Notes under the pieces: model-generated
What the model was told of the DNA's origin: nothing
Databases searched by the model: none
What the model saw: only the letters and a program-made list of their open reading frames with translations
Part shown: piece by piece, positions 1-64,000 of the stretch
Layout of the letters: each line of letters begins with the position of its first letter
How positions within the stretch are numbered: the stretch's first letter is position 1
Position numbers and translations under genes: made by a program
DNA from: a virus
Strand: one strand, 5' to 3'
DNA length: 64,000 bases
IMG/VR virus record: IMGVR_UViG_3300025133_000026

Positions 1-230
1 ACCGTGATAAGACTGTAACCTACGCAGGAGTTATCTTCCGTAAGGATGATCCTCAGGAAGAGTATTCCAAGAAGGGACACACCCACACCGCTGTTCAGCG
101 TTTCTACATGCGTCCTGTCATTATCCCTCATCCTTCGGTTGTAGGTCCAGCACATGCTATTCAGAGCGCAGTAGAACACAGTATTCGTACTGCCATGGGC
201 ACTGTTGGTGCATACGGCCCTCGCACCTAA
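1..230 (+). CDS. 3' end of an unknown, probably highly expressed protein (partial)
   Basis: Open frame from position 3 (RDKTVTYAGVIFRK...AYGPRT*) ends at TAA 228-230. It is rich in CGT/GCT/ACT codons and followed by a terminator hairpin. Confidence 0.75.
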   Translation, partial: RDKTVTYAGVIFRKDDPQEEYSKKGHTHTAVQRFYMRPVIIPHPSVVGPAHAIQSAVEHSIRTAMGTVGAYGPRT

Positions 231-252
231 TCTATTCTATAAATCTAATCCA

Positions 253-290
253 AAGGGGAGACTTAAACGTCTCCCCTTACTTTGTTTCTT
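253..290 (+). terminator. Rho-independent terminator
   Basis: Stem aaggggagac / gtctcccctt with a 6-nt loop, followed by a T-rich tract, just after a stop codon. Confidence 0.75.
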
Positions 291-701
291 ATGTCACCAC
301 CTATTAAAATCTTCTTTTCAGCTTATATTTATAGTGCTCTTAAAAAAGATAAACTTATTCTTAGAGATCGATGGAAGTCTCATGCTACAGAAAATAATCA
401 ACAAATTTTCTTCTGTAGATTTACAAAAGAGAGAACTCTTCAATATTTAAAAGAAGATCGTGTTGTATATCAGTTGGGGCACTTTACAACTTTCAATAAA
501 AAAGGTCAAATAAGTAAACCCTATGCTCCTTTTTCTATTGAAAGTGTTTCTGTTAATTTAGATAAAAGCTGTTATGTCTTTCCAGACTGGTCTTCTCAGA
601 CTTATGTTTATCATGGAATATCATACGATTCAAAAGAAAAAATGGAAGTTGTTCTGTTTAAAGAACTAATGCTAGGAGAACAAAATGCCAGTAATCAGTA
701 A
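282..701 (+). CDS. Hypothetical protein with the shared C-terminal motif
   Basis: ORF packed with its neighbours; tail EVVLFKELMLGE. Confidence 0.7.
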   Translation: MFLMSPPIKIFFSAYIYSALKKDKLILRDRWKSHATENNQQIFFCRFTKERTLQYLKEDRVVYQLGHFTTFNKKGQISKPYAPFSIESVSVNLDKSCYVFPDWSSQTYVYHGISYDSKEKMEVVLFKELMLGEQNASNQ

Positions 702-996
702 TTGGAGCATTGTCCAAAAACATGAAGATAAAATAGATGGAGTGTGCCGAATTAAAGGCACTGTTAAAAACCATCGTTATATTCTTGACGGTAAACTTAT
801 CGTCTCTTCTCCAATTCAAACTATTGAATGGAAACAAGGTATTGTCATGACTCTAAATACCGCTTATATGCTTAGTGATTCTCCAAGTAGAGTCTGGGCA
901 CTTTGGACTAAGAAGTATGACAAAGAGACATATGACAATCTTTTAGAATTGGGCTTTACAATTCCAAAAAAGAAAGAGAAGAAAAATGATTCTTGA
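685..996 (+). CDS. Hypothetical phage protein
   Basis: Overlaps flanking ORFs in an operon-like way; no recognised motif. Confidence 0.7.
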   Translation: MPVISNWSIVQKHEDKIDGVCRIKGTVKNHRYILDGKLIVSSPIQTIEWKQGIVMTLNTAYMLSDSPSRVWALWTKKYDKETYDNLLELGFTIPKKKEKKNDS

Positions 997-1273
997 CTTT
1001 CTTTTAGGAGCTTTAATAACTTTGGGAATAAATACATTTCTCGGGTTGTTCTCTGCCTCAATATTTATGTCTACGCTTATGGAAACTGCCGAAACTAGCA
1101 AGGCTATTGTCTTTCTTGAAGGTCTTCTTAATAAAGCAGAAATATATCTAAAAAAGACTTGGTTATTTAGAAACTTTCCAGAAATAGCAGCATATATTGT
1201 TTCGTTGATATTTATGAATCTTTGGGCTTTTTGGACACCAGTCTGCTTATATCATTTTTTAACTAATGGATAA
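986..1273 (+). CDS. Hypothetical membrane protein
   Basis: Two hydrophobic segments; coupled start/stop overlaps. Confidence 0.7.
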   Translation: MILDFLLGALITLGINTFLGLFSASIFMSTLMETAETSKAIVFLEGLLNKAEIYLKKTWLFRNFPEIAAYIVSLIFMNLWAFWTPVCLYHFLTNG

Positions 1274-1463
1274 AGCTTTACAAATTATTTGGTGGATAGT
1301 TCTAATACTTATAATTGGAATGGGCGGTGCCTATCTAAAACTGATGGGTATTCCCCAAATACTTCTATTTATATTTACTATCTTCTTTATATGGCTTTAT
1401 CATTTAACACATCCATTCATTCCATTCATTAAGTCTGATAAGGAAACACAATCAGATGAATAA
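1266..1463 (+). CDS. Small two-TM membrane protein
   Basis: Two hydrophobic helices and a short charged tail. Confidence 0.7.
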   Translation: MDKALQIIWWIVLILIIGMGGAYLKLMGIPQILLFIFTIFFIWLYHLTHPFIPFIKSDKETQSDE

Positions 1464-1683
1464 GATAATCACTGTACTTTATGCAAAAGAATTTAATTGT
1501 TTTAGAGTTAAGACAATTACTGGCAAAAAAGTAAGAACACAATCTTTCCCTTGTAGTAAAGGGTTGATGACTTGTTCAGAACAAGAAGTGGCGGCTGTCG
1601 CAAGGCGTGAATTCTTCAATTCTTCATTCCGACCGCGTCCTACCTTTAACTTTATTTATAAGGAAATAGGGTGGAGATTCTAA
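1456..1683 (+). CDS. Hypothetical protein
   Basis: Overlapping ORF in a contiguous + strand array. Confidence 0.6.
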   Translation: MNKIITVLYAKEFNCFRVKTITGKKVRTQSFPCSKGLMTCSEQEVAAVARREFFNSSFRPRPTFNFIYKEIGWRF

Positions 1684-2081
1684 AACTAGATAAAGCTGAT
1701 GCTGTTCAATATTTAGAGGTTCATGGCTTTTCTTCAGATGCTATTCAATATATGTTGCTTTCTATGAAAGAACACCCAGAATGGGGAATATATAAAGGAA
1801 TTTATAAATGGCCAGAAGAAGACGAGCCAATTTATGTTGACAAACCAGGATGGTGGCTTTTTCTAGACTACAAACCTCGACATTTGGATTATATTGTTTT
1901 ATTTCCTGACATAAAAAACAAATTCACACAAGAAATAGATAAAGAATTACTACCTCCTGATTTTCTTTTCATTAATTGCAATGCTCACCCAAAAAGACAA
2001 CGAAGAGTTTGTTTAAAAACTCAACTTCTTGAATTAGAATACAAACAACTCTTAACTAAAGATAAACCAAATGAAAACTAA
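1671..2081 (+). CDS. Hypothetical protein with the shared C-terminal motif
   Basis: GTG start; tail LLELEYKQLLTKDK. Confidence 0.7.
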   Translation: MEILKLDKADAVQYLEVHGFSSDAIQYMLLSMKEHPEWGIYKGIYKWPEEDEPIYVDKPGWWLFLDYKPRHLDYIVLFPDIKNKFTQEIDKELLPPDFLFINCNAHPKRQRRVCLKTQLLELEYKQLLTKDKPNEN

Positions 2082-2271
2082 AAGAATAAAGGGCCGTGAC
2101 CCTGTTCATCTAGCTGCTATTCAACACAGTGGCGCTGGAAGACATAAGTCTGAACAAGACTATTCTCGTAAGAAAGAGAAATACCAAGCTCTTTTTGATG
2201 AAATGGACGAGTTCTATGATGATCTAGAAGACGAAGATCTTTCAGAGTGGGAGGAAGAAGATTATGGCTGA
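2071..2271 (+). CDS. Small basic/acidic protein, weakly ArfA-like
   Basis: Basic N-half RDPVHLAA..SGAGRHKSEQDYSRKKEK and a very acidic tail. The family call is tentative. Confidence 0.55.
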   Translation: MKTKRIKGRDPVHLAAIQHSGAGRHKSEQDYSRKKEKYQALFDEMDEFYDDLEDEDLSEWEEEDYG

Positions 2272-2476
2272 GAAGTGCCACGCCTGCGGAAGCGACCGGC
2301 TGATGCCGGTGCGCGACTTCGCAGTGTCTATTGAGAGACCCGACCCTGGCTATGGAATGGGTCGCTACGACAGACAAAAGGTCTATGCCTGCCGAGACTG
2401 CGGGGCGCTGCGGATTGATGACGCTGAGAAGGATTGGATGGACGGGACAAACGAAGAGGAGGAAAACAGTGGCTGA
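2264..2476 (+). CDS. Small Zn-ribbon protein in the GC-rich island
   Basis: Two CxxC pairs (CHAC, CRDC); high-GC codon usage. Confidence 0.65.
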   Translation: MAEKCHACGSDRLMPVRDFAVSIERPDPGYGMGRYDRQKVYACRDCGALRIDDAEKDWMDGTNEEEENSG

Positions 2477-2837
2477 CCTAACGATTGAGCAGGTGCGCGA
2501 ACTATTGGAGGCGGCCGACCGACCGCATCCCCCGAAAACCGACCTGCAAGCCGTGTACGCCTGGGCAGATGCCCACCACACCCTCGCTAAGCAGAAGTTC
2601 GACCTTGCTCGTCTCGTGCTGGAGCAAGCCGAACGCATCGAGGACCTGGAGGCAGGCCAGGAAACACTTCCGATCCTGAAGCGTCAATGCGAGCGCATCG
2701 CCACGTTCGAGGGGCTGCTACGCGAGCTGGAGTGGGAGATATGCCCAATCTCTGAGCAAGAGGAGTGCGTGTGGTGCATGAATCGCGCACCAGATCACGC
2801 CAACGACTGCCGCTTAGCCGCTGCTCTTAATTCTTAA
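2469..2837 (+). CDS. Coiled-coil/Zn-finger hypothetical protein in the GC-rich island
   Basis: GTG start at 2469 after GAGGAGG; C-terminal C...CVWC...H...C. Confidence 0.65.
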   Translation: MADLTIEQVRELLEAADRPHPPKTDLQAVYAWADAHHTLAKQKFDLARLVLEQAERIEDLEAGQETLPILKRQCERIATFEGLLRELEWEICPISEQEECVWCMNRAPDHANDCRLAAALNS

Positions 2838-2884
2838 TATTTATTACCTTTTATAATATATCAATTTAACAAGGCTTTCAAATA

Positions 2885-3244
2885 ATGGTAACACCACTCC
2901 TCGCCGCATTCTTTGTTGGCCTCCTTCTCGTTGGTAGTTCTACTTTACGTGTAGTAGAAGTAGCAAAAGGGGAAATTCTCAACACCTTTCTAATTTCTAT
3001 CATTATTAGCTTTGCTTATTGGTTCTCTATTCAATACATTGCTCAAAACGATATTGGTTCTTATGTAGCATTTTCTCTTGGAGCCTGCATTGCCACTGTC
3101 TCTCTTGCACATAGAGAAAGCAACAGTCCTAATAAAGGACTATTGGCTAGACATGGTGTTCGAGGAGTTGGTTCAGAAATGCCAGAAGAGAAAACATCTT
3201 CAAAAAGAATAAATGGATTTTTTAGAGAAGAAGAAACCTCTTGA
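2885..3244 (+). CDS. Multi-pass membrane protein
   Basis: Three hydrophobic segments followed by a charged tail. Confidence 0.65.
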   Translation: MVTPLLAAFFVGLLLVGSSTLRVVEVAKGEILNTFLISIIISFAYWFSIQYIAQNDIGSYVAFSLGACIATVSLAHRESNSPNKGLLARHGVRGVGSEMPEEKTSSKRINGFFREEETS

Positions 3245-3256
3245 CTAGAAACAAGC

Positions 3257-3601
3257 ATGAATGAATATTATCTAAACAACTATAGTCGTTCTCGTGGAGA
3301 AAACCCTTATTCTGCAGCATTATGGCTATCTATAGAATGGGCCAGAATTGCAAGAATGAGCGGGAAGAGAGAAGACAAGCACAGCAAAGAATTCTCTGCC
3401 AAGCACAATGAATTGTCTTTACATATGCAAACTTACATAGTTAATGCAAGAACACCAGAAGACTTACGTCAAAAGTTCTTTCAAATGAGAAAGACGATTA
3501 TTAAAGACTTTCATAAAAGTACAAGTGGCACCAAAGATGCTTACGGTATGTGTGGTGCAGAACTCGACAAGGTTATCAACAAGTTCTTAATACAGGAGTA
3601 A
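3257..3601 (+). CDS. Hypothetical protein
   Basis: 114-aa ORF in the + strand array. Confidence 0.65.
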   Translation: MNEYYLNNYSRSRGENPYSAALWLSIEWARIARMSGKREDKHSKEFSAKHNELSLHMQTYIVNARTPEDLRQKFFQMRKTIIKDFHKSTSGTKDAYGMCGAELDKVINKFLIQE

Positions 3602-3611
3602 ACGATGCCAA

Positions 3612-3992
3612 GTGTATTACAAGGCTAAGGATCAGGCGCTTAATAACGATCATGACTATCATATCGCAGCTATCTTGTGGAGAAAGAAGTCTCCTATCAG
3701 AATTGGTGTCAATTCTAAGAAAACCCATCCTGCTGCTCGTCGTCAATATTCTTGTGGGCCACGATTTGTTCATCACCTTCATGCCGAAATGCATGCTCTC
3801 TTGAATACAGATACTACAAAAAATGATGTTCTTGAAGTCATGAGATGGACTAAGGATGGTCAACGGACAATGAGCAAGCCTTGCGAGCACTGTATGAAGG
3901 TTATTAGAGCTTCTGGAATTAAAAAGGTTCGTTATACAGACTGGGATGGAACCTGGACAGAAATGAATCTCTGCGCAATAAGTATGAGATAA
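3612..3992 (+). CDS. Zn-dependent cytidine/dCMP deaminase-superfamily protein
   Basis: HAE (LHAEMHAL) and PCxxC (KPCEHC) motifs, followed by GIKKVRY. Confidence 0.85.
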   Translation: MYYKAKDQALNNDHDYHIAAILWRKKSPIRIGVNSKKTHPAARRQYSCGPRFVHHLHAEMHALLNTDTTKNDVLEVMRWTKDGQRTMSKPCEHCMKVIRASGIKKVRYTDWDGTWTEMNLCAISMR

Positions 3993-4405
3993 GAAAAACT
4001 ATCTTTCAATGGAAATCTGCCCCTTCTCAAAAAGAAGTATGGCAATTTATAGTTAACATAAAAGGCCATATCGCCTTCAAACCTGCGTTCAGAATTCCAT
4101 GCGCTGCTGAGGATCCTCTTCTTCTTCCAAGTAAACAGTTCCAGGGATCTGGTATTTATTGTTTAAAAGAAACGACAGTAGACTTTATTTATTATGTCTC
4201 TCTTGTTGGTTATGTAAATGAAAATAGTTTATTTGATAATATTCCTGGGAAAAACTATTGTGGGTATATAAAAAATAAAAAATTCAGTGCCTGTGATGGA
4301 ATCACTGCTTCTTGGAGTATAGACAACAAGAAAATTATCCCCTGGAAGGGTTATCGAAAAGCCCTGACCAACAAAGAATATAGAGAATTAATGTGTCCCA
4401 AATAA
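3971..4405 (+). CDS. Uncalled hypothetical protein (no ATG/GTG/TTG start seen), paralogue of 4393..4848
   Basis: Frame open from 3923 to TAA 4403-4405: ...EIRKTIFQWKSAPSQKEVWQF...FQGSGIY...NIPGKNYCGY...KEYRELMCPK*. It aligns with the downstream ORF. The start (CTG 3971?) is uncertain. Confidence 0.7.
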   Translation: MRNKYEIRKTIFQWKSAPSQKEVWQFIVNIKGHIAFKPAFRIPCAAEDPLLLPSKQFQGSGIYCLKETTVDFIYYVSLVGYVNENSLFDNIPGKNYCGYIKNKKFSACDGITASWSIDNKKIIPWKGYRKALTNKEYRELMCPK

Positions 4406-4848
4406 CTCATAAAGAACTAAAAGAAATTTTATTTGATTGGCCTTCTGCATTTGCTCCTACACATAAAGAAATAAACCAATTTATAATAGATATTCAAGAT
4501 ATTCCTTGTTATCTTATTCCTGTAAGAATACTTGAGTCTATGGACCGAACAGAGAACAGGATTATTAAAGATGGACAATATTGGGCTTTACCATTAGAAT
4601 ATTTTGAAGGACCTGGAATTTATATAACTGACGAAAGACCTTTAACAAAAAATCATGACAATGACGTTTCATATTATGGAGCAGATCGTCGTAATAGAAA
4701 CATTCCAAACAAAAACTATTCTGGTTTTTCTGGAGAAGAAAAGTTTTTAGCTGTTGAGGGCTACATTCATTTTCCATACTCTGGGGGTAGTCTTCCCACC
4801 TATATAGAATCACTTCTTTTAAAAGAGTTAATCTTAGATGACAGTTGA
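4393..4848 (+). CDS. Hypothetical protein with the shared C-terminal motif
   Basis: GTG start; FDWPSA..PTHKEINQF, FEGPGIY, NIPNKNYSGF; tail ESLLLKELILDD. Confidence 0.75.
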   Translation: MSQITHKELKEILFDWPSAFAPTHKEINQFIIDIQDIPCYLIPVRILESMDRTENRIIKDGQYWALPLEYFEGPGIYITDERPLTKNHDNDVSYYGADRRNRNIPNKNYSGFSGEEKFLAVEGYIHFPYSGGSLPTYIESLLLKELILDDS

Positions 4849-5359
4849 AACTTTAATCGCCAAGCTTAAAAAACTTCCATCAAAAACAATAGTTATTGTT
4901 CAGGAATATGACAGCTTAGATAATATAGCTAGACCAATCAAAGTAGTTGAAAAGATTACTAAAGCTGACTTACCCGAACACTTAAGAGATGTTACAATTA
5001 AGAATAAAAAAAACTTAATTATCTTAAGTGCTTGGGGTAATGGCGAAGCACCTGCATCGCAATTTATTCCAATCAAGACAGAACAGAAACTTCAGTCTTT
5101 CATTCTTCATGCAAAAAAGAATGGCATTCCATTATCACTAATCAAGGAATGGATTCAAAAGAATGAGCTGCCTCCGAAGAATAAAAAGAAAGCTACTCGT
5201 AAAGTTCAAAAGACCTCAGGACGCACAGAAATATTACCTAAATCCGCTAAAGAATTACACAGTGATAATGCTAAGCGGCTCACCCCCAAACCCAACAGTC
5301 CAACTCGCAGAAAGAAGAGGAGTGTGGATCCCAATGTGGGAACTGGAAATAATAGATGA
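4838..5359 (+). CDS. Hypothetical protein with a basic disordered tail
   Basis: Coupled ORF; K/R/P-rich C-terminus. Confidence 0.65.
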   Translation: MTVETLIAKLKKLPSKTIVIVQEYDSLDNIARPIKVVEKITKADLPEHLRDVTIKNKKNLIILSAWGNGEAPASQFIPIKTEQKLQSFILHAKKNGIPLSLIKEWIQKNELPPKNKKKATRKVQKTSGRTEILPKSAKELHSDNAKRLTPKPNSPTRRKKRSVDPNVGTGNNR

Positions 5360-5661
5360 CTCTTGATACTGAACCATATAATAAATTTATAGAAATATCT
5401 AATATTCTCTTTGGCGAAGCAGAGATTGTTTCGGTGCAAGAATTCATGAAACGAACTCTTGTTCAGGGAGCGCCGCCTCCGGAAAACCTTAATGTTTGTG
5501 TTAACTCTTATATGAGAGTTATTCGAAATTTTAAAACAGTTGCTCTGGGTCGACCCGACAGTATCTGTCTTCAAAAAGAATCACCTTTAGACCTATGGGC
5601 TTGGCACAAACTCATTGACATAGAATATAAACTTACAATGACAGAGACAGATAATGCCTGA
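5356..5661 (+). CDS. Hypothetical protein with the shared C-terminal motif
   Basis: ATGA overlap; tail LIDIEYKLTMTE. Confidence 0.7.
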   Translation: MTLDTEPYNKFIEISNILFGEAEIVSVQEFMKRTLVQGAPPPENLNVCVNSYMRVIRNFKTVALGRPDSICLQKESPLDLWAWHKLIDIEYKLTMTETDNA

Positions 5662-6061
5662 ATCAGAAGAAACTACTATTCTTTCTTGTAAAGAATTCTT
5701 AGAAGATGACATATTTAATGCTATTGGCATTGCCATTGGATATAGGTTCTTAGTAGAGAGCTGGGCTCCACAAGATCTTGACTTTCGACTTGCTCTTTTC
5801 GATGGAGAAAATTCTTTTGGACTTGACCATAGTTTTGAAATTGCTTTAGAACGAGTAAATTCAACAACATCTAAAACTTTTATCGAAGACCAAACCAAAT
5901 CTTTAGAATCTAGTTTATCAGAGTTGAAAAATCAAGAAGAGTTATTGACGAAAATAACCAAACACTTTCAGATTTGTCTTGATATTACTCATAAACTTGA
6001 AAAGGTTTTGGAGGAGAATATAAAACTTTCCAAAGCCCTAGAAACCGCAGCACCCCATTAA
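5654..6061 (+). CDS. Hypothetical coiled-coil protein
   Basis: Heptad-rich C-terminal half. Confidence 0.65.
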   Translation: MPESEETTILSCKEFLEDDIFNAIGIAIGYRFLVESWAPQDLDFRLALFDGENSFGLDHSFEIALERVNSTTSKTFIEDQTKSLESSLSELKNQEELLTKITKHFQICLDITHKLEKVLEENIKLSKALETAAPH

Positions 6062-6069
6062 AGGACATC

Positions 6070-6318
6070 ATGAAGTTCCTTCTCCTCTATTATATAATTA
6101 GCAGAATCTTTGCTGTCTGGGCTATATTTCCAGCATTAAAACAAGAAATAGAAGAGCTTCTTAATCCTATTGAAGGTCGGCCCCGAATCTATAATATTTT
6201 TACTATGTTAATAATTTTATTTATTACATATATTCCACCAATATTAGATATTATGGTTCTTATCCTTGGAGGGCTCATCCTTATAGAAAAGGTTAAAAAA
6301 TGGCAGAAATCAATTTAA
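6070..6318 (+). CDS. Membrane protein
   Basis: Hydrophobic segments; AAGGA Shine-Dalgarno upstream. Confidence 0.65.
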   Translation: MKFLLLYYIISRIFAVWAIFPALKQEIEELLNPIEGRPRIYNIFTMLIILFITYIPPILDIMVLILGGLILIEKVKKWQKSI

Positions 6319-6665
6319 ATTCAACACCGCCCTTAAAAGACTTACTTCCTAAAGATATTGAGCCTCAACCTATCTGTCCAGAAGGTATGCGAAAATTCAC
6401 TATCTTTCGACGTGGAGATGAGTCTAATGTTTCAGGTACTGGAAAAATTATTCAAGGAGTATTGTTTGCCGATGGGAAAGCAGTCATTCAATGGCTTGCA
6501 GGACCAGACCCTGGTGACACTCAAGTCAAAAATAGTTTTGAGAAGTTCTTAGAAACACACATTATTCCCCATCCGGGGAATAGAACTATTCTAACCTGGG
6601 AAGATGGTATTCAAATATTCTTTCCGGAGGAAGACAACGAAGCCACAGGGTCCACAACATCCTAA
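6300..6665 (+). CDS. Conserved phage protein of unknown function
   Basis: R.F...R..D.S.VSGTG....GV.F.DG....W pattern recalled from many phage hypothetical proteins. Confidence 0.65.
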   Translation: MAEINLNSTPPLKDLLPKDIEPQPICPEGMRKFTIFRRGDESNVSGTGKIIQGVLFADGKAVIQWLAGPDPGDTQVKNSFEKFLETHIIPHPGNRTILTWEDGIQIFFPEEDNEATGSTTS

Positions 6666-7065
6666 GATAATAGGTGAGGGAATTTCTAAAGACCCTTGGC
6701 TTTTAAACGGCTATACTCTTAGAAACCTAACACACGAAGACACTATAGCAAAATATATGAAAGACACTGGGTTAGCATTTTCCATACCCCTTCTAACTAG
6801 AAGACCTCGAAATGGAAATCACCAAACTTTTCATAAGTTTAAAAACAACACCCCTTCTGGTTGGTATCTTTTAATGGAGACTCGGACACTATTCAAAATA
6901 ACAGATGGTTATCTCTGCAATAAAGGAGATATTGGGATTTGGGCAGTTTCTGTATTTGGTCTCAAAACTCATGGACTATATACTTATAAGTCATGGGTCT
7001 CTTCGAATGAAATTGAGATTAATTCCTTACTTTATAAAGATATGATGATTGGTAAAACATTGTGA
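6604..7065 (+). CDS. Hypothetical protein with the shared C-terminal motif
   Basis: Tail INSLLYKDMMIGK; the true start is probably downstream of 6604. Confidence 0.65.
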   Translation: MVFKYSFRRKTTKPQGPQHPKIIGEGISKDPWLLNGYTLRNLTHEDTIAKYMKDTGLAFSIPLLTRRPRNGNHQTFHKFKNNTPSGWYLLMETRTLFKITDGYLCNKGDIGIWAVSVFGLKTHGLYTYKSWVSSNEIEINSLLYKDMMIGKTL

Positions 7066-7083
7066 TAAAATTCCAAAGGAGGA

Positions 7084-7989
7084 TTGATGCTAAGACTATT
7101 ATTCTTACTAATGTCATCTTTAGGATGTAACGACACCACTTTTACCCATACAGTTATCGAGGAAGTTCCAACTTATATCGAACCACAAGTAGAAGTCTTT
7201 AATGCAGGAACTTCCATTACTCGCGCAGACTTTCTTGTAGTTCTTGATGTTTCTGGCTCAATGTCACAAGTCAACAACCACCTTTCAGAAGGACTTACTC
7301 CTTTTGTAGATGCTTTACTAGCCATACAGGATGACCTTGACTGGCGACTTACTGCAGTAAGTGCTGATTCTGATTACGTCGAAATAGATGATTGGATAGA
7401 AGCACACGATGTTGAATTCCCCTCCATGGCCGTGGCAGACTTGCAGGTTATGGTAGAGAGAGGTGGAGCTGAAGAAGGATTCTTAGCTGGCTACTCTGCT
7501 TATCATTTGGACACAGAGTTCTTTAGAGACAATGCGGACTTGTTGTTCATCTTTATTTCTGACGAAGACGAGCAATCAAGTATTCCTGTCTCCGATTGGA
7601 CAGGGTGGCAGGCAACATTGCGTTCTTATCCATATGAAGTACACAATAGTGCTATCACAACTTTTTATGAAAACTCCTGTGGTTATGGAGTAGGTCAAAA
7701 ATATATTGATGTATCTTCTGCAACAGTTGAAATTTGCAGTCCAACTGGTTGGGCTGAAGCCGCCAACCCAGTCTTAGACAGAGTTAATCCTCTTGAAGAT
7801 GTTTTTTACTTAGATCAAGAACCAGATCCAGATACGATTAGAGTATGGGTTAATAATACAGAGTATTCTCAACCTAATTGGCAATATGATATTAATGAAT
7901 GGAAAGTAGTTCTGTCTTTCACACCACCTTCAGGGAGTTCTGTTGTCATCTCATACTACCTTGTTCAAGGAGATACTGGAGCTTCTTGA
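7084..7989 (+). CDS. Exported vWA-domain lipoprotein
   Basis: Signal peptide with lipobox-like SLGC; MIDAS DVSGS (FLVVLDVSGSMS); FISDEDEQS; acidic composition. Confidence 0.8.
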   Translation: MMLRLLFLLMSSLGCNDTTFTHTVIEEVPTYIEPQVEVFNAGTSITRADFLVVLDVSGSMSQVNNHLSEGLTPFVDALLAIQDDLDWRLTAVSADSDYVEIDDWIEAHDVEFPSMAVADLQVMVERGGAEEGFLAGYSAYHLDTEFFRDNADLLFIFISDEDEQSSIPVSDWTGWQATLRSYPYEVHNSAITTFYENSCGYGVGQKYIDVSSATVEICSPTGWAEAANPVLDRVNPLEDVFYLDQEPDPDTIRVWVNNTEYSQPNWQYDINEWKVVLSFTPPSGSSVVISYYLVQGDTGAS

Positions 7990-8311
7990 AAAAAGCGATA
8001 AATATATCCTTATAAGAAAGGTGGCCAGTTACACTAAGCCACATTATATAAACGTTTATAATAATAAAACAGCAGATACATTTACTCTTCATTCAGATCT
8101 AGATGTGGTTTTTTCTAACTTTGGGAAAATTTCTTATGAAGACTTCTATTATCAACTTCTTATGGAGGAATCTCCTATAGAGACCCAAAAAGTTGATAAA
8201 AAAGATGAAGTTAAATATAAAAGAACTTACTTTATTCATGGTGTTCCTTATGAAAAAGAAAAATTCTTAGAAGAACTTGAATATAGAAAAATAATGTTAG
8301 GCAAAACATGA
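7943..8311 (+). CDS. Hypothetical protein with the shared C-terminal motif
   Basis: Tail FLEELEYRKIMLGK; start uncertain. Confidence 0.65.
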   Translation: MSSHTTLFKEILELLEKSDKYILIRKVASYTKPHYINVYNNKTADTFTLHSDLDVVFSNFGKISYEDFYYQLLMEESPIETQKVDKKDEVKYKRTYFIHGVPYEKEKFLEELEYRKIMLGKT

Positions 8312-8928
8312 AAGACTCTCCTATGTCCACATCTACAGCACCCCTATCTCTTCCTCAACTCAGAACTTTAATGTTTAAAGAAGGACTTAAGGTCTTTGAA
8401 ACTGGAGCTTACAATCTTAACCTTGTTGGGGTTAGGAATATGTCTAAGCTTCATGAGAATAAGTTTAATGACTGGTTCTATTGTTTCTATAAAGATGTTG
8501 ACGGATATTGGAGTACTCATAGATGGGCATGTACGACCGACCCAGGGACTTACTGGCGTCTACACCCAACTAACCCCAAGGGAACAGCCATATTAGCTCC
8601 TGGACAGTACAGAGCGGCCTACATGCTAGGCAAACACAAGGGCAAGTATGAAGCTCTTGTCCAACAGGGCAAAATGCCAGTAGCTCATTTCAGAGACTCT
8701 GATAGAAATGAAGACCTGAACTTTACTGGTGATTTAATCACAGACACTTACATAGGTGCTAATATTCACAGAGCTAGTGCGACTACTGTTACAGAAAATG
8801 TAAATAAATATTCAGCAGCTTGTCAAGTAATTCAGAACCCTCTTCACTTTTATCTTTTAATAGCTCTTGCTAAACTTTCTTCGAGTATTCATGGACCCTA
8901 TTTTACATATACACTTCTAGAGATATGA
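8308..8928 (+). CDS. Putative peptidoglycan-active enzyme, L,D-transpeptidase (YkuD)-like catalytic domain
   Basis: NLVGVR..N.FND, TTDPG, GTA.L.PGQY; catalytic-type IH....S.AC (IHRA...YSAACQV). Confidence 0.6.
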   Translation: MKDSPMSTSTAPLSLPQLRTLMFKEGLKVFETGAYNLNLVGVRNMSKLHENKFNDWFYCFYKDVDGYWSTHRWACTTDPGTYWRLHPTNPKGTAILAPGQYRAAYMLGKHKGKYEALVQQGKMPVAHFRDSDRNEDLNFTGDLITDTYIGANIHRASATTVTENVNKYSAACQVIQNPLHFYLLIALAKLSSSIHGPYFTYTLLEI

Positions 8929-9122
8929 GTATTCACTATATTTACAAAATTACAATGGGTCCTTACTTTTATTACGGACGGTCAGGGCAAAAACTAGGTG
9001 CGCGTGAACAGGAACATCTCAGAACATTAAAAGCAAATCGACATTTTAATCCGAAGGTACAAGCTGTCTTTAACAAACACAACAATTCCTGGAAAATGGA
9101 ATCTTTCATCTCCCGACAATAG
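8925..9122 (+). pseudogene. Truncated GIY-YIG homing endonuclease fragment
   Basis: HYIYKI...YFYYGRS....R..EH...LK.N.H.N pattern. It stops at 65 aa, before the catalytic Glu helix. Confidence 0.6.
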
Positions 9123-9131
9123 AGAAACAAT

Positions 9132-9545
9132 ATGTTTAGTATTTATACAGATGGTTCAACGCGTCCAACCAATCCAGGACAAATGGGCGCTGGCATAGTC
9201 ATTTATGCATCTAATGTGACCAAACCTATTATGGAACTCTCTATTCCTTTAGGACATGGAACAAATAATCAAGCAGAAATGCTAGCTATTTATATAGCCT
9301 TAACCCATACCGTAGAGTTACCTTCAATTACTACTACTATCTATACAGATTCAAAGTATTGTTGGGGGCTTCTAACCCAGGGGTGGAACGCTAAAACTAA
9401 TAAAGATTTAGTGGAAAAGACGCGGGCGCTGCTCGCAACCAAAACTAATATCTTTATCAAACACATCAGAGGACACCAGGGAATAGAGGGTAATGAAATA
9501 GCGGATAAGCTTGCTTATACAGCATGTATTCATGACCTTTCTTAA
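9132..9545 (+). CDS. rnhA: Ribonuclease H (type I)
   Basis: IYTDGS, TNNQAEM, IYTDSKY, HIRGHQGIEGNEIADKLA. Confidence 0.95.
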   Translation: MFSIYTDGSTRPTNPGQMGAGIVIYASNVTKPIMELSIPLGHGTNNQAEMLAIYIALTHTVELPSITTTIYTDSKYCWGLLTQGWNAKTNKDLVEKTRALLATKTNIFIKHIRGHQGIEGNEIADKLAYTACIHDLS

Positions 9546-9552
9546 ATCAAAT

Positions 9553-10191
9553 ATGGAACTAATACATAGAAGATACTCTTTTTACTCTTTTGCTAAAACA
9601 AATTATCTTCCTACAAGTCTTACTTTTTATACTTCAGAATTGCCAGATGCTACTGAATACAAATTAATTCTTATAGAGTCAGAGTTTAAGACTAAAACTA
9701 AGATAAGGTTCTCTTTCTCTTTAGATAAATGTATTCCAGATTTCAGTATTGTTAAATCTTTTTTAGGCATTTTCTTTCTCTCACCAAAAGAACGTAAAGT
9801 ATTTACTCATAAGAAACTAAAAGAATATCAACTCTCTATTCCTCAAGATATAAGAATAGAACTTGAAGAAAGTTGGAATCTTATTAAAGATAATGAAACT
9901 CACCTTGCCTTTTTTAACGATATTATGAAAATAAAAAACAAAGAATGTAATGCAATAATGGTAAGAAATGGACATAGGGAATTCATAGAGTCCAGATCTG
10001 GAGTATACAAAAGACTGGCATTAAACGAGCGATCACTCATACCGTTATCTCTAACAGTTTATCGTTCTATTGATGATATTAAATTTATGAAGTCTCAAGC
10101 TGATGAAATTATTTATCAAAGACTTATGCAGGGAAAGAAATTACCTACACACTATCTTAATTACGAAATAGATCTTGGAGAAGATATATGA
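9553..10191 (+). CDS. Hypothetical protein with the shared motif near the C-terminus
   Basis: ATG 9553 follows the rnh stop; DEIIYQRLMQGK. Confidence 0.65.
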   Translation: MELIHRRYSFYSFAKTNYLPTSLTFYTSELPDATEYKLILIESEFKTKTKIRFSFSLDKCIPDFSIVKSFLGIFFLSPKERKVFTHKKLKEYQLSIPQDIRIELEESWNLIKDNETHLAFFNDIMKIKNKECNAIMVRNGHREFIESRSGVYKRLALNERSLIPLSLTVYRSIDDIKFMKSQADEIIYQRLMQGKKLPTHYLNYEIDLGEDI

Positions 10192-10934
10192 TTTTCTTAC
10201 TAGCAACACTTTTAGCATGTAGCCCCGAATGTCCTATTGACGTTACTGTAGAAGAAGCTATCATTAATGTAGAACAGCCTTCTACTGAAACAGACACAGA
10301 CGAAAGAGAAGTGTCAGATGAGGCAGAAACCATTACTGATACCGAAGAGCCTCTTGTTGTAGATACAAATAGCGGTGATACCGCTGATGAAACAACAGAT
10401 TGGACTGAATATATTGCAGCCAAAAGCGTCAAGGACTGTAATAATTGGCTCAAGAATATGGAAAAGCCAAAGGATCCAAATTTTTCATGCAATATGTGGG
10501 GAATGAATCAAGCTGGCGAATACATAGAACTGTATGACCTGAAAGGACAAGTTGTTCTCCTTGAATTCAGTACCGTCTGGTGCAGTGTTTGTAATTATAT
10601 TGCTCCTGGAACACAGGAAGTACATGATTCTTTTCAAGACTTTGTTTACTTAACAGTTCTTGTTCAAGATGAAAGTCGAAATCATATCGAACCTAGCGAT
10701 GGAATTGCCTGGGCAAAATATTATAATATTACAACAGCTCCAGTCTTAGTTACTCCCTATGACTCGGTCATTACCGAAACCCATGATGGTTCCGAACCCA
10801 CATTGTGGGACGTCAGCGCATGGCCTTCCTTCTATCTTTTAAATAGAGATGGACAAATTGTCTGGCGTAGTGATGGTTACAATGAAGAAAGAATCTTGAC
10901 CTATATTGAAAATGAAATAAATGAAACAGATTGA
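10188..10934 (+). CDS. TlpA-like thioredoxin-fold lipoprotein
   Basis: Lipobox LLAC; acidic T/E/D linker; L.DLKGQVVLLEFSTVWCSVC; WPSFYLLNRDG. Confidence 0.85.
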   Translation: MIFLLATLLACSPECPIDVTVEEAIINVEQPSTETDTDEREVSDEAETITDTEEPLVVDTNSGDTADETTDWTEYIAAKSVKDCNNWLKNMEKPKDPNFSCNMWGMNQAGEYIELYDLKGQVVLLEFSTVWCSVCNYIAPGTQEVHDSFQDFVYLTVLVQDESRNHIEPSDGIAWAKYYNITTAPVLVTPYDSVITETHDGSEPTLWDVSAWPSFYLLNRDGQIVWRSDGYNEERILTYIENEINETD

Positions 10935-10959
10935 ATCAAAAAATTAAAAGGAGGAGCCC

Positions 10960-11376
10960 CTGGAAAGTTTACTCTGGGGGTTCTTGCTTTTCTTTGCGGC
11001 AGTGTCCATCCTTGAGGCGATAGCCTCTTGGACAGATAAAAGATCTATTAGAAAAATAGGCACACGCATCCTTATTTGGATAGCAATCACCCCAATCATT
11101 ACAGAATTACTTGGCATCAGTCTAGGACTATTAGCAGGTGGCACAGCAACCAAAGCTGGCCTTGAATATGCTATTTCAACAGGACTAATTGCTTCAGTAT
11201 TTAGATTAATTAATACTAAATTCAAAGTACAAAATATGAGCCTAATTGAATGGCTCCACAAAGAAAAACTCTATAAAACTGACTGGCACCACGACGAATC
11301 ATTGTTACATATTATTTTTAAAACCAGGAATAAAAATGAACGAACCGAGACAGGGCTGGATAAAGATTCCATTTAA
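10960..11376 (+). CDS. Membrane protein, probable CTG start
   Basis: AGGAGG at 10949-10954 then in-frame CTG at 10960; in-frame TAA at 10945; three hydrophobic segments. Confidence 0.65.
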   Translation: MESLLWGFLLFFAAVSILEAIASWTDKRSIRKIGTRILIWIAITPIITELLGISLGLLAGGTATKAGLEYAISTGLIASVFRLINTKFKVQNMSLIEWLHKEKLYKTDWHHDESLLHIIFKTRNKNERTETGLDKDSI

Positions 11377-11635
11377 TAATGGAGTTGTCATTCTCTGCCA
11401 ACCACAAGACTATCCTGAAGTTCTTGTTAATACTTTCCCTGCACTAAATTTTAAACAAGCTCAGATTAACGTTGATACAAAAACTCTTGTTTACTCATCT
11501 ACTGATGGTGAAGAAGAAGCTCCAATCATTGCATATAAAGAAGACATCGAAGCAGCACGGAAAGCAGCCATCGACTGGCTTCATGAAATCCTCAAATCAA
11601 ATCTTCCCACTCCTCCTCCAAACCAGGATAACTAA
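11336..11635 (+). CDS. Hypothetical protein
   Basis: ATG 11336 after AGGA; stop abuts the next start. Confidence 0.65.
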   Translation: MNEPRQGWIKIPFNNGVVILCQPQDYPEVLVNTFPALNFKQAQINVDTKTLVYSSTDGEEEAPIIAYKEDIEAARKAAIDWLHEILKSNLPTPPPNQDN

Positions 11636-13222
11636 ATGGATACCCCCACTTCATTCCTCCAGGCCTTCGAAGAAGGTGTTTCTGGTATTGAAGCAAGCGT
11701 CACTGATTACAAATTTAGTGACTCTGGCTACCTTCTAAGCAGCAATGGATATACCCAAGCAAACGATATGAGATACGACAAGAAGGGTCAGCCCCAGCCT
11801 TTCGTATTTCATACTGCTGATGGACAAACTCTCACCACTCCATATCGTAAGGTATATCAAGGGTGGAAGGAAGCTTATTCATTCCCTCAAGGCGCTGAAG
11901 AATCTTACACCAAGGATGAGGGTGGAGAAATGCTCCATTCGTCTGCAGCCAATGCAGACCAGCGCTCAACTTTGCGTGAATCTTCTTGGCAAGATTGGTT
12001 CGACCTCAATCATATTGTTCAAAAAATTGTTGTGTCTGCAGCAAGCCATGAACTGTCTTACAAAGACATGTGGTCTTATCTTTTCAAATGGATGAATACC
12101 GCCAAAGAACAAGGTAAGCTTGATTTTGAATTCATCTTGCTTCCAGAAGAAGTTCAAATTATCAAGAATGCTTGGCGTCAAATTGACCGACAAGGTCTTA
12201 GTCAATTCCAATCCAATATGGAAAACTATCTCCAGCGTGTAGATTCTGAAGGCAACTCTATTGATGACTTCAATATGTACTTTACACGACCTGACGTAGG
12301 GGACGCAGAACTACTGCGTACTCCCTTCCCTATGGTTACTCTGCCTGGTGGGCAGGTGGTTAAAGACGGATGGAATGTAGACGACATTCTGTGGCCAGGA
12401 GAGCAAGAACGACTTAGTGCAGAGAGAAAGTTGAACTACTCTGCTTATGAACTCTATGGAACCAGTACAGATAATGAGACAAAGAAAACCCAATGGTTCA
12501 ATAACACTGATAACTTTGATAGAATCAAAAACTCAAAGGTTATTGCCGAAGAGAAGGTAACAGAGTGGCTTCACTCTATTACTGGTAAGCTAGAAAGCTT
12601 GCCCTATCTCTTGGGTGTGTCTTGCTACCTAGATACTCTTCAGAAAAATGTTGCCATTTATTTCCAAGATGTCTTCCCTGATGTAAGTACTAATGCCGCT
12701 GTACTACAGGCACGACTGTATCACGCAGACAATCGAGTCGTCTTCTTTCTTGAAGAAAAGGGATGGATGAGTATCAAGCACTACCAAGAAGAAGACCGAT
12801 ACACTATGGTTGAACACAAGGGAAGAGTGGGTCTTCCTATGGTTCGAGCTAACAGTGCGCGCATCACAAAGAGTGCCTGGCTTAAAGCTAAGCTATATCT
12901 TACTCAGATTCTTCTCACTCAGCATGAACAGTCAGAAAAAGAGGCAATCAACCTTACCTTTGCTCACCTAGACAAAGAAGGGAAGCCTATTCGTAACCAA
13001 GGACAAACACAAGCCTTTCTACCCACCAGAGAAGGAGCACGCATTATTAACACTACTCCGCGTTCCTTTATCAAGCGATGGGGAAGAGAAGCCCAACAGG
13101 AAGCAGGCGAAACAACTGAAGCGGTAGTCAAGAAACTAATTTCATTCAAAATCCGTAAGCACGAGCACGATGTAAAGACTGCCTATGCTTACCTTTACAA
13201 ACAACTTACCAAAGGAAATTAA
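11636..13222 (+). CDS. Large hypothetical protein (528 aa)
   Basis: Long ORF; no motif recognised. Confidence 0.8.
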   Translation: MDTPTSFLQAFEEGVSGIEASVTDYKFSDSGYLLSSNGYTQANDMRYDKKGQPQPFVFHTADGQTLTTPYRKVYQGWKEAYSFPQGAEESYTKDEGGEMLHSSAANADQRSTLRESSWQDWFDLNHIVQKIVVSAASHELSYKDMWSYLFKWMNTAKEQGKLDFEFILLPEEVQIIKNAWRQIDRQGLSQFQSNMENYLQRVDSEGNSIDDFNMYFTRPDVGDAELLRTPFPMVTLPGGQVVKDGWNVDDILWPGEQERLSAERKLNYSAYELYGTSTDNETKKTQWFNNTDNFDRIKNSKVIAEEKVTEWLHSITGKLESLPYLLGVSCYLDTLQKNVAIYFQDVFPDVSTNAAVLQARLYHADNRVVFFLEEKGWMSIKHYQEEDRYTMVEHKGRVGLPMVRANSARITKSAWLKAKLYLTQILLTQHEQSEKEAINLTFAHLDKEGKPIRNQGQTQAFLPTREGARIINTTPRSFIKRWGREAQQEAGETTEAVVKKLISFKIRKHEHDVKTAYAYLYKQLTKGN

Positions 13223-13702
13223 ATGAGTACAGGGATTCCTCCTCGTCTCGCAGGAAAGAAGGTTTTAGTCCTTCAAAACAATGTCGTGGTGCCACGACCA
13301 AAGTGCAAAGACAAAAATGATAGAGAAAGAGTTCTAAAAGAAATTGGAGAGAAATCTACAATGGATCTTGGAGCTGCTATCAATCAAGGCAAAATAACTT
13401 TAGCAGATGCAAAGAAAATGTTTCCAGCATCTGTATTGTTCGATCATTCAACACGCAACCCTCAAACAAACTCCTTACGAAGAAATGATGTTCGACTTGT
13501 AGAAAAGAAAACCCAAACCTATTGGGGCTTGACTAATACTCGATTCCCACAATGGGTGCCCATTATAGGAAGAGATAGCCAATCAGATTATCTTGTTGTA
13601 CAGAAAAGAGTTGTCACTATGTTATGTGCTGTCTCTTCATCTGGAACTCAGGTAATCAATGTCCTTAACACTAAAACAACCACCACGAAGAGACGTACCT
13701 AG
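13223..13702 (+). CDS. Hypothetical basic protein
   Basis: Starts immediately after the previous stop; AAGGA SD. Confidence 0.7.
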   Translation: MSTGIPPRLAGKKVLVLQNNVVVPRPKCKDKNDRERVLKEIGEKSTMDLGAAINQGKITLADAKKMFPASVLFDHSTRNPQTNSLRRNDVRLVEKKTQTYWGLTNTRFPQWVPIIGRDSQSDYLVVQKRVVTMLCAVSSSGTQVINVLNTKTTTTKRRT

Positions 13703-13778
13703 GAACCCCATTGGAGTAAAATGGGATCACTAGACTTACTTCTAATTACAATAACATTAACAGTTATAGGAAAATTAA

Positions 13779-14075
13779 GTGTCAAGAGAAACTAATACCA
13801 GAGTATCTAGAATTGAACAAGGTAAAAATATTGCCGCTACGCGCGGACATGCAAAAACCTATGTCAATACTGGATCACTAAAAGAAGTCTTTCAATTCGA
13901 ACACTCTGAAGAAACAGTCCTCGCAGGCGAAGTCCTAATAGGTTATGATTCTTCAGGACAACCAATATGGAAATATGCAGAGCACACCTTCTATTTCAAA
14001 GCACCTGAAACCCAGCTAGTAGTTTATGATTCTAACTATCTAGATGTTTATCCTGGAGAAGATAATGAAAATTAA
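13779..14075 (+). CDS. Hypothetical protein
   Basis: GTG start after AGGA. Confidence 0.65.
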   Translation: MSRETNTRVSRIEQGKNIAATRGHAKTYVNTGSLKEVFQFEHSEETVLAGEVLIGYDSSGQPIWKYAEHTFYFKAPETQLVVYDSNYLDVYPGEDNEN

Positions 14076-14352
14076 TATCATTCCCGCAGAAAAGTTACGG
14101 GAGTTTCAAGCTCCCACTGCACAAAAGCTAGCTCAGAGAGTTCAAAATACTTTTAAGCGCTTACATCTTCATGACGGACAACGGTTTGTTGATGTCCCTC
14201 TCTACCTTGAAAATGATACAATGGTAAATGAGGTGACTGATGCAATCAAAACAGCCGACGCGGAGTATTCAGTCCAGGTGGTTAACACTGAAGAAGAACA
14301 GTACTGCTCTCGTGTACTTCGTATTAGCTGGTATCCAGAGAACAATGAGTAA
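14065..14352 (+). CDS. Hypothetical protein
   Basis: ATG 14065 after GGAG. Confidence 0.65.
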   Translation: MKINIIPAEKLREFQAPTAQKLAQRVQNTFKRLHLHDGQRFVDVPLYLENDTMVNEVTDAIKTADAEYSVQVVNTEEEQYCSRVLRISWYPENNE

Positions 14353-14647
14353 GGTATTTAAATTCATTGTTAAGAAAGTATTAAATAAATTGGACGAGAA
14401 ATATCCCGTCCAGCAACCCTCTCCTCTTCCTCCAAAAGAAGTAAAAACTAAAACCATAGAGTTTCAAAACAGAGACTTTAAAATGGTAACAAGTTCGAGC
14501 GGCAATCCAATCATTAAAGAGATTGAAGTTACAATCAACTCTTTTAATGGTAAGAAAGCTCCTTACTTATGTTATAAAGTTTCTAATGGACTCGAAACAC
14601 AGTGGTGGGCTTACTGTCCTGTGGAGGACACACGCTATAAGGGATGA
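14345..14647 (+). CDS. Hypothetical protein
   Basis: ATG 14345 overlaps the previous stop region. Confidence 0.6.
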   Translation: MSKVFKFIVKKVLNKLDEKYPVQQPSPLPPKEVKTKTIEFQNRDFKMVTSSSGNPIIKEIEVTINSFNGKKAPYLCYKVSNGLETQWWAYCPVEDTRYKG

Positions 14648-14648
14648 T

Positions 14649-15032
14649 ATGAACATCTTATTAGGATTTTACTTTACAGTCACTACATTTCTTGTTCTTT
14701 ATTCTTGGCTTGTTCTTAGGCCTGAGTTAAAAGAATCTAAAGAAAGATTAAAGAATCTTTCTAGTCGTCTTGCTCAAAATTATTATGATTTAAATTTCAT
14801 TGTTGGAGAAATAGAAGACGCAGATATTCTAGTACGTAGTGATGTATATAAGTTAAAGCAACAAATAGATGCTATTTGGAAAGGATTTGGCTGGGAAGAT
14901 GAGGTTTTTATCTCCTCAGTCAAACAAGGTCAAACAGAATGGCGCATACCTATACCTCAAAAGAAGGAAGGTCAAGTAATTAAAAGGGTTACCTCTAACG
15001 TTAGGGTTCTTAAAACACCAAAGAATCGTTGA
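14649..15032 (+). CDS. Membrane-anchored coiled-coil protein
   Basis: N-terminal TM (ILLGFYFTVTTFLVLYSWLVL) followed by a coiled coil. Confidence 0.65.
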   Translation: MNILLGFYFTVTTFLVLYSWLVLRPELKESKERLKNLSSRLAQNYYDLNFIVGEIEDADILVRSDVYKLKQQIDAIWKGFGWEDEVFISSVKQGQTEWRIPIPQKKEGQVIKRVTSNVRVLKTPKNR

Positions 15033-15689
15033 TTAATGTTTTAGCAAACCCTTATTAATACTAGAAAGCTTTACAACCCAAACTCGTGTTGGATCAAACT
15101 GTTCAAGACCTATACCTATAGCACTTATAACTCCAACTAGATCTCCTTTGTGGTTATAAACACCGCCGCCACTAGAACCAGGAAGAGCATAGGCTTGTAA
15201 AAGAGCTGCATTACTAAAGCTCTCTCCATCAGAAACCATTCCTCGTGTAACTACATTACAGTCTCTCGAAGGGCAACCAAGAAGCCAAACTTCTTGACCT
15301 GTCTTTAGCTGTGCTGAAATTTTAGCAGCCTTTGTTTTCTTTGGCTTCTTTGGTAAATCAAAGATAGCCCAATCATCAAAGTCATTAGGTCTTGTTACAT
15401 ATCCTATCGAGTCTAATGTTACACAGCCTTCTTTCTCAAGATCAAGAAAGCCACAAACTCTAGTTGCATGTTCTTTAGAAATATCTGCAACATGAGCGGC
15501 TGTCAAAAGCCTATAGATTCCATGAGATTTTACAATAGTCCCAGACCCTACTGGAATCCATCCAAAGACAGCGTGATCAACTTCAAAAGACACTGCAGAG
15601 ACTTTCATATTTTTAACTTGAGGAACAACGTCGGGCGCTGCGTGGCATGACTGAGCGAACAACAATAACAGAGTAAAAAACTTTATCAT
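15033..15689 (-). CDS. Secreted trypsin-like (S1) serine protease
   Basis: Signal peptide; catalytic triad LTAAHV, DWAIF, PGSSGGG; GGGAG SD upstream of ATG 15689. Confidence 0.9.
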   Translation of the reverse strand: MIKFFTLLLLFAQSCHAAPDVVPQVKNMKVSAVSFEVDHAVFGWIPVGSGTIVKSHGIYRLLTAAHVADISKEHATRVCGFLDLEKEGCVTLDSIGYVTRPNDFDDWAIFDLPKKPKKTKAAKISAQLKTGQEVWLLGCPSRDCNVVTRGMVSDGESFSNAALLQAYALPGSSGGGVYNHKGDLVGVISAIGIGLEQFDPTRVWVVKLSSINKGLLKH

Positions 15690-15728
15690 AAACAACACTC
15701 CCTATTACTATTATGCCATAAGGTAGCC

Positions 15729-16487
15729 ATGAATCCGATTCCTAACTTTGTTAAAGAAAAAACAGCTTGTTATTTTTCTCTCTTTAATACTTCTTTTCTT
15801 CCTTTTAACAAAGAAGAATCATTAAGAAATACTTTTCGGCAATTAACAATCGCAATTCCTGAAATTCTAGTTACTGGTGGTTACGTTAGAGATAATCTAG
15901 CAAACGCAAGTATCTTGCCAAAAGATATAGATTTAATTATTCCTTTTAAAGGGAAAACTCAGCAGATTGTTCTTCAGAATACTATTACCAACCTTCTTTC
16001 TTGTCATGGAGCTGTTCAAAATATATATGAAGATAAATATAATAATATTTTTGAAGAAAAAATTATAGTTAATAAAGTTAATATTCGAATAGGCCAAACT
16101 ATTGTTTTTAGTATTGACCTTATCTGGACAGAAGAACCAGAAAAATATATTAAATCTTTTGATTGGCTTTGCTGCATGGGGACAATGTTTTTAAAGGATC
16201 TCGTGGATTGTAGTTCCCTATATCGAGATATATACTTTCCATCGCCTGAAGAACTTGAAGAATACAAAGAAGAGAAAATCTCAAAATTTGGATCATCACC
16301 TCTTACACATTATTATCATTATAGAAAAACTCTTCGCCTCAATAGCGTTAAAAATCCCGAGTCAGCACTGAGGCGTGGGTTTTACTTGGCACATCGCTTA
16401 GGTAAAAAGATGAGACAAGAAGACTTCAATACATTAGTCATGATGACTAATCTCTTAGACAATAACAAATTAATCGAAAAGGATTAA
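15729..16487 (+). CDS. CCA-adding/poly(A) polymerase-type nucleotidyltransferase (head domain)
   Basis: GGYVRD and KDIDL catalytic motifs; the downstream RDFT/EDxxR motifs are degenerate (FDWL, ESALRR). Confidence 0.75.
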   Translation: MNPIPNFVKEKTACYFSLFNTSFLPFNKEESLRNTFRQLTIAIPEILVTGGYVRDNLANASILPKDIDLIIPFKGKTQQIVLQNTITNLLSCHGAVQNIYEDKYNNIFEEKIIVNKVNIRIGQTIVFSIDLIWTEEPEKYIKSFDWLCCMGTMFLKDLVDCSSLYRDIYFPSPEELEEYKEEKISKFGSSPLTHYYHYRKTLRLNSVKNPESALRRGFYLAHRLGKKMRQEDFNTLVMMTNLLDNNKLIEKD

Positions 16488-16488
16488 C

Positions 16489-17175
16489 ATGCAAGTCCCC
16501 GAAGGTTATGAGCTAGTCTCTGACTTACAAATAGATGTACCTATCTTAAATCCTATTACATTCAGTGCGCTGGCAAATCCCGAGGCTCTCCAACATGTTG
16601 GTAAGCACCTTATTGCAGGTCCAGCCCTTACTGCAGATGTAATGGAATTAGATACTGATGCAGACGGAGGAAAACTTTATTGTATTTTCACAGAACATCC
16701 TAAAGAACTAGAAGATTTCTTCTCAAGCTATGGGATGACTGAGATAACTCATTCTGTTCTTCCTCGTTTATGGAAAGACCAAGATTACGCATTATCTATT
16801 ATTGTTCCTTCAGAACATAGTCTTAACAATATGAGAAAAGAGAACATGCGCATCTTTGATTGTGACTGTCTTGCTGCAGAGATGCCCTCAAGTATTGAGT
16901 TAGGAATCACTGAAGGTACTTATATTCTTAAGCCAAAAGAGATGCCCCAAAAGATTAGACTAACCAAGGTTGGAAGAATGCTTCCAGTTGACCTGGTAAA
17001 GGTCTACACAAAAGCCTATCATCGAATGGGTTTTAAAATTGACTACTTTGTATTTCATCACTTTTGGAGACTTAGATGTGCATTCAATTTTAGAAATGAT
17101 CTAATAGATGACCTAAACGCCTTTGAGGAATGGCGTAGTGATTTCCTCGATGAACCAATTACCTTTACTTACTAA
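16489..17175 (+). CDS. Hypothetical protein
   Basis: 228-aa ORF; AAGGA SD. Confidence 0.7.
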   Translation: MQVPEGYELVSDLQIDVPILNPITFSALANPEALQHVGKHLIAGPALTADVMELDTDADGGKLYCIFTEHPKELEDFFSSYGMTEITHSVLPRLWKDQDYALSIIVPSEHSLNNMRKENMRIFDCDCLAAEMPSSIELGITEGTYILKPKEMPQKIRLTKVGRMLPVDLVKVYTKAYHRMGFKIDYFVFHHFWRLRCAFNFRNDLIDDLNAFEEWRSDFLDEPITFTY

Positions 17176-17193
17176 GAACCAGGAGAAAGAACA

Positions 17194-18378
17194 ATGGATT
17201 CAAGAAATTTTCAAAGAGTACTAGATATTTACTTCGAAGCGGATGTGCCTCTTCACGTCTGGGGCGCCGGTGGAATCGGCAAGTCTCAAATCATTGAAGC
17301 AGTTGCTGAAAGGAAAGGTCACCACATGGAAGACCTACGTCTCGCAACACAGGAAGTGGGAGACCTTATTGGTATTCCCAAACGTACAACCCAAGAAGCT
17401 TTACGCATCTCTGGACATGATGAAGAAGGCAATGCCATTATCGAAACCTACACTGCTGATGTCACTACTTGGACTCAGCCGACTTGGTTCCGTCGTATTT
17501 GGAACAAGTATGCCCTTGGGTTCCGAACCGTGCTTTTCCTCGACGAAATGGACCGTGCCAACAAAGAAGTTATTCAGGTAGCTTACCAGCTAACAACGAA
17601 AAAGCAACTTCACGAGCACGAGCTGCCCCCTGGGACCATCATCATCGCAGCAGGTAACCCTCCAACTGAAGATTACATGGTAGAGACTTTCGACGACGCT
17701 ATGTGTACTCGTTGGGCACACGTTAAGCTTGATGCTAACGTCCCTGCGTGGCTTACTGAAGTCGGACCTCGTATGGATGAAGAAATCACAGGCTTCATTG
17801 CAACTGCAGGCAAGGAATATCTTTTCCACAAAGCAGCTGCTTGGGATATTGAAACTGTTAGAATGCCTACGCCTCGTGGTTGGGAGTTCGTAAACCGAGT
17901 TTACGGTGCTTGGAAGAAGCACGGTGGCGGCGACCAACTACTTCTTATGACTTGTGTCGGTTCTATCGTTGGCGCTGCAGCTGGTCGAGAATTCGTTCAG
18001 TCTCTTGAGACTCAGTGGATTACCAGAGATCAGATTCTTTCTGGAGCAAAGAACTACCAAGACCTTAAAGCAAGCTCTGCAGCTTCTGGTCAGATTCTTC
18101 GACTCGTTAACGAATGCTCTCTCTATCTCGAAAAGAAAGACTTTAAGAGCAAGAAGAAAGAGAAAATGGTTGTTGACGCAAGTAAGGTTCAAGCCTTTGG
18201 TGCATTCCTCGATGCCCTTACTCAGGATAAAACCGAGCTTTCTGTCTCTCTAACCAAGAGCATCATGAAGCGCGAGCGTGAAGTACTCAAGCTTATTCTC
18301 ACGAAGGTTTCACCTTCCACGAGAAGTCGCTACAACGAACTCTTCACTCTCAGTCACAAGGTTAACGCATCTTATTAA
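17194..18378 (+). CDS. MoxR-like AAA+ ATPase
   Basis: Walker A GAGGIGKS; Walker B LFLDEMDR; AAGNP sensor; DAMCTRW; TPRGW. Confidence 0.9.
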   Translation: MDSRNFQRVLDIYFEADVPLHVWGAGGIGKSQIIEAVAERKGHHMEDLRLATQEVGDLIGIPKRTTQEALRISGHDEEGNAIIETYTADVTTWTQPTWFRRIWNKYALGFRTVLFLDEMDRANKEVIQVAYQLTTKKQLHEHELPPGTIIIAAGNPPTEDYMVETFDDAMCTRWAHVKLDANVPAWLTEVGPRMDEEITGFIATAGKEYLFHKAAAWDIETVRMPTPRGWEFVNRVYGAWKKHGGGDQLLLMTCVGSIVGAAAGREFVQSLETQWITRDQILSGAKNYQDLKASSAASGQILRLVNECSLYLEKKDFKSKKKEKMVVDASKVQAFGAFLDALTQDKTELSVSLTKSIMKREREVLKLILTKVSPSTRSRYNELFTLSHKVNASY

Positions 18379-18383
18379 CACAC

Positions 18384-18414
18384 GAGAAGGGGAGGGTAAC
18401 TCCTCCCCTTTCTC
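18384..18414 (+). terminator. Hairpin after the AAA ATPase gene
   Basis: gaga-aggggagg / cctcccct-t-tctc inverted repeat. Confidence 0.6.
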
Positions 18415-18445
18415 ATTCAAAACTACTACACAAGTAGGAGAATAA

Positions 18446-19657
18446 ATGAGTACTTTTAAAGACCTTCCTGCTGAAGAAAAAGTCAGCAAATGGCTTGCTA
18501 CTGTTCTTGTAGGGAGTGATGCAAACATGCAGTGGTATGCTGCTGCACTATCTCAATTCGCCTTTGGAACAACAAGTGAAGTTCCTACGATGGCTCTTAC
18601 TATGAGCTTCGAAACTTTACAACCAAAAATTGTTTACAATGTCAAGTTTGTTAAAGACCTTGACTTTCCTGAATTCGGAGCAATTCTAATTCATGAACTC
18701 TGGCACTTTCTTAATCGCTCATTTATGCGTCAAGAATTTCGTGACCCAACTGGGTGGAACTTTGCAACTGACAGTGCAATGAACTGGCATATTGAGAGAG
18801 ATTTTTCTCATAAACCTCTAGTTCAACTTCCAGACAATTGTCTTCAAGCTCCTAAGGAAATGAAGCAAGAAGACGTTTACTCAGAAAATCTTTACAAAGT
18901 AACAACAGGCCAAGGTAAAGACAAACAATCAGGACAGCCCGGCGCGGGTTCTCCCCTAGAGCAAGCCTGGGATGATTTTCAGGCTGGAAAGACTAAGCTA
19001 GTTGATGACCACTCTCTTTGGGGTACATTCAACGACGTTCCTGAAGAAGCGATTGGAAACAAAGTTGTTGAGATTATTGACAACGCAACAAGATTTGCAG
19101 GAAGCGAACCTCATGGAGCAGCAAAGATTCTTCGTGAGTTGCTTGAGTCTAAGGTTCCTTGGGGTCAACTACTTCGTAGATTTGCAGGTGACTACCTTAA
19201 GATTGGTAGCAGGCCATCCTGGAAGCGTTATAACAGACGTATGGGAGAAAGCCAGCCCGGCAAAATTATTAAGCGTGGTGGAAAGCTTGTTATCCTTGTA
19301 GATACTTCTGGCTCTACAGCTGGAGACCAAGCACAGTTCTGGGGAGAGATTGACTTTGTTGCACGAAGTTTTGAAACCTGGGTCATCCAATGTGATGCTG
19401 CAGTTCAAGGCAAGCCCATTAGATATCATAGAGGGGTTGGGAAATCTCTTGAGATTAAAGGCTATGGCGGCACCGATATGAATCCAGGTATTGAAGCAGC
19501 AAAGAAGTTAAAGCCAGATCTCTTTGTTTGTTTTACTGACGGATACCTTTTCGGAGAACCTGTCCCAACTGGAAAACCAGAGCTTTGGGTTATCTGTCAG
19601 AATGGCGTAGAAGTCAAAAACAGACGATGTATCTTCATCGAGAGCAAAGATAAATGA
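18446..19657 (+). CDS. Metallopeptidase plus vWA-like protein (DUF2201 type), MoxR partner
   Basis: HELWH (HExxH); VILVDTSGS MIDAS; QCDA; GYGGTDM; FTDGY. Confidence 0.88.
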   Translation: MSTFKDLPAEEKVSKWLATVLVGSDANMQWYAAALSQFAFGTTSEVPTMALTMSFETLQPKIVYNVKFVKDLDFPEFGAILIHELWHFLNRSFMRQEFRDPTGWNFATDSAMNWHIERDFSHKPLVQLPDNCLQAPKEMKQEDVYSENLYKVTTGQGKDKQSGQPGAGSPLEQAWDDFQAGKTKLVDDHSLWGTFNDVPEEAIGNKVVEIIDNATRFAGSEPHGAAKILRELLESKVPWGQLLRRFAGDYLKIGSRPSWKRYNRRMGESQPGKIIKRGGKLVILVDTSGSTAGDQAQFWGEIDFVARSFETWVIQCDAAVQGKPIRYHRGVGKSLEIKGYGGTDMNPGIEAAKKLKPDLFVCFTDGYLFGEPVPTGKPELWVICQNGVEVKNRRCIFIESKDK

Positions 19658-20098
19658 AGGCATATAGTACCAAAGAGGGAAACTTCTTTGGTATTCCTTA
19701 TACAAAAAGGCAATGGAATAGTTTTCAATATAAACAAACCATGTGTCCTGATTTCTCCTTATAGAAACCCAAAAAGTTACTAAAAAATATGACAGATTTT
19801 ACAGAAAACATTTATGCCTTTTTTCAATAAATCTCTGAACTCTTTAAAGGCTCATGTAAACAAGAACAGGGTAGCTAGAATTAAATCTCATATTCAAGAA
19901 AGTCATTTCTCTTTTTCTTCTTGGGCTGGAGATTATCGCGAAGACTGCTCGTTTCTCCTTGAGAAATAAAAAGTTTACAAAAACAACTTGATTATCAAAC
20001 AATGATGACAACAAATCATAATGATTTACCCGAAAAGAATGCAGATGAGCAAAGCTCTACTGCAAAAGAATAACAAACAAAGATAAACAGGAGTAAAT

Positions 20099-20359
20099 AT
20101 GACGTCACATCAAAGAAGTACACTTAGTCGTGTATCACGTCAGCGCTTTACCCAGCGTTATGGTTCAACCAGTTACAATATCATCAGCTCCTATGTTGCT
20201 TCAGACCGCAGCCTTAGCTCGCAAGAGCTTGCACAGACGCTTGGCGTCGCTGTCGGTACTGTTCGTACCACTCTAGGTAATTTTACCCGTGGTGCTTATG
20301 GCAGCATCGTTGATGACTGTAACTTTACTAGCCGTCACTTCCGTCCTGCTGTACGATAA
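20099..20359 (+). CDS. Small basic HTH-like DNA-binding protein
   Basis: SSQELAQTLGVAVGTVRTTLG helix-turn-helix pattern; AGGAG SD; CGT-rich codons. Confidence 0.65.
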   Translation: MTSHQRSTLSRVSRQRFTQRYGSTSYNIISSYVASDRSLSSQELAQTLGVAVGTVRTTLGNFTRGAYGSIVDDCNFTSRHFRPAVR

Positions 20360-20381
20360 ACAGCTTTCTCCAACCAAAAGA

Positions 20382-20409
20382 GAGGGGAACACAAATTTGT
20401 GTTCCCCTC
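20382..20409. terminator. Perfect 28-bp palindrome (terminator or operator)
   Basis: gaggggaacacaaa|tttgtgttcccctc is exactly self-complementary. Confidence 0.65.
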
Positions 20410-20423
20410 GCAGGTTTATAACA

Positions 20424-21734
20424 ATGGACTCTATTGCTTTTACCCCAACATATAATCTGAAATCTAGTAATCCTATTTCAAAAATGGGAAAAAAGTATCT
20501 TCAGTCAATTCATCAACTAAGTGCTTTGTATTGTGTAACTAAATCTCAAAGAATAGATGCAGAACTATTGAAAAATGAAATGTATAGTACTTTAATATAT
20601 CCAATATTATTTACAGTAACTACAGATACAGACATTTTTCATAGAGTGGTCGCTTCACAAAATGTACTTACAAAACTAATTAAAAATACAGAACAAGGAG
20701 ATATGTTTTTGAGTCTTCCTCCTTGGGTGAATGATTTAGAAGATCAAAGCGATGCCGAAATCCATGGGACAACTATTTTTACCCAAATTGAAGGGAAAAA
20801 TATAGTCTTCTCTCATCCAGAGACAGTTGTGGGCCTTGCAGATTTTGGGATACAACTTACAAAAGGATGTAATTCAAAATACTGGGCTCTTCCCATTTCT
20901 TTAAAGAAAGATTTTACAATACCTTTATCTATAGGAGAAACAGTAGCTGCATTTACAGAAGCAGAACACCAACAATTTCTTAAAATTTATCAACAAACTT
21001 TACAGGGAAATATATATGTTGGAAATCTTATTCATAATGCTGCTCCTAGTACTTTAAAATATTCTCTTTTTTCTATCAAAGAAATAGGATTATTTCTTGG
21101 GTATATCAATTATATACTTCTTTATTCAAGCAGTTACCCCACCCTTGGTGCTGAACTTCACAATGCATTGCTAGATTCGAAAAGTACTTCAGATCAGATC
21201 AATAATTTGTTTGATCAAGTTAATAAAAGAAAATCATGGATTTCCTCGATTGCTTCTTATCCTACAATTAAAACAAATATAATTCAAATTCAAAACATTG
21301 CAAAACAAGTATCGATAGCAAGTCTTTCTTACTCAGCCTGTATTGGACCTGTCAGTCTCCCTGAAAACTCAATGCAAACAAAAGAAAAGAAAGATATTAA
21401 ATATAATATTCAATTCAGAATTCTCGATAAAAATAGACTAAGGGTTCAGTGTAAAAAGACTGGTGGATACGCATCAGAAGCATCTTATATATTTGACCTG
21501 TCCTCATCTTCAATCCTCTTACAAGCAAAGAATCTTTCTGACTTTAAAGAAAGAGATGTTCAGTTACTTATTCAAGAAAAACAACTTCAACATCTTTCTT
21601 ATGAAAAATCTTCATTTTATAAAGGCAGTGACCAATATTATTGTAAAGGAATATATGACCCAGCAAAAGGTCTTCTTGTCAGTATCAACGGAACAAAAAC
21701 ATTAATTGCAAAAGCAACAGAACTACAATTCTAA
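20424..21734 (+). CDS. Large hypothetical protein
   Basis: ATG 20424 downstream of the palindrome; no motif recognised. Confidence 0.75.
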   Translation: MDSIAFTPTYNLKSSNPISKMGKKYLQSIHQLSALYCVTKSQRIDAELLKNEMYSTLIYPILFTVTTDTDIFHRVVASQNVLTKLIKNTEQGDMFLSLPPWVNDLEDQSDAEIHGTTIFTQIEGKNIVFSHPETVVGLADFGIQLTKGCNSKYWALPISLKKDFTIPLSIGETVAAFTEAEHQQFLKIYQQTLQGNIYVGNLIHNAAPSTLKYSLFSIKEIGLFLGYINYILLYSSSYPTLGAELHNALLDSKSTSDQINNLFDQVNKRKSWISSIASYPTIKTNIIQIQNIAKQVSIASLSYSACIGPVSLPENSMQTKEKKDIKYNIQFRILDKNRLRVQCKKTGGYASEASYIFDLSSSSILLQAKNLSDFKERDVQLLIQEKQLQHLSYEKSSFYKGSDQYYCKGIYDPAKGLLVSINGTKTLIAKATELQF

Positions 21735-21744
21735 AGGAAAATCA

Positions 21745-22506
21745 ATGAGTAGCGGATATCATTATGGCGGATCAGGCTTTGGACAAAATATTGGTTGGTG
21801 TTTTGACACCAAAAATATAGAATTTTGGGGCTCATCAAAATCAAAATTAGATGATGTGTTAGATTCCACAGGTGAAGACTTTGCAGATACTGACCTTATC
21901 ATTAACTGCACTGGGCTCCCCTATACTATTAAACCTTTTATTAAGTCTGCTCCGACATGGCTTTTAAAAGAAAACAAAACAGAAAAAAGTTTGTCTCTTC
22001 CGCAACCACATCAATTAGTTCTTGAATGGAAAGACTTTAGTCCTCCCCCTAGGCATTATGAAAACCTAGATTTTTGGAAAAATATAGTAACAAGAGCAGA
22101 AGAACATGGAATCAAACGAATTTTTGTTTGCTGCCAAGGAGGTAAAGGACGTACTGGGACTGCTCTTTCTGCTCTTATGATGGCGACAAACATGGCCGAG
22201 GATCCATTCCAGGCTATTAATCGAGTTAGAGAAAACTATACAGAAAAAGCAGTAGAAACAACTAGTCAAACTAAATATCTCATCAACTGTTTCTATCCAG
22301 AAGGAGAAGAAAGAACTGAAGTTTATGATTATTTAGATCAGTTAGAAAAACAACGCCGAGCAGCTGAAAAATCAAAGACAACCACTAAATGGAAGCGTCC
22401 ACAATCAAATCAAGCTATAGCCGATGATGATCTCTATGAGGATGTTCTTGATGATGATACAGAAGATTCTGTCTCTTTTAAAACGTCTTATTCCAGCTAC
22501 AAGTAA
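21745..22506 (+). CDS. Dual-specificity / protein-tyrosine phosphatase (CX5R)
   Basis: FVCCQGGKGRTG P-loop; WKDF acid loop; AVET.SQ; acidic tail. Confidence 0.9.
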   Translation: MSSGYHYGGSGFGQNIGWCFDTKNIEFWGSSKSKLDDVLDSTGEDFADTDLIINCTGLPYTIKPFIKSAPTWLLKENKTEKSLSLPQPHQLVLEWKDFSPPPRHYENLDFWKNIVTRAEEHGIKRIFVCCQGGKGRTGTALSALMMATNMAEDPFQAINRVRENYTEKAVETTSQTKYLINCFYPEGEERTEVYDYLDQLEKQRRAAEKSKTTTKWKRPQSNQAIADDDLYEDVLDDDTEDSVSFKTSYSSYK

Positions 22507-22534
22507 AGAAGAATTGCAACTAGGTGCAAAAACA

Positions 22535-24373
22535 ATGTCTTTTATTAAAAAGAAAAATATTGATGATGAGGTTCATCTATATGAAGAATATGCCCAAAAG
22601 GGAAATATCTTTCAGCCATCTAAAAATGTGAAAAAGATTAAAACTCAAAAAGCAAAAGGTGTCCTTGCTATTGAAGAGTATGCAATCCATGTTCAGTCTG
22701 TTAGGTGGAGCATTAACAGACATCTCTTGTTTGAGGCTGGGAGAGAATTTACTAAAGAAAATTTTAATTACCCTGTCTTTGTAAGACCGTGTCCTACAGT
22801 ACCCAGACATGGTTTTGTAGACTCAACAACATGCAAGACAGCCACACAATTAAACAAAATCTCTAAACAAACCCATAAGGTTGAACCTAAAGCAGAATTA
22901 CTTATTACCAAACCTATTCCTGCTACATATAGTGCGATCATCTCTGGTGATAGAATTACTTTTGGACCAGGAAATGATGGAGCTACTTCCGGCAAGCAAT
23001 GTCAATCTTTATATATCTCTGAGCCAGATTATCTCAGGCAACATATTATTAAAGACAATTGCGGGATAACCGAAGACCAGATTCCTTATTATGAATTAGT
23101 TTGTACTCAAAGAGAAACATTTCTTGTTCAAGTACGTGGGGGACCAGAGCTTCCTACATCAAAAAACTTTGTTCCGAATCAACTTATAGTAAACAAAGTA
23201 GTTAAAGCCGAGGGTGACCTTTTAAAATGGGAAACCATTGTAAGATCACTAAATCCTAAAACTACAGTTATTGATCACACTGAAGGAACCCTCTCCTCTC
23301 ATTACGCTGTTCACGCTATTCTAAACAACATTCCTATTTTTACTGAAAACTGTCCTCGGGTTGGTGACTTGGTTGTTCCTACCGAGGCTGCAAATGAAAT
23401 TACAGATGAAGAAAGAAAAGAATTTGCTAATGCTTACCTTTTCGGTCTCTCTAATATCAATACAGTTCTTAAAGAAAATAATGGGGGAGTAGATTTCTTT
23501 CGCCGCTCAACCAGACAGATTGTAGAGCTTGCTGTTGCATGTTTACATAACTTTAGTGCTCTCTATCGTCACAGAGACTGGAAGCTCTTAGGGACGACTC
23601 TAGGCTTGTTCGCAAGGGTTTGTTACTCTGTCTCTGCAGGAGAAATGAGACACGCTAACTCTAAAGCAAATAAAGAGTGGAAGAATATAAAAGCTTGTCA
23701 TACACATGAAGAGCGTGGGAAAACTTACCGTAAAAATTTATGTCTTAGTGCCCCAGATGTTCAAACAAGCATTGAAGATATTTGCAAAGGCTTTAGCATT
23801 AAAGGTTGGGAGTCAGGATTTGGAGGAAAAGCATGGGCTAATTGTACTTCTTCAATCATGGAGCTACACAATCATTGTGTTGACGGGGATATCAAAGAAG
23901 CAGTTGCTCAATTCAATAATGTTATTCATGAAGAACATAACGGTGGCCTATATCTTAACAAAGTAGTTAATTCTGGTATCTTTGATACTGCTGCTAGAAA
24001 CTCAACTCTGTTTATGTTTCAGAATTTAAAAAATAGTATTCATATTCTTGGTAGTCTTTATAATCAATCACAACCAAAAGAATATTGTCTTCGCAAACTT
24101 TTTATTTCAGCTTCTGCTCAACCAAAAACTCAACCAAAAAAGGCAGAGCCTACAGATATGACAATTAAAAGAACAGGAAAACAAACACTTCTTACTTCTC
24201 CCGATATTTGTATTGACCTTACTAATGATTACAGTTGGGATTTATGGAATACCACAGAAAAAGAAACTCCACTTTACTCTGGAAAGATTCCTTATTGGTA
24301 TACAAATAGCAAAGGAAAGAAAGTTATATCTAAAGCAAAGGTAACTAAACTATGCAAACAAAACAAGTCATAA
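22535..24373 (+). CDS. PEP-synthase/PPDK-like ATP-grasp plus phospho-His swivel domain fused to an unknown C-terminal domain
   Basis: TQKAKG, FVRPCP..PRHGF, ELLITKP and FLVQVRG resemble the PEPS ATP-grasp; GTLSSHYAVHA..NIP resembles the GGxTSHAAIxAR..GIP His domain. Confidence 0.6.
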   Translation: MSFIKKKNIDDEVHLYEEYAQKGNIFQPSKNVKKIKTQKAKGVLAIEEYAIHVQSVRWSINRHLLFEAGREFTKENFNYPVFVRPCPTVPRHGFVDSTTCKTATQLNKISKQTHKVEPKAELLITKPIPATYSAIISGDRITFGPGNDGATSGKQCQSLYISEPDYLRQHIIKDNCGITEDQIPYYELVCTQRETFLVQVRGGPELPTSKNFVPNQLIVNKVVKAEGDLLKWETIVRSLNPKTTVIDHTEGTLSSHYAVHAILNNIPIFTENCPRVGDLVVPTEAANEITDEERKEFANAYLFGLSNINTVLKENNGGVDFFRRSTRQIVELAVACLHNFSALYRHRDWKLLGTTLGLFARVCYSVSAGEMRHANSKANKEWKNIKACHTHEERGKTYRKNLCLSAPDVQTSIEDICKGFSIKGWESGFGGKAWANCTSSIMELHNHCVDGDIKEAVAQFNNVIHEEHNGGLYLNKVVNSGIFDTAARNSTLFMFQNLKNSIHILGSLYNQSQPKEYCLRKLFISASAQPKTQPKKAEPTDMTIKRTGKQTLLTSPDICIDLTNDYSWDLWNTTEKETPLYSGKIPYWYTNSKGKKVISKAKVTKLCKQNKS

Positions 24374-24442
24374 TAGACCTTATTAGAATAAACTATAAAC
24401 AATTTTCAACACTGTTAATTAAAGATTTAATTAGGAATAAAA

Positions 24443-24871
24443 ATGAATGTAAAGCAGGTTATTGTTGTAAGAACAAAATACCCCGATAATAAAGGGGGAA
24501 CACGAAAATTAAGAACGGGAAAACTTATGGCACAAGCCGCTCATGCTTCAATGAAAGTCTTTCTCGACATGATGGCTGAAACAACTTATGAAAACAGTCC
24601 ATACAGTTCCTTTTTTATGGAACTAAGCCACACAAGCCCTGTATATCACTGGCTGTCTGGTCCTTTTGCAAAGATCTGTTGTTATGTAGAGAGTGAAAAA
24701 GATCTATTGGACTTATATTACAGAGCCCGCGCAGCGGGCCTTCCTGCTAGTCTTATTAAAGACTCGGGCAAGACTGAATTCCATGGTGTTCCTACCAATA
24801 CATGTATTGCTATAGGACCAGCAGAGAATAAAGATATAGATAAGATCACTGGAGATTTGAAACTACTATGA
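24443..24871 (+). CDS. pth2: Peptidyl-tRNA hydrolase type 2
   Basis: KQVIVVR, GKLMAQAAHA, KICCYV.SE, IKDSGKTEF, TCIAIGP, IDKITGDLKLL. Confidence 0.95.
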   Translation: MNVKQVIVVRTKYPDNKGGTRKLRTGKLMAQAAHASMKVFLDMMAETTYENSPYSSFFMELSHTSPVYHWLSGPFAKICCYVESEKDLLDLYYRARAAGLPASLIKDSGKTEFHGVPTNTCIAIGPAENKDIDKITGDLKLL

Positions 24872-25125
24872 AAGAAAATTGGAGAACAGACCCTCTTCCC
24901 AAAAGAAGGTTTTTCTTCTGGGGAAAGGGAGAAATAGATGGTGTCTTTTGTCACTCTATCTTTATAAGAGAACAAGACTTTCATCCTGATGATCTCAAGC
25001 TTCCATATCGTCGAAGAAGAATGGTCTGGGGGCATAGAAGAATAGATATAATCTCTTGTCGTTGGAGTAGGGGAGAGCCTTACAGAATGAGGGGATGGTC
25101 TGAAATAGAAGAACCGCAGGATTAG
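24868..25125 (+). CDS. Hypothetical protein
   Basis: ATGA overlap with pth2. Confidence 0.55.
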   Translation: MKENWRTDPLPKRRFFFWGKGEIDGVFCHSIFIREQDFHPDDLKLPYRRRRMVWGHRRIDIISCRWSRGEPYRMRGWSEIEEPQD

Positions 25126-25126
25126 A

Positions 25127-25360
25127 ATGATATTAAAAAATATTATCTTAGATCTCTTGGAAAACAAGAGTAGACTTAAAAAACATAATCAATTACGTTC
25201 TCGAATAGAAAACTTTACTCCACCTGGTCAGCCAAATTATAGTTGTTCATTTCAGTTTGGTGGTTCACAATTAAGATGGAAGTGTGGTTGTGAACGAACC
25301 ATCATGAACAAAACACACTATAACGAATTATGTCAGACACACCTAAATCAACTGAAGTAA
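25127..25360 (+). CDS. Hypothetical Cys-containing protein
   Basis: Small ORF in the array. Confidence 0.55.
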   Translation: MILKNIILDLLENKSRLKKHNQLRSRIENFTPPGQPNYSCSFQFGGSQLRWKCGCERTIMNKTHYNELCQTHLNQLK

Positions 25361-25623
25361 AAGCTTACAAGAGACCACGCCCTACACGTAGACAACTCAA
25401 GAGAGAAATACAGATAGGACGTGAACATATTGGAGAATTAGCAAGTTGGCAAAAAGGACGTGAACAACGTATAGCTATTTGTCTTGGTCTTTCAAAGAAT
25501 GCAACTCTGCCAATGATTGAAAAGGAGGCGCGGAGATTATACACTATCTCTCAGAAACAAGCACAGGGCACTTCTCTTCTTCCTAAAAAGACTAAAAAGA
25601 AAAAGACAAAATCCAAAGTATAA
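25330..25623 (+). CDS. Hypothetical basic protein
   Basis: K/R-rich small ORF. Confidence 0.6.
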   Translation: MSDTPKSTEVKAYKRPRPTRRQLKREIQIGREHIGELASWQKGREQRIAICLGLSKNATLPMIEKEARRLYTISQKQAQGTSLLPKKTKKKKTKSKV

Positions 25624-25670
25624 TATTCTTGTAGCCTTCAGGGCTCATAGACATAAAGGAGTAACTAGCT

Positions 25671-26549
25671 TTGGTTCAAGAGACTCTTCATACCGTTCAC
25701 GTTGATCCCAACACATTGAATAATCTTTATAACAAGAATGCTGTTAAGATCAGTGATGTTAATTCTAACTATCCAATCCTTTCATCAGAAATTCTTTATC
25801 CTAATGCACAGCTTATCCTTAAGCATGAATCACAAAGTGCATTGGCTGTTATTGATCCCGCTTGCAATTTTATAGAGCTATGCTTTAGTAATAATGCACC
25901 GTTTGGCATTAGTCCTCGCAACACAGAACAAACAGTTCTAATGCATCAATTACAAAATGATGATATTAAGTTACAGATTATTGCAGGAAAAGCTGGCTGC
26001 GGCAAGTCTCTGCTTGCAATGGCTTCAGGCCTTAGTAAAGTTCTAGAAGATAATCTGTATAAAAGACTAGTTATTACTAAGCCTACTTATCAAGTGGGAG
26101 AAAAGGGTGCCTTCGCCGCAGTCCCCGGTAATATTCAAGAAAAGTATGAACCTTATCTTATGAACTTCATGATGACTCTTGAAGAGTTAGGCATGGAGAG
26201 AGCTTATCTAAATATTATTAAAGAGAAAAGATTAATAGAATTTGTACCTCTGCAATTAATGAGAGGAATGTCTTTTAAAAACTGCATGGTAGTCGCTGAT
26301 GAAGTACAGTCTCTATCAAGACATGAGATGCAAACTCTTTGCTCAAGAATTGGAGCTAACTCCAAGCTTGTTTTGCTTGGTGATCCAAGACAAATAGATA
26401 GAAGCATATCATTTAATGAAACAGGCCTTGCCCGTTTAATCAAATCTGACAGAATAAAATATTCTGATCTATGTGCTATGACTCATCTAACAAAGAATGA
26501 AAGAAGTAGACTTAGTACATTATTAGATGATGTTCTTTTAGAAGACTAA
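25671..26549 (+). CDS. phoH: PhoH-like ATPase
   Basis: GKAGCGKS, RGMSF, DEVQSL, LLGDPRQID, ERSRL. Confidence 0.92.
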   Translation: MVQETLHTVHVDPNTLNNLYNKNAVKISDVNSNYPILSSEILYPNAQLILKHESQSALAVIDPACNFIELCFSNNAPFGISPRNTEQTVLMHQLQNDDIKLQIIAGKAGCGKSLLAMASGLSKVLEDNLYKRLVITKPTYQVGEKGAFAAVPGNIQEKYEPYLMNFMMTLEELGMERAYLNIIKEKRLIEFVPLQLMRGMSFKNCMVVADEVQSLSRHEMQTLCSRIGANSKLVLLGDPRQIDRSISFNETGLARLIKSDRIKYSDLCAMTHLTKNERSRLSTLLDDVLLED

Positions 26550-26599
26550 TCTTTTTCAAAAGATTATGGGAAAGGAAGAGGGTAAAACCTCTCCCTGTT

Positions 26600-26938
26600 T
26601 TGTTTATGATTATAAAATCTTACACTGATTCAGAATGTGTTGTCCTTTGTATCTTCTGTACTATAACTTATCGTTTAATAAGTAATTTTATTTTAGAGTG
26701 TTCTCTTGATCATGGCAATGGGGCTCATGATTATATAATCATGAGGCCTGGCGATAATATTATTCCAGGAGATCTTATTGCCTCAAACTGGTTATACCCA
26801 CTCACCAAGTGGCAAGAAAATCTTAAGAAAGAAATAATAGAAATTGAATATAAATATATAACTATAGGGAAAGAGTTTCCTAAGATACTTCAAATACTGC
26901 AGGAAAGGATTAAACGATGGGATACATCAGAGAATTAG
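26600..26938 (+). CDS. Hypothetical protein, tandem family A
   Basis: IIEIEYKYITIGKEFPKILQIL. Confidence 0.65.
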   Translation: MFMIIKSYTDSECVVLCIFCTITYRLISNFILECSLDHGNGAHDYIIMRPGDNIIPGDLIASNWLYPLTKWQENLKKEIIEIEYKYITIGKEFPKILQILQERIKRWDTSEN

Positions 26939-27237
26939 ACCTGCCACCTGGCAGTAAATATAGATGTATATACGGTGTTCATCTTAAAATTAAAAGAAAG
27001 AGGGAGCACTATACTGGATGGACTTTTTATGCTTCTGCAGACCATCTCAACAGATGGAGACTAACACCTACTCTAGGGTATGGAAAAACATATTTGTCTT
27101 CCGAAGCACAAGAAGAATTTGTAAAAATTCTCCTTAACCTAGAGTATGAGCACCTAACTTCTGGTGATAAGACTTACTTCCCTAATCTATATCCAGTACT
27201 GAGAAAATTAGAAAATGATGCAGATAAAAAAGGTTGA
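26917..27237 (+). CDS. Hypothetical protein, tandem family A
   Basis: LLNLEYEHLTSGDKTYFPNLYPVL. Confidence 0.7.
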   Translation: MGYIRELDLPPGSKYRCIYGVHLKIKRKREHYTGWTFYASADHLNRWRLTPTLGYGKTYLSSEAQEEFVKILLNLEYEHLTSGDKTYFPNLYPVLRKLENDADKKG

Positions 27238-27466
27238 AGATATCTATGAATGGAAACCTATCCATATTCATATAGAAAAAAATAGTTATCAACTGTCAAC
27301 AGAGTGGTCTCGAAATGAATCGGTAACAAACCTCTCGCCTTTTTATCGAAAAGATTTATTAAATTGCTTGCAAAACTTACAATACAAAGCTATAATAACT
27401 GAAGATAAAGAGTTCTTTCCAGAACTCTTACCACTATTAAAAGCATTAGAAGAAATAGATCAATAA
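27215..27466 (+). CDS. Hypothetical protein, tandem family A
   Basis: LQNLQYKAIITEDKEFFPELLPLL. Confidence 0.7.
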   Translation: MMQIKKVEDIYEWKPIHIHIEKNSYQLSTEWSRNESVTNLSPFYRKDLLNCLQNLQYKAIITEDKEFFPELLPLLKALEEIDQ

Positions 27467-27469
27467 TTA

Positions 27470-27796
27470 ATGACTGAAAAATATATTCTCAAAGTAAAAA
27501 CCTGGGCCCCAATTAGTTTTCATAAAAATGAAGATGATAGAATCATTGCTTTCGCAGACAAGCCGCGCAAAAAATATATTCTATCAGAAAAACCACTCTA
27601 TCTTTCAGGGTTTGACGGCTGGGCTGATCATTGGTTATGCAAAACAAAAGAAACTTTAGAAGATTCAATATATGAGTCTCTTCTTTGTGGCAATAAAGAA
27701 CAATTAGATTTAATAGAAAGACTTTTATTTCTTACCAAGAAAGCAATTTATTTTCAAACTATTAGTAATCGAAAAAATATATATCAAAATGAATAG
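27470..27796 (+). CDS. Hypothetical protein with the shared motif
   Basis: LEDSIYESLLCGNKEQLDLIERLL. Confidence 0.65.
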   Translation: MTEKYILKVKTWAPISFHKNEDDRIIAFADKPRKKYILSEKPLYLSGFDGWADHWLCKTKETLEDSIYESLLCGNKEQLDLIERLLFLTKKAIYFQTISNRKNIYQNE

Positions 27797-28037
27797 AGAA
27801 GAATTAATCCAAAGTATAGAACACTCCTTAAACTCATCTGGTCTATCAGACAGAGAGAAAGTACGTGCACTTAGCAATGTCTTGATTGACTATGGATGTG
27901 CACTTGAGTCTATATCTGAACCAGTTACCACCACCACACTTAAAAAGATAGAGCAAGACTATTATCAGTCCCCAACCTTGGGTAAAGCTCTTATCATGCA
28001 AGGAAGCCTCATGCTTACATGGGGTGCAACACATTAA
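27789..28037 (+). CDS. Hypothetical protein
   Basis: Overlapping ORF in the array. Confidence 0.65.
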   Translation: MNREELIQSIEHSLNSSGLSDREKVRALSNVLIDYGCALESISEPVTTTTLKKIEQDYYQSPTLGKALIMQGSLMLTWGATH

Positions 28038-28066
28038 ACACAAATAAAAATAACAGGATAAATCAT

Positions 28067-28594
28067 ATGGAAACATTGTATATCAACCGTCCCAATCAGT
28101 ACGCTATTTACAAAGGCATTAAAGGAAATAACGGAGCCATTCAATTTAACTTGATTCCGTTTGACCCCGCGCGTGCAAACGTAGATGATGATCGCAAACT
28201 GCAAGAAAAAGACAAAAAAGGTTGGTTGCTTATCGATGCAGCCAGTGCTTCTGGACCCAATCAATATGATTGGAGCACAGATATTAAATTCTCTATGTCT
28301 GAAACAGATATTGGCAAGTTTCTTGTTGGTATCGGTCGAATGGGGAGTGAAGGAGACACTTTAGTTAATATCTTTCACAAACATGAAAAGACAGGGGCCA
28401 CTAAGAAACTAATCATTACACAAGGCAGAGTGTATCAAGGTAATCCAACCTGGATGTTTGCTCTTCTTTGTACAGACAGTACAGGCACTCGAAATGTCAA
28501 TGTACCTATTAGCAAAGACGAAATGCTTGTTCTGAAGCTTCTGCTTGAAGCAGCAGTTCCCTCTATTCTTGGATGGAGTGCTCGTAGTGTCTAA
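28067..28594 (+). CDS. Whirly-family ssDNA-binding protein
   Basis: YAIYKG, GWLL..A.A.G..QYDWS...FS.S.T.IG, FH, VPISKDE..VL, P.ILGW. These match plant Whirly blocks in order. Confidence 0.75.
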   Translation: METLYINRPNQYAIYKGIKGNNGAIQFNLIPFDPARANVDDDRKLQEKDKKGWLLIDAASASGPNQYDWSTDIKFSMSETDIGKFLVGIGRMGSEGDTLVNIFHKHEKTGATKKLIITQGRVYQGNPTWMFALLCTDSTGTRNVNVPISKDEMLVLKLLLEAAVPSILGWSARSV

Positions 28595-28937
28595 GCCAAT
28601 TGTAAATGCACATATCTTCGCTCAACTTTTTGACGAAATGGCTTGGGGTGGTCTAGTCTTACTAGAAAGTTCTGAATTTGAAAAACAACAAAGATTAGAA
28701 TTTACACTTCCCTTACCCGCTAACGCTGATCCTTCTTATGCTGAAGAGTCAGTTGTTTATGAGGCTAGCAAAATGCTTCCCATGAGATTAAAATGGCCTG
28801 ACTATATTGTCACAAATTTTATTGTCTCTTCTGAAGAAGTAAAGAAAAGAGTTGAATCTAACGAACACATAAGTAAAAATATGAAACAATATGCCTACCA
28901 AACAACCGTCAGAAAAAACGATAGCACTGGAGAATGA
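28587..28937 (+). CDS. Hypothetical protein
   Basis: GTG 28587 overlaps the Whirly stop. Confidence 0.6.
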   Translation: MSKPIVNAHIFAQLFDEMAWGGLVLLESSEFEKQQRLEFTLPLPANADPSYAEESVVYEASKMLPMRLKWPDYIVTNFIVSSEEVKKRVESNEHISKNMKQYAYQTTVRKNDSTGE

Positions 28938-28947
28938 AAAGGGAGAG

Positions 28948-29274
28948 ATGCTTAACCTCTTAGATTTGGTCTCACAAATCTTAGACAAAAGCACATCATC
29001 TCAAATAGATGAAAAATCTCAACTTCTTTCAGCAATTAGTGCAACTCAAATTGTTAAAGATATGGGACAACGAGGATCAGATGAGGTTATTGCCTTATAT
29101 AAAATCTATCCAAACTTGATACCTTTACTGGCTGGTGTATTCCAGACAGGGCTTAAACTTGGCCTATTCATTGCACGAAAAAACATTAAGATTACATTAC
29201 AGGAATCTAATGCAGAAAGTGATCAGTCAAGTAGCCAAACTAATAGTTCCAATAGTCATACCGATTCTAATTGA
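28948..29274 (+). CDS. Hypothetical protein
   Basis: ATG 28948 after GGGAG. Confidence 0.6.
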   Translation: MLNLLDLVSQILDKSTSSQIDEKSQLLSAISATQIVKDMGQRGSDEVIALYKIYPNLIPLLAGVFQTGLKLGLFIARKNIKITLQESNAESDQSSSQTNSSNSHTDSN

Positions 29275-29345
29275 GATGACTCTTAAAGAGTTCTTCGGAT
29301 TATCTGAAGACAAAATAAAACAACATGTAGAAAACAGGAGAAAAA

Positions 29346-29687
29346 ATGAGTGATTTGAAAGTAACCAATGTAAAGTTCTGGCCGCGCACCGGTAACGGTG
29401 CCCTCAAGGCTTTTGCCGATGTAGAGTTTAACGGAGAGATGACCGTCAAGGGATTCTCTGTGTTCTCTGGTCAGAACGGCATCTGGGCGAAGGCCCCTTC
29501 CGACAGAGTAGAAAAGAATGGTGAGACGCAGTATTACCCGCGTATCATGTTCCGTTCTACCGGCGAGGAGAAGAGTACTCATCCAGTGCTCAAGGCCATT
29601 GTCGATGCTTATACTGGTGGTTCGTCTGCCCAGACTAAGTCTACCCCTCAACCGGCAGATGCAGGTCTTGGTAGCGATCCCTGGTAA
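29346..29687 (+). CDS. spoVG: SpoVG-family nucleic-acid-binding protein
   Basis: VTNVKF, LKAFADVEF, VKGFSV..GQNG.W...PS, YYP; SSB-like acidic DPW tail. Confidence 0.85.
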   Translation: MSDLKVTNVKFWPRTGNGALKAFADVEFNGEMTVKGFSVFSGQNGIWAKAPSDRVEKNGETQYYPRIMFRSTGEEKSTHPVLKAIVDAYTGGSSAQTKSTPQPADAGLGSDPW

Positions 29688-29705
29688 ACATAGAGTAACT
29701 CTCAA

Positions 29706-29740
29706 AACAAGGGGCGGGGAGAAATCTCCGCCCCTTTGTT
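29706..29740 (+). terminator. Rho-independent terminator
   Basis: aacaa-ggggcg..gaga / tctc-cgcccc-tttgtt hairpin after spoVG. Confidence 0.75.
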
Positions 29741-29756
29741 ATTGAAAAGAGAACGC

Positions 29757-29915
29757 GTGGACAAATTCAAAAATATAGAGCCCAACCTTATTGAATTGTT
29801 TAAATTTATTCGTCAGTTCTATCCTAAATTAGAGCAAGAAATTGTATACAAAGCTCTTCTTACCGACAAGAAGAGTAAATTTGTACAATATATTCTAGAA
29901 GAAGGAGAAGAATAG
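29757..29915 (+). CDS. Uncalled 52-aa ORF with the shared motif
   Basis: GTG 29757 to TAG 29915: MDKFKNIEPNLIELFKFIRQFYPKLEQEIVYKALLTDKKSKFVQYILEEGEE. It abuts the next start. Confidence 0.6.
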   Translation: MDKFKNIEPNLIELFKFIRQFYPKLEQEIVYKALLTDKKSKFVQYILEEGEE

Positions 29916-30233
29916 GTGATAAACTGGGGAAGTCCTTCCAATATAGTTTTATCCAAGATTGATTTAAGACCTGGATTCTCCTGGAGACTTACTTACAAAT
30001 GTTGGGGTTGGCATATACACTTCTTTCATAAAAGCAATGGTACTTGGTATTGGCAACACAATCCAGACATACTTAGCTACGCACGACCATTAACAATTCC
30101 CCCCGAGCCTGTACGTCGAGAGGAATTTAAAAATTGGATAAAAGATAAACTTTATATTCAGTTAATAACCCCAACAAAAAACAATGAACTTATAGAGGTT
30201 TTAGAAACAATGCTTGTTGAAGCAGAGGATTGA
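29916..30233 (+). CDS. Hypothetical protein, tandem family B
   Basis: W.LT..C.G.H....KS..W; FKNWIKDKLYIQLIT..ELIEVLE. Confidence 0.65.
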   Translation: MINWGSPSNIVLSKIDLRPGFSWRLTYKCWGWHIHFFHKSNGTWYWQHNPDILSYARPLTIPPEPVRREEFKNWIKDKLYIQLITPTKNNELIEVLETMLVEAED

Positions 30234-30576
30234 GGTGGGTTTGCCACCACCATATAAAATGAAGCTAGAGAAAGTTAAAAACACTTGGGTTTTAACTTTT
30301 CGTACATTTGGAAACCATTGTATTTCTATTAACAAATCACAAGAAGGATGGTTCTTCGAGACTATCGGCAGAGGTCTTGCCATAACAGATTCTATCGACA
30401 AGCTTCTTCTTCGAACATATCTATCTCATTATCCATATCTATATAGATTTAAAGCATGGCTAGAAGAAGAACTCTATACAGCATGGATGACAGATAATCC
30501 CGAACACTTAGAGATTTTGGAAATTCTATTAAATAATACTAAAAAGCATATACAGCGGTGGGAAACAAAACTATGA
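30214..30576 (+). CDS. Hypothetical protein, tandem family B
   Basis: WVLT....G.H....KS..W; FKAWLEEELYTAWMT..EHLEILE. Confidence 0.65.
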   Translation: MLKQRIEVGLPPPYKMKLEKVKNTWVLTFRTFGNHCISINKSQEGWFFETIGRGLAITDSIDKLLLRTYLSHYPYLYRFKAWLEEELYTAWMTDNPEHLEILEILLNNTKKHIQRWETKL

Positions 30577-31079
30577 AAGAAACACTTGAAACCCTTAAAA
30601 AAGGGAAAGAAAAACTTAAAGAATTCTCTACTCTTATTGGGACTCACTATCTTGTTGATGGGAAGACTCCCGATCAGTGGAGACAAGAATTTACTATTAA
30701 CATAGGAAAAGACCCGAACATTGAAGAAGTGCGCCGGACTTCTGCCGCTCTTGTTCGGCTCATCAATATTGCATCTTTCTATAAAGCTAATGCTCAATTA
30801 GTCTTTGATGGTATTAGTCATGGTTCTCACGACCAGTACCTCAGTGCTTTTGAAAAGCAAGTAGACAAATATAAGGTTGATGGTAAACGACTTCCATCAC
30901 AGAAAACACTTGAGTCTCTAGCAGAAAGCTCAATGAAAGATCTTAACTCTGCTAAAGCTAATGCTGGAATGAAGCTTCGCTTCTGGAAAGATATTGTCCA
31001 AGGTCTTGTTGAGCAAAGGAAAAGCTTAGAAATGATTATGTGGTCAATCAATATTGAAATGAAGAAAGAAACATACTGA
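30573..31079 (+). CDS. Coiled-coil protein (possible recombination mediator)
   Basis: All-helical. The functional guess is weak. Confidence 0.6.
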   Translation: MKETLETLKKGKEKLKEFSTLIGTHYLVDGKTPDQWRQEFTINIGKDPNIEEVRRTSAALVRLINIASFYKANAQLVFDGISHGSHDQYLSAFEKQVDKYKVDGKRLPSQKTLESLAESSMKDLNSAKANAGMKLRFWKDIVQGLVEQRKSLEMIMWSINIEMKKETY

Positions 31080-31081
31080 TT

Positions 31082-31450
31082 TTGTTCAATATGTCTGTTA
31101 CTTACTCATGGCCGCCACCATCACGAGTTAAATACTATTTTTTCTTTGAAGAAAAAGAACTCTCTTTAAAGAGAGTTCTTATTATCTCTTCCTCTAGAAA
31201 ACCTGCTTATTTATGTAAAGTAAGCTCTCTTATCTATGGAGGAAAGAATCGCTGGCGTGCGCCTGAAGATGTTGTGTGGAGAAATCTTGAAGAAAGTCTT
31301 GCATTGAAAACATCTTTTTATTGCAAAGCTCTTCAAGAGGCAGCAAAAGAAAAATATTACAAGCTCATTATGAATAATTTAGATAATTGGATACTTCAAC
31401 CTCTTCAAGAATTGATAGATATAGACCTTAGTCAGATTGTGAGAGACTAA
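31082..31450 (+). CDS. Hypothetical protein with the shared motif
   Basis: AKEKYYKLIMNN. Confidence 0.6.
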   Translation: MFNMSVTYSWPPPSRVKYYFFFEEKELSLKRVLIISSSRKPAYLCKVSSLIYGGKNRWRAPEDVVWRNLEESLALKTSFYCKALQEAAKEKYYKLIMNNLDNWILQPLQELIDIDLSQIVRD

Positions 31451-31493
31451 TGGGTGCTCCTATAGTCAAACCACTTACATCCCATATACCCAT

Positions 31494-31580
31494 ATGATGA
31501 AAGAAAAAGAAGATACATTAGAAATTTCTATTCTTACAGCTTTGTATAAAGCTTTACTAGAAGTTCAGCATACAGTATAA
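31494..31580 (+). CDS. Possible 28-aa micro-ORF consisting largely of the shared motif
   Basis: MMKEKEDTLEISILTALYKALLEVQHTV*. Confidence 0.35.
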   Translation: MMKEKEDTLEISILTALYKALLEVQHTV

Positions 31581-31601
31581 TAAGCACCCCAAGGAGAATA
31601 A

Positions 31602-32240
31602 ATGCCAACAACTTTTCTATTACTATTGAGCTGTACTCAAGACATTTTCGATACAGCAGCAGAAGAAGACGGTTGGCTCGGAGGATCACCGGAGACTCCT
31701 ATCATTGTAGACTTTACAGAATCTGAAGTAGAAGATACCGGGGTGGTTAAAGAAAACAACCTAACTGAAATAATAGAAGAAAATTGTTATGTTCAAATGG
31801 GTACAAAACTTTGTGACTTCACCTTGACAAATCAGATGGGAACAGATATTACTCTTTCCGATTATTCAGGATCTTATATTCTATTAGATTTCTCTGCAAT
31901 GTGGTGCGGACCTTGTCAAAGTGCAGCAGCTGCAGCCCAGGATCTTCAAAATAATTATTCTGACAAGAATGTTAAATACATTATTGTCTTACTTGAGGAT
32001 TATTACAGTCAAGAGTTAGACTTAAAAGATCTTAATGATTGGTCAGACACATTTGGCCTAACAACTATAAATACATTGGGCGGATCAAGAGCATTGCTTC
32101 AGTCAAGCGGAGGACCATATCCTCTTTCATCCTGGCCCACCTTTTACTATATTAATAAGGAAGGAATTGTAGAGTATTACCACTCTGGATATTCAGAAGA
32201 AGCTCTACAACATAACCTCGATTACTTAACCTCGCAATAA
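31602..32240 (+). CDS. TlpA-like thioredoxin-fold lipoprotein
   Basis: Lipobox LLSC; acidic linker; DFTL.NQ.G; LLDFSAMWCGPC; WPTFYYINKEG. Confidence 0.88.
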   Translation: MPTTFLLLLSCTQDIFDTAAEEDGWLGGSPETPIIVDFTESEVEDTGVVKENNLTEIIEENCYVQMGTKLCDFTLTNQMGTDITLSDYSGSYILLDFSAMWCGPCQSAAAAAQDLQNNYSDKNVKYIIVLLEDYYSQELDLKDLNDWSDTFGLTTINTLGGSRALLQSSGGPYPLSSWPTFYYINKEGIVEYYHSGYSEEALQHNLDYLTSQ

Positions 32241-32259
32241 GTCTCTATACAGGCTCGAG

Positions 32260-34668
32260 ATGACCTATACAGAAGAGCAAGCCAAGCAGGCTTGCTTAGA
32301 ATACTTTAATAATGATTTTTTAGCTGCAGATACTGTTGTTAAAAAATATCTACTCAGAAACCTTAATGGTGAACTATTAGAGGTCTCTCCAACAGACATG
32401 CATCGGCGTTTGGCTAAAGAATTTGCACGAATTGAAAGTAATTACCCTAGTCCTCTTTCAGAAGAAGAGATTCTTTCACAACTTGAAAGATTTTCTAAGA
32501 TTATTCCTCAAGGTTCTCCCATGTATGGGATTGGAAATCCAAGACCTGTGTCTTTGAGTAATTGTGTTGTGATTGATAGTCCTAAAGATAATATCTCTGC
32601 AATCTTTGAAGGTGCACGAGATATTGCGAACCTAAGCAAAAGACGATGTGGAATTGGTGTAGACATTAGTCAGCTACGACCAGACGGGACTGTTGTTAAC
32701 AATGCAGCACAGACGACTACTGGAGCTTGGAGCTTTGCTGATCTTTACAGCTATACGCTAAGAAAGATTGGACAAAAAGGCCGGCGAGGTGCTGGTATGA
32801 TCTCTATAGATGTACGACATCCAGATATAGAGAAGTTTATTACCATGAAAAAGGATCTAACTAAAGTTACTGGCGCTAATATTAGCATTAGAATCAGAGA
32901 TGATTTTATGGAGGCAGTAGAAGCCGACACTGACTTTACTTTACGTTGGCCTGTGGATAGTAAAAACCCAAGCATTACAAGAATAGTAAAAGCAAAAGAG
33001 CTATGGAGTTTAATCACAACAACTGCCACGACTACAGCAGAGCCTGGACTAATGATGTGGGATAACATCATCAATCATCTTCCAGCTCACTGTTATAAAG
33101 GATTTGAAACATTAACAACCAACCCTTGCGGCGAGGTCCCCTTGTCTGCTTATGATAGTTGCCGTTTGATCACTATAAATCTAACTTCTTTTGTCCAGAA
33201 TCCCTATACTTCACAGGCTAATTTTAATATAGATGATTTTAAAAACACAGTTCGCATTGCTATGCGTCTTTGTGATGATCTAGTAGATCTTGAGCTTGAA
33301 AAACTTGAATTGATTTATCAATCTGCAGATACAGAAGATGAAAAAGTTTTATGGCAACAACTCAGAAATTCTTGTGAAAAAGGACGCCGCACTGGCTTAG
33401 GAACAACAGGCCTTGCAGATGCACTAGCTATGCTTAACCTTGAATATGGGTCAACAAATAGTCTTTATCATATAGAGAATCTTTATGAAATATTTAAGTT
33501 AGAAGCTTACAAAGAATCAGCAAGTCTTGCACAAGAAAGAGGAGCATTTCCCGTTTGGAAACCAGGCGTAGAAGAAGACTGTAAGTTCTTTGATCCTTTT
33601 CCTTTGGGGCTTGTTGAAAAGATGGAAGCTCATGGACGCCGAAACATATCTATCTTAACAAATGCTCCAACAGGATCATGTTCTATCTTAGCTCAATGTT
33701 CATCAGGAATAGAGCCTATCTACAGATTAGAGTACACACGTAGAAAGAAATTATCTCATGACGAACTAGAAAATAGTTCAGATTTTATCGACAAAGATGG
33801 AGAGAAGTGGAAAGAGTTTACTGTCTTCCATCATGCCTATAATGAATATAGAAAACTAACAAAGAAAACTACTTCTTCAAAGTTTTTCGTTACCTCTGAT
33901 CAAATAGATTGGAGTGCTCGTATTGACGTACAGGCAGCCATACAGCGGCATATTGATCACAGCATTAGCTCGACCATCAATCTACCCAAAGGAACACCTG
34001 TAGACGTCGTTAAAGAGCTTTATATGAAAGCCTGGAAGGAAGGCCTCAAGGGAGTTACCGTTTATGTAGAGGGGTCTCGAGCAGGTGTTCTGGTATCGAA
34101 AGATATTCAATCAACCAAAGACTTGATTACAGAAACAACAGCTCCTAAACGACCACAAGAACTTCCTTGTGAAATCCATCATAGATCTGTGAAGGGCGAG
34201 AAGTGGACAATCTTACTTGGTCTATTAGACGATAAACCTTATGAAGTATTTGCCGGACCTGCAGAAAATATTGATATTGCCACTAAATTTACAACTGGAA
34301 CAATCTTTAAATATCCAAGAAAAACAATTAACTCAAGATATGATTTAGAGTATGGGGAGAACGGCGGGACAACAAAGATAAAGAACATTGTTAAGTGGTT
34401 TGAAAACGATGACTATGGAACAATGAGTCGTCTTGTCAGCATGAATTTAAGACATGGTGTACCTATCCATTACATCTGTGAACAATTACAGAAAGATCCC
34501 AACGGAGATCTTCTCAGTTTTAATAAAGTATTAGGACGTGTTCTCAAAACTCATATTCCAGACGGAACAGACAGAGATAGAATCTGTGGCGAATGTAATA
34601 ACGAAGGCCTGACTTACCAAGAAGGCTGTTTGACATGTACTTCTTGCGGCTACACTAAGTGTAATTAA
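32260..34668 (+). CDS. nrdJ: Class II (B12-dependent) ribonucleotide reductase
   Basis: PQGSP, LSNC, TNPCGEVPL, GRRTGLG, APTGS, ISSTINL; C-terminal Zn ribbon. Confidence 0.95.
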   Translation: MTYTEEQAKQACLEYFNNDFLAADTVVKKYLLRNLNGELLEVSPTDMHRRLAKEFARIESNYPSPLSEEEILSQLERFSKIIPQGSPMYGIGNPRPVSLSNCVVIDSPKDNISAIFEGARDIANLSKRRCGIGVDISQLRPDGTVVNNAAQTTTGAWSFADLYSYTLRKIGQKGRRGAGMISIDVRHPDIEKFITMKKDLTKVTGANISIRIRDDFMEAVEADTDFTLRWPVDSKNPSITRIVKAKELWSLITTTATTTAEPGLMMWDNIINHLPAHCYKGFETLTTNPCGEVPLSAYDSCRLITINLTSFVQNPYTSQANFNIDDFKNTVRIAMRLCDDLVDLELEKLELIYQSADTEDEKVLWQQLRNSCEKGRRTGLGTTGLADALAMLNLEYGSTNSLYHIENLYEIFKLEAYKESASLAQERGAFPVWKPGVEEDCKFFDPFPLGLVEKMEAHGRRNISILTNAPTGSCSILAQCSSGIEPIYRLEYTRRKKLSHDELENSSDFIDKDGEKWKEFTVFHHAYNEYRKLTKKTTSSKFFVTSDQIDWSARIDVQAAIQRHIDHSISSTINLPKGTPVDVVKELYMKAWKEGLKGVTVYVEGSRAGVLVSKDIQSTKDLITETTAPKRPQELPCEIHHRSVKGEKWTILLGLLDDKPYEVFAGPAENIDIATKFTTGTIFKYPRKTINSRYDLEYGENGGTTKIKNIVKWFENDDYGTMSRLVSMNLRHGVPIHYICEQLQKDPNGDLLSFNKVLGRVLKTHIPDGTDRDRICGECNNEGLTYQEGCLTCTSCGYTKCN

Positions 34669-34973
34669 TGTCTCAAGATGAATATTCAGAGATGGGCAAA
34701 CAAATACTAAGAGCCGTTTTCACCTCAGCCGTTTTTGACTACAATAAATATGTTGTCAGAAAGCGCCTTAAGCCCAAAGAAGCATTAGCTTTCTCTACTG
34801 CAAGTCGTCTGTTATTTGACGATGATTATCGAATATTGTATGGGGACTGGGAGCTTTCTCTCGAAGAGCTTCTTTCTGTTATTAATGATAACAAAGAAGT
34901 AGATCTCGAAATAGTTAGAGAAAATATTATAAACAAGGCTTATCAGAGAAAATCAAGAAAAAAGAAAACATGA
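34668..34973 (+). CDS. Hypothetical protein
   Basis: TAATG overlap with nrdJ. Confidence 0.65.
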   Translation: MSQDEYSEMGKQILRAVFTSAVFDYNKYVVRKRLKPKEALAFSTASRLLFDDDYRILYGDWELSLEELLSVINDNKEVDLEIVRENIINKAYQRKSRKKKT

Positions 34974-35539
34974 TTCCTCCAGTAAAAATTCTTAAAATTA
35001 AAGACGAGACTGAACTAATCTTAGAGCTTGGCTCAACTGAAATTAGTTTTGTAAATGGATGTTTTGAATTACCTCATATGGGGTATGCAACATTCTTTTG
35101 TGAAGTCTTAGCTCAAGCGAACATGATGTCTCTTACTTTTAAAATAACAGAATTGAGAAATGCCAAATATACATTTGGACATACCCTACTGATAGCTGTC
35201 AATGACGACGAGTCTTTCAGAAAAGTTCGAGGAACAAAACCACTTTACAAGTGGGATGAAAGAGTTGATACATTAATATCTTGTCTTCAGGGACTTACTT
35301 CTAGGAATACTTTGTTTTCAGATATTGATAAAATTATTTTCTTTAAAATGGAAGAGACTAATCCCTGCAAATTACTTAGAGTAGTTCAGCCAGGTTATAT
35401 CTATAAAGGCTCAGAATATAAATATAAACAAATTCCTGAGAAAAAAGTTATCAAAAGTTATGGTGGAGAAATTAATTGGATTAAAAATCCAGTCACAATA
35501 CATGGCTCTGATATTAAAAAAAGAATTCTAGAAGGATAA
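34970..35539 (+). CDS. Cytidylyltransferase-fold enzyme, HldC/RfaE domain II (heptose-1-P adenylyltransferase)-like
   Basis: FVNGCFE..H.GY, IAVNDDES, KP....ER, ETNP..L....P....KG.EY. Confidence 0.75.
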   Translation: MIPPVKILKIKDETELILELGSTEISFVNGCFELPHMGYATFFCEVLAQANMMSLTFKITELRNAKYTFGHTLLIAVNDDESFRKVRGTKPLYKWDERVDTLISCLQGLTSRNTLFSDIDKIIFFKMEETNPCKLLRVVQPGYIYKGSEYKYKQIPEKKVIKSYGGEINWIKNPVTIHGSDIKKRILEG

Positions 35540-35541
35540 AA

Positions 35542-36588
35542 TTGGAACAACAGAATACCTACAAGAAAAAAGACCCAACTCAAATTGATGCCCTCTTAGC
35601 TAGACTAACAAAGTCTATGGGCAAGGGAACTATTTTCAGACAAACAGAAGAAAGAGTTTCCGCCTGGCCCGCAATCAGTACTACTTCACTATCTTTAGAC
35701 CATGCATTAGGTATTGGAGGAGTTCCCCAAGGAAGATTTGTTGAACTTCTGGGGATGGAGAGTAGTGGCAAAACCACAATGGCGTTACATATGATTGCTG
35801 AAGCTCAAAAATTAGGAGCAACAGTCGCTTTCGTTGACGCAGAGCATGCTCTTGACCCCAACTATGCTGCAGCTCTTGGGGTAGATATGGACAACATGTT
35901 AATCTCTCAGCCCAATACTGGAGAAGAAGCACTGAATATAGTTGATGAGTTAGTTCGTTCTCAATTGATTGATCTTGTTGTTGTAGACTCTGTCGCCGCC
36001 CTTGTACCGAAGGCAGAACTGGAAGGCGGGATGGATGAACAGCAAATGGGGCTACAAGCAAGACTCATGAGTAAAGCTTGTCGAAAGCTTACACCACTTG
36101 CTCATAAAAACAACGTAACCGTTCTTTGGATTAATCAATACAGAAGCAAGATAGGAGTCTTCTTCGGCTCTCCTCATGTTGGGGCAGGAGGAAATGCATT
36201 GAAATACTACTGTTCAGTTCGAATGAAAGTCAGTCGAACAAAGACAGAGAAAACCCAGGGAGAAGCGACTCATAACAGGACTAAGGTAGAAATTATTAAA
36301 AACAAAATGGCACCACCATACAAGCAAGCACAGTTTGACATTCGCTTTGGCGTTGGCATAGATCAAGTTGGAGAACTTATTGATATTGGTGTCTTGCATA
36401 AAATTATTAGAAAAGCAGGTCCTTACTTTTATCTAGAAGCGGAGAACGTTAAATTAGGTCAAGGGAAAACTAATTCCATTAACTTCTTAAAGGAAAATCC
36501 TGAAATACAAACTCAATTGAAAACAGCTGTCATAGATGCTCTCTATCCCCAAGAGGAGGACGAGGAGATTATGGATGGCCTGGAGTAG
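35542..36588 (+). CDS. recA: RecA recombinase
   Basis: GMESSGKTT, FVDAEHALDP, SQPNTGEEAL, VVDSVAAL, GLQARLMS, KNKMAPP; TTG start. Confidence 0.97.
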   Translation: MEQQNTYKKKDPTQIDALLARLTKSMGKGTIFRQTEERVSAWPAISTTSLSLDHALGIGGVPQGRFVELLGMESSGKTTMALHMIAEAQKLGATVAFVDAEHALDPNYAAALGVDMDNMLISQPNTGEEALNIVDELVRSQLIDLVVVDSVAALVPKAELEGGMDEQQMGLQARLMSKACRKLTPLAHKNNVTVLWINQYRSKIGVFFGSPHVGAGGNALKYYCSVRMKVSRTKTEKTQGEATHNRTKVEIIKNKMAPPYKQAQFDIRFGVGIDQVGELIDIGVLHKIIRKAGPYFYLEAENVKLGQGKTNSINFLKENPEIQTQLKTAVIDALYPQEEDEEIMDGLE

Positions 36589-37135
36589 CCCAATTGAAGA
36601 TAAGTTCAATCAAAAGATAAGGCCTTATCTGAAAAGATCACCAAAAGTAACACTCTCAAAAGTAACCCCAGGCGATTTAGTCTGGGGTTATTACGATAGC
36701 GCGTGGCAAACAACTGCTTTAATAATTAGACCTCTTGGCTCATTAAAAGCTTTTTGTTCTGAAGAAAATATCTCTAAAGAAATGGTTGAATATATTTATA
36801 GTGAATATCAATTTCTTTTAAAGATTAGACAAAATACAAATCCAGATATAAATATTACTCTTGATCCACAAATTTATAATTGTCTAATTCAACATACAAC
36901 TCCAGAATATATTCTAAAAGAAATCTGGAAGTTTTATGAAACAAATCAAGTAGGGTTGTACACAAAATCTTGTTTTCTTTCTCAATCAATGATTACTATA
37001 AAAGACAAACCCCAGTGGTGGTTTCATTGGATTGATAATGAAATCTTTTTACAAGTTTTAGAACATCCAGATTCATATTCAGCATTTGCTACGAAATATG
37101 ATTATTTTTTAGAACATTCACAGGATTATAGATGA
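36575..37135 (+). CDS. Hypothetical protein
   Basis: ATG 36575 overlaps the recA end. Confidence 0.7.
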   Translation: MAWSSPIEDKFNQKIRPYLKRSPKVTLSKVTPGDLVWGYYDSAWQTTALIIRPLGSLKAFCSEENISKEMVEYIYSEYQFLLKIRQNTNPDINITLDPQIYNCLIQHTTPEYILKEIWKFYETNQVGLYTKSCFLSQSMITIKDKPQWWFHWIDNEIFLQVLEHPDSYSAFATKYDYFLEHSQDYR

Positions 37136-37707
37136 CACTAGAAGAAATTAAGACTACACAACAATGGTATTCAAAACTTCCCAACCATAAAAGAGAAAAA
37201 TACTTAGAGAATGAGTTAGCCAAACTTACAAAGTTTGATACAACACCCACTCTATGGGATGACTATATACAAAACAATAACCTTTGGTGGCAAAAAGCTG
37301 ACTCAAATCCAACAGCCTTATTTAAAACTATCTTTCTGGGAAAGACCTTTTTTGTAAAAATAAAACATAAAACAAATATTATTGATATGCCAAAGTATCT
37401 ACAAGCAAATACGCCTGGTTCCACACAGCTTTATGAGGGTCAGCCTGTCGCTTCAATAGGACCTTTTCAAGGAAAGATCTTCTTTAATTCTAATGATAAT
37501 CATTTTTACTTGGGAGCTACTGGGCGACATAAATATTTGCATCGATCATTCATAATGGAGTTCTTGCAAACACATGGACAAGAGGATTACTCTTGGATGA
37601 AAGATATTGAATTATTTTATAAAGACTCATATCTTATTGGTGGCTATAAAGAATTAGAAGAGCCACAATCTAAACAAACAGCACTTCAATGGAAATATAT
37701 AGGATAG
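37132..37707 (+). CDS. Hypothetical protein
   Basis: ATGA overlap; IELFYKDSYLIG resembles the shared motif. Confidence 0.7.
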   Translation: MTLEEIKTTQQWYSKLPNHKREKYLENELAKLTKFDTTPTLWDDYIQNNNLWWQKADSNPTALFKTIFLGKTFFVKIKHKTNIIDMPKYLQANTPGSTQLYEGQPVASIGPFQGKIFFNSNDNHFYLGATGRHKYLHRSFIMEFLQTHGQEDYSWMKDIELFYKDSYLIGGYKELEEPQSKQTALQWKYIG

Positions 37708-37710
37708 ATT

Positions 37711-38265
37711 ATGCCAAAGAAAAAGAAAGTAATAAGTGCAGACGAACAAGCTCTGATTCTTTATAGCAAGGCTTCAAATAAAAGAAGGCTTGACTTCCTT
37801 TCAAAGATAACAATTGACGCTATGGTTGCTGTTGGTTATGTCAAAGAAGGACAAAACTGGCATCCATTCAAATCTCAAACAAGCAAATATGCTTGGAGTT
37901 GGAACAAAGACAAATATCAAGAATATTGTACTGTAGATCTCCCCATCCACACTCGTCCTGCCAATGTAGTTCTTGGACATCCATATTCTATTTTTTCTAT
38001 TGAATTAATAGAAAAAGACAATTGGTCTAAAAAAGAATTAAAATACTGGGCAGGAGGAGTACTCGGCCCGAAGTCCCCTGCTATGAAACAACTTTGCGAA
38101 TATATTCTATTGAAATTAATAGTAGATGAGTTTGAGATTTCCTCACTACAATACCTTAGAGAACCAATGGAATACTATGAAATGAGTTTTTCTCTCATAG
38201 ACTTAGATTCACTAACATCAAAAGACAAAACAAAGGCCTTGACTCACCAATGGAAAATATTGTAA
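37711..38265 (+). CDS. Hypothetical protein
   Basis: ORF in the array. Confidence 0.7.
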   Translation: MPKKKKVISADEQALILYSKASNKRRLDFLSKITIDAMVAVGYVKEGQNWHPFKSQTSKYAWSWNKDKYQEYCTVDLPIHTRPANVVLGHPYSIFSIELIEKDNWSKKELKYWAGGVLGPKSPAMKQLCEYILLKLIVDEFEISSLQYLREPMEYYEMSFSLIDLDSLTSKDKTKALTHQWKIL

Positions 38266-38771
38266 ATCAAATTGAACAAGCTGTTGAGCATAAAAAATGG
38301 GAGATTGCAAGCAATCTTGTCCTTACTGTTATTAAAAAATCTACAAATCTTAATAGTTTAATTTTACAAACAAAATGGATTGGAAATAATCCAACTCTGA
38401 ATATCCAGCTCAATCACCTTCATTTAGGTAATACAAATATTTCTATGCCTATTCAGTCTAAAAGTCAACAACAACTAAGGTTGAGAGAATTATTTAAGTC
38501 AGGTTATGGTAGGTGGAGAGATCATATTAGTCTTAGTACAGGAGTTAGGTATTCCAGATTCCCTATTTCACATAGTCACGTAATTAAAGGAACTCCCAAG
38601 CTTGTAGCTTTGCTTTGCTTAGGAATCTATGGACTTAAAATCGAAAGCTTATATCCTCTTCAAGAAATACTTGAAGAAACTTTGATGCCCCCTGAGCTAG
38701 GTTTTATTAAAGAAATACGTCCGGGTGTCTTAATTTTTGCCAAGCCACCAACAAAAGAAGATACTTTTTAA
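38250..38771 (+). CDS. Hypothetical protein
   Basis: Stop overlaps the dnaE start. Confidence 0.7.
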   Translation: MENIVNQIEQAVEHKKWEIASNLVLTVIKKSTNLNSLILQTKWIGNNPTLNIQLNHLHLGNTNISMPIQSKSQQQLRLRELFKSGYGRWRDHISLSTGVRYSRFPISHSHVIKGTPKLVALLCLGIYGLKIESLYPLQEILEETLMPPELGFIKEIRPGVLIFAKPPTKEDTF

Positions 38772-41700
38772 TGAATACACCTAACTTTGTACATCTTCAT
38801 ATGCATACTGAGCATTCGCTTTTGGATGGCATCATTCGTGTGAAACAACTTCCTCAAGCTGTTAAAGAAATGGGAATGAATGCTGTTTCTATGACTGATC
38901 ATGGAACTCTCAGTGGTGCCCTAGACTTCTATAAAGAGTGTACAAAAGCAAATGTTAAACCTCTTATTGGTTTAGAGTCTTATACTTCTAAAGACAGACT
39001 TCTTAAACAAGTAGATGATTTAGATCAAAAGTATTATCATTTACTCCTTTTGGCTCAAAATGAAGTAGGCTACAAAAACTTATGTCAGCTTGTCTCTACA
39101 GGAAATAGGGATGGTTATTATTACAAGGGAAGACTTGACGATAAACTATTAGAGCAATACAGTGAAGGTTTGATTGCAACTAGTACATGTCTTGGTGGGC
39201 GAATTGCACAACTATATAGACGTAGTTCTTCTGCAGCTGCAGAAAAGCTTATCATGTACTATGCAGATCTATTCAAAGATAGATTCTTTTTAGAGATTCA
39301 GCATCATCCCACTGAACCAGAACAAGTTGCTTTAAATAATTTCCTCCTAGAAGTCTCTAGTAAATATAATATTCCTCCTATTTTGTCAGCTGATTGTCAT
39401 TATTTGAAAAAATCAGATGGAATCACTAATGATTCTCCTCATGAACAGATGCTTGCTTTGAACGTAGGTTCTACCATTCATACAGAGGGTAGATTTTCGT
39501 TTGATCAACGTCATCATTATGTTCTTCCTCCCGAAGAGGTTCGTGAGATTTGTGAAACAAATCAATGGCCACTTGACTTAATGACAAATACACAACACAT
39601 TGCAGACATGTGTACTGGAAAATACTTCACAGATTGTGGTGTTGGTTCTAAAATGCCCGAACCACTCAATATCAAAGTAGATTCTCTTACAGACCTAACT
39701 AAATTAGGTAAGTGGGGGTTAGTTAATCGATTTGGGTCTGTAAATAAAGTTCCAGAAAAATACAAAGCGCGCCTAAACTATGAGCTTGAAGTTATCCACA
39801 GGATGGGTTACTCCAATTATTTCCTCATTGTCAAAGACCTTGTAGATGCTATTAGAAAAAAAGGAATAGCTATTGGGCCTGGAAGAGGATCAGCGGCGGG
39901 CTCTTTACTTAATTGGGCCTTGGGTATTACTTCTAAAGAAGCCGATCCTATTAAGCATGATCTTTATTTTGAACGTTTCCTTAACGCAGCAAGAACTGAC
40001 GCCATGGTTGATGTTGACCTTGACTTCCCTACCTCTAAAAGACATTTAGTGTTTGACTATCTCAAAGAAACCTATGGAGAGAAGGGGTGTGCCCATCTGG
40101 GTACATATCAAAAGTTTAAAGCACGAGGACTTATGTGGGCCTTAGCTCGTGTTCAAGGACACAGTATTGAATACGGAAAGAAGTTATCTAAGCTAGTTCC
40201 TGAAGATCATAGAGGTGTTTCTCCGACACTAGAAGAGGCTATCGAGGCTTCTCCTGAATTACTAGAACATCCAAAAATCTTATCAGTTGCAGAAAAAATA
40301 GAAGGGATGACTTCAAGAGCAGGCGTTCATGCTTCTGGTTACATCGTTTATAACGATGACCTGGGAAAGTATATGCCTGTTTATCAAAAGAAAGATGCTA
40401 AGACAAAGAAACCAATCATGGTTACCCAAATGGATATGCATGATGTTGAAGAAATGGGTTTCGTTAAGTTTGATATTCTTGGTATTCAAAATCTTGATGT
40501 TGTAAGCAGAACTTTAGATCTTGTTGAAAAGTATCATAATGTAACTATTGATTTAGACGCTATTGATTACCATGATGATAATGTCTTTGCGTTAATGAGA
40601 GAAGGAAGATTAGCTGGTGTCTTCCAATTAGAAGACTCACTTCGAAACATTACTGTTAGAGTACAGCCAACATGCCTTAACGATATCTCTGTTGTTAACG
40701 CTATAGGACGCCCAGGACCTTTAGATGCTGGGCTCTTGGATGGATATGTCCTGGCTAAAGAACACGGCCTAGAGGGGCTTAAGAAGTGGGGGAAATACGG
40801 CTCTGACCGAATGTCTGAACTACTTTGGAACCTGTTGCCTGAAACCTATGGTCTCTTTATTTATCAAGAGTCTGTTATGAGGCTTCTTGTAGAAATTGCT
40901 GGCTTCTCTCTTGCCGAGGCTGACCTTGCACGCCGAGCAATGGGAAAGAAAAAACCCGAAGAGATGAATAAGCTAAAGAAAAGATTTGTTCCTGGTGCTA
41001 TTGAAAAAGTAAATGCTACCGAAGAAGAAGCAGAAACTTTATGGAAGCTTATTCAAGGTTATAGTCTTTATGGCTTTAACAAATCCCACAGTCTTACCTA
41101 TTCTATTCTTGGATACCAGGAAGCATGGCTCAAAAAGTATTATCCTGTCGAGTTTATGACTGCATTATTATCAGAAGAATCTGATATTAATAAGATTACA
41201 AAATATATCTCTGAGTGTAAGATTTTGGGTATTAAGGTAGAAGGACCTAACGTTAATAAATCTTTAAGGCACTTCTCTATTGAAGACGACACCATTGTCT
41301 TTGGCCTTGAAGCAATCAAGGGGATGGGTAGAGGCGCCGTCACAGCTTTATTAAAAGCAAGAGGCTCTCAACCATTCAAAGATATCTCAGACTTATTAAG
41401 TAGAGTAAACCTTACAAAGATTAACTCAGCAAAAGTTGAAGCATTAACTCATGCTGGCGCCCTCGATTGTTTAGGGTTAGGGCGACAAACTATTCTGGAT
41501 CATTTTAAAAAGATTACTCAATACTTTAGAGATTTAGAAAAGTATGGCGAAAAGATACTACGCTACAAAGAAAGAGAAAAGGAAATCAAAATAGCTCTTG
41601 CTCTTAGAGAAGCAGGAGAGAAAGTTAATAAGCCCAGAATCCTTAAGAAACCTGAACTTCCTGAGAAGCCTACGATTCCAGCAGAAGAAAGACGTGAGAT

Positions 41701-42082
41701 TACTTTCGATCTTCTTCAAAAGGAAAAAGAAGTCTTGGGGTATTACCTTTCAATTCATCCAACTGATTTTGTTACTGCAACCAACAATACATCTCTTATC
41801 TTAGATGTTTGTAGGACAAGACAAAGAGGGTTTTTGAATGGTGTAATCTTACAAGCCAAAGAGATAACCACAAAGAAAGGTACTCGCATGGCATTCCTCA
41901 CTGTGGAAGATGCTACCGGCCAAGCCGAAGTAGTTGTCTTCCCAGGAAAAGTTTTTAAACAATACAAAAAGGCGGTAAGTAATTCTCCTAAAGATAAAAT
42001 TGTTAGGATAGAATTTACAGCTGAAGATATACAGCAAACGCCAATCAAACTAATAGCAGAGCGTATAAGAGGAGTAAAATGA
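38771..42082 (+). CDS. dnaE: DNA polymerase III alpha subunit (family C)
   Basis: PHP HLHMHTEHSLLDG; GPGRGSAAGS; DVDLDF; KFDILG; YGFNKSH; C-terminal OB fold. Confidence 0.97.
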   Translation: MNTPNFVHLHMHTEHSLLDGIIRVKQLPQAVKEMGMNAVSMTDHGTLSGALDFYKECTKANVKPLIGLESYTSKDRLLKQVDDLDQKYYHLLLLAQNEVGYKNLCQLVSTGNRDGYYYKGRLDDKLLEQYSEGLIATSTCLGGRIAQLYRRSSSAAAEKLIMYYADLFKDRFFLEIQHHPTEPEQVALNNFLLEVSSKYNIPPILSADCHYLKKSDGITNDSPHEQMLALNVGSTIHTEGRFSFDQRHHYVLPPEEVREICETNQWPLDLMTNTQHIADMCTGKYFTDCGVGSKMPEPLNIKVDSLTDLTKLGKWGLVNRFGSVNKVPEKYKARLNYELEVIHRMGYSNYFLIVKDLVDAIRKKGIAIGPGRGSAAGSLLNWALGITSKEADPIKHDLYFERFLNAARTDAMVDVDLDFPTSKRHLVFDYLKETYGEKGCAHLGTYQKFKARGLMWALARVQGHSIEYGKKLSKLVPEDHRGVSPTLEEAIEASPELLEHPKILSVAEKIEGMTSRAGVHASGYIVYNDDLGKYMPVYQKKDAKTKKPIMVTQMDMHDVEEMGFVKFDILGIQNLDVVSRTLDLVEKYHNVTIDLDAIDYHDDNVFALMREGRLAGVFQLEDSLRNITVRVQPTCLNDISVVNAIGRPGPLDAGLLDGYVLAKEHGLEGLKKWGKYGSDRMSELLWNLLPETYGLFIYQESVMRLLVEIAGFSLAEADLARRAMGKKKPEEMNKLKKRFVPGAIEKVNATEEEAETLWKLIQGYSLYGFNKSHSLTYSILGYQEAWLKKYYPVEFMTALLSEESDINKITKYISECKILGIKVEGPNVNKSLRHFSIEDDTIVFGLEAIKGMGRGAVTALLKARGSQPFKDISDLLSRVNLTKINSAKVEALTHAGALDCLGLGRQTILDHFKKITQYFRDLEKYGEKILRYKEREKEIKIALALREAGEKVNKPRILKKPELPEKPTIPAEERREITFDLLQKEKEVLGYYLSIHPTDFVTATNNTSLILDVCRTRQRGFLNGVILQAKEITTKKGTRMAFLTVEDATGQAEVVVFPGKVFKQYKKAVSNSPKDKIVRIEFTAEDIQQTPIKLIAERIRGVK

Positions 42083-44163
42083 CGACCAAGCCCTGGACTA
42101 TTGAAGAAGACAATATCCTTCTGTCTCATTATGAGCCAGACCCAGGGAGTAAACCCCTGGGGATGGATGATGTTCTCGTCTCTTTACCCAGCCGAACTTA
42201 CAAGGCTGTGTATTCTAGATATAAAAGAATCAAAGTGCTTCGAACAAAACTACAAGAGTGTGTTCCTAAAAGTCTCCCTACTATTAAGCTTCCTACAGAA
42301 GAAGAAAGGACAAAAGAAAATTGGGAAAAGTTAAAGAAATTCTTTAACGAAGAGGTCACAAAAAGTGCAAAACTAGAACCAAGAGGCTTGGTTGATGGAG
42401 AGGTTAAAATCCTTTCTATGTCTGATTGGCATATTCCTTTTCATCGAGCTGAATTAGTGGAAGAAATTTTAGAAGAACATGGCGACGCCGATGCTGTTGT
42501 TGTTAATGGAGACTTCCTCGATATGTATGGAGTCTCTAGTTATACCAAACATAAGCACATTCCTCTTATGGATGAGTATAAAATAGGGCTCGAGATGGTC
42601 GCTAGACTTTCAAGTATGTTCCCAAAGGTTTTTCTAACCAGAGGTAATCATGAGAATAGATTGTCTAGAATCATGCGTAGTCAACTACCATTAGAAACCA
42701 AGGGGTTTTTCGCAACCAATGTGACAGCAATGCTCGCGAATGGTATACTCATTGACAAAAATGGATTAGCTGGCGAAAGCCTTGACTTCCCGAATGTTTA
42801 TCACGACCCACACCTACCTTGGGGATGCTTGATTGGGAAAACCCTCTTTGCTCACCCTCATCCTTTTAGAAAAGGGCCAGGGAGAACAGTAGAGTATGTC
42901 CATAAGCAGTTAGAGGGTGGTCACTTAGACTACGACGCAATCGTATTGGGTCATTGCTTTGATGCAGAAACAGAACTCTTGACAAAAGAAGGGTGGCAAT
43001 CTATTGATAGCATTGATGAAAAACATCAAGCCGTTACATTCAATTTAGACACAGAAGAATTAGAATTTAATCATATCAAAGCCATATACAAATATAATGA
43101 CTATGATAAGTTAATTCATTTTACAAACAAAGATGGACTAGAGATTGCCGTTACAGAAGACCATGGTATGGTCGGACGATCGACCAATGCCTGTAATTGG
43201 CAGAAGAAGAAGGCAAAAAACTTTTTTAATAAAAAGTTCTATATCCCTGCAGCAGGAGAGGAAACCTCAACAAAGGATGCTGGTATCTCCGATAATCTCC
43301 TTAGGCTTCTTGCTTGGGTAGTTACTGAAGGACACATTACTTGGACAAATAAAGATCAAACTAATGCCTATATTAGGATTTCTCAATCACAAGACAAAAA
43401 CGAATATGTAACTTATTTAGAAGAGCTTCTTCAAAAAGAAAACTTCTCCTATTCAAAAAGCCAGAGATATGTTGCCAACTCTGTCAAACACAATCAGCAT
43501 CGAAATTACGATGCATATCGTTTTGGACTTGGAGTAAAAGATACTCCACGTCTTATGAAATTCTTAACCAAAGACAAAGTATTTAAACAGTCTCTTCTTG
43601 GTCAGCTTTCTCTTCGGCAAAGGAAGCTTCTGATAGAAGAGCTATGTAAAGGAGATGGTAGTAAGTGTGGCTCAGAATCTTGGAGAGCTTATTACACCAA
43701 AAACCCAGAACTTAAAGATCAATTTCAATATCTAGCAACCCTAGCTGGATATAGAACTAAGGCTTCCATAAGAGACGATGGTGTTTTTGTTATCCATCTT
43801 AGTTACCAAAACGTACGACAAGTAACGAAAACAGAAGTGAAGCCTTATAGCGGAAAAGTGTTCTGTGTCTCCGTCCCTAATGGCACATTAGTTGCAAGAA
43901 GAAATGGAGTGGTCTTTGTTACTCAAAATACCCACCACTGTGCTAAGTATATTTATGAAGGCATGCTTCTTATGGAACAAGGATGTCTTTCGGGACTTCA
44001 TGGATACCAGACTTCTCCTAATTTAGGCTATAAGGCTCAAGTAAATGGGTACGCCGTAGTTTATCAAGATAAAGATGGAAATACAGACTACAACAAGAGT
44101 CGAGTATATTACCGTGGAATACAAAAAGCATACAAAACACATAGTGCTGTAGCAAAGGATTAA
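42079..44163 (+). CDS. Calcineurin-like metallophosphoesterase with an N-terminal Myb-like HTH, intein-containing
   Basis: WTIEEDNIL; SDWHIP; GDFLD; GNHE; HPH; GH|TH split by the intein. Confidence 0.88.
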   Translation: MTTKPWTIEEDNILLSHYEPDPGSKPLGMDDVLVSLPSRTYKAVYSRYKRIKVLRTKLQECVPKSLPTIKLPTEEERTKENWEKLKKFFNEEVTKSAKLEPRGLVDGEVKILSMSDWHIPFHRAELVEEILEEHGDADAVVVNGDFLDMYGVSSYTKHKHIPLMDEYKIGLEMVARLSSMFPKVFLTRGNHENRLSRIMRSQLPLETKGFFATNVTAMLANGILIDKNGLAGESLDFPNVYHDPHLPWGCLIGKTLFAHPHPFRKGPGRTVEYVHKQLEGGHLDYDAIVLGHCFDAETELLTKEGWQSIDSIDEKHQAVTFNLDTEELEFNHIKAIYKYNDYDKLIHFTNKDGLEIAVTEDHGMVGRSTNACNWQKKKAKNFFNKKFYIPAAGEETSTKDAGISDNLLRLLAWVVTEGHITWTNKDQTNAYIRISQSQDKNEYVTYLEELLQKENFSYSKSQRYVANSVKHNQHRNYDAYRFGLGVKDTPRLMKFLTKDKVFKQSLLGQLSLRQRKLLIEELCKGDGSKCGSESWRAYYTKNPELKDQFQYLATLAGYRTKASIRDDGVFVIHLSYQNVRQVTKTEVKPYSGKVFCVSVPNGTLVARRNGVVFVTQNTHHCAKYIYEGMLLMEQGCLSGLHGYQTSPNLGYKAQVNGYAVVYQDKDGNTDYNKSRVYYRGIQKAYKTHSAVAKD
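42955..43929 (+). mobile_element. Intein (Hint plus LAGLIDADG endonuclease), 325 aa
   Basis: Block A CFDAETELLT; block B VTEDH; LAWVVTEG and ELCKGDGS; block F/G VFCVSVPNGTLV.RRNG....TQN followed by +1 Thr. Confidence 0.9.
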
Positions 44164-44493
44164 ATGACACCACAAGAAAAACTAGAAGAGTTAATGGCCA
44201 AAGCCAATAATGGCGGAGGCCTTTCTTTAGAACAAATTGCACACATGACAAATGGCAATTACCTTGCAATCGAAGAGCTACAAAGTGCCTTTCAAAGTAT
44301 GGCTCGAGATATGCTCATGATCTTAACTAATGCCCAGGGCATGCAGAAGATTCTTATCGACAAAGAATTTACCACAGAAGAAGAACTGAATAATACAATT
44401 ACAAAAGTTCAGCTTGCTCTTGAAGAGGAGTGGAAAACAAAAAGACAAGAAAAAGAGACTACAGTAATAGATGATAGTGACCTGGAACTATAA
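44164..44493 (+). CDS. Hypothetical helical protein
   Basis: Abuts both neighbours. Confidence 0.7.
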   Translation: MTPQEKLEELMAKANNGGGLSLEQIAHMTNGNYLAIEELQSAFQSMARDMLMILTNAQGMQKILIDKEFTTEEELNNTITKVQLALEEEWKTKRQEKETTVIDDSDLEL

Positions 44494-45710
44494 TGAAAGC
44501 ATGGGAAGCACTAGACAAAGCAATTACAGAAGTTGATCCACTAAAAGAATGCAGAACTATTAACCTTTACCCAAGTGAGGCAAGTTTGATAGATCCTACG
44601 ACAAACAAAGCCGCTGGCGGGTGTGTTCGTAAGGGTTGGCTTCGTTTTAAAACTGCTATAGATCAAAATAATAAACCAAAAGATATTCATGCAAAGAAAG
44701 CAAGTCTAGATGTTCATGGTGAACCCTTAAACATTGTTGTTTCACATCATACTCCAAGATCAGAATGGATTTTTAAAGCAGGTAATACTTTTGAAAGCAT
44801 GATTATCCAAGTAGCAAGACGTGGAGGTATCCTCCACTCAGGTCACAAACGTTTTAAGATCCCTGTTAAACATGATCTATTCTTGGCTGGTGAAGTTGAC
44901 GCTGTCTTTCGAGATGGCTCCACGTTGGTTGGGATTGAAATTAAATCTACTCATGGCTATATGGCCGAAAAGAAAATTATCCATCCCAAATATGGAGAGC
45001 CAAAGCTAGAGCACTTGCTTCAAACAGCACTTTATGCCTGGTATTATCGAGATCAAATTCCATACTTTCAACTTCTCTATATTTTAAGAGGGAAGCTCCA
45101 AAGAAGAGAGTTTAAAATCTCAATTCATGAATTAGATGATGGCGACTTCGGAATCAAGGTCGACGACATGAGAACACCCTATCGTATATCTCATGTTCTT
45201 GATCGATATACAGAATTGGCTGAATATATTCACGAAAACTATCTCCCTCCAAGAGACTTTGAACTCATCTTTGATGATGATCAAATGAATGAGCTTAACG
45301 ATAACAATGAGTTAGGCAAAACACTTGGATCTGCTTGGGAAAAGTATTGGGATAGAAAGGTCAATGGTGGCCGAAAGGTTCAACGACCAGAAAAGGGACA
45401 CTTCCAATGTTCTTACTGTCAATTCAAAGATGTTTGTTACAAGAAAGATGGGACTCCATACGATATGACAAAATACATGAATCCAAAAGATACAAATATA
45501 ATGTCTCTTGAGTCAATTGCAGCTGACACTGTTTGGGATGTAGTAAAATTCTATCAATTAACATGGCCGTTTAAAGAAACACTCATGGAAAGAATGAACG
45601 TAGATACGGTTGAAGAAGCTGCAGAACTCTTCAATCAGGACCAAAAGAAGTGGATACAAGATTCAGAGCTTGAGCAATTCTCCCTAATAATGCGTAAGTA
45701 TAGAGAATAA
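44493..45710 (+). CDS. Cas4-like / RecB-family PD-(D/E)XK exonuclease with Fe-S cysteines
   Basis: N-terminal GGCVRK; GEVDAV...IEIKS; QTALY; CSYCQFKDVC. Confidence 0.85.
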   Translation: MKAWEALDKAITEVDPLKECRTINLYPSEASLIDPTTNKAAGGCVRKGWLRFKTAIDQNNKPKDIHAKKASLDVHGEPLNIVVSHHTPRSEWIFKAGNTFESMIIQVARRGGILHSGHKRFKIPVKHDLFLAGEVDAVFRDGSTLVGIEIKSTHGYMAEKKIIHPKYGEPKLEHLLQTALYAWYYRDQIPYFQLLYILRGKLQRREFKISIHELDDGDFGIKVDDMRTPYRISHVLDRYTELAEYIHENYLPPRDFELIFDDDQMNELNDNNELGKTLGSAWEKYWDRKVNGGRKVQRPEKGHFQCSYCQFKDVCYKKDGTPYDMTKYMNPKDTNIMSLESIAADTVWDVVKFYQLTWPFKETLMERMNVDTVEEAAELFNQDQKKWIQDSELEQFSLIMRKYRE

Positions 45711-46216
45711 TGTCTAAGCTTCATGGTCTATTCCTCGACAGGGATGGGGTTCTTAATGTGAATACACATTACCCTCACCTTGTCGAGGATCTTTACATTC
45801 CCGATGGTGTTTTTGAGGCCTGTACTTTATTAAAGTATTATCAAAATAAAATTCGACCAATAGTAGTGACCAATCAAAGTGGTGTTGGGCGTGGGCTTTA
45901 TACTAAAGCAGAATGTTTAGAATTTGAAGAGCACCTTGCTAATGAAATCTATATACATTCTGGACTTAATATACCTAAAGAAAACTGGTACCACGCATGG
46001 GACACTGCCTCTCCTGACTATAAACCTTCTCCCAACATGATTCTACAGGGTATGAAAGATCATAACTTAAAACCCAAAAACTGTGTGCTCATTGGAGACA
46101 AACAGACTGATGTTGACGCCGCGATGGCAGCAGAACTTAGTCTTGGCTATCTCATTTACACCAATAATGGTGAACACTTCCTTGAAGCTGTAATGGAAAC
46201 TTTATTAAAATTATGA
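45710..46216 (+). CDS. gmhB: HAD phosphatase, GmhB (heptose-1,7-bisphosphate phosphatase)-like
   Basis: FLDRDGVLN, VVTNQSGVGRG, KPSP.M, IGDKQTD. Confidence 0.85.
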   Translation: MSKLHGLFLDRDGVLNVNTHYPHLVEDLYIPDGVFEACTLLKYYQNKIRPIVVTNQSGVGRGLYTKAECLEFEEHLANEIYIHSGLNIPKENWYHAWDTASPDYKPSPNMILQGMKDHNLKPKNCVLIGDKQTDVDAAMAAELSLGYLIYTNNGEHFLEAVMETLLKL

Positions 46217-46473
46217 ACAAAGGACTCCTCTGGTCTCAAATAGCCAGTCATATAGAATCATCTATAGCCCCCGCTCTCGCAACACATCAAGGCTCTTGCG
46301 AATTAAAAGATATTGAATTAACAAAAGACGAAGATCTTGTTGTTTATATTCAATACCAAGGAGCTTGTAATGGCTGTGCTTATTCAGAGACAACTACATT
46401 ATCTATGATTCAAAATCTCCTTAGAGAAGAACTCAATGATCCAAGAATAGTTGTAGAGAAATGGAATGAGTAA
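46213..46473 (+). CDS. NifU/NfuA C-terminal Fe-S carrier domain
   Basis: I.P.L..H.G..EL, VYIQYQGACNGC, TT..MIQ..L. Confidence 0.85.
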   Translation: MNKGLLWSQIASHIESSIAPALATHQGSCELKDIELTKDEDLVVYIQYQGACNGCAYSETTTLSMIQNLLREELNDPRIVVEKWNE

Positions 46474-46672
46474 GCAAAAGAAAAGCAGCTGGGAGAATAT
46501 AGAGATTCTCGAGCTGGGTGGTTTTATTATTGAATACGACAAGTCTGACAATACACTTACAGTAAATACAAAGTTTGAATGCGAGGTAGATTGCATTCAT
46601 TTGAGTAACTTTATTGAAGAAATAGATGAATGCAAAACCGTCATAATTAAAGGGCCAGAATGGAACGAATAG
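46466..46672 (+). CDS. Hypothetical protein
   Basis: Small acidic ORF in the array. Confidence 0.55.
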   Translation: MSKQKKSSWENIEILELGGFIIEYDKSDNTLTVNTKFECEVDCIHLSNFIEEIDECKTVIIKGPEWNE

Positions 46673-47034
46673 TTACAAAACACTGGTATATCCAACTTCG
46701 TATAGCAACAGGAACACAGAAAAAGAAATGTCTTTATGCTGGAGAGGGTTGTTGTAATACAGTAACAAAACAAAGAACAGTTCCCACTGGTAGTCATTGG
46801 ACCTGTACAAATGGAAGGTGGAAACGGTCTAACACAAAGAAAGAAAAAAGAACTTACCATTCTACAGTTAAAGGAACCAAGCTTTTATGCTTTAGTATAA
46901 AGCATAAACATCATCTTGTATGCACAGCTTGTTGGCCTAGATTGATTAAAGAATTAGCAATGATGCCAACTCAAGTAACAGAATTTGATTATGAATTAAT
47001 GATGAAAGGACTAACAGATGAGCATAACGAATAA
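46660..47034 (+). CDS. Cys-rich hypothetical protein, tandem family C
   Basis: KC.Y...GC.NT, KGT.L, VCTACWPR, FDYELMMKG. Confidence 0.7.
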   Translation: MERIVTKHWYIQLRIATGTQKKKCLYAGEGCCNTVTKQRTVPTGSHWTCTNGRWKRSNTKKEKRTYHSTVKGTKLLCFSIKHKHHLVCTACWPRLIKELAMMPTQVTEFDYELMMKGLTDEHNE

Positions 47035-47419
47035 TAGACTATGTGTTAAAACCTTTACGGTGAATAATAAGCTTCATAAATGTGACTATGTAGAAAAGGG
47101 TTGTGTTAATACAGAGATCATAACCAAGAAAGTACCAATTAGAAAAAGAGTACAGAAACAATACAAAAAAGGATACACTCGTTGGGGTCAAAGCCGGTAT
47201 TGGACGTGGAAAACTACAGGCCACAACAAGGTTAAAAAACATTACACTAGAAAAGGCACTATGCTCTTTCAATTAAAAACAGGTTCTTACGGTGGATATA
47301 ATATTCTTAAAGTATGTCCTGACTGTTGGCCCAGGGCTATCCAAGAGATACAGGACCTGCCTTCAATTGACTTCCAATACACTACGACAATGAAGGAATT
47401 TGCAAGTGGCGAAGAATGA
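47018..47419 (+). CDS. Cys-rich hypothetical protein, tandem family C
   Basis: KCDY...GC.NT, KGTML, VCPDCWPR, DFQYTTTMK. Confidence 0.7.
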   Translation: MSITNNRLCVKTFTVNNKLHKCDYVEKGCVNTEIITKKVPIRKRVQKQYKKGYTRWGQSRYWTWKTTGHNKVKKHYTRKGTMLFQLKTGSYGGYNILKVCPDCWPRAIQEIQDLPSIDFQYTTTMKEFASGEE

Positions 47420-47732
47420 TATATTTCGTGAAGAGGACTGGGAGCTTATAAGAACTGAAAGGGAATGGATCGACCGCTGGAATAAAGTTGGCGGCGAGAA
47501 CAAAAAACGCTCCCGATCTGATGTAGACTGGCCTCAAAGCTATCCTGTTCTTGTTTGGTTTCAAAGAGAATATGATGAATATTTTGATGAGGGTTGGGCG
47601 TGGCCCAATTTCTTTTATCCTCTCAATCATATATGCACTAACTGCCAACATACAGAACCCATCTGGCCAGAAACTGGCGACGATAATATAGATTATGAAT
47701 TATTAATGGAGAAAACAAATGAGATTAAGTAA
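47400..47732 (+). CDS. Hypothetical protein with the shared motif
   Basis: CTNC; tail NIDYELLMEK. Confidence 0.65.
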   Translation: MQVAKNDIFREEDWELIRTEREWIDRWNKVGGENKKRSRSDVDWPQSYPVLVWFQREYDEYFDEGWAWPNFFYPLNHICTNCQHTEPIWPETGDDNIDYELLMEKTNEIK

Positions 47733-48012
47733 ATGGAAAATAGGCGATATTGTAATCGCAAGAAAACTTATAACTGAAGATGGTACTTCTCAGGGCGATC
47801 ATAATGCTTCTTTCCCTGCCCCCAATTACATTCATGCATGTAAGAGTGATCGAGGTGCTGTTGTGGGCATTCATGACGAAATACCAACTGTTCGTTTTCA
47901 AAAGACTAAAACTGCTACTATTGTCAGAGATGACGAAATAAAGTATATCGGATTTAACTCTAAAAATAAAGCGTCAGATGCTTTCATGAACCCTTCATAT
48001 AAAACAAAGTAA
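47719..48012 (+). CDS. Hypothetical protein
   Basis: Overlapping ORF. Confidence 0.6.
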   Translation: MRLSKWKIGDIVIARKLITEDGTSQGDHNASFPAPNYIHACKSDRGAVVGIHDEIPTVRFQKTKTATIVRDDEIKYIGFNSKNKASDAFMNPSYKTK

Positions 48013-48015
48013 AAT

Positions 48016-48234
48016 ATGAAACGAATAGCAATAGCTGACATTCTCCTAGAGTCTGGAGAGACAGAAGTATCTCTCGACCTTAGAGAACACATGAATTCAT
48101 TTGAAAAAGCAAATCCTGATAAAACTCTTCACCCCTCTACTCTTAAGTTAATCACACACCCTGTTTCTGATGGAAATTTTAGATTAATCTTATCTGTAGG
48201 CTATACACAGTATGGGGAAAAATATGTTAGGTAA
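48016..48234 (+). CDS. Hypothetical protein
   Basis: Small ORF in the array. Confidence 0.55.
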   Translation: MKRIAIADILLESGETEVSLDLREHMNSFEKANPDKTLHPSTLKLITHPVSDGNFRLILSVGYTQYGEKYVR

Positions 48235-48291
48235 ATTAAATTTAAACACAGATTTAGGACGAACAACTTATCCGCCGTCCCTGTATTATAA

Positions 48292-48561
48292 ATGAAAAAG
48301 AAACAAAAAGTAACCAAAACATATTATGTATTTACTAACAAAAACCAAACAAAGTTTATAGAAGAAATCAAAGACGAATGGAATGACGATGTCTGTCCGT
48401 CCTATTTGCCAACAGAAGACATTCTTAAGGCCTACAGGGCAACCGCAAATGAACTCAAAGAAATAGGATGGCATTCAAATGTTGGTAATATTAAAACAAA
48501 TTGGCCAAGTTACAAACCAATGAAAATTAAATATACTCGTATAATTGAGGTGGAATATTAA
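48292..48561 (+). CDS. Hypothetical protein
   Basis: Small ORF preceding thyX. Confidence 0.6.
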   Translation: MKKKQKVTKTYYVFTNKNQTKFIEEIKDEWNDDVCPSYLPTEDILKAYRATANELKEIGWHSNVGNIKTNWPSYKPMKIKYTRIIEVEY

Positions 48562-49432
48562 AATTAACATACTAGACGATGGCTTTGTTCGTCTTGTTGA
48601 CAGTATGGGGACAGATTCTTCTATAGTTAGGAGTGCTCGTGTTTCCTATGGTGACGGAACAAAGAGTAAAAGAGAAGACGAAGGGCTAATTAGATACCTC
48701 ATGCGTCATAAACACTTCTCTCCATTCGCCTCCTGTCAAGTTCAGCTTCATTTAAGACTTCCCATTTATGTACATAACCAGCTGGTACGTCATGATCGAG
48801 TCCACTGGAATATGCTAAGTGGAAGATACTCTGTAATGCCAGATGAGAAGTGGATATGTCAGGAATGGAAAGGCCAATCCGACCATAATAAACAAGTCGG
48901 AGACAAGGGTCTGGATGGCACTGTGACAACTGATCACCCCAAAGCTATAGCCCTGGGTCTAGAGCCAGAACAAGGCCTCCAAGAGGGCTTGCAGGACCTA
49001 CAGAAAGCTGCTTATGAAGAGTCTCAAGAACACTACGAAGCTCTTCTAGAATTAGGAGCTAGTAGAGAAAAAGCGCGATCAGTATTACCCATGGGGCAAT
49101 ATACTGAAGGCTATATGACTGCTAACCTTGGGGACCTTATGCTTATCCTCTCACAAAGAATGCATCCCCATGCTCAAGAAGAAACTCAAGAATATGCTAA
49201 GGCTATCTTTACTATTCTTTCAGATTTGTTTCCTGTTTCTATGCAAGCATTCGAAGACTACCAATTAAATTCTATTTCTTTAAGTGGTTATGAGATACAG
49301 TTGATTACAAGGGCCTTTAAAATAAGATATGAGGATGACATAGAGGGGCTTAAGAAAATAATGGACACGATGGGGTTTCCTAAAAACAAAAGAGAGCGGG
49401 GTGAGTTCCTGAAAAAGATGGAGTTAATATGA
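48545..49432 (+). CDS. thyX: FAD-dependent thymidylate synthase
   Basis: GFVRLVD, SARVSY, HFSPF, QLVRHD, SGRYS, AR.VLP, HAQ.E. Confidence 0.95.
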   Translation: MRWNIKINILDDGFVRLVDSMGTDSSIVRSARVSYGDGTKSKREDEGLIRYLMRHKHFSPFASCQVQLHLRLPIYVHNQLVRHDRVHWNMLSGRYSVMPDEKWICQEWKGQSDHNKQVGDKGLDGTVTTDHPKAIALGLEPEQGLQEGLQDLQKAAYEESQEHYEALLELGASREKARSVLPMGQYTEGYMTANLGDLMLILSQRMHPHAQEETQEYAKAIFTILSDLFPVSMQAFEDYQLNSISLSGYEIQLITRAFKIRYEDDIEGLKKIMDTMGFPKNKRERGEFLKKMELI

Positions 49433-49644
49433 CGACAAAACAGAAAAAGATTATTGACGAGGCTGTTTCTAGAGTAGCCTCTATGATTGTAGCTACCAAT
49501 CATTGTGGACACGGATCTCTAGAGGATTTATCTTGTGCAATGTATTCTCTTCAGGATTATTTAGGAAATATAGATTGCAATGAAGAAGGCCTTACTCTTC
49601 CTGGCCAAGAAACACAATCAATTACAGATCTTTGGGAATATTAA
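49429..49644 (+). CDS. Hypothetical protein
   Basis: ATGA overlap with thyX. Confidence 0.55.
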   Translation: MTTKQKKIIDEAVSRVASMIVATNHCGHGSLEDLSCAMYSLQDYLGNIDCNEEGLTLPGQETQSITDLWEY

Positions 49645-49645
49645 A

Positions 49646-49795
49646 ATGAACTGGTTAAGGGATAAGCTAGCAGAAATCCTACATAATTGTATTGCGCATC
49701 CACTCATGCCTTTCCTTCCTCGAAAGTGGGGTAATTTTCTCCATGATTGGACTCTAAAATTCTGGCCACCTTATCATGGAGACCATGATGAGTGA
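49646..49795 (+). CDS. Small hypothetical protein
   Basis: ATG 49646; LHNCIAHPL. Confidence 0.5.
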   Translation: MNWLRDKLAEILHNCIAHPLMPFLPRKWGNFLHDWTLKFWPPYHGDHDE

Positions 49796-50015
49796 TCCAG
49801 TCAATCATCCCGACCACTATAAAAAAGGTGGACTAGAATGCATAGATGTAATCGAGGGCCTGGGGCTTGGGTATCATTTAGGAAATGCCCTTAAATATAT
49901 GTGGAGAGCAGGAGATAAAGACCCATCTAAATACGTAGAAGATTTAGAGAAATGTATTTGGTTTATACGGAGGCGCATTGAGTATTACGAAAAAACGCAT
50001 TCTAGTGATAGGTGA
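49785..50015 (+). CDS. DUF3310-family protein
   Basis: DPVNHPDHY..GGLECID...GNALKY.WRAG.K....EDLEKC.W. Confidence 0.85.
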   Translation: MMSDPVNHPDHYKKGGLECIDVIEGLGLGYHLGNALKYMWRAGDKDPSKYVEDLEKCIWFIRRRIEYYEKTHSSDR

Positions 50016-50826
50016 TGGGATACAAGACACCTATCATACAGGAGATATCCTAGGTATTGCTAACGAAGACCCTGCATTAAAATTTAGACCAACAGGAATG
50101 GTAACAAAAAAGGGTGGAGCCGCATACTGTCAAGCACTTCTTCAATCGTTTCTGCCTGACTATGAGATAGAGCTATTCTTAACTAGCCATTCTCACATTC
50201 AACGCTTTGTTGATAACAAATACAAAAGAGTTGTTCTTACTGTAGATACAGAACCAGTAGAAAAGTATCCGTATGAGGTTATTGCAAATCATGCGTTGGA
50301 AAGATTTGTAAAGTCTTGGGACCCTAGTGTTCTTTATATATGGGACGACGACAGAACTCCATCTTTACCCTCTTGGGTTTTTCGACTTTCGGGACTAGAT
50401 GCTCTTCCCGTTCGAGGAATTTATTTAGACTCTTCTAGGAAAAATACTTTGGGTTACCCTGTAGTTAGTTATAGAAAAGCCTCAGAAACTGAGAATATAT
50501 TACCTCAGCAAAATGACCATCTTTTAATTACAACAAGTGCCTCCAAGGTAGAAATCATTAATGCATGGGCTCTAAATCCTTTCGCACGCAAAGGAACCTT
50601 AAGGCCTATCGATTACTTAGTTCCTAAATCAAATAAAATTGTCGACACATGTGGTGCAGGAGACACATTTTTCACTGCCTTCTGTGCAGCCAAAGAACAA
50701 GGAAAAGAGTTAGAAGAAGCTATTCATTATGCTATCAGTGCAGCCTCTTTGAGTATTGAACACAATGGCTGTTTCCTCCCATCCTTACAAGAAATAGAGG
50801 ATAGACAATTAGAATATTATGGTTAA
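49978..50826 (+). CDS. PfkB-family sugar kinase, HldA/RfaE domain I-like
   Basis: RILVIGD..QD.Y..G....E.P; GGAA; VDTCGAGDTF; SIEHNG. Confidence 0.8.
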   Translation: MSITKKRILVIGDGIQDTYHTGDILGIANEDPALKFRPTGMVTKKGGAAYCQALLQSFLPDYEIELFLTSHSHIQRFVDNKYKRVVLTVDTEPVEKYPYEVIANHALERFVKSWDPSVLYIWDDDRTPSLPSWVFRLSGLDALPVRGIYLDSSRKNTLGYPVVSYRKASETENILPQQNDHLLITTSASKVEIINAWALNPFARKGTLRPIDYLVPKSNKIVDTCGAGDTFFTAFCAAKEQGKELEEAIHYAISAASLSIEHNGCFLPSLQEIEDRQLEYYG

Positions 50827-51223
50827 AGTAGTTATGACAGATAAAAAAACAGACCCTTCATATGTTCAGCGCTTTGAAAAAACAAAAAATGTTCCCAAAA
50901 GATGGGGTTATGAATTATGGATAGCCAATTCCCACCTATATTGTGGAAAGCAATTAAACATATTCCCCCTATGTCAAACCTCCTTGCATTTTCATGTAAA
51001 TAAAACAGAACACATTTATGTTTCTTCAGGAACTATGACTCTTGAAGTAGCAAAAAAGGATGGTTCTGGCTTACAGATTACAAGATTAAAACCAGGTGAT
51101 TCAGTAATTGTCACTCCTGGACTAATGCATAGACTTAAAAATGAAAACAGTACTGAAGACCTAGTTCTTATGGAATTCAGCACACAACACTTTGATGAAG
51201 ATAGTTATAGAGTACAAACATGA
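50819..51223 (+). CDS. Cupin (sugar isomerase-like)
   Basis: VPKRWGYELWIAN..YCGK, SLHFH..KTE..YV.SG, PG..HR. Confidence 0.8.
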   Translation: MVKVVMTDKKTDPSYVQRFEKTKNVPKRWGYELWIANSHLYCGKQLNIFPLCQTSLHFHVNKTEHIYVSSGTMTLEVAKKDGSGLQITRLKPGDSVIVTPGLMHRLKNENSTEDLVLMEFSTQHFDEDSYRVQT

Positions 51224-51693
51224 GAATTGCACAATTGCCACATGCAAGTGGCCTCAAGTTTCCCGAGAGAGGAGACGAATACGCAGCTGGCTTAGATTTA
51301 AGAGCTGCACATCCAAACAAAACAGAAGTTCCTCAAGATCAAACAGACACATTAGTCTGGACTCTTAAACCAGGAGAACGAAGACTTATTTCTACTGGTT
51401 TAATTGTAGAAGTACCTGCTGGAAACTATGGAAGAATTGCGCCGCGCTCTGGCCTCGCCCTCAAACAAGGCATTGACGTTATGGCCGGCGTTGTGGACTC
51501 TAGTTATCGAGGCGAGGTAGGCGTCGTCCTGGTTAATCTAGGACAAGATGAAGTAACGCTTAAGCATGGCGACCGCATCGCACAATTAATTGTTACTCCT
51601 TATAGGAATGTGTCTATACAACCAGCAGAAATAAAAGCCCTAACTAAAACAAGTAGACAAGATGGCGGCTTTGGTTCTACTGGCGTACAGTGA
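51220..51693 (+). CDS. dut: dUTP diphosphatase (trimeric)
   Basis: AGLDL, RIAPRSGL, GVVDSSYRGE, RIAQL, R..GGFGSTG. Confidence 0.97.
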   Translation: MRIAQLPHASGLKFPERGDEYAAGLDLRAAHPNKTEVPQDQTDTLVWTLKPGERRLISTGLIVEVPAGNYGRIAPRSGLALKQGIDVMAGVVDSSYRGEVGVVLVNLGQDEVTLKHGDRIAQLIVTPYRNVSIQPAEIKALTKTSRQDGGFGSTGVQ

Positions 51694-52274
51694 TAATTGC
51701 AATCGTATTGATGGCGCTTGGACTCTCAATCCTAGGCTACCTACTCTTTCATGCTCAACGGTCAAACAATAAAGCAGAACACATTATAAATAGTTATAAA
51801 AAACAGTTTGATATAAAGTCTCAAAATATTCAGCATCTGCTGAATGAAAATGAGACTTTGAATAACCATATATCTATTATTAAGAATGTTCTTGCCAATA
51901 TTGAAAAAGAAAAGACTGATTGGAAAAAACAAGAAGAGCACAAGATAAGAGCAGATGCACTAAAGAAGTCCAAGTCCATCTTACGAGGGCAAGCTGTAGA
52001 ACACCTAGCCCCTTTCCTTACTTCACATGACTTTAATCCAAAAGATATGCGATTTCTTGGTGACCCAGTAGATTATATTATTTATGATGGCATGTCTGAC
52101 CTCAAAGCTGGCAATAGAAATGATATAGAAAAGATTGTTTTTATGGATATTAAAACAGGCCAGTCCTCTTTGAATAAAACACAAAGAAGAATTAGAGATG
52201 CTGTCAAGGCAGGCAAGGTAGAATTTATTACAGAAAGAATAGAAACGAAAAAATCAGGAGACAATAATGACTGA
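51690..52274 (+). CDS. Membrane-anchored Holliday-junction-resolvase-like endonuclease
   Basis: N-terminal TM and coiled coil; G...E.LAPF, RFLG.PVDYI.YDG, DIKTG, Q..IRDAV. Confidence 0.8.
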   Translation: MIIAIVLMALGLSILGYLLFHAQRSNNKAEHIINSYKKQFDIKSQNIQHLLNENETLNNHISIIKNVLANIEKEKTDWKKQEEHKIRADALKKSKSILRGQAVEHLAPFLTSHDFNPKDMRFLGDPVDYIIYDGMSDLKAGNRNDIEKIVFMDIKTGQSSLNKTQRRIRDAVKAGKVEFITERIETKKSGDNND

Positions 52275-52830
52275 CCTTCCAAAACCAAAAGCACGACGAC
52301 TTTATTTAACTAAACAAATAGACCAATCTTCAATAGCTCCATTAATTCAAAGTATTCTTGATATAAATGCTAATGATAAACATCTAATCAAGTTATATAA
52401 AATATATGGTCTTGATTACACACCCCAACCAATAGAACTCTATATAGATTCTTATGGTGGTACAGTCTATCAAGCCTTTGGTCTTATTAGTGTCATGGAA
52501 CAGTCAAAAGTTCCTGTTCATACTATTGTCACAGGTGTCGCTATGTCTGGAGGGTTCATGATACTTATTCATGGGCATAAGAGATTTGCATACAAACACT
52601 CTACCCCCATGTACCATCAAGTCTCTACAGCAAAATGGGGAACCATTAAAGAGATTGAAGAAAGTCTCGAGCAAAGCCAAAAGCTACAAAAACAAATGGA
52701 AGCTATGGTTAAAGCTAAAACCAAAATCCCCAAAGCTAAACTCAAAAAGATTTTTGAGAATAAGGCTGATTGGTATATGACTTCTAAAGAAGCTCTTGAG
52801 TACAAAGTCATTGATGAGATCATTAAATGA
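52267..52830 (+). CDS. clpP: ClpP-like protease
   Basis: LYIDSYGG, AMSGG (catalytic Ser), MYHQ (His), DWYMT.KEALEY.VID. Confidence 0.88.
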   Translation: MTDLPKPKARRLYLTKQIDQSSIAPLIQSILDINANDKHLIKLYKIYGLDYTPQPIELYIDSYGGTVYQAFGLISVMEQSKVPVHTIVTGVAMSGGFMILIHGHKRFAYKHSTPMYHQVSTAKWGTIKEIEESLEQSQKLQKQMEAMVKAKTKIPKAKLKKIFENKADWYMTSKEALEYKVIDEIIK

Positions 52831-53129
52831 TAAATGAAAACAAAACAGCTTTTACTATTGGTCACGAAAAGAATTACGATGAAGTTCTTGAAAGAGAACC
52901 GACTGTTCAAAAAGTTGGAAGATATTTGGGCTACCCCGGAGGGTGGGTTTGGGAAAAGGCTGAAGATGCAAAAAGTTTTATAGACCAATCTTCTTTTTCA
53001 TTCAGAGCTGCAGTTTATGAATTACGTCTTAGAAATGGAGTTGACGCAGACTTTTCAGCTGTACCAGGGGAAGACGGTGTATATAACTTACTCCATGATG
53101 CTGAAATAATTAAAAAAATAGAACTATGA
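52827..53129 (+). CDS. Hypothetical protein
   Basis: ATGA overlap. Confidence 0.65.
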   Translation: MINENKTAFTIGHEKNYDEVLEREPTVQKVGRYLGYPGGWVWEKAEDAKSFIDQSSFSFRAAVYELRLRNGVDADFSAVPGEDGVYNLLHDAEIIKKIEL

Positions 53130-53503
53130 AAAAAGAATTAGAGCAACAACTGCTTAGTGATTATCCTGATCTATTCTTTACTTTTGAAAATAGTCTTATC
53201 CTTAGCTATGGATTTAATTGTCAAGATGGTTGGTTCGATATTATCGACACTCTTTGTAAAAATATACAACATAGAGTCAAGTGGGTTAAGCCACCTATAA
53301 ATCAACCCAAAGTTGTTCAAGTCAAAGAAAAATTTGGTGGTCTTCACTTTTATCTTGATGTCTGTTTAGACGAAGAAATAAGAGGAATGATTGGATTTGC
53401 TGAAAGCTTTAGCCTCAAAATCTGTGAAAAGTGTGGCTCACCAGGTAAACGACGTCAAGGCGGATGGATTAAAACACTTTGCGACAAATGCCATAAAGTA
53501 TAA
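53126..53503 (+). CDS. Conserved phage protein of unknown function
   Basis: GW..II..L, QVKEKFGGL.FY, CE.CG.PG, WIKTLC pattern recalled from many phage genomes. Confidence 0.75.
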   Translation: MKKELEQQLLSDYPDLFFTFENSLILSYGFNCQDGWFDIIDTLCKNIQHRVKWVKPPINQPKVVQVKEKFGGLHFYLDVCLDEEIRGMIGFAESFSLKICEKCGSPGKRRQGGWIKTLCDKCHKV

Positions 53504-53518
53504 AGGGAAATTAGAATA

Positions 53519-53734
53519 ATGAATACATATGTAACATATTTCGAAAGCGAATCAGGCGATAATTACTTGGTTCAATACAAACGCGAAACACTCCCCGAGT
53601 CACCACAAGAATGGCTTAGCGTAATCCAAGAAACTTTAGATGATGAATATTTTGTTGCCGAACAAGATGATTTTTCAGGCCCCGGAATTATGGGCACTTG
53701 GGTTTACCCACAAGAAACAATTGAGATAGTTTAA
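53519..53734 (+). CDS. Small acidic hypothetical protein
   Basis: Stop overlaps the next start. Confidence 0.6.
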   Translation: MNTYVTYFESESGDNYLVQYKRETLPESPQEWLSVIQETLDDEYFVAEQDDFSGPGIMGTWVYPQETIEIV

Positions 53735-54762
53735 TGAGCACTCTATGGAGAGATCCTCTCTTCACATATGATGATCTTTTACTTATTCCACAACATTCTT
53801 GTCTTTCAACCAGGAAAGAGGCCATAACTGAAACAGCTATAGGAGATACAAAACTTAATTTTCCTATGATTTCAGCTAATATGGATACAGTCACTGGTGT
53901 AAGAATGGCTATCGCCATGTGGAAAGCAGGTGGATTAGGAATACTCCATCGTTTTTATCCTCCAGAGCAAGAGAACCGTAGACTATCCGATGTCCAACAA
54001 CTAGTTGATAGGGGTGTCCCTAGAGAATATATCTACACTAGTATCGGTGTAGGTGGAAAAGAAATAGAGTGGGCCGAAAAGTTAGTAGAAGCAGGAGCAG
54101 GGGGTCTATGTTTAGATATAGCTCATGCACACTCTGAACTAACTGGATATGTTCTTAAGCAATTACAGCACCTTAGGCCACATATCACTATTATTGGAGG
54201 GAATGTAGCCACACCCGAAGGGGCTATCTTCTTGGCTCCATTGTGTGATGCAATTAAGGTCGGGATTGGACCCGGTTCTCGCTGCACAACTCGCTCAGTA
54301 ACCGGACATGGCGTTCCCCAAGCATATGCCATCCATAGTATTAGACGAACACTTCCTAATAAACCAATCATTGCTGATGGTGGACTTAAAACTTCTGGAG
54401 ATATTGCAAAAGCGCTTGCTCTAGGAGCCACAGCAGTCATGAGCGGCTCTATGCTTGCTCCTTCTACAGAAGCAGAAGGAACTCACTATACAGGACAAGA
54501 CGGAAGAACCTATAAGGTTTATAGAGGCATGGCCTCTAAGCAAGCAATGGAAAAGGCAGGACGACAACCACGTGCTGCCGAGGGTGTGTCTGCACCCGTG
54601 CTTGTCCGGGGAACAGTATCTGAATTAATGTCTGAATGGAAAGATGGCTTACAGAGTGCTTTGTCTTATTCTGGTTGCATGAGCATTACAGAATTTAGAG
54701 AAGATGCAATTCTTTCTCTAATCACGCCTACAACATTAGTAGAAAATGGAGTTAGATTATGA
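53734..54762 (+). CDS. IMP dehydrogenase / GMP reductase family enzyme (no CBS domain)
   Basis: ISANMDTVT, DIAHAHS, IKVGIGPGSRCTTR, IIADGG, YRGMAS, AEGV. Confidence 0.92.
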   Translation: MSTLWRDPLFTYDDLLLIPQHSCLSTRKEAITETAIGDTKLNFPMISANMDTVTGVRMAIAMWKAGGLGILHRFYPPEQENRRLSDVQQLVDRGVPREYIYTSIGVGGKEIEWAEKLVEAGAGGLCLDIAHAHSELTGYVLKQLQHLRPHITIIGGNVATPEGAIFLAPLCDAIKVGIGPGSRCTTRSVTGHGVPQAYAIHSIRRTLPNKPIIADGGLKTSGDIAKALALGATAVMSGSMLAPSTEAEGTHYTGQDGRTYKVYRGMASKQAMEKAGRQPRAAEGVSAPVLVRGTVSELMSEWKDGLQSALSYSGCMSITEFREDAILSLITPTTLVENGVRL

Positions 54763-54908
54763 ATAACTACAAAAGAAAGTTTCCGCGTTTAACCTGGGAA
54801 CAAAAAGAAGCTATTAAAGAATATTTTGCTGACAAAGGCGATGTCATTTCTATATTAAAAGCAATACGAAAGAAGAAGGAAACAATTCCAGCTGATGAAA
54901 CTAAGTAA
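54759..54908 (+). CDS. Possible 49-aa ORF
   Basis: ATGA overlap with the previous stop; fills the gap before the primase. Confidence 0.4.
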   Translation: MNNYKRKFPRLTWEQKEAIKEYFADKGDVISILKAIRKKKETIPADETK

Positions 54909-57900
54909 AGCTATTACCGAGCTTAAACTCCTCCTCCCTCAATATCTAAAAGATCAAGATATTGTCAGTAGTAAATCAAAGAAGTTTGCTTGTATCAACC
55001 CACACCATAAAGACTCAACTCCAAGTGCCTCTCTCTATCCTGGAAGTGATTACACTGAAGGAAGATGTTTTGGTTGTGTAACTAACTTTGATATTTTTAC
55101 TGCAGCTCATTGGTTAGAAGGAATGCCTCAAGAAGGGCCCGAATGGGTCTCTACTACTGTCTCCACACTATGTGAGAGGTATGATATACCCTTAGAGCTT
55201 GAGCCCCTTACAGACGCCCAGAAAGCCTCTAAGGCAGCACTTGCTGCATTTCAAGAAGCAGCTCGTATTCTTACCACACATACTGTTTGGTCAAAAGATT
55301 GTGAAGAGTATATTAATAAAAACAAATGGAAGAAAGAGGTACTTTTACACAGGGGTGTGGGCTGTCTCTCTAGAGAAATTCTAACTTTAGAAATGTCCAA
55401 AAAAGGATACAGCGCAGAGTATCTTAGAACATTAGGTTTGCTTGGTGAGCATAATTGTCCTTTCGATGGAGAGCAACTTGTATTTACTGTGTATAACCAC
55501 CGTGGGCAAGCCCTTGGCTTCTCCTATCGGACATGGGATGGGAAACAAAAGTATGTTAACCCACACATGTATGGCTATGGCACAGAGTCTTTAAAGAAAG
55601 GGGAGACACTTTATGGGTTGGATAAAGCGCGCCGGTGCACTGACCAACCACTCATTCTAGTAGAGGGATATACAGATGTCCTAACTCTTAACCATAAAGG
55701 AATCAACAATGTTGCTGCCATTTGTGGAACTGCCCTAACTAAGGAACAGATTCTCCTCTTAGAAAGTGTAGGTTTTCATAGTATTGTTTTGGCTCTTGAC
55801 TGGGATGCAGCTGGCCAGATAGGAATCAGAAGAGCAATAGACTTGCTTATGAAAGAAAGTCAAGATCTTGATATTTCTATCATTGGAAAGACCGACAAGA
55901 CTGAGGGATTAGACCCTTCTGATTTTGTACTCCAACATGGAAAGAAAGGATGGCTAGCATTACCCAATCTAAGTGCCTTCTCTTGGTTGCTTCAAGATCG
56001 TTTGACAGGCCAAACGCCAAAGAGAAAATTAGCCGAAGACATGGTGCGAATTATTGCACTTGAATCTTCTGCAATTACAAGAGAAGAATACACTAAGGAA
56101 TTGGCAAATACAACCGGGGTGTCTATCCATGCTCTTGATATTGAGGTTGGCAAACAACTCAATAAAAGAGAAAGACAACGCAATAAGATTGAAAAAAACA
56201 TAATCGAAAGAATGGCTCTGGACTTAGACAAGTTCCCTGACCATCGCATATCTATCCTTTCTGAAGCAGCTGGCAATATTGAAAAAGTCCGTAATGATTA
56301 TGAGTCTGGCAAATACTCCTCAAGAGGAGTTCTTTCTTTACTCAGAACACAAAAGATTAAAGAGGAGTCAATTGACCCCTCTGTTGGCCTTGGATTCAAA
56401 ATGAATCTAATGCCCCAATTAGCTAAATGCTTTGAAGGAGGAAAGGACTGGGCGAGTGACACGCTTATGCTTTTGGGTGGAGAAGCCAATGCGGGTAAGT
56501 CCTCGCTCATGTCCAATATCGCTTTTGATATTGCGCATTCTAACAAAGATGCAACCGTTATCTACTTCTCTATTGATGACTCTGGTCGAGACATCTTGCC
56601 TAAATTCCTATGTAATGCACATGTCTCTAACTTAGGCAGATTACCCACAAGCAAATTCGAAGAACTATCTATCGGGGCAATCATTAACCCCGGACGATGG
56701 GCCTCTATGCTTCCATCTAAAGGACACAAGGAACGCTTCTTTGACTTTAGGCAACAGGCTTATAACTTAATAGAAAATCTTGTAAAAGAAGATAGGTTTC
56801 TAATTAAGGATGCTACTGATGGAGCTACTCTTGAATACATGGAAGCCGTTATTCGCTTTCATAGAGGAAAATACCCAAGTCGTAGAATCTTCTGCGTCTT
56901 AGACAATACTCACAACCTTCAAGACTATGGTGGCAAAGACATGAGAGAACGCTTTAGTAAAATTGCAGATACTATGAACAATATTTGTAACAAATACAGT
57001 GTCTGCATGCTGGCCTCTGTTGAGTATAAGAAAAGAAGTGGTGGAATGCGTGGTGGGAAGTTACTTCCCAAAAATGAAGATATTGCTGAGTGTATGACAG
57101 GAGATTCTCTTGTCTTTACAACTCAAGGGCTAAAAAGAATTGATCAAATTATCCCTGGCAATATTGTTTACACCAAAGACGAAAACAATCGAATTGTTAC
57201 CAACAAGGTGTTGGCTAAACTAGACAAAGGCGTTCAGCAAGTTTATAAGGTCATGCTTAAAGGTGGACGCACTATTAAAGTTACTGGCAATCACCCATTT
57301 TTCACAGAAAAGTATAAATGGAATAAACTTTCAGAATTATCTGTAGGGGATTTTGTTGCTTTGCCTTCTGAGATTCCTCAACCAAAATCATGCTCTAATC
57401 CAATAAATAACGACATTGCTCGTTTACTTGGATACATGGCAGGTGATGGTTGCTATGCCTTAAAAAGTACTCCTCGTTTTACAAACAGAGATAAGGGCAT
57501 AATCAAAGATATAAAAACAATAGTACAGGATAGGTTTAAATTAGGAGCTTCTGAAAGACTCCATAATGGTTCTCTTCATCTTCGTTTTACTAACGGAAGA
57601 CAAGGATGTAAGGTCAAAAATCCACTAACAGAATATCTAAAAACTTTGGATATCTGGGGTCAGACGGGTATGGCAAAAAATATCCCGACTGAACTTTATT
57701 CTCAAACCAATGAAGTTATTAGCCATTATATCTCTGGCTTAATTGCCACAGACGGCTCAATAGATACAAAGAAGAAAACAATCAGATTCTTTAATAAGAG
57801 TAATTATTTAACTCAGGGTTTAATATCTCTTTTAAGTAGACTTGGTATTTATTCCACACTAAATAATGTAAAGAATGGTGTTAATGCTGTTTGTATTTCA

Positions 57901-58602
57901 GGCGATGAAGCAATTAATCTCGCTCAGCTTTTGTTTATTCCTGGTGCAAAAGGAAACAAGTGTAAGCAATTGGCTAGTCTTTCCAGACTGAATAAAAACA
58001 AACATGATCATTTGCCAATTCTGTTTACTGAGCGCCTTAAAGAAATTACAACAAAGGCAAGAATAAATATAAATGACGGAAGAGAGCTAGGGTTTCAAGT
58101 AAGAGACGGTCATAGAGTTACAAGATCTATTGGCTCTAAATTAGCAAGCTCCTTAAAGGACAAAGGATTACAAGCCATACTTAATGAACAGTTAAGGTGG
58201 GTGAACATTGTCAAGATTGAAAAACTGGACAAAGAACAAGTCTGGGATTTAACAATTGATGGAACTCATAACTTTATTGCCAATAATATTATTGTTCATA
58301 ACACCAGGGCCTTCAATTACCGAGCTAAGTGGATTGGACACATCTATAATGATATGCACGAACGACAGGAAGATTATGATACTTTTCATATCGACCCAAT
58401 GACGAAGAAACCAATGCCTCGCATCCTTTTACTCCACTCAAAAAATAAGATTAATGGTTTTAAAGAGATTACTGTTCACGACTTCTTTCCTCACCTTAGT
58501 ACTTTCAAATGGAAAGATGAAAGTGAGGCCAAACTAGAAGCCAAGAAATATCTAGAAGACCTTAAAGAAGAGGAAGAATATGATCAAGACGAAAATTGGT
58601 AG
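54895..58602 (+). CDS. DnaG-DnaB primase-helicase fusion, intein-containing
   Basis: CINPHH..CFGC Zn finger; Toprim VEGYTD and LDWDAAG; Walker A GEANAGKS; LDN Walker B. Confidence 0.92.
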   Translation: MKLSKAITELKLLLPQYLKDQDIVSSKSKKFACINPHHKDSTPSASLYPGSDYTEGRCFGCVTNFDIFTAAHWLEGMPQEGPEWVSTTVSTLCERYDIPLELEPLTDAQKASKAALAAFQEAARILTTHTVWSKDCEEYINKNKWKKEVLLHRGVGCLSREILTLEMSKKGYSAEYLRTLGLLGEHNCPFDGEQLVFTVYNHRGQALGFSYRTWDGKQKYVNPHMYGYGTESLKKGETLYGLDKARRCTDQPLILVEGYTDVLTLNHKGINNVAAICGTALTKEQILLLESVGFHSIVLALDWDAAGQIGIRRAIDLLMKESQDLDISIIGKTDKTEGLDPSDFVLQHGKKGWLALPNLSAFSWLLQDRLTGQTPKRKLAEDMVRIIALESSAITREEYTKELANTTGVSIHALDIEVGKQLNKRERQRNKIEKNIIERMALDLDKFPDHRISILSEAAGNIEKVRNDYESGKYSSRGVLSLLRTQKIKEESIDPSVGLGFKMNLMPQLAKCFEGGKDWASDTLMLLGGEANAGKSSLMSNIAFDIAHSNKDATVIYFSIDDSGRDILPKFLCNAHVSNLGRLPTSKFEELSIGAIINPGRWASMLPSKGHKERFFDFRQQAYNLIENLVKEDRFLIKDATDGATLEYMEAVIRFHRGKYPSRRIFCVLDNTHNLQDYGGKDMRERFSKIADTMNNICNKYSVCMLASVEYKKRSGGMRGGKLLPKNEDIAECMTGDSLVFTTQGLKRIDQIIPGNIVYTKDENNRIVTNKVLAKLDKGVQQVYKVMLKGGRTIKVTGNHPFFTEKYKWNKLSELSVGDFVALPSEIPQPKSCSNPINNDIARLLGYMAGDGCYALKSTPRFTNRDKGIIKDIKTIVQDRFKLGASERLHNGSLHLRFTNGRQGCKVKNPLTEYLKTLDIWGQTGMAKNIPTELYSQTNEVISHYISGLIATDGSIDTKKKTIRFFNKSNYLTQGLISLLSRLGIYSTLNNVKNGVNAVCISGDEAINLAQLLFIPGAKGNKCKQLASLSRLNKNKHDHLPILFTERLKEITTKARININDGRELGFQVRDGHRVTRSIGSKLASSLKDKGLQAILNEQLRWVNIVKIEKLDKEQVWDLTIDGTHNFIANNIIVHNTRAFNYRAKWIGHIYNDMHERQEDYDTFHIDPMTKKPMPRILLLHSKNKINGFKEITVHDFFPHLSTFKWKDESEAKLEAKKYLEDLKEEEEYDQDENW
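57091..58302 (+). mobile_element. Intein (Hint plus LAGLIDADG endonuclease), 404 aa
   Basis: CMTGDSLV; VTGNHP; LLGYMAGDG; ISGLIATDGS; VWDLTIDGTHNFIAN.IIVHN followed by +1 Thr. Confidence 0.93.
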
Positions 58603-59470
58603 CATGGCCTTGGGCATCATTGTAGGTATTATCCTAGCAATAGGACTTGCCTTTGGAGTTGCACGGCGGGCTAACGCCAGAATGATTATGCTTGATGATC
58701 AACTGACAGCAGAGAAACAGCTTTCTCAAGAAGTCTTGCGTACTAAAAACAAAGAAGTCTATAATCTTGAAAAACATATTAAAGATTTAGTAAAATCAAA
58801 TGATGGTTTGAAAGAAGATATCAAAGAACTCGAGGCCAATCCTGTTGTTGTGACGCATACAGAGGTCATCATTAAAGGGGAGACAACAGAAGAAACTGTG
58901 GACCACTTTCCTGAAGAGTGGGACTATCGAAATGCAAACAATCTTCTTGTTGCTTCTCACCTCTATAATGAGGATCTTTCTTCTTTCTCTGCAACTACTT
59001 ATGACTTAACAGTGAGTGTTCAAAACCTTATCGCAACGATACCAACAGGAGAATCAGTAACATACAGCACTGTTACTGTTACTTCTTCTGGTGATGATAG
59101 TAGTGTTCAGTTAGTACCAAAGTCAGTCGAAACCATTTATGAAGACCAAACACAATCTAGATGGCACTGGTGGGCGCCGCACATTGATGGCGGCATTAGT
59201 GCCACCCCCATGTCCTATGGACCAACTCTTGGTTTCTCTCCAACAGCAATAGGGAAGACTAAAGACGACAATACCATCAGGCTCTTTCATGTCAGAGGTG
59301 TTGTCACCAATGACGAAAACCTTCATGTCGGTTTTGACCCCGGCGGAATCCCTGTATTTAAACAAATAAATTTTATCCCATTAAATGACACATGGTTATG
59401 GGTAGGAGTAGACTACAATGTCAGAACTGGGGGAATTTTACCAGCAGCTGCTGTCACATCAACATTCTAG
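58580..59470 (+). CDS. Membrane-anchored coiled-coil plus beta-rich protein
   Basis: N-terminal TM, coiled coil, then beta-strand-like segments. Confidence 0.7.
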   Translation: MIKTKIGSMALGIIVGIILAIGLAFGVARRANARMIMLDDQLTAEKQLSQEVLRTKNKEVYNLEKHIKDLVKSNDGLKEDIKELEANPVVVTHTEVIIKGETTEETVDHFPEEWDYRNANNLLVASHLYNEDLSSFSATTYDLTVSVQNLIATIPTGESVTYSTVTVTSSGDDSSVQLVPKSVETIYEDQTQSRWHWWAPHIDGGISATPMSYGPTLGFSPTAIGKTKDDNTIRLFHVRGVVTNDENLHVGFDPGGIPVFKQINFIPLNDTWLWVGVDYNVRTGGILPAAAVTSTF

Positions 59471-59474
59471 TTCT

Positions 59475-59930
59475 TTGGAGTTTGATACAAACATTGAGGT
59501 CGATTTAATTCAAGCGTTGATCAGAAATGGATCAAACTACATTACAGAATCTATCATCCTAAAAAGGGGATCGATTACTCCCCTAATAAATTATTTTCTT
59601 GTTTGGCCTGAAACTCATTTATTTCAAAACCTTTATCAAGAAGAAAGATGCTTAATTATTCCAACACCAATTTGTAAAATTTACTCAGTAAAATCTCAAA
59701 GAGATGTGAAGTCAATATATCAAATGGGAAGGAGAACTCCTTTTTCTTTCTCTACAGGGATGACTCAAACTACTTTTAGTATGAGTATTTCTCAAGACCT
59801 AGCCAGACAACCATATATCATTGAAGTTCAAAACATTCTTTATCTCAAAACTCCTAGTAATGTTATAGATCTTTATAAAGATGATATATATAAACACATG
59901 ATGACTGGAGAGACCCATGCCAATCTTTGA
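59475..59930 (+). CDS. Hypothetical protein with the shared C-terminal motif
   Basis: TTG 59475; tail YKDDIYKHMMTGE. Confidence 0.65.
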   Translation: MEFDTNIEVDLIQALIRNGSNYITESIILKRGSITPLINYFLVWPETHLFQNLYQEERCLIIPTPICKIYSVKSQRDVKSIYQMGRRTPFSFSTGMTQTTFSMSISQDLARQPYIIEVQNILYLKTPSNVIDLYKDDIYKHMMTGETHANL

Positions 59931-60120
59931 ATACGAATGCCAGGAATGCAAACATAAGTTTGAACAACTTGTTCTTCCTCGAGATCTGAAGAATGAAAAC
60001 TTTAAAATCCAATGTCCACATGAGCACGAACACCAACTAGGCAAAGATTATGAAATCAGAAAACTTATCAGTCAACATGCACAGCATTTGTCTTGGAGCA
60101 AGTGGAGAGCAATAGATTAA
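59917..60120 (+). CDS. FmdB-type Zn-ribbon protein
   Basis: MPIFEYECQEC.H.FE.L...CP. Confidence 0.8.
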   Translation: MPIFEYECQECKHKFEQLVLPRDLKNENFKIQCPHEHEHQLGKDYEIRKLISQHAQHLSWSKWRAID

Positions 60121-60821
60121 TGCTTATTCACGGGCACGACCTTGATACATTCCAAAAGTGTCCACGACTACTAAGCTTCTCTAAGAAAGATCCCCAACCC
60201 TCACCACCACAGTTTAAAGATCTTTATCTTTATATGGCTAGGTGGATGTGGGCTGCAGAAGTGCAGCATGAATGCAAAACAACAGAGAAAAGACTTAAAG
60301 AAAAATGGGCACAGTTAGTTGTGACAGAAACTAATAAGAGAGTCAAGGCAGGCGCCACCTCCCTTAAGTCAACTCAAGAAGTAATTGCTATAGGATATCC
60401 AAGAGTAAAGGATATCTATGCTCATTATCTTAATTACAGCTTAGTCCCCATGGCAGGTACTATTCCTATAGTTTATAAACTTAATAAAGATTATAGATTA
60501 AAGGTTTATATAGATGCTATCGGAGTGAGTACAAATGGAAAAACAAAAGTTTTGTTGTATACAGAATCCAAGCACAACCAACACATACCCACAAGACTAA
60601 AGATTATTGCTCAGGCATTTGCAGCCAAAGAGACTTTGGGTATAAAAGAATTTGATGTATATAAGCTAACTCGTCGCGGCGACCAAACTGTTTACTCATT
60701 CAAACCTCAATCTAGACATAAACAATGGCTTTTAAATGCATGTCAACAAATAGAATCTAAAATAGATATTCCTATTCTTAATTGTCATCACAAGTGTCCT
60801 TATAAACAAAAATGCAAATAA
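60093..60821 (+). CDS. Cas4/RecB-like PD-(D/E)XK fold protein, probably catalytically degenerate
   Basis: FQKCPR; YIDAI; lacks (D/E)xK; C-terminal CHHKCPYKQKC. Confidence 0.6.
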   Translation: MEQVESNRLMLIHGHDLDTFQKCPRLLSFSKKDPQPSPPQFKDLYLYMARWMWAAEVQHECKTTEKRLKEKWAQLVVTETNKRVKAGATSLKSTQEVIAIGYPRVKDIYAHYLNYSLVPMAGTIPIVYKLNKDYRLKVYIDAIGVSTNGKTKVLLYTESKHNQHIPTRLKIIAQAFAAKETLGIKEFDVYKLTRRGDQTVYSFKPQSRHKQWLLNACQQIESKIDIPILNCHHKCPYKQKCK

Positions 60822-61087
60822 ACACCAACTTTAAAATATCCAATCCTAATCGAAAGGCTCTTCCTAAACATGCTCAACCACTAGGGAGGGAGATTTGGCA
60901 TATCTGTACAATCACTGGTGGTTTGAGAGAGTATGTTCTTCTACAAGACCGTATTAATCCGAAAGATATATGGCTAAACGAAGTAGATGGGATTAGCAAC
61001 GTTAAAGAAATAGAGGACGAGGAACTTTTTAAAGACCTATGGAAGTATTTATATGACTTGGGATTTATCACAGCAACAGCGATTTGA
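60812..61087 (+). CDS. Hypothetical protein
   Basis: Overlapping ORF. Confidence 0.65.
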   Translation: MQINTNFKISNPNRKALPKHAQPLGREIWHICTITGGLREYVLLQDRINPKDIWLNEVDGISNVKEIEDEELFKDLWKYLYDLGFITATAI

Positions 61088-62171
61088 CTTAATAGCAAAA
61101 GCGCTAGGTAGCCGAAAATTCGGCAAGATTCTTTCTCTTTACAGCACTATGTCTATTTGCGACCTTGCTGATAAATACCTTATTTCTCCGATGGCTGTAT
61201 ATCTTATATATGATATGAGTTTAGAAGCAGACACCCATATGTCTCATTGGACAAGCAAACAAGATAAACTATTAGAAAATTCATATCCCTATTACACATC
61301 TGCTCTAGAACACTCTCGTGAAGAGGGGCTTCAGCGAGCATTGCAACTGAAATTAATAAGCACAGGGTGGGATGTTCAAAACCTGAAATATCTAACTCAT
61401 TATAGAAATAGTAATTATTCTATTAAAACTTGCGCGGCATTTCTCCATAAAAATGTTTCTGATGTGCAAGCAAAAGCAAAAGAATTAGGGCTTCTTAAAA
61501 GATACACCCCAACGAAAATACAACTCTCTAATCTTAAGAAACTTATTGATGCCCAACCCCACTCTCTGAACATTTATGACTTAAGTTCTCTAACACAAAT
61601 TCCCCCAGAAACTATTTCTGCTGTGTGTTTTAATAAAAAATGGACTAATAAATTAGAGAGAACAAACTCAAAAGGATGTGCTCAACTTAAGCATATCTTG
61701 CAAAATATTTACCCAAATACTACCATTATTGAAGAGTATCAAGTCGGCGAAAAGCTGCGTCTAGACCTCTATATCCCTGATCTTAATATAGGTTTTGAAT
61801 ATGATGGAATTCAGCATTTTGAATTCACTCCAATGTTTCACAATTGTGTAGAAGACTTCTTAGAGGGAGTCCGTAAAGACACTCTTAAAGAAAAGCTGTG
61901 TACAAAACGTGGTATAACTTTAGTTAGGTTTTCCTACAAAGAAGTTTTAACCAAAGGTACTGTTACCAACAAGATCAAAGATATTGGTTATGGGACAGGT
62001 ATAATAGAAGATGCGTCTGTTCTTACTGCTAAAGAAAAGAAAGCACAAGAACAAAACAACTATAAGCACAGTCAGAAACAGAAACAAAAAGAATGGAGAA
62101 AGAAACAATATGAAAAGCTGCGCGAATTCAAAAAGAAAAAACGAGGTGTCGATGTCTCAAGCTCCAGCTGA
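61053..62171 (+). CDS. Myb/HTH-repeat protein with a DUF559/Vsr-like endonuclease domain
   Basis: WTSKQDKLL repeat-type region; LRLDLY.P..NIGFEYDGIQHF; KD..KE..C...GI.L.R..Y. Confidence 0.75.
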   Translation: MTWDLSQQQRFDLIAKALGSRKFGKILSLYSTMSICDLADKYLISPMAVYLIYDMSLEADTHMSHWTSKQDKLLENSYPYYTSALEHSREEGLQRALQLKLISTGWDVQNLKYLTHYRNSNYSIKTCAAFLHKNVSDVQAKAKELGLLKRYTPTKIQLSNLKKLIDAQPHSLNIYDLSSLTQIPPETISAVCFNKKWTNKLERTNSKGCAQLKHILQNIYPNTTIIEEYQVGEKLRLDLYIPDLNIGFEYDGIQHFEFTPMFHNCVEDFLEGVRKDTLKEKLCTKRGITLVRFSYKEVLTKGTVTNKIKDIGYGTGIIEDASVLTAKEKKAQEQNNYKHSQKQKQKEWRKKQYEKLREFKKKKRGVDVSSSS

Positions 62172-62718
62172 AGAGCCTACCCCTTTAATGTATGATCCAT
62201 TTTTAGCTGCTCGAACCATTAGAGTTTTTGGTGAAATAGATAGTGACGTAGCCCAAAGTGTCTTTGAACATATTTATATATTAGAGGTACTAGACCCCGA
62301 CGAACCCATTAAGCTTTATATCAACAGCCCAGGAGGAGATGTTTACGCTATGTTCGCGATTGTAGATACAATCAAAAGTACAACTTGTCCTGTATATACT
62401 ATCGGATCTGGACAAGTCATGAGTGCTGCAACTTTGATTTTAGCTGCTGGCACTCCTGGCCATCGCTCTCTTTTTCCAAACACTACCCTAATGCTCCACG
62501 AAGCATTTTCTGCTGTTTCAGGGAAGTTAACTGATATCACTATTCATCATAAAGAAACAACTAGATTACAAAAATTATATATAAAACTTCTTGAAAAATA
62601 CACAGGAACGGCTAAAGCCGATCTGGTGTCTTATATTCTTGGAAGTGATTACTACTTTAGCCCAACACAAGCTTTAAAGCTTGGTTTGGCTGATAAGATT
62701 ACAAAGAAATTAATTTAA
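62152..62718 (+). CDS. clpP: Second ClpP-like protease
   Basis: IKLYINSPGG, VMSAA, G.R...PN..LMLHE, DYYFSP.QAL.LGL.D. Confidence 0.9.
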   Translation: MSQAPAEEPTPLMYDPFLAARTIRVFGEIDSDVAQSVFEHIYILEVLDPDEPIKLYINSPGGDVYAMFAIVDTIKSTTCPVYTIGSGQVMSAATLILAAGTPGHRSLFPNTTLMLHEAFSAVSGKLTDITIHHKETTRLQKLYIKLLEKYTGTAKADLVSYILGSDYYFSPTQALKLGLADKITKKLI

Positions 62719-62722
62719 TATT

Positions 62723-63040
62723 ATGTCTGTAGACGATAGGCTTTTGAAAATCCAACATGATGTGGACGAGATAAAAAGAGTACAGACATACACTACTGCA
62801 CATCTAGACAATCTTTCAAGAGAATACAATAGAACTTCAGCTGCCTTAGAGAAAATGGCACAGATTCAACAAGACAAATCTAATGCTAAAAAAGAGGCTA
62901 TTAAAGAAATCTGGGCTGTTCTAAAGAAACCATTAACGATCTTTTTGTTAGCATGGGCAACTTCAATGAGTTATCTCTACTTTTCAAAAGGAGAAAGCCC
63001 TGCCCCTGAGGCAGTAGAGTATCACAACAAGGGGGACTAA
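62723..63040 (+). CDS. Coiled-coil protein with a C-terminal TM segment
   Basis: Heptads followed by LTIFLLAWATSMSYLYF. Confidence 0.6.
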   Translation: MSVDDRLLKIQHDVDEIKRVQTYTTAHLDNLSREYNRTSAALEKMAQIQQDKSNAKKEAIKEIWAVLKKPLTIFLLAWATSMSYLYFSKGESPAPEAVEYHNKGD

Positions 63041-63435
63041 TGTACACTTTTCTTTTAGCAGAAGACTATCACCCTGATATTCTTCTATTTAGAAAAGCCA
63101 TCAAGGAACTTGGATTGCCTGTTCGTTTGATAGAAGTGCGGAATGGCGAAGAAGCCTGGACTAAATTACAAACAGAGTCTATAGATTTAATTATCTCAGA
63201 TTTAAAAATGCCAGAGCTTGGTGGTGTAGACTTATTAAAAAGAATCAATCAAGACTCTAGGCTTAAAATGATTCCATTTATTATCTTTTCAAATTCAATC
63301 AATCCAGAAGATATACAGAAAGCTTATGAGCATTACGCAAATAGCTACTTACAAAAACCAGGCTTGTTTGAAGACTTGAAAGAACTCCTTGCTAAAGTTC
63401 ATGACTATTGGTTGAATACAAATGAGAGAATTTAG
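63040..63435 (+). CDS. Stand-alone response regulator receiver (Rcp1-like)
   Basis: LLAED, IISDLKMP (phosphoacceptor Asp), IP.IIFSNS, ANSYL.KP. Confidence 0.92.
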   Translation: MYTFLLAEDYHPDILLFRKAIKELGLPVRLIEVRNGEEAWTKLQTESIDLIISDLKMPELGGVDLLKRINQDSRLKMIPFIIFSNSINPEDIQKAYEHYANSYLQKPGLFEDLKELLAKVHDYWLNTNERI

Positions 63436-64000
63436 TGACCAAGAAACAATGCACAAAGTGCAAGGCCACGAAAACCTTACGTAGTTTTCATAAAGATGCC
63501 AATAAACCAGATGGCTATGCCTCTAACTGTAAACTTTGTCGAAAAAAGCACAAAGAAAAAGCTACAGCAGAAGGCAATGCATATCATCAGACACCTATAG
63601 CTAGATATAAATCATATCAAAGAGGTGCTAAACAAAGATCTTTAAAATGGGAATTAACAGAAGAGGAATTTCTTCAATTCTGGCAAAGACCTTGTTTCTA
63701 TTGTACGGCACAGATAAGCACAATTGGCCTTGATCGTTTAGATAATAATTTAGGCTACACGATGACAAATGTAGTGCCATGCTGCACATCATGCAACTTC
63801 TTAAAGGGTCCTCGTGGGGCTGATGATTTTATTTCAAAATGCTTCAAGATTGGACAGAATAAAATTCCTTACAAACTATTAACTAGCTTTACTGTTGACT
63901 CCAAGCCTATCTCTACAAACAAAGGTTATTTCATAGGAAATAAACGTATGTTTAAAACTAAAGAAGCAGTGCATTGGCAAGCGGCAATCAAAGAAGCCTG
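63435..64000 (+). CDS. His-Me finger (HNH-type) endonuclease with a probable RusA-like domain downstream (partial)
   Basis: GTG 63435; CTKC..CKLC; CFYC..GLDRLDNNLGY..NVVPCC..CN..KG; then FTVDSKPISTNKGY...KTKEA..WQ..I. The frame runs off the window. Confidence 0.75.
   Translation, partial: MTKKQCTKCKATKTLRSFHKDANKPDGYASNCKLCRKKHKEKATAEGNAYHQTPIARYKSYQRGAKQRSLKWELTEEEFLQFWQRPCFYCTAQISTIGLDRLDNNLGYTMTNVVPCCTSCNFLKGPRGADDFISKCFKIGQNKIPYKLLTSFTVDSKPISTNKGYFIGNKRMFKTKEAVHWQAAIKEA

What the first reader, a model, noticed from the sequence alone, without database searches (positions are those of the whole stretch)
282..59930. A shared C-terminal helical tag on about 20 small, mostly unrelated phage proteins
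Near-terminal segments align across ORFs scattered through the window. 282 EVVLFKELMLGE; 1671 LELEYKQLLTKD; 3971 TNKEYRELMCPK; 4393 ESLLLKELILDD; 5356 IDIEYKLTMTET; 6604 NSLLYKDMMIGK; 7943 EELEYRKIMLGK; 9553 DEIIYQRLMQGK; 26600 IEIEYKYITIGK; 26917 LNLEYEHLTSGD; 27215 QNLQYKAIITED; 27470 EDSIYESLLCGN; 29757 QEIVYKALLTDK; 29916 KDKLYIQLITPT; 30214 EEELYTAWMTDN; 31082 KEKYYKLIMNN; 46660 TEFDYELMMKG; 47400 DNIDYELLMEK; 59475 KDDIYKHMMTGE. The consensus is phi-x-x-phi-x-Y-[KRE]-x-phi-phi-x-[GDE]-K. It is absent from the tails of the recognisable enzymes, and the N-terminal parts of different clusters share nothing obvious. Inference: a modular docking or addressing peptide that recruits diverse cargo proteins to one partner. 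Candidate roles are capsid loading/co-injection, a host machine, or the phage MoxR-vWA/ClpP machinery.
Basis: partly seen in the sequence, partly recalled or inferred. Interest (0 to 1): 0.85.

Follow-up and report, generated by a model that had tools for sequence, protein, structure and literature searches.

The report
Shared end-helix of expanded phage paralogs
The shared "Y-K-x-L-M" ending is real, but it is mostly the conserved last helix of two or three large, previously undescribed families of small proteins that one uncultured marine phage has multiplied to about 35 copies, not a tag on unrelated cargo.

Summary
All 19 peptide strings exist near the C-termini of + strand ORFs. A scoring matrix trained only on 15 family members outside the window finds the motif in the tails of other proteins far more often than chance: 13 hits against 1.4 expected. 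It is not enriched in protein bodies. It occurs in 26 of 171 + strand proteins and 0 of 56 - strand proteins.

"Mostly unrelated" does not hold:
- Four carriers belong to family A, which has 19 copies in the 151-kb genome. Family A is one LH-x-x-G-P-A / Y-Y-x-N-G hairpin repeat plus the helix.
- Eight carriers form family B, which is full-length paralogous and carries an extra helix after the motif.
- Two carriers belong to a zinc-knuckle trio.
- Five are singletons.
- Eight of the 19 are not individually above chance.

Families A and B align only over the 19-residue helix (P = 5.5e-4).

AlphaFold places the helix inside a compact family A domain (pTM 0.80, helix pLDDT about 95). Codons vary synonymously, so the signal is at the protein level. 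The final G-[EK] often doubles as the next gene's ribosome-binding site.

None of these proteins has a full-length relative outside this phage lineage, and none matches Pfam or PHROGs.

Best reading (0.55): a structural capping helix of a lineage-specific expansion of small early proteins. A common docking helix stays possible (about 0.2). The scan has found similar expansions in other large phages.

The parts
291..701 (+). Family A member; motif at 645-680. Its G-E codons at 675-680 lie 10 nt before the ATG of the next gene at 685.
   Evidence: HMM E = 8e-16 to family A. Held-out hairpin score 9.4. Distance to the next start.
3923..4405 (+). Family A-like ORF with no ATG/GTG/TTG start; motif at 4367-4402, ending at the stop.
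   Evidence: HMM E = 3.8e-13. BLAST paralogue of 4393-4848, E = 9e-11. Startless.
4393..4848 (+). Divergent family A member; motif at 4807-4842 with L in place of Y.
   Evidence: Joins family A by iteration from the 3971/4393 pair.
7943..8311 (+). Family A member; motif at 8270-8305.
   Evidence: In the 14-member BLAST cluster. Matrix score 17.8. The AlphaFold C-terminal hairpin plus helix 105-119 has pLDDT 82-92.
26606..26938 (+). Family B member; motif at 26837-26872, followed by a second helix.
   Evidence: Leave-one-out rank 2 of about 232. Alignment A3.
26917..27237 (+). Family B member; motif at 27133-27168.
   Evidence: BLAST paralogue of 27218-27466. Leave-one-out rank 2.
27218..27466 (+). 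Family B member; motif at 27371-27406.
   Evidence: Matrix score 7.7, p = 0.0015. Leave-one-out rank 1.
27470..27796 (+). Probable family B member; weak motif at 27659-27694.
   Evidence: Leave-one-out rank 8. The motif alone is not above chance, p = 0.69.
29757..29915 (+). A 52-residue minimal family B form made of helices only; motif at 29835-29870.
   Evidence: Leave-one-out rank 2. The motif alone gives p = 0.21.
29916..30233 (+). Family B member; motif at 30141-30176.
   Evidence: Leave-one-out rank 1, E = 6.6e-6. Its body is related to that of 30235-30576, E = 6.5e-4.
30235..30576 (+). Family B member; motif at 30463-30498.
   Evidence: Leave-one-out rank 1, E = 3e-5.
31091..31450 (+). 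Family B member; motif at 31346-31378.
   Evidence: Matrix score 6.9, p = 0.006. Leave-one-out rank 5. Shares the N-terminal proline-rich element.
1671..2081 (+). Singleton carrier; motif at 2028-2063.
   Evidence: Matrix score 8.9, p = 0.001. Only the motif aligns to family A.
5356..5661 (+). Singleton carrier; motif at 5614-5649.
   Evidence: Matrix score 7.4, p = 0.002.
6604..7065 (+). Singleton carrier; motif at 7021-7056.
   Evidence: Matrix score 6.2, p = 0.0055. No homologue outside its own genome.
9553..10191 (+). Singleton carrier of 212 residues; motif at 10102-10137.
   Evidence: Matrix score 7.0, p = 0.006. The language-model look-up points to Rep-like clusters (score 0.93), which is a lead only.
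59418..59930 (+). Singleton carrier; motif at 59877-59912.
   Evidence: Matrix score 5.5, p = 0.0095. Its G-E codons lie 10 nt before the next start.
46660..47034 (+). Zinc-knuckle (C-x-x-C) family member with a weak motif at 46978-47010.
   Evidence: BLAST paralogue of 47018-47419. C-x-x-C seen. Motif p = 0.044.
47018..47419 (+).
47406..47732 (+). Zinc-knuckle protein with a weak motif at 47682-47714.
   Evidence: C-x-x-C seen. Motif p = 0.02.

Best explanation
The motif is the conserved C-terminal amphipathic helix of a lineage-specific expansion of small proteins. The expansion lies in the non-structural (+ strand) arm of a large uncultured marine phage, at least 151 kb long. About 34-37 genes carry the motif, roughly 15% of the gene set.

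The carriers:
- Family A, 19 copies. Each has a variable N-terminus, an F-x-G-x-G-x-Y turn, one LH-x-x-G-P-A / Y-Y-x-N-G beta-hairpin repeat, then the helix [WF]-x-x-E-x-Y-[KR]-x-[LI]-M-[LI]-G-[EK].
- Family B, about 10 copies. Each has a small beta body, the helix, then a second helix.
- A zinc-knuckle trio with a degenerate version.
- Five singletons.

Shown here: the helix sits inside a compact predicted domain in family A. Conservation is at the amino-acid level. The copies are old paralogues, partly in tandem, and restricted to this phage lineage.

Inferred: the broad hydrophobic face (positions -5, -1, 0, +3, +4, +5) packs on the protein's own beta sheet as a fold-stabilising cap. G at +6 ends the helix. 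The variable N-terminal parts and sheet surfaces bind different host or phage targets early in infection, in host takeover or counter-defence. The set grew by duplication and divergence. That growth left the cap as the only element still recognisable between families.
For: Family structure. The BLAST cluster has 14 members and HMM iteration brings it to 18-19. Family B is coherent in leave-one-out tests, and five of its ten members share an N-terminal proline-rich element.

Structure. A typical family A member gives an AlphaFold model with pLDDT 86.8 and pTM 0.80. It has five strands, then helix 101-115 at pLDDT about 95, with no linker.

Conservation pattern. The conserved positions are the hydrophobic ones plus K/R at +1. 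Positions -3, -2 and +2 are variable and polar, which is the pattern of a packed amphipathic helix. Body positions such as the G of the F-x-G-x-G turn are as conserved as the helix.

Outside relatives. They are multi-repeat proteins that also end in a T-K-E-E-[WF] helix start after the last Y-x-N-G hairpin. So the first half of the motif is an ancestral cap of that repeat.

Protein-level signal. Codons vary synonymously.

Placement and age. Hits fall in 26 of 171 + strand proteins and 0 of 56 - strand proteins. Nearest paralogues are often neighbours but only 27-50% identical.

Restriction to the lineage. No full-length relatives appear outside this phage in 1.84 billion representatives, nor in the word-indexed searches.
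Against: Families A and B share only the 19-residue helix (hhalign P = 5.5e-4). The 40 residues before the motif in non-A carriers show no family A signal (Mann-Whitney p = 0.15). Body-only HMM scores are marginal (at most 2.5 bits, p = 0.007). Common descent of all carriers is therefore not shown. A helix that stays conserved while its supposed packing partner diverges beyond recognition hints at a constraint outside the body.

Minimal forms of 41 and 52 residues hold little more than the helix region.

I could not inspect model coordinates, so packing is inferred from pLDDT and pTM only. No family B member or singleton was modelled. No function was tested.
Confidence: 0.55

Rival explanations
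1. Portable docking or address helix. The helix is a common interaction element that brings about 35 different small proteins to one partner. The partner could be the capsid interior or scaffold, a host machine, or the phage ATPase/vWA pair. The helix was spread or retained across otherwise unrelated bodies.
For: The motif is shared across groups with non-alignable bodies. It is significantly enriched in tails only. Charged K/R at +1 is nearly invariant. Minimal 41- and 52-residue forms exist. The startless family A-like ORF sits in the -1 frame of a dCMP deaminase, just after a slippery-like run, so it could attach the module to an enzyme. Precedents exist for shared tags on diverse cargo: the T4 capsid targeting sequence (PMC3012670) and encapsulin cargo-loading peptides (PMC7355545).
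Against: In family A the helix is part of a compact, high-confidence domain with no linker. Most carriers are full-length paralogues. No carrier has a recognisable enzyme or cargo domain. The distance to the C-terminus ranges from 6 to 40 residues. All carriers lie in the non-structural arm. No partner was identified.
Confidence: 0.22
2. Oligomerisation helix. The shared helix mediates homo- or hetero-oligomers among the paralogues, so the family works as mixed assemblies.
For: The hydrophobic face is broad and conserved, and L at +5 and K at +1 lie beyond a single stripe. Family B adds a second helix, giving a helix-turn-helix hairpin that could form bundles.
Against: The monomer model of a family A member is already compact at pTM 0.80. 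No heptad-long coiled coil is present, since the helix has only about 15 residues. Nothing was tested directly.
Confidence: 0.1
3. No protein feature. The pattern comes from chance, from tail composition, or from a nucleic-acid signal at gene ends such as the ribosome-binding site or promoter of the next gene.
For: Eight of the 19 listed tails are not individually above chance. In 10 of 24 family A and singleton tails the +6/+7 codons lie 8-13 nt before the next start codon. In most of them they contain a GGA- or GAG-type ribosome-binding core. A de novo motif search on non-A tails did not beat shuffles.
Against: An independently trained matrix gives 13 tail hits against 1.4 expected. Y, K/R, L/I and L codons vary synonymously, and third-position identity (0.49) is below second-position identity (0.65). 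In family B the motif lies 60-100 nt from the next gene. Non-carrier coupled genes almost never encode G-[EK] in the ribosome-binding zone (1 of 67 against 5 of 28).
Confidence: 0.05

Closest known systems
Lineage-specific expansions of small proteins in large phages. One example is the roughly 35-copy zinc-ribbon family of Bacillus phage G (Iyer et al. 2021, PMC7824862). This scan has noted similar giant small-protein families in other jumbo phages (e1-154137, e1-249401, e1-5595657).
   Same: There are dozens of deeply diverged copies of a small protein in one phage genome. They are partly tandem, confined to one lineage, variable at the N-terminus and share one short conserved motif. Function is unknown.
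   Different: The sequence family is different: a single LH-x-x-G-P-A / Y-Y-x-N-G hairpin repeat plus the Y-K-x-L-M-L-G helix. Here the same helix motif also appears in a second family and in singletons whose bodies do not align.
Uncurated LH-[RS]-x-D-G-P-A ... Y-[YW]-x-N-G-K repeat proteins. The profile search found 356 representative clusters. From memory they resemble MORN-variant or YwqK-like repeats.
   Same: The family A core aligns to this repeat, including the T/S-K-E-E-[WF] start of the helix after the last hairpin.
   Different: Family A has a single repeat, its own F-x-G-x-G-x-Y element and the Y-K-x-L-M-L-G extension, none of which I saw in the outside proteins I read. Neither Pfam nor NCBIfam names these proteins. 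The MORN/YwqK resemblance is recollection, not a test.
T4 capsid targeting sequence of internal proteins (PMC3012670)
   Same: The concept is the same: diverse, fast-evolving small phage proteins share only one short conserved segment.
   Different: The T4 sequence is N-terminal, and by established knowledge it is removed by the prohead protease on virion proteins. Here the motif is C-terminal, helical, inside a folded domain and encoded in the non-structural arm. Packaging was not tested.
Encapsulin C-terminal cargo-loading peptides (PMC7355545)
   Different: From my own knowledge, not from a passage I read, encapsulin peptides are short extensions on recognisable enzymes and are usually encoded next to the shell gene. 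Here there is no linker, no enzyme cargo and no carrier in the structural arm.

Membership tests
Lineage-specific paralogue expansion of a large phage | Many mutually homologous copies in one genome | tested here: met
   Family A has 19 members by BLAST and iterated HMM. Family B has 8-10 by leave-one-out HMM.
Lineage-specific paralogue expansion of a large phage | Restricted to one lineage, with no full-length relatives elsewhere | tested here: met
   A profile search of 1.84 billion representatives returns full-length hits only from this phage's own proteins. Word-indexed searches for family A, family B and 6604 return only own-genome proteins. Distant DnaE relatives lack the motif in the flanks fetched.
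Lineage-specific paralogue expansion of a large phage | Tandem or clustered arrangement with some nearest paralogues adjacent | tested here: met
   Adjacent best-hit pairs are 3971/4393, and outside the window -12943/-12244, -5684/-5320 and -2995/-2688. Family B occupies 26606-31450.
LH-x-x-G-P-A / Y-Y-x-N-G repeat proteins (uncurated) | Significant profile match to the repeat unit | tested here: met
   This holds for family A only. There are 356 representatives at E <= 1e-3, many with 4-12 matched stretches to profile positions of about 58-104. Family B and the singletons show no such signal.
Pfam MORN_2 / YwqK-type repeat | Match to the curated model | tested here: inconclusive
   Neither Pfam nor NCBIfam returned a family for family A members or for ten outside repeat proteins at permissive thresholds. 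I did not compare against that model directly.
T4-type capsid targeting sequence | Short conserved leader at the N-terminus of the carriers | tested here: not met
   The shared segment is C-terminal, and the N-termini are the most variable part.
T4-type capsid targeting sequence | Carriers are packaged in the virion and processed by the prohead protease | not testable with these tools
   This needs virion proteomics.
Encapsulin-type C-terminal cargo-loading peptide | Peptide appended through a flexible linker to an independently folded cargo domain | tested here: not met
   For family A the model is one compact domain, and the helix follows the last strand directly at pLDDT about 95. This was not tested for family B or the singletons.
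Encapsulin-type C-terminal cargo-loading peptide | Cargo genes lie next to the shell gene | tested here: not met
   None of the 56 proteins of the - strand arm, which earlier notes describe as structural, carries the motif.
C-terminal protease degron (ssrA-like) | Signal at the extreme C-terminus, at a fixed distance from the free carboxylate | tested here: not met
   The conserved Y lies 6-38 residues from the end in family A, 21-40 in family B and 9-24 in the singletons.

The most novel reading that the evidence does not exclude
The helix is a true address element. About 35 otherwise different small proteins use the same C-terminal helix to dock on one hub, for example the procapsid interior or scaffold for co-injection, or a host machine. 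A -1 frameshift from the dCMP deaminase gene into the startless family A-like ORF may also attach the module to an enzyme. That would be a C-terminal, helical counterpart of the T4 capsid targeting sequence.
Probability: 0.2. Interest if true: 0.75.

Novelty: new member of a known kind. Interest (0 to 1): 0.38.

Why it matters
About one gene in seven of this marine phage belongs to undescribed small-protein families held together by one helix. Expansions of this kind are thought to be where large phages keep their host-takeover and counter-defence tools. They are invisible to Pfam and PHROGs.

Defining the families, their shared helix and their limits gives a clean set of targets for expression, binding and structure work. 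It also corrects the tempting but weakly founded reading of a universal cargo tag. If the helix did bind a single partner, it would be a new, engineerable addressing signal.

Tried and rejected
DNA-level signal. Motif codons vary synonymously, and family B motifs lie far from gene ends. Rejected for the core. Only the final G-[EK] overlaps the next gene's ribosome-binding site.

De novo motif discovery on non-A tails. It returned a C-x-x-C knuckle motif that was no better than shuffles, so this method had no power here.

Body homology of non-A carriers to family A. hhalign aligns only 14-20 columns. Body-only phmmer links only 29916 and 30235. The body HMM is marginal. The anchored hairpin test is negative.

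Known families. Neither Pfam, PHROGs nor NCBIfam gives a hit at its curated cut-off or at E below about 5e-4, and the PDB sequence search is empty.

Fold searches with the good family A model. Foldseek gives no hit at E <= 0.001, and the best VIA-align Z is 4.3, which is uninformative.

Relatives. Megablast against phages found nothing. DnaE relatives are only about 30% identical and lack the motif. Metagenome copies are 99.6-100% identical, so they are uninformative for selection analysis.

Frameshift stimulator. There is no significant hairpin downstream of the slippery-like run (z = -0.6).

Neither Pfam nor PHROGs recognises ORFs 15729-16487 or 16489-17175.

Full report
CONTEXT. The window is the reverse strand of positions 55162-119161 of a single 151,482-base contig. 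G+C is about 38%. Nearly all window genes are on the + strand. Recognisable genes include:
- ribonucleotide reductase;
- a DnaE-type polymerase;
- an intein-bearing primase;
- a second intein-bearing protein;
- GMP reductase/IMPDH;
- PhoH, a Whirly-like protein, SpoVG and a thioredoxin-fold protein;
- a DUF2201 vWA-like protein beside an ATPase.

Near-identical copies occur in several marine metagenomes. The closest DnaE relatives in viral contigs are only about 30% identical. Earlier notes of this scan call the genome an uncultured marine myovirus.

THE OBSERVATION.

For an independent test I first defined a paralogue family from the whole genome. BLAST gives a 14-member cluster. HMM iteration brings it to 18-19. 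Fifteen members lie upstream of the window.

A 12-column matrix built only from the 15 out-of-window tails was run on the 220 other proteins:
- Within 25 residues of the C-terminus there are 13 windows of score >=5. Shuffles give 1.4 +/- 1.15, with a maximum of 5 in 200.
- Protein bodies give 3 against 6.6 expected.
- Per-protein tail tests give 11 of 209 at p<0.01 against about 2 expected.

Hits fall only on the + strand arm: 26 of 171 proteins against 0 of 56. The motif is therefore real and tail-specific.

Eight are not: 26600, 26917, 27470, 29757, 29916, 30214, 46660 and 47400. The same test adds two carriers outside the window, at window-relative -15147 and -22149. The family B profile adds a third, at -4678.

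PROTEIN OR NUCLEIC ACID. Motif codons differ synonymously: TAT/TAC, AAA/AGA/CGA, and several L and I codons. Third-position identity (0.49) is below second-position identity (0.65). In family B the motif lies 60-100 nt from the next gene. So the core is a protein feature.

There is one nuance. In 10 of 24 family A and singleton tails the +6/+7 codons sit 8-13 nt before the next start codon. In most of these they contain a GGA- or GAG-type core, so they probably double as its ribosome-binding site. Non-carrier coupled genes almost never encode G-[EK] there (1 of 67). The motif has therefore been co-opted for this role, not created by it.

WHO THE CARRIERS ARE.

Family A (19 copies) has these parts:
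- a variable N-terminus;
- an F-x-G-x-G-x-Y element;
- V-N-E-x-x-x-L-H-S-x-x-x-P-A;
- a Y-Y-x-N-G hairpin;
- the helix [WF]-x-x-E-x-Y-[KR]-x-[LI]-M-[LI]-G-[EK], ending 6-13 residues before the stop in most copies.

A profile search of 1.84 billion representatives finds full-length matches only among this phage's own proteins. It also finds 356 clusters of multi-repeat proteins that match profile positions of about 58-104 several times each. Their repeat is LH-[RS]-x-D-G-P-A ... Y-[YW]-x-N-G-K. After the last repeat they too begin a helix, T/S-K-E-E-[WF]. The Y-K-x-L-M-L-G half is specific to this phage. Neither Pfam, PHROGs, NCBIfam nor the PDB sequences name any of this.

Family B comprises the eight carriers between 26606 and 31450, plus two outside the window.
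- In leave-one-out HMM tests the omitted member ranks first or second of about 232 proteins in six of eight cases.
- Five of the ten members share a proline-rich element near the N-terminus.
- The Y is invariant.
- A second helix follows the motif.

ORFs 46660, 47018 and 47406 are C-x-x-C zinc-knuckle proteins with only a degenerate motif.

Five carriers are singletons with a significant motif at the very end: 1671, 5356, 6604, 9553 and 59418. None has a detectable relative or domain. A language-model look-up hints at a Rep-like body for 9553, which is a lead only.

ONE SUPERFAMILY OR A PORTABLE PIECE. Families A and B align over just 19 columns, the helix, at P = 5.5e-4. hhalign of family A against each non-A carrier aligns only 10-29 columns around the motif in all but two cases: one aligns 44 columns and one aligns off the motif. 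The 40 residues before the motif in non-A carriers do not score with a hairpin HMM (Mann-Whitney p = 0.15). Three of the four held-out in-window family A members do score. Body-only scores are marginally raised (p = 0.007) but reach at most 2.5 bits.

Common descent of all carriers is therefore neither shown nor excluded.

STRUCTURE. A typical family A member, modelled with 23 aligned sequences, gives pLDDT 86.8 and pTM 0.80. It has a five-stranded sheet, then helix 101-115 at pLDDT about 95, with no linker. The divergent member 7943 gave a poor model overall, but its hairpin and helix were confident. No solved fold matches clearly.

Along the helix the conserved positions are -5, -1, 0, +3, +4 and +5, plus K/R at +1. 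Positions -3, -2 and +2 are variable and polar. This fits an amphipathic helix with a broad buried face. I could not inspect coordinates, so packing in cis is an inference.

MECHANISM. My best reading (0.55) is a structural capping helix of a lineage-specific expansion of small proteins in the non-structural arm. Their variable parts would bind different targets early in infection. Duplication and divergence would have left the cap as the last recognisable element. Nearest paralogues are often neighbours but only 27-50% identical.

- the helix is shared across non-alignable bodies;
- K/R at +1 is nearly invariant;
- minimal 41- and 52-residue forms exist.

Against it stand four things:
- the compact family A model;
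- the lack of any recognisable cargo;
- the variable distance to the C-terminus;
- the absence of carriers from the structural arm.

An oligomerisation role (about 0.1) is also open. Chance or a nucleic-acid signal is rejected for the core.

COMPARISON AND NOVELTY. The kind is known. Large phages carry lineage-specific expansions of small proteins, such as the roughly 35-copy zinc ribbon of phage G (PMC7824862). This scan has met similar cases in other jumbo phages. Another reader has already described this same family in an overlapping window as a dispersed paralogue family with a shared C-terminal helix.

The family itself is undescribed. The sharing of one helix between two families and several singletons is the unusual point. 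The T4 capsid targeting sequence (PMC3012670) and encapsulin loading peptides (PMC7355545) are functional analogues for the bold reading only. Their defining features that could be tested here are not met.

Noticed in passing
window 3612-4405: The family A-like ORF at 3923-4405 has no ATG/GTG/TTG start, and the metagenome copies do not call it as a gene. It lies in the -1 frame of the dCMP deaminase gene (3612-3992). It opens exactly after a -1-frame stop inside T_AAA_AAG (3919-3925), a dnaX-like slippery run. A -1 slip there would fuse most of the deaminase to a family A domain. No significant downstream hairpin is present (z = -0.6). The alternatives are a pseudogene or a non-canonical start.
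   Followed up: partly
L001:163-288 (- strand; window-relative -287..-162): A 41-residue mini-ORF consists only of the family A hairpin and helix. It is either a remnant or a stand-alone C-terminal module.
   Followed up: no
window 675-687, 8299-8310, 59895-59919 and others: In 10 of 24 family A and singleton tails the codons for the last motif residues lie 8-13 nt before the next gene's start. In most they contain a GGA- or GAG-type ribosome-binding core. This ties the motif's distance from the stop to translational coupling.
   Followed up: yes
window 46213-47732: A run of small C-x-x-C zinc-knuckle proteins occupies 46213, 46660, 47018 and 47406. More lie outside the window at -22149 and -21889. 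This is a second small-protein expansion.
   Followed up: partly
window 9553-10191: The language-model look-up places this 212-residue motif carrier nearest to Phage_CRI/Rep-like clusters (score 0.93, 164-166 shared features). HMM searches do not confirm this.
   Followed up: partly
The neighbouring 17194-18378 matches a phage ATPase family (phrog_1297). ORF 18446-19657 is a DUF2201 metallopeptidase/vWA-like protein.
   Followed up: partly
window 42079-44163 and 54895-58602: Both a calcineurin-like phosphoesterase and the Toprim primase protein carry intein-splicing domains. The primase protein also carries a LAGLIDADG domain.
   Followed up: no
window 28067-28594 and 29346-29687: A Whirly-like single-strand-binding-fold protein and a SpoVG homologue sit in the middle of the family B array.
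   Followed up: no
protein database entries P0001, P0154 and others: Identical proteins are recorded on contigs of up to 178,039 bases. The 151-kb assembly may therefore be incomplete, and the family counts are lower bounds.
   Followed up: no

Follow-up and report, generated by a model that had tools for sequence, protein, structure and literature searches.

A plant-type Whirly-family protein encoded beside a conserved partner gene in a large uncultured tailed phage

Results

The Whirly locus and its genomic surroundings

The gene described here was found in IMG/VR virus record IMGVR_UViG_3300025133_000026, which is 151,482 bp long and estimated to be 85% complete. Our analysis centred on a 64,000-nucleotide stretch of this record (G000:C1:55162-119161, minus strand of the record), referred to below as the window. 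The window has a GC content of ~38% and is densely coding, with nearly all open reading frames (ORFs) of at least 150 aa located on one strand; its principal features are collected in Table 1. The record represents a large uncultured tailed phage that belongs to a very poorly known lineage. Megablast of window positions 20000-40000 against 50,697 GenBank phage records returned no match, and the best matches to its DnaE and RecA proteins, which are ~34% and ~52% identical, respectively, are spread over many hosts.

Table 1. Features of the Whirly locus, with related features located elsewhere in the genome and in related loci. Positions refer to the window unless another locus or contig is named.
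Feature	Position	Strand	Remarks
Protein-tyrosine/dual-specificity phosphatase	21706-22506		
PTH2-type peptidyl-tRNA hydrolase	24443-24871		upstream of Whirly
PhoH	25671		upstream of Whirly
Putative transcription unit	26600-29736		holds the Whirly and SpoVG-like genes
Conserved partner gene (82 aa, pI 5.2, four helices)	27789..28037	+	homologues upstream of Whirly in relatives
Ribosome-binding site AGGA	28055..28058	+	read from the sequence; 8 nt 5' of ATG 28067
Whirly-family gene (P0001), 175 aa	28067..28594	+	Pfam, PDB sequence, AlphaFold2 and Foldseek matches
Small ORF 3' of Whirly	28638..28937	+	no family match; weak homologue at the same position in L007
SpoVG-like nucleic-acid-binding protein	29346..29687	+	Pfam SpoVG, E 8.1e-8; same putative transcription unit as Whirly
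Terminator-like hairpin (12-bp stem, 8 G-C pairs)	29709..29736	+	consensus scan alone; 3' of SpoVG
Thioredoxin-fold protein	31602		
Ribonucleotide reductase, C-terminal TSCPD domain	32260-34668		
Bacterial-type RecA	35542..36588	+	Pfam RecA, E 2.2e-107
DnaE-type Pol III alpha	38771		
Two ClpP paralogues, 31% identical	52267-52830 and 62011-62718		
Primase-helicase	54895		
Canonical SSB	G000:C1:143423-143812		outside the window; PF00436, E 1.5e-37
Partner homologue	L003 7695-7997		
Partner homologue	L007 8739-9020		
Partner homologues	L010-L018		just upstream of each Whirly gene
Partner homologue	L027 2072-2311		partner-side search
Partner homologue	L031 2501-2740		partner-side search

The putative transcription unit that holds the Whirly and SpoVG-like genes is closed by the terminator-like hairpin. 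An alternative in-frame ATG for the Whirly ORF is present at position 28019, but we favour the start at 28067 because the AGGA motif is positioned 8 nt upstream and the homologues start at the equivalent position in every case. The start of the small ORF that follows the Whirly gene is uncertain, as use of a TTG at position 28545 would make the two genes overlap.

Several further features of the genome were recorded. Small orphan genes surround the Whirly gene, and in two places within the window small paralogous ORFs lie next to each other in overlapping pairs (26917-27466, 38% identical; 46660-47419, 31% identical). At positions 17194-19657 the gene for an AAA ATPase (phrog_1297) precedes a second gene, and this pair is kept in the related loci L007 and L003; the L007 homologue of the second gene matches DUF2201_N/DUF2201 in Pfam and an HNH endonuclease in PHROGs. 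Homologues of ClpP are also encoded ~1 kb 5' of Whirly in L004-L006. The other half of the genome (G000:C1:1-55000, loci L019-L021) is read from the opposite strand and contains giant ORFs of 1319, 1820 and 2088 aa. Eight of nine further large ORFs in that half had no match in PHROGs, and the presumed structural module is therefore very divergent.

The phage protein is a Whirly homologue in sequence and fold

The initial annotation had read the ORF at 28067..28594 as a plant-type Whirly protein in a phage, and this assignment is confirmed: the IMG/VR virus record encodes a genuine Whirly-family protein (P0001) whose homology, at the levels of both sequence and fold, is far beyond chance. The Pfam family Whirly (PF08536) was matched with an E-value of 4.7e-11 and a score of 43.1 bits, as compared to a curated cut-off of 23. 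The match spans profile positions 24-134 of 136, and PF08536 was the sole Pfam family recovered for P0001 at E-values up to 10. A six-frame search of the genome with the same profile gave 43.4 bits at the Whirly locus. When P0001 was compared with all PDB sequences using phmmer, the matches below E 0.001 were plant Whirly chains only (AtWHY3 and AtWHY2, 1.7e-8; AtWHY1, 5.6e-7; potato PBF-2 p24, 7.9e-7; StWHY2, ~9e-4), and all solved plant Whirly chains were matched at the sequence level. A search of PHROGs assigned P0001 to no family, the best match being a ‘tail protein’ with an E-value of 0.14.

The structure of P0001 was modeled with AlphaFold2 using 139 homologues as input (pLDDT 94.6, pTM 0.87). 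The model consists of two beta-beta-beta-beta-alpha repeats, the first formed by strands 12-15, 24-30, 53-63 and 66-77 and helix 79-90, and the second by strands 98-105, 112-123, 126-137 and 140-148 and helix 150-167. When the model was compared with the PDB using Foldseek, ranks 1-16 were all occupied by plant Whirly structures, with E-values of 1e-9 to 4e-8 and TM-scores of 0.64-0.79, and PUR-alpha and the trypanosome proteins MRP1 and MRP2 were ranked far below them.

Sequence blocks shared with plant Whirly proteins

The five sequence blocks that the initial annotation had quoted from plant organellar Whirly proteins were all found, in order, and can be aligned with Cuscuta WHY1 and with Whirly proteins of the green lineage column for column. 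The direct alignment contained Cuscuta WHY1 (P0215), two green-lineage-type proteins (P0136 and P0085) and a Picozoa protein (P0123). Twelve residues are invariant in the phage and eukaryotic proteins (Y15, K16, G17, G52, F75, H104, G125, P147, E152, P165, G169 and W170) and the Y67-D68-W69 triplet is nearly so; conservation also extends to the LGW block and the C-terminal helix. More broadly, P0001 shares PF08536, the fold and 21-28% sequence identity with the plant organellar proteins of known structure (StWHY1/PBF-2 p24, StWHY2 and AtWHY1-3; PDB 1l3a, 3n1h, 4koo, 4kop and 4koq), the common blocks being YKG, YDW, FH, VP.S..E and LGW.

The phage protein differs from its plant counterparts at both termini and in one well-known motif. 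Plant and algal Whirly proteins have 80-100 extra N-terminal residues, whereas in P0001 the YKG block is preceded by 14 residues and there is no transit peptide. At the other end, P0001 terminates in GWSARSV, five residues past LGW, and is without the acidic/aromatic tail of the plant proteins. The YKG-KAAL segment of plants corresponds to YKG-IKGN-NGAIQF in the phage; YKG is kept and is followed by a four-residue insertion, so that a literal KGKAAL motif is absent. Potato WHY2 requires the second lysine of this motif to assemble into 24-mers, and the position of this lysine is not conserved in the phage protein. KGKAAL is also missing from green algae and Marchantia, and therefore marks the Whirly proteins of higher plants and not the family as a whole.

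A large and mostly viral family

When 1.84 billion cluster representatives were searched exhaustively with HMMER, 211 clusters were recovered at E <= 0.001, 46 of them at E <= 1e-10. Nearly all of these family members are tailless proteins of 150-200 aa that start ~10 residues ahead of YKG, with most phage-type relatives ending at GW or within a few residues of it. Those that were looked up are all metagenomic, and are mostly singleton clusters without names. One match, a 2215-aa protein from an endosymbiont (P0101), is an ankyrin-repeat protein and was set aside as doubtful. Look-alike clusters in the ESM Atlas (score 0.93) are mostly from Uroviricota, and some have been automatically named ‘Whirly transcription factor domain-containing protein’. 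The best match in BFVD is UniProt A0A6J5NR37 (E 1.2e-10, TM 0.68/0.83, 30% identity), which belongs to the same phage branch as P0001 and carries the name ‘Whirly transcription factor [uncultured Caudovirales phage]’ by automatic assignment only.

The family appears to be restricted to uncultured phages, as tblastn with three diverse members (P0001, P0044 and P0020) found no match among the 50,697 GenBank phage records. Pattern scans based on two alignments found no relative in the genomes of 185,579 prokaryote species, which is weak evidence of absence because the patterns are narrow. The plant literature that was searched, reviews included, calls Whirly plant-specific or plant-unique. The description of the family as classically plant-specific in the initial annotation is thus faithful to that literature, but not to the databases, as UniProt/BFVD and the ESM Atlas hold automatically named phage Whirly proteins. 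In the literature searched, no paper was found that describes or studies these automatically annotated proteins, and the phage papers that use the name ‘Whirly’ do so for fold-level likeness without sequence similarity (ChmC and the sensor domains of the Shedu and Menshen systems). Phage Whirly proteins are therefore not new to databases, and appear to be unstudied in the literature searched.

A conserved partner gene and the wider neighbourhood

A small gene is found upstream of Whirly in all 14 phage records examined, and in 13 of them the two genes are adjacent. Its homologue was located directly 5' of Whirly in each of the 11 related loci that were read. Searching from the side of the partner uncovered two more virus records, both of which also contain Whirly (adjacent in one, 2 kb apart in L031). 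The partner proteins have in common a motif that is roughly GNLGY.LGASI.G ... YY..PT.G.ALMLQG...T.W, and are acidic in 10 of 12 cases. The AlphaFold2 model of the partner contains four helices (pLDDT 92.9); the protein has no match in Pfam or PHROGs, and Foldseek found none in the PDB at E <= 1. A candidate PDB fold match by VIA was rejected, since the best Z-score, 6.7, does not rise above the noise for helical proteins. No gene for a Rad52-like annealase was seen at this locus. The plant Whirly genes differ from the phage gene in this respect, as we know of no plant counterpart of the partner.

Downstream of Whirly, two arrangements are seen. A SpoVG gene follows within ~1-1.4 kb in the window, in L007 and in L003. 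In other relatives an RNase H-like gene (Pfam RVT_3/RNase_H) comes right after Whirly, and in several of these it is followed by a DNA_pol_A_exo1 3'-5' exonuclease gene; in L010-L016 the RNase H-like and exonuclease genes are located 0.5-1.9 kb downstream of Whirly. Small ORFs of 113-114 aa are also present downstream of Whirly in L010-L016, and their products appear OB-fold-like by eye and have no Pfam match. Upstream, inspection by eye identified a small zinc-ribbon-like protein with two CxxC pairs just before the partner in L003, L012, L013 and L015-L018. This protein is encoded ~0.3-0.5 kb upstream of Whirly in the relatives, and none was seen in the window.

A bacterial-type RecA is a constant companion of Whirly. 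It is encoded on the same strand, 6-15 kb downstream, in all 11 Whirly-bearing IMG/VR records tested, although these records are not independent because the gene order is common to them, and shared ancestry, as opposed to a functional tie, may explain the linkage. In the window RecA is positioned 7 kb downstream of Whirly, outside of the putative transcription unit. The RecA genes of two relatives are interrupted. In the record behind L018 (G010:C1:17105-18940) both halves are contained in one 690-aa open frame, and the interruption looks like an intein. In the record behind L016/L005 (G003:C1:34475-35829) the halves occupy separate frames with ~570 bp between them, a pattern suggestive of an intron or of the insertion of a homing element.

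The genome encodes a separate canonical SSB

The initial annotation had noted that no canonical SSB was seen in the replication region, and this holds for the window. It does not hold for the genome: a six-frame search of the complete record with PF00436 located one canonical SSB, ~52 kb from Whirly. The gene is an intact ORF of 129 aa whose product ends in ...EDIPSDEIPF, the classical acidic docking tip. P0001 has neither of the corresponding features, as it gave no PF00436 match in Pfam at E-values up to 10 and has no ...IPF tip. The Whirly fold and the OB-fold of the SSB are unrelated, and the true SSB of the phage is a separate gene, although both proteins are presumed to coat ssDNA as tetramers. 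No SSB was found in 10 related virus records, an absence that carries no weight because these records are 14-61% complete and none of those checked reaches 52 kb upstream of Whirly. The green-lineage-type proteins P0136 and P0085, both from metagenomes, end in ...DPPPF and ...ETPPF, respectively, which recalls the ...IPF tip of bacterial SSBs.

Phylogeny

A maximum-likelihood tree was constructed from 141 sequences; it is unrooted, has no outgroup and contains many unsupported branches. P0001 is placed in a well-supported 10-member clade with few relatives (SH-aLRT 97). The Picozoa protein groups with Cuscuta WHY1 and the green-lineage-type proteins in a small clade of 8-13 rows with support values of 86-90, and when the tree is midpoint-rooted this eukaryotic clade is nested among ~130 phage-type cluster representatives. 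Eukaryotes are under-sampled in the tree, as the sequence set was gathered with a phage query.

Discussion

We propose, with a probability of about one half, that the phage Whirly protein is an accessory ssDNA binder that serves RecA-dependent recombination, repair or recombination-dependent replication, and that its partner may regulate or load it. By comparison with its relatives, we infer that P0001 may form homotetramers, bind ssDNA and cooperate with RecA, and that the partner may have some role in this process. In plants, the Whirly tetramer binds ssDNA on its beta-sheet edges. By homology, the phage protein would probably also bind as a homotetramer, on the edges of its beta-sheets and without sequence preference. 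The small acidic partner would be made together with it and may act as a regulator or loader. Whirly would then coat resected or displaced strands and aid the phage RecA in recombination-dependent replication and repair, while the replication fork would be left to the canonical SSB.

This accessory role is the most economical explanation because the phage has both a tailed SSB and a RecA, and plant Whirly has been reported to aid RecA. Specifically, a 2026 preprint describes that plant Whirly potentiates strand exchange by the bacterial-type RecAs of organelles, which canonical mitochondrial SSBs do not. The trio of RecA, SSB and Whirly is present in both plant organelles and the phage. The accessory role is also consistent with the DNA-metabolism genes of the neighbourhood, which include those for ribonucleotide reductase, a DnaE-type polymerase and a primase-helicase in the window, and for RNase H-like proteins and a 3'-5' exonuclease in the relatives.

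Several observations argue against an accessory role in recombination. The RecA linkage may have been inherited along with the shared gene order, and RecA itself is 7 kb from Whirly and beyond the end of the putative transcription unit. In this phage, the nearest conserved downstream neighbour of Whirly is SpoVG, and members of the SpoVG family bind both DNA and RNA. The KGKAAL motif is broken, and the lysine on which 24-mers depend is not conserved in position. Finally, proteins with the Whirly fold can prefer RNA, as exemplified by phage ChmC. ChmC (PhiPA3 gp61 and PhiKZ gp67), from the nucleus-forming jumbo phages, is a homotetrameric nucleic-acid binder with a fold of the Whirly/PUR class and a preference for RNA. 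It has three-stranded repeats, lacks any detectable similarity in sequence to known proteins and has a disordered, N/G-rich C-terminal tail that drives the formation of condensates.

A second reading, which we consider unlikely, is that P0001 acts chiefly in RNA binding or gene expression, comparable to ChmC, to trypanosome MRP1/MRP2 and to the RNA side of maize WHY1. RNA is bound by the Whirly fold in both ChmC and MRP1/2, SpoVG is encoded in one putative transcription unit with Whirly, and peptidyl-tRNA hydrolase and PhoH genes are located upstream. However, the ssDNA-binding Whirly proteins of plants are far closer to P0001 (E ~1e-9, TM 0.64-0.79) than are MRP1/2 (E ~7e-4, TM ~0.55), and in the relatives Whirly is flanked by genes for DNA enzymes. 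Compared with the published description of ChmC, P0001 is set apart by its four-stranded repeats, by the lack of a disordered C-terminal tail and by its membership of the Whirly family at the sequence level.

We regard as less probable still a function in host takeover or counter-defence, in which P0001 would compact or coat DNA in a nucleoid-like manner, or hide the ssDNA of the phage from host sensors, with the partner acting as its regulator. Plant WHIRLY1 compacts nucleoids, Whirly-like domains are the proposed ssDNA sensors of the Shedu and Menshen defence systems, and the gene is sited among small orphan genes of the kind typical of early regions. However, it is conserved together with replication and recombination genes, and not with variable accessory genes.

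The suggestion in the initial annotation that the protein may act as the SSB of the phage, replacing the OB-fold protein as the main replicative binder, is not borne out: a homologue of ssDNA binders is indeed encoded in the half of the genome that holds the DNA-metabolism genes, and neither the window nor the 10 related fragments contains an SSB, but with an intact ...DEIPF-tipped SSB encoded ~52 kb away, relatives too incomplete for their lack of one to be informative, and no tail on P0001 with which to dock partner proteins, this role is very improbable.

The accessory role in RecA-dependent processes can be joined to a broader and more speculative scenario. Whirly and its partner might constitute a two-part recombination-mediator module for the phage RecA, and this phage lineage might be the source from which the green lineage acquired its organellar Whirly, in the manner of the phage-type organellar RNA polymerase and the Twinkle helicase. 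We consider the combined proposal doubtful. The initial annotation had held that a phage homologue bears on the origin of organellar Whirly, and that bearing is real, although tempered by a tree that is unrooted and poorly supported. After midpoint rooting, the eukaryotic proteins are nested among phage-type sequences. The tree is thus compatible with a phage origin of plant Whirly without establishing it.

P0001 is one more example of a kind of protein already present in databases, and adds to an established family without amounting to a new type of system. The partner gene is a new handle on this family, with a possible role in regulating or loading the phage Whirly protein, and the conserved partner and the constant company of RecA are useful leads. 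Because the Whirly family has a large, mostly viral branch, its mechanism becomes open to study in a far simpler system, in which tetramer and higher-order assembly, the protection of ssDNA and the stimulation of RecA could be addressed. Moreover, the origin of plant Whirly becomes a testable question of phage-to-eukaryote transfer.
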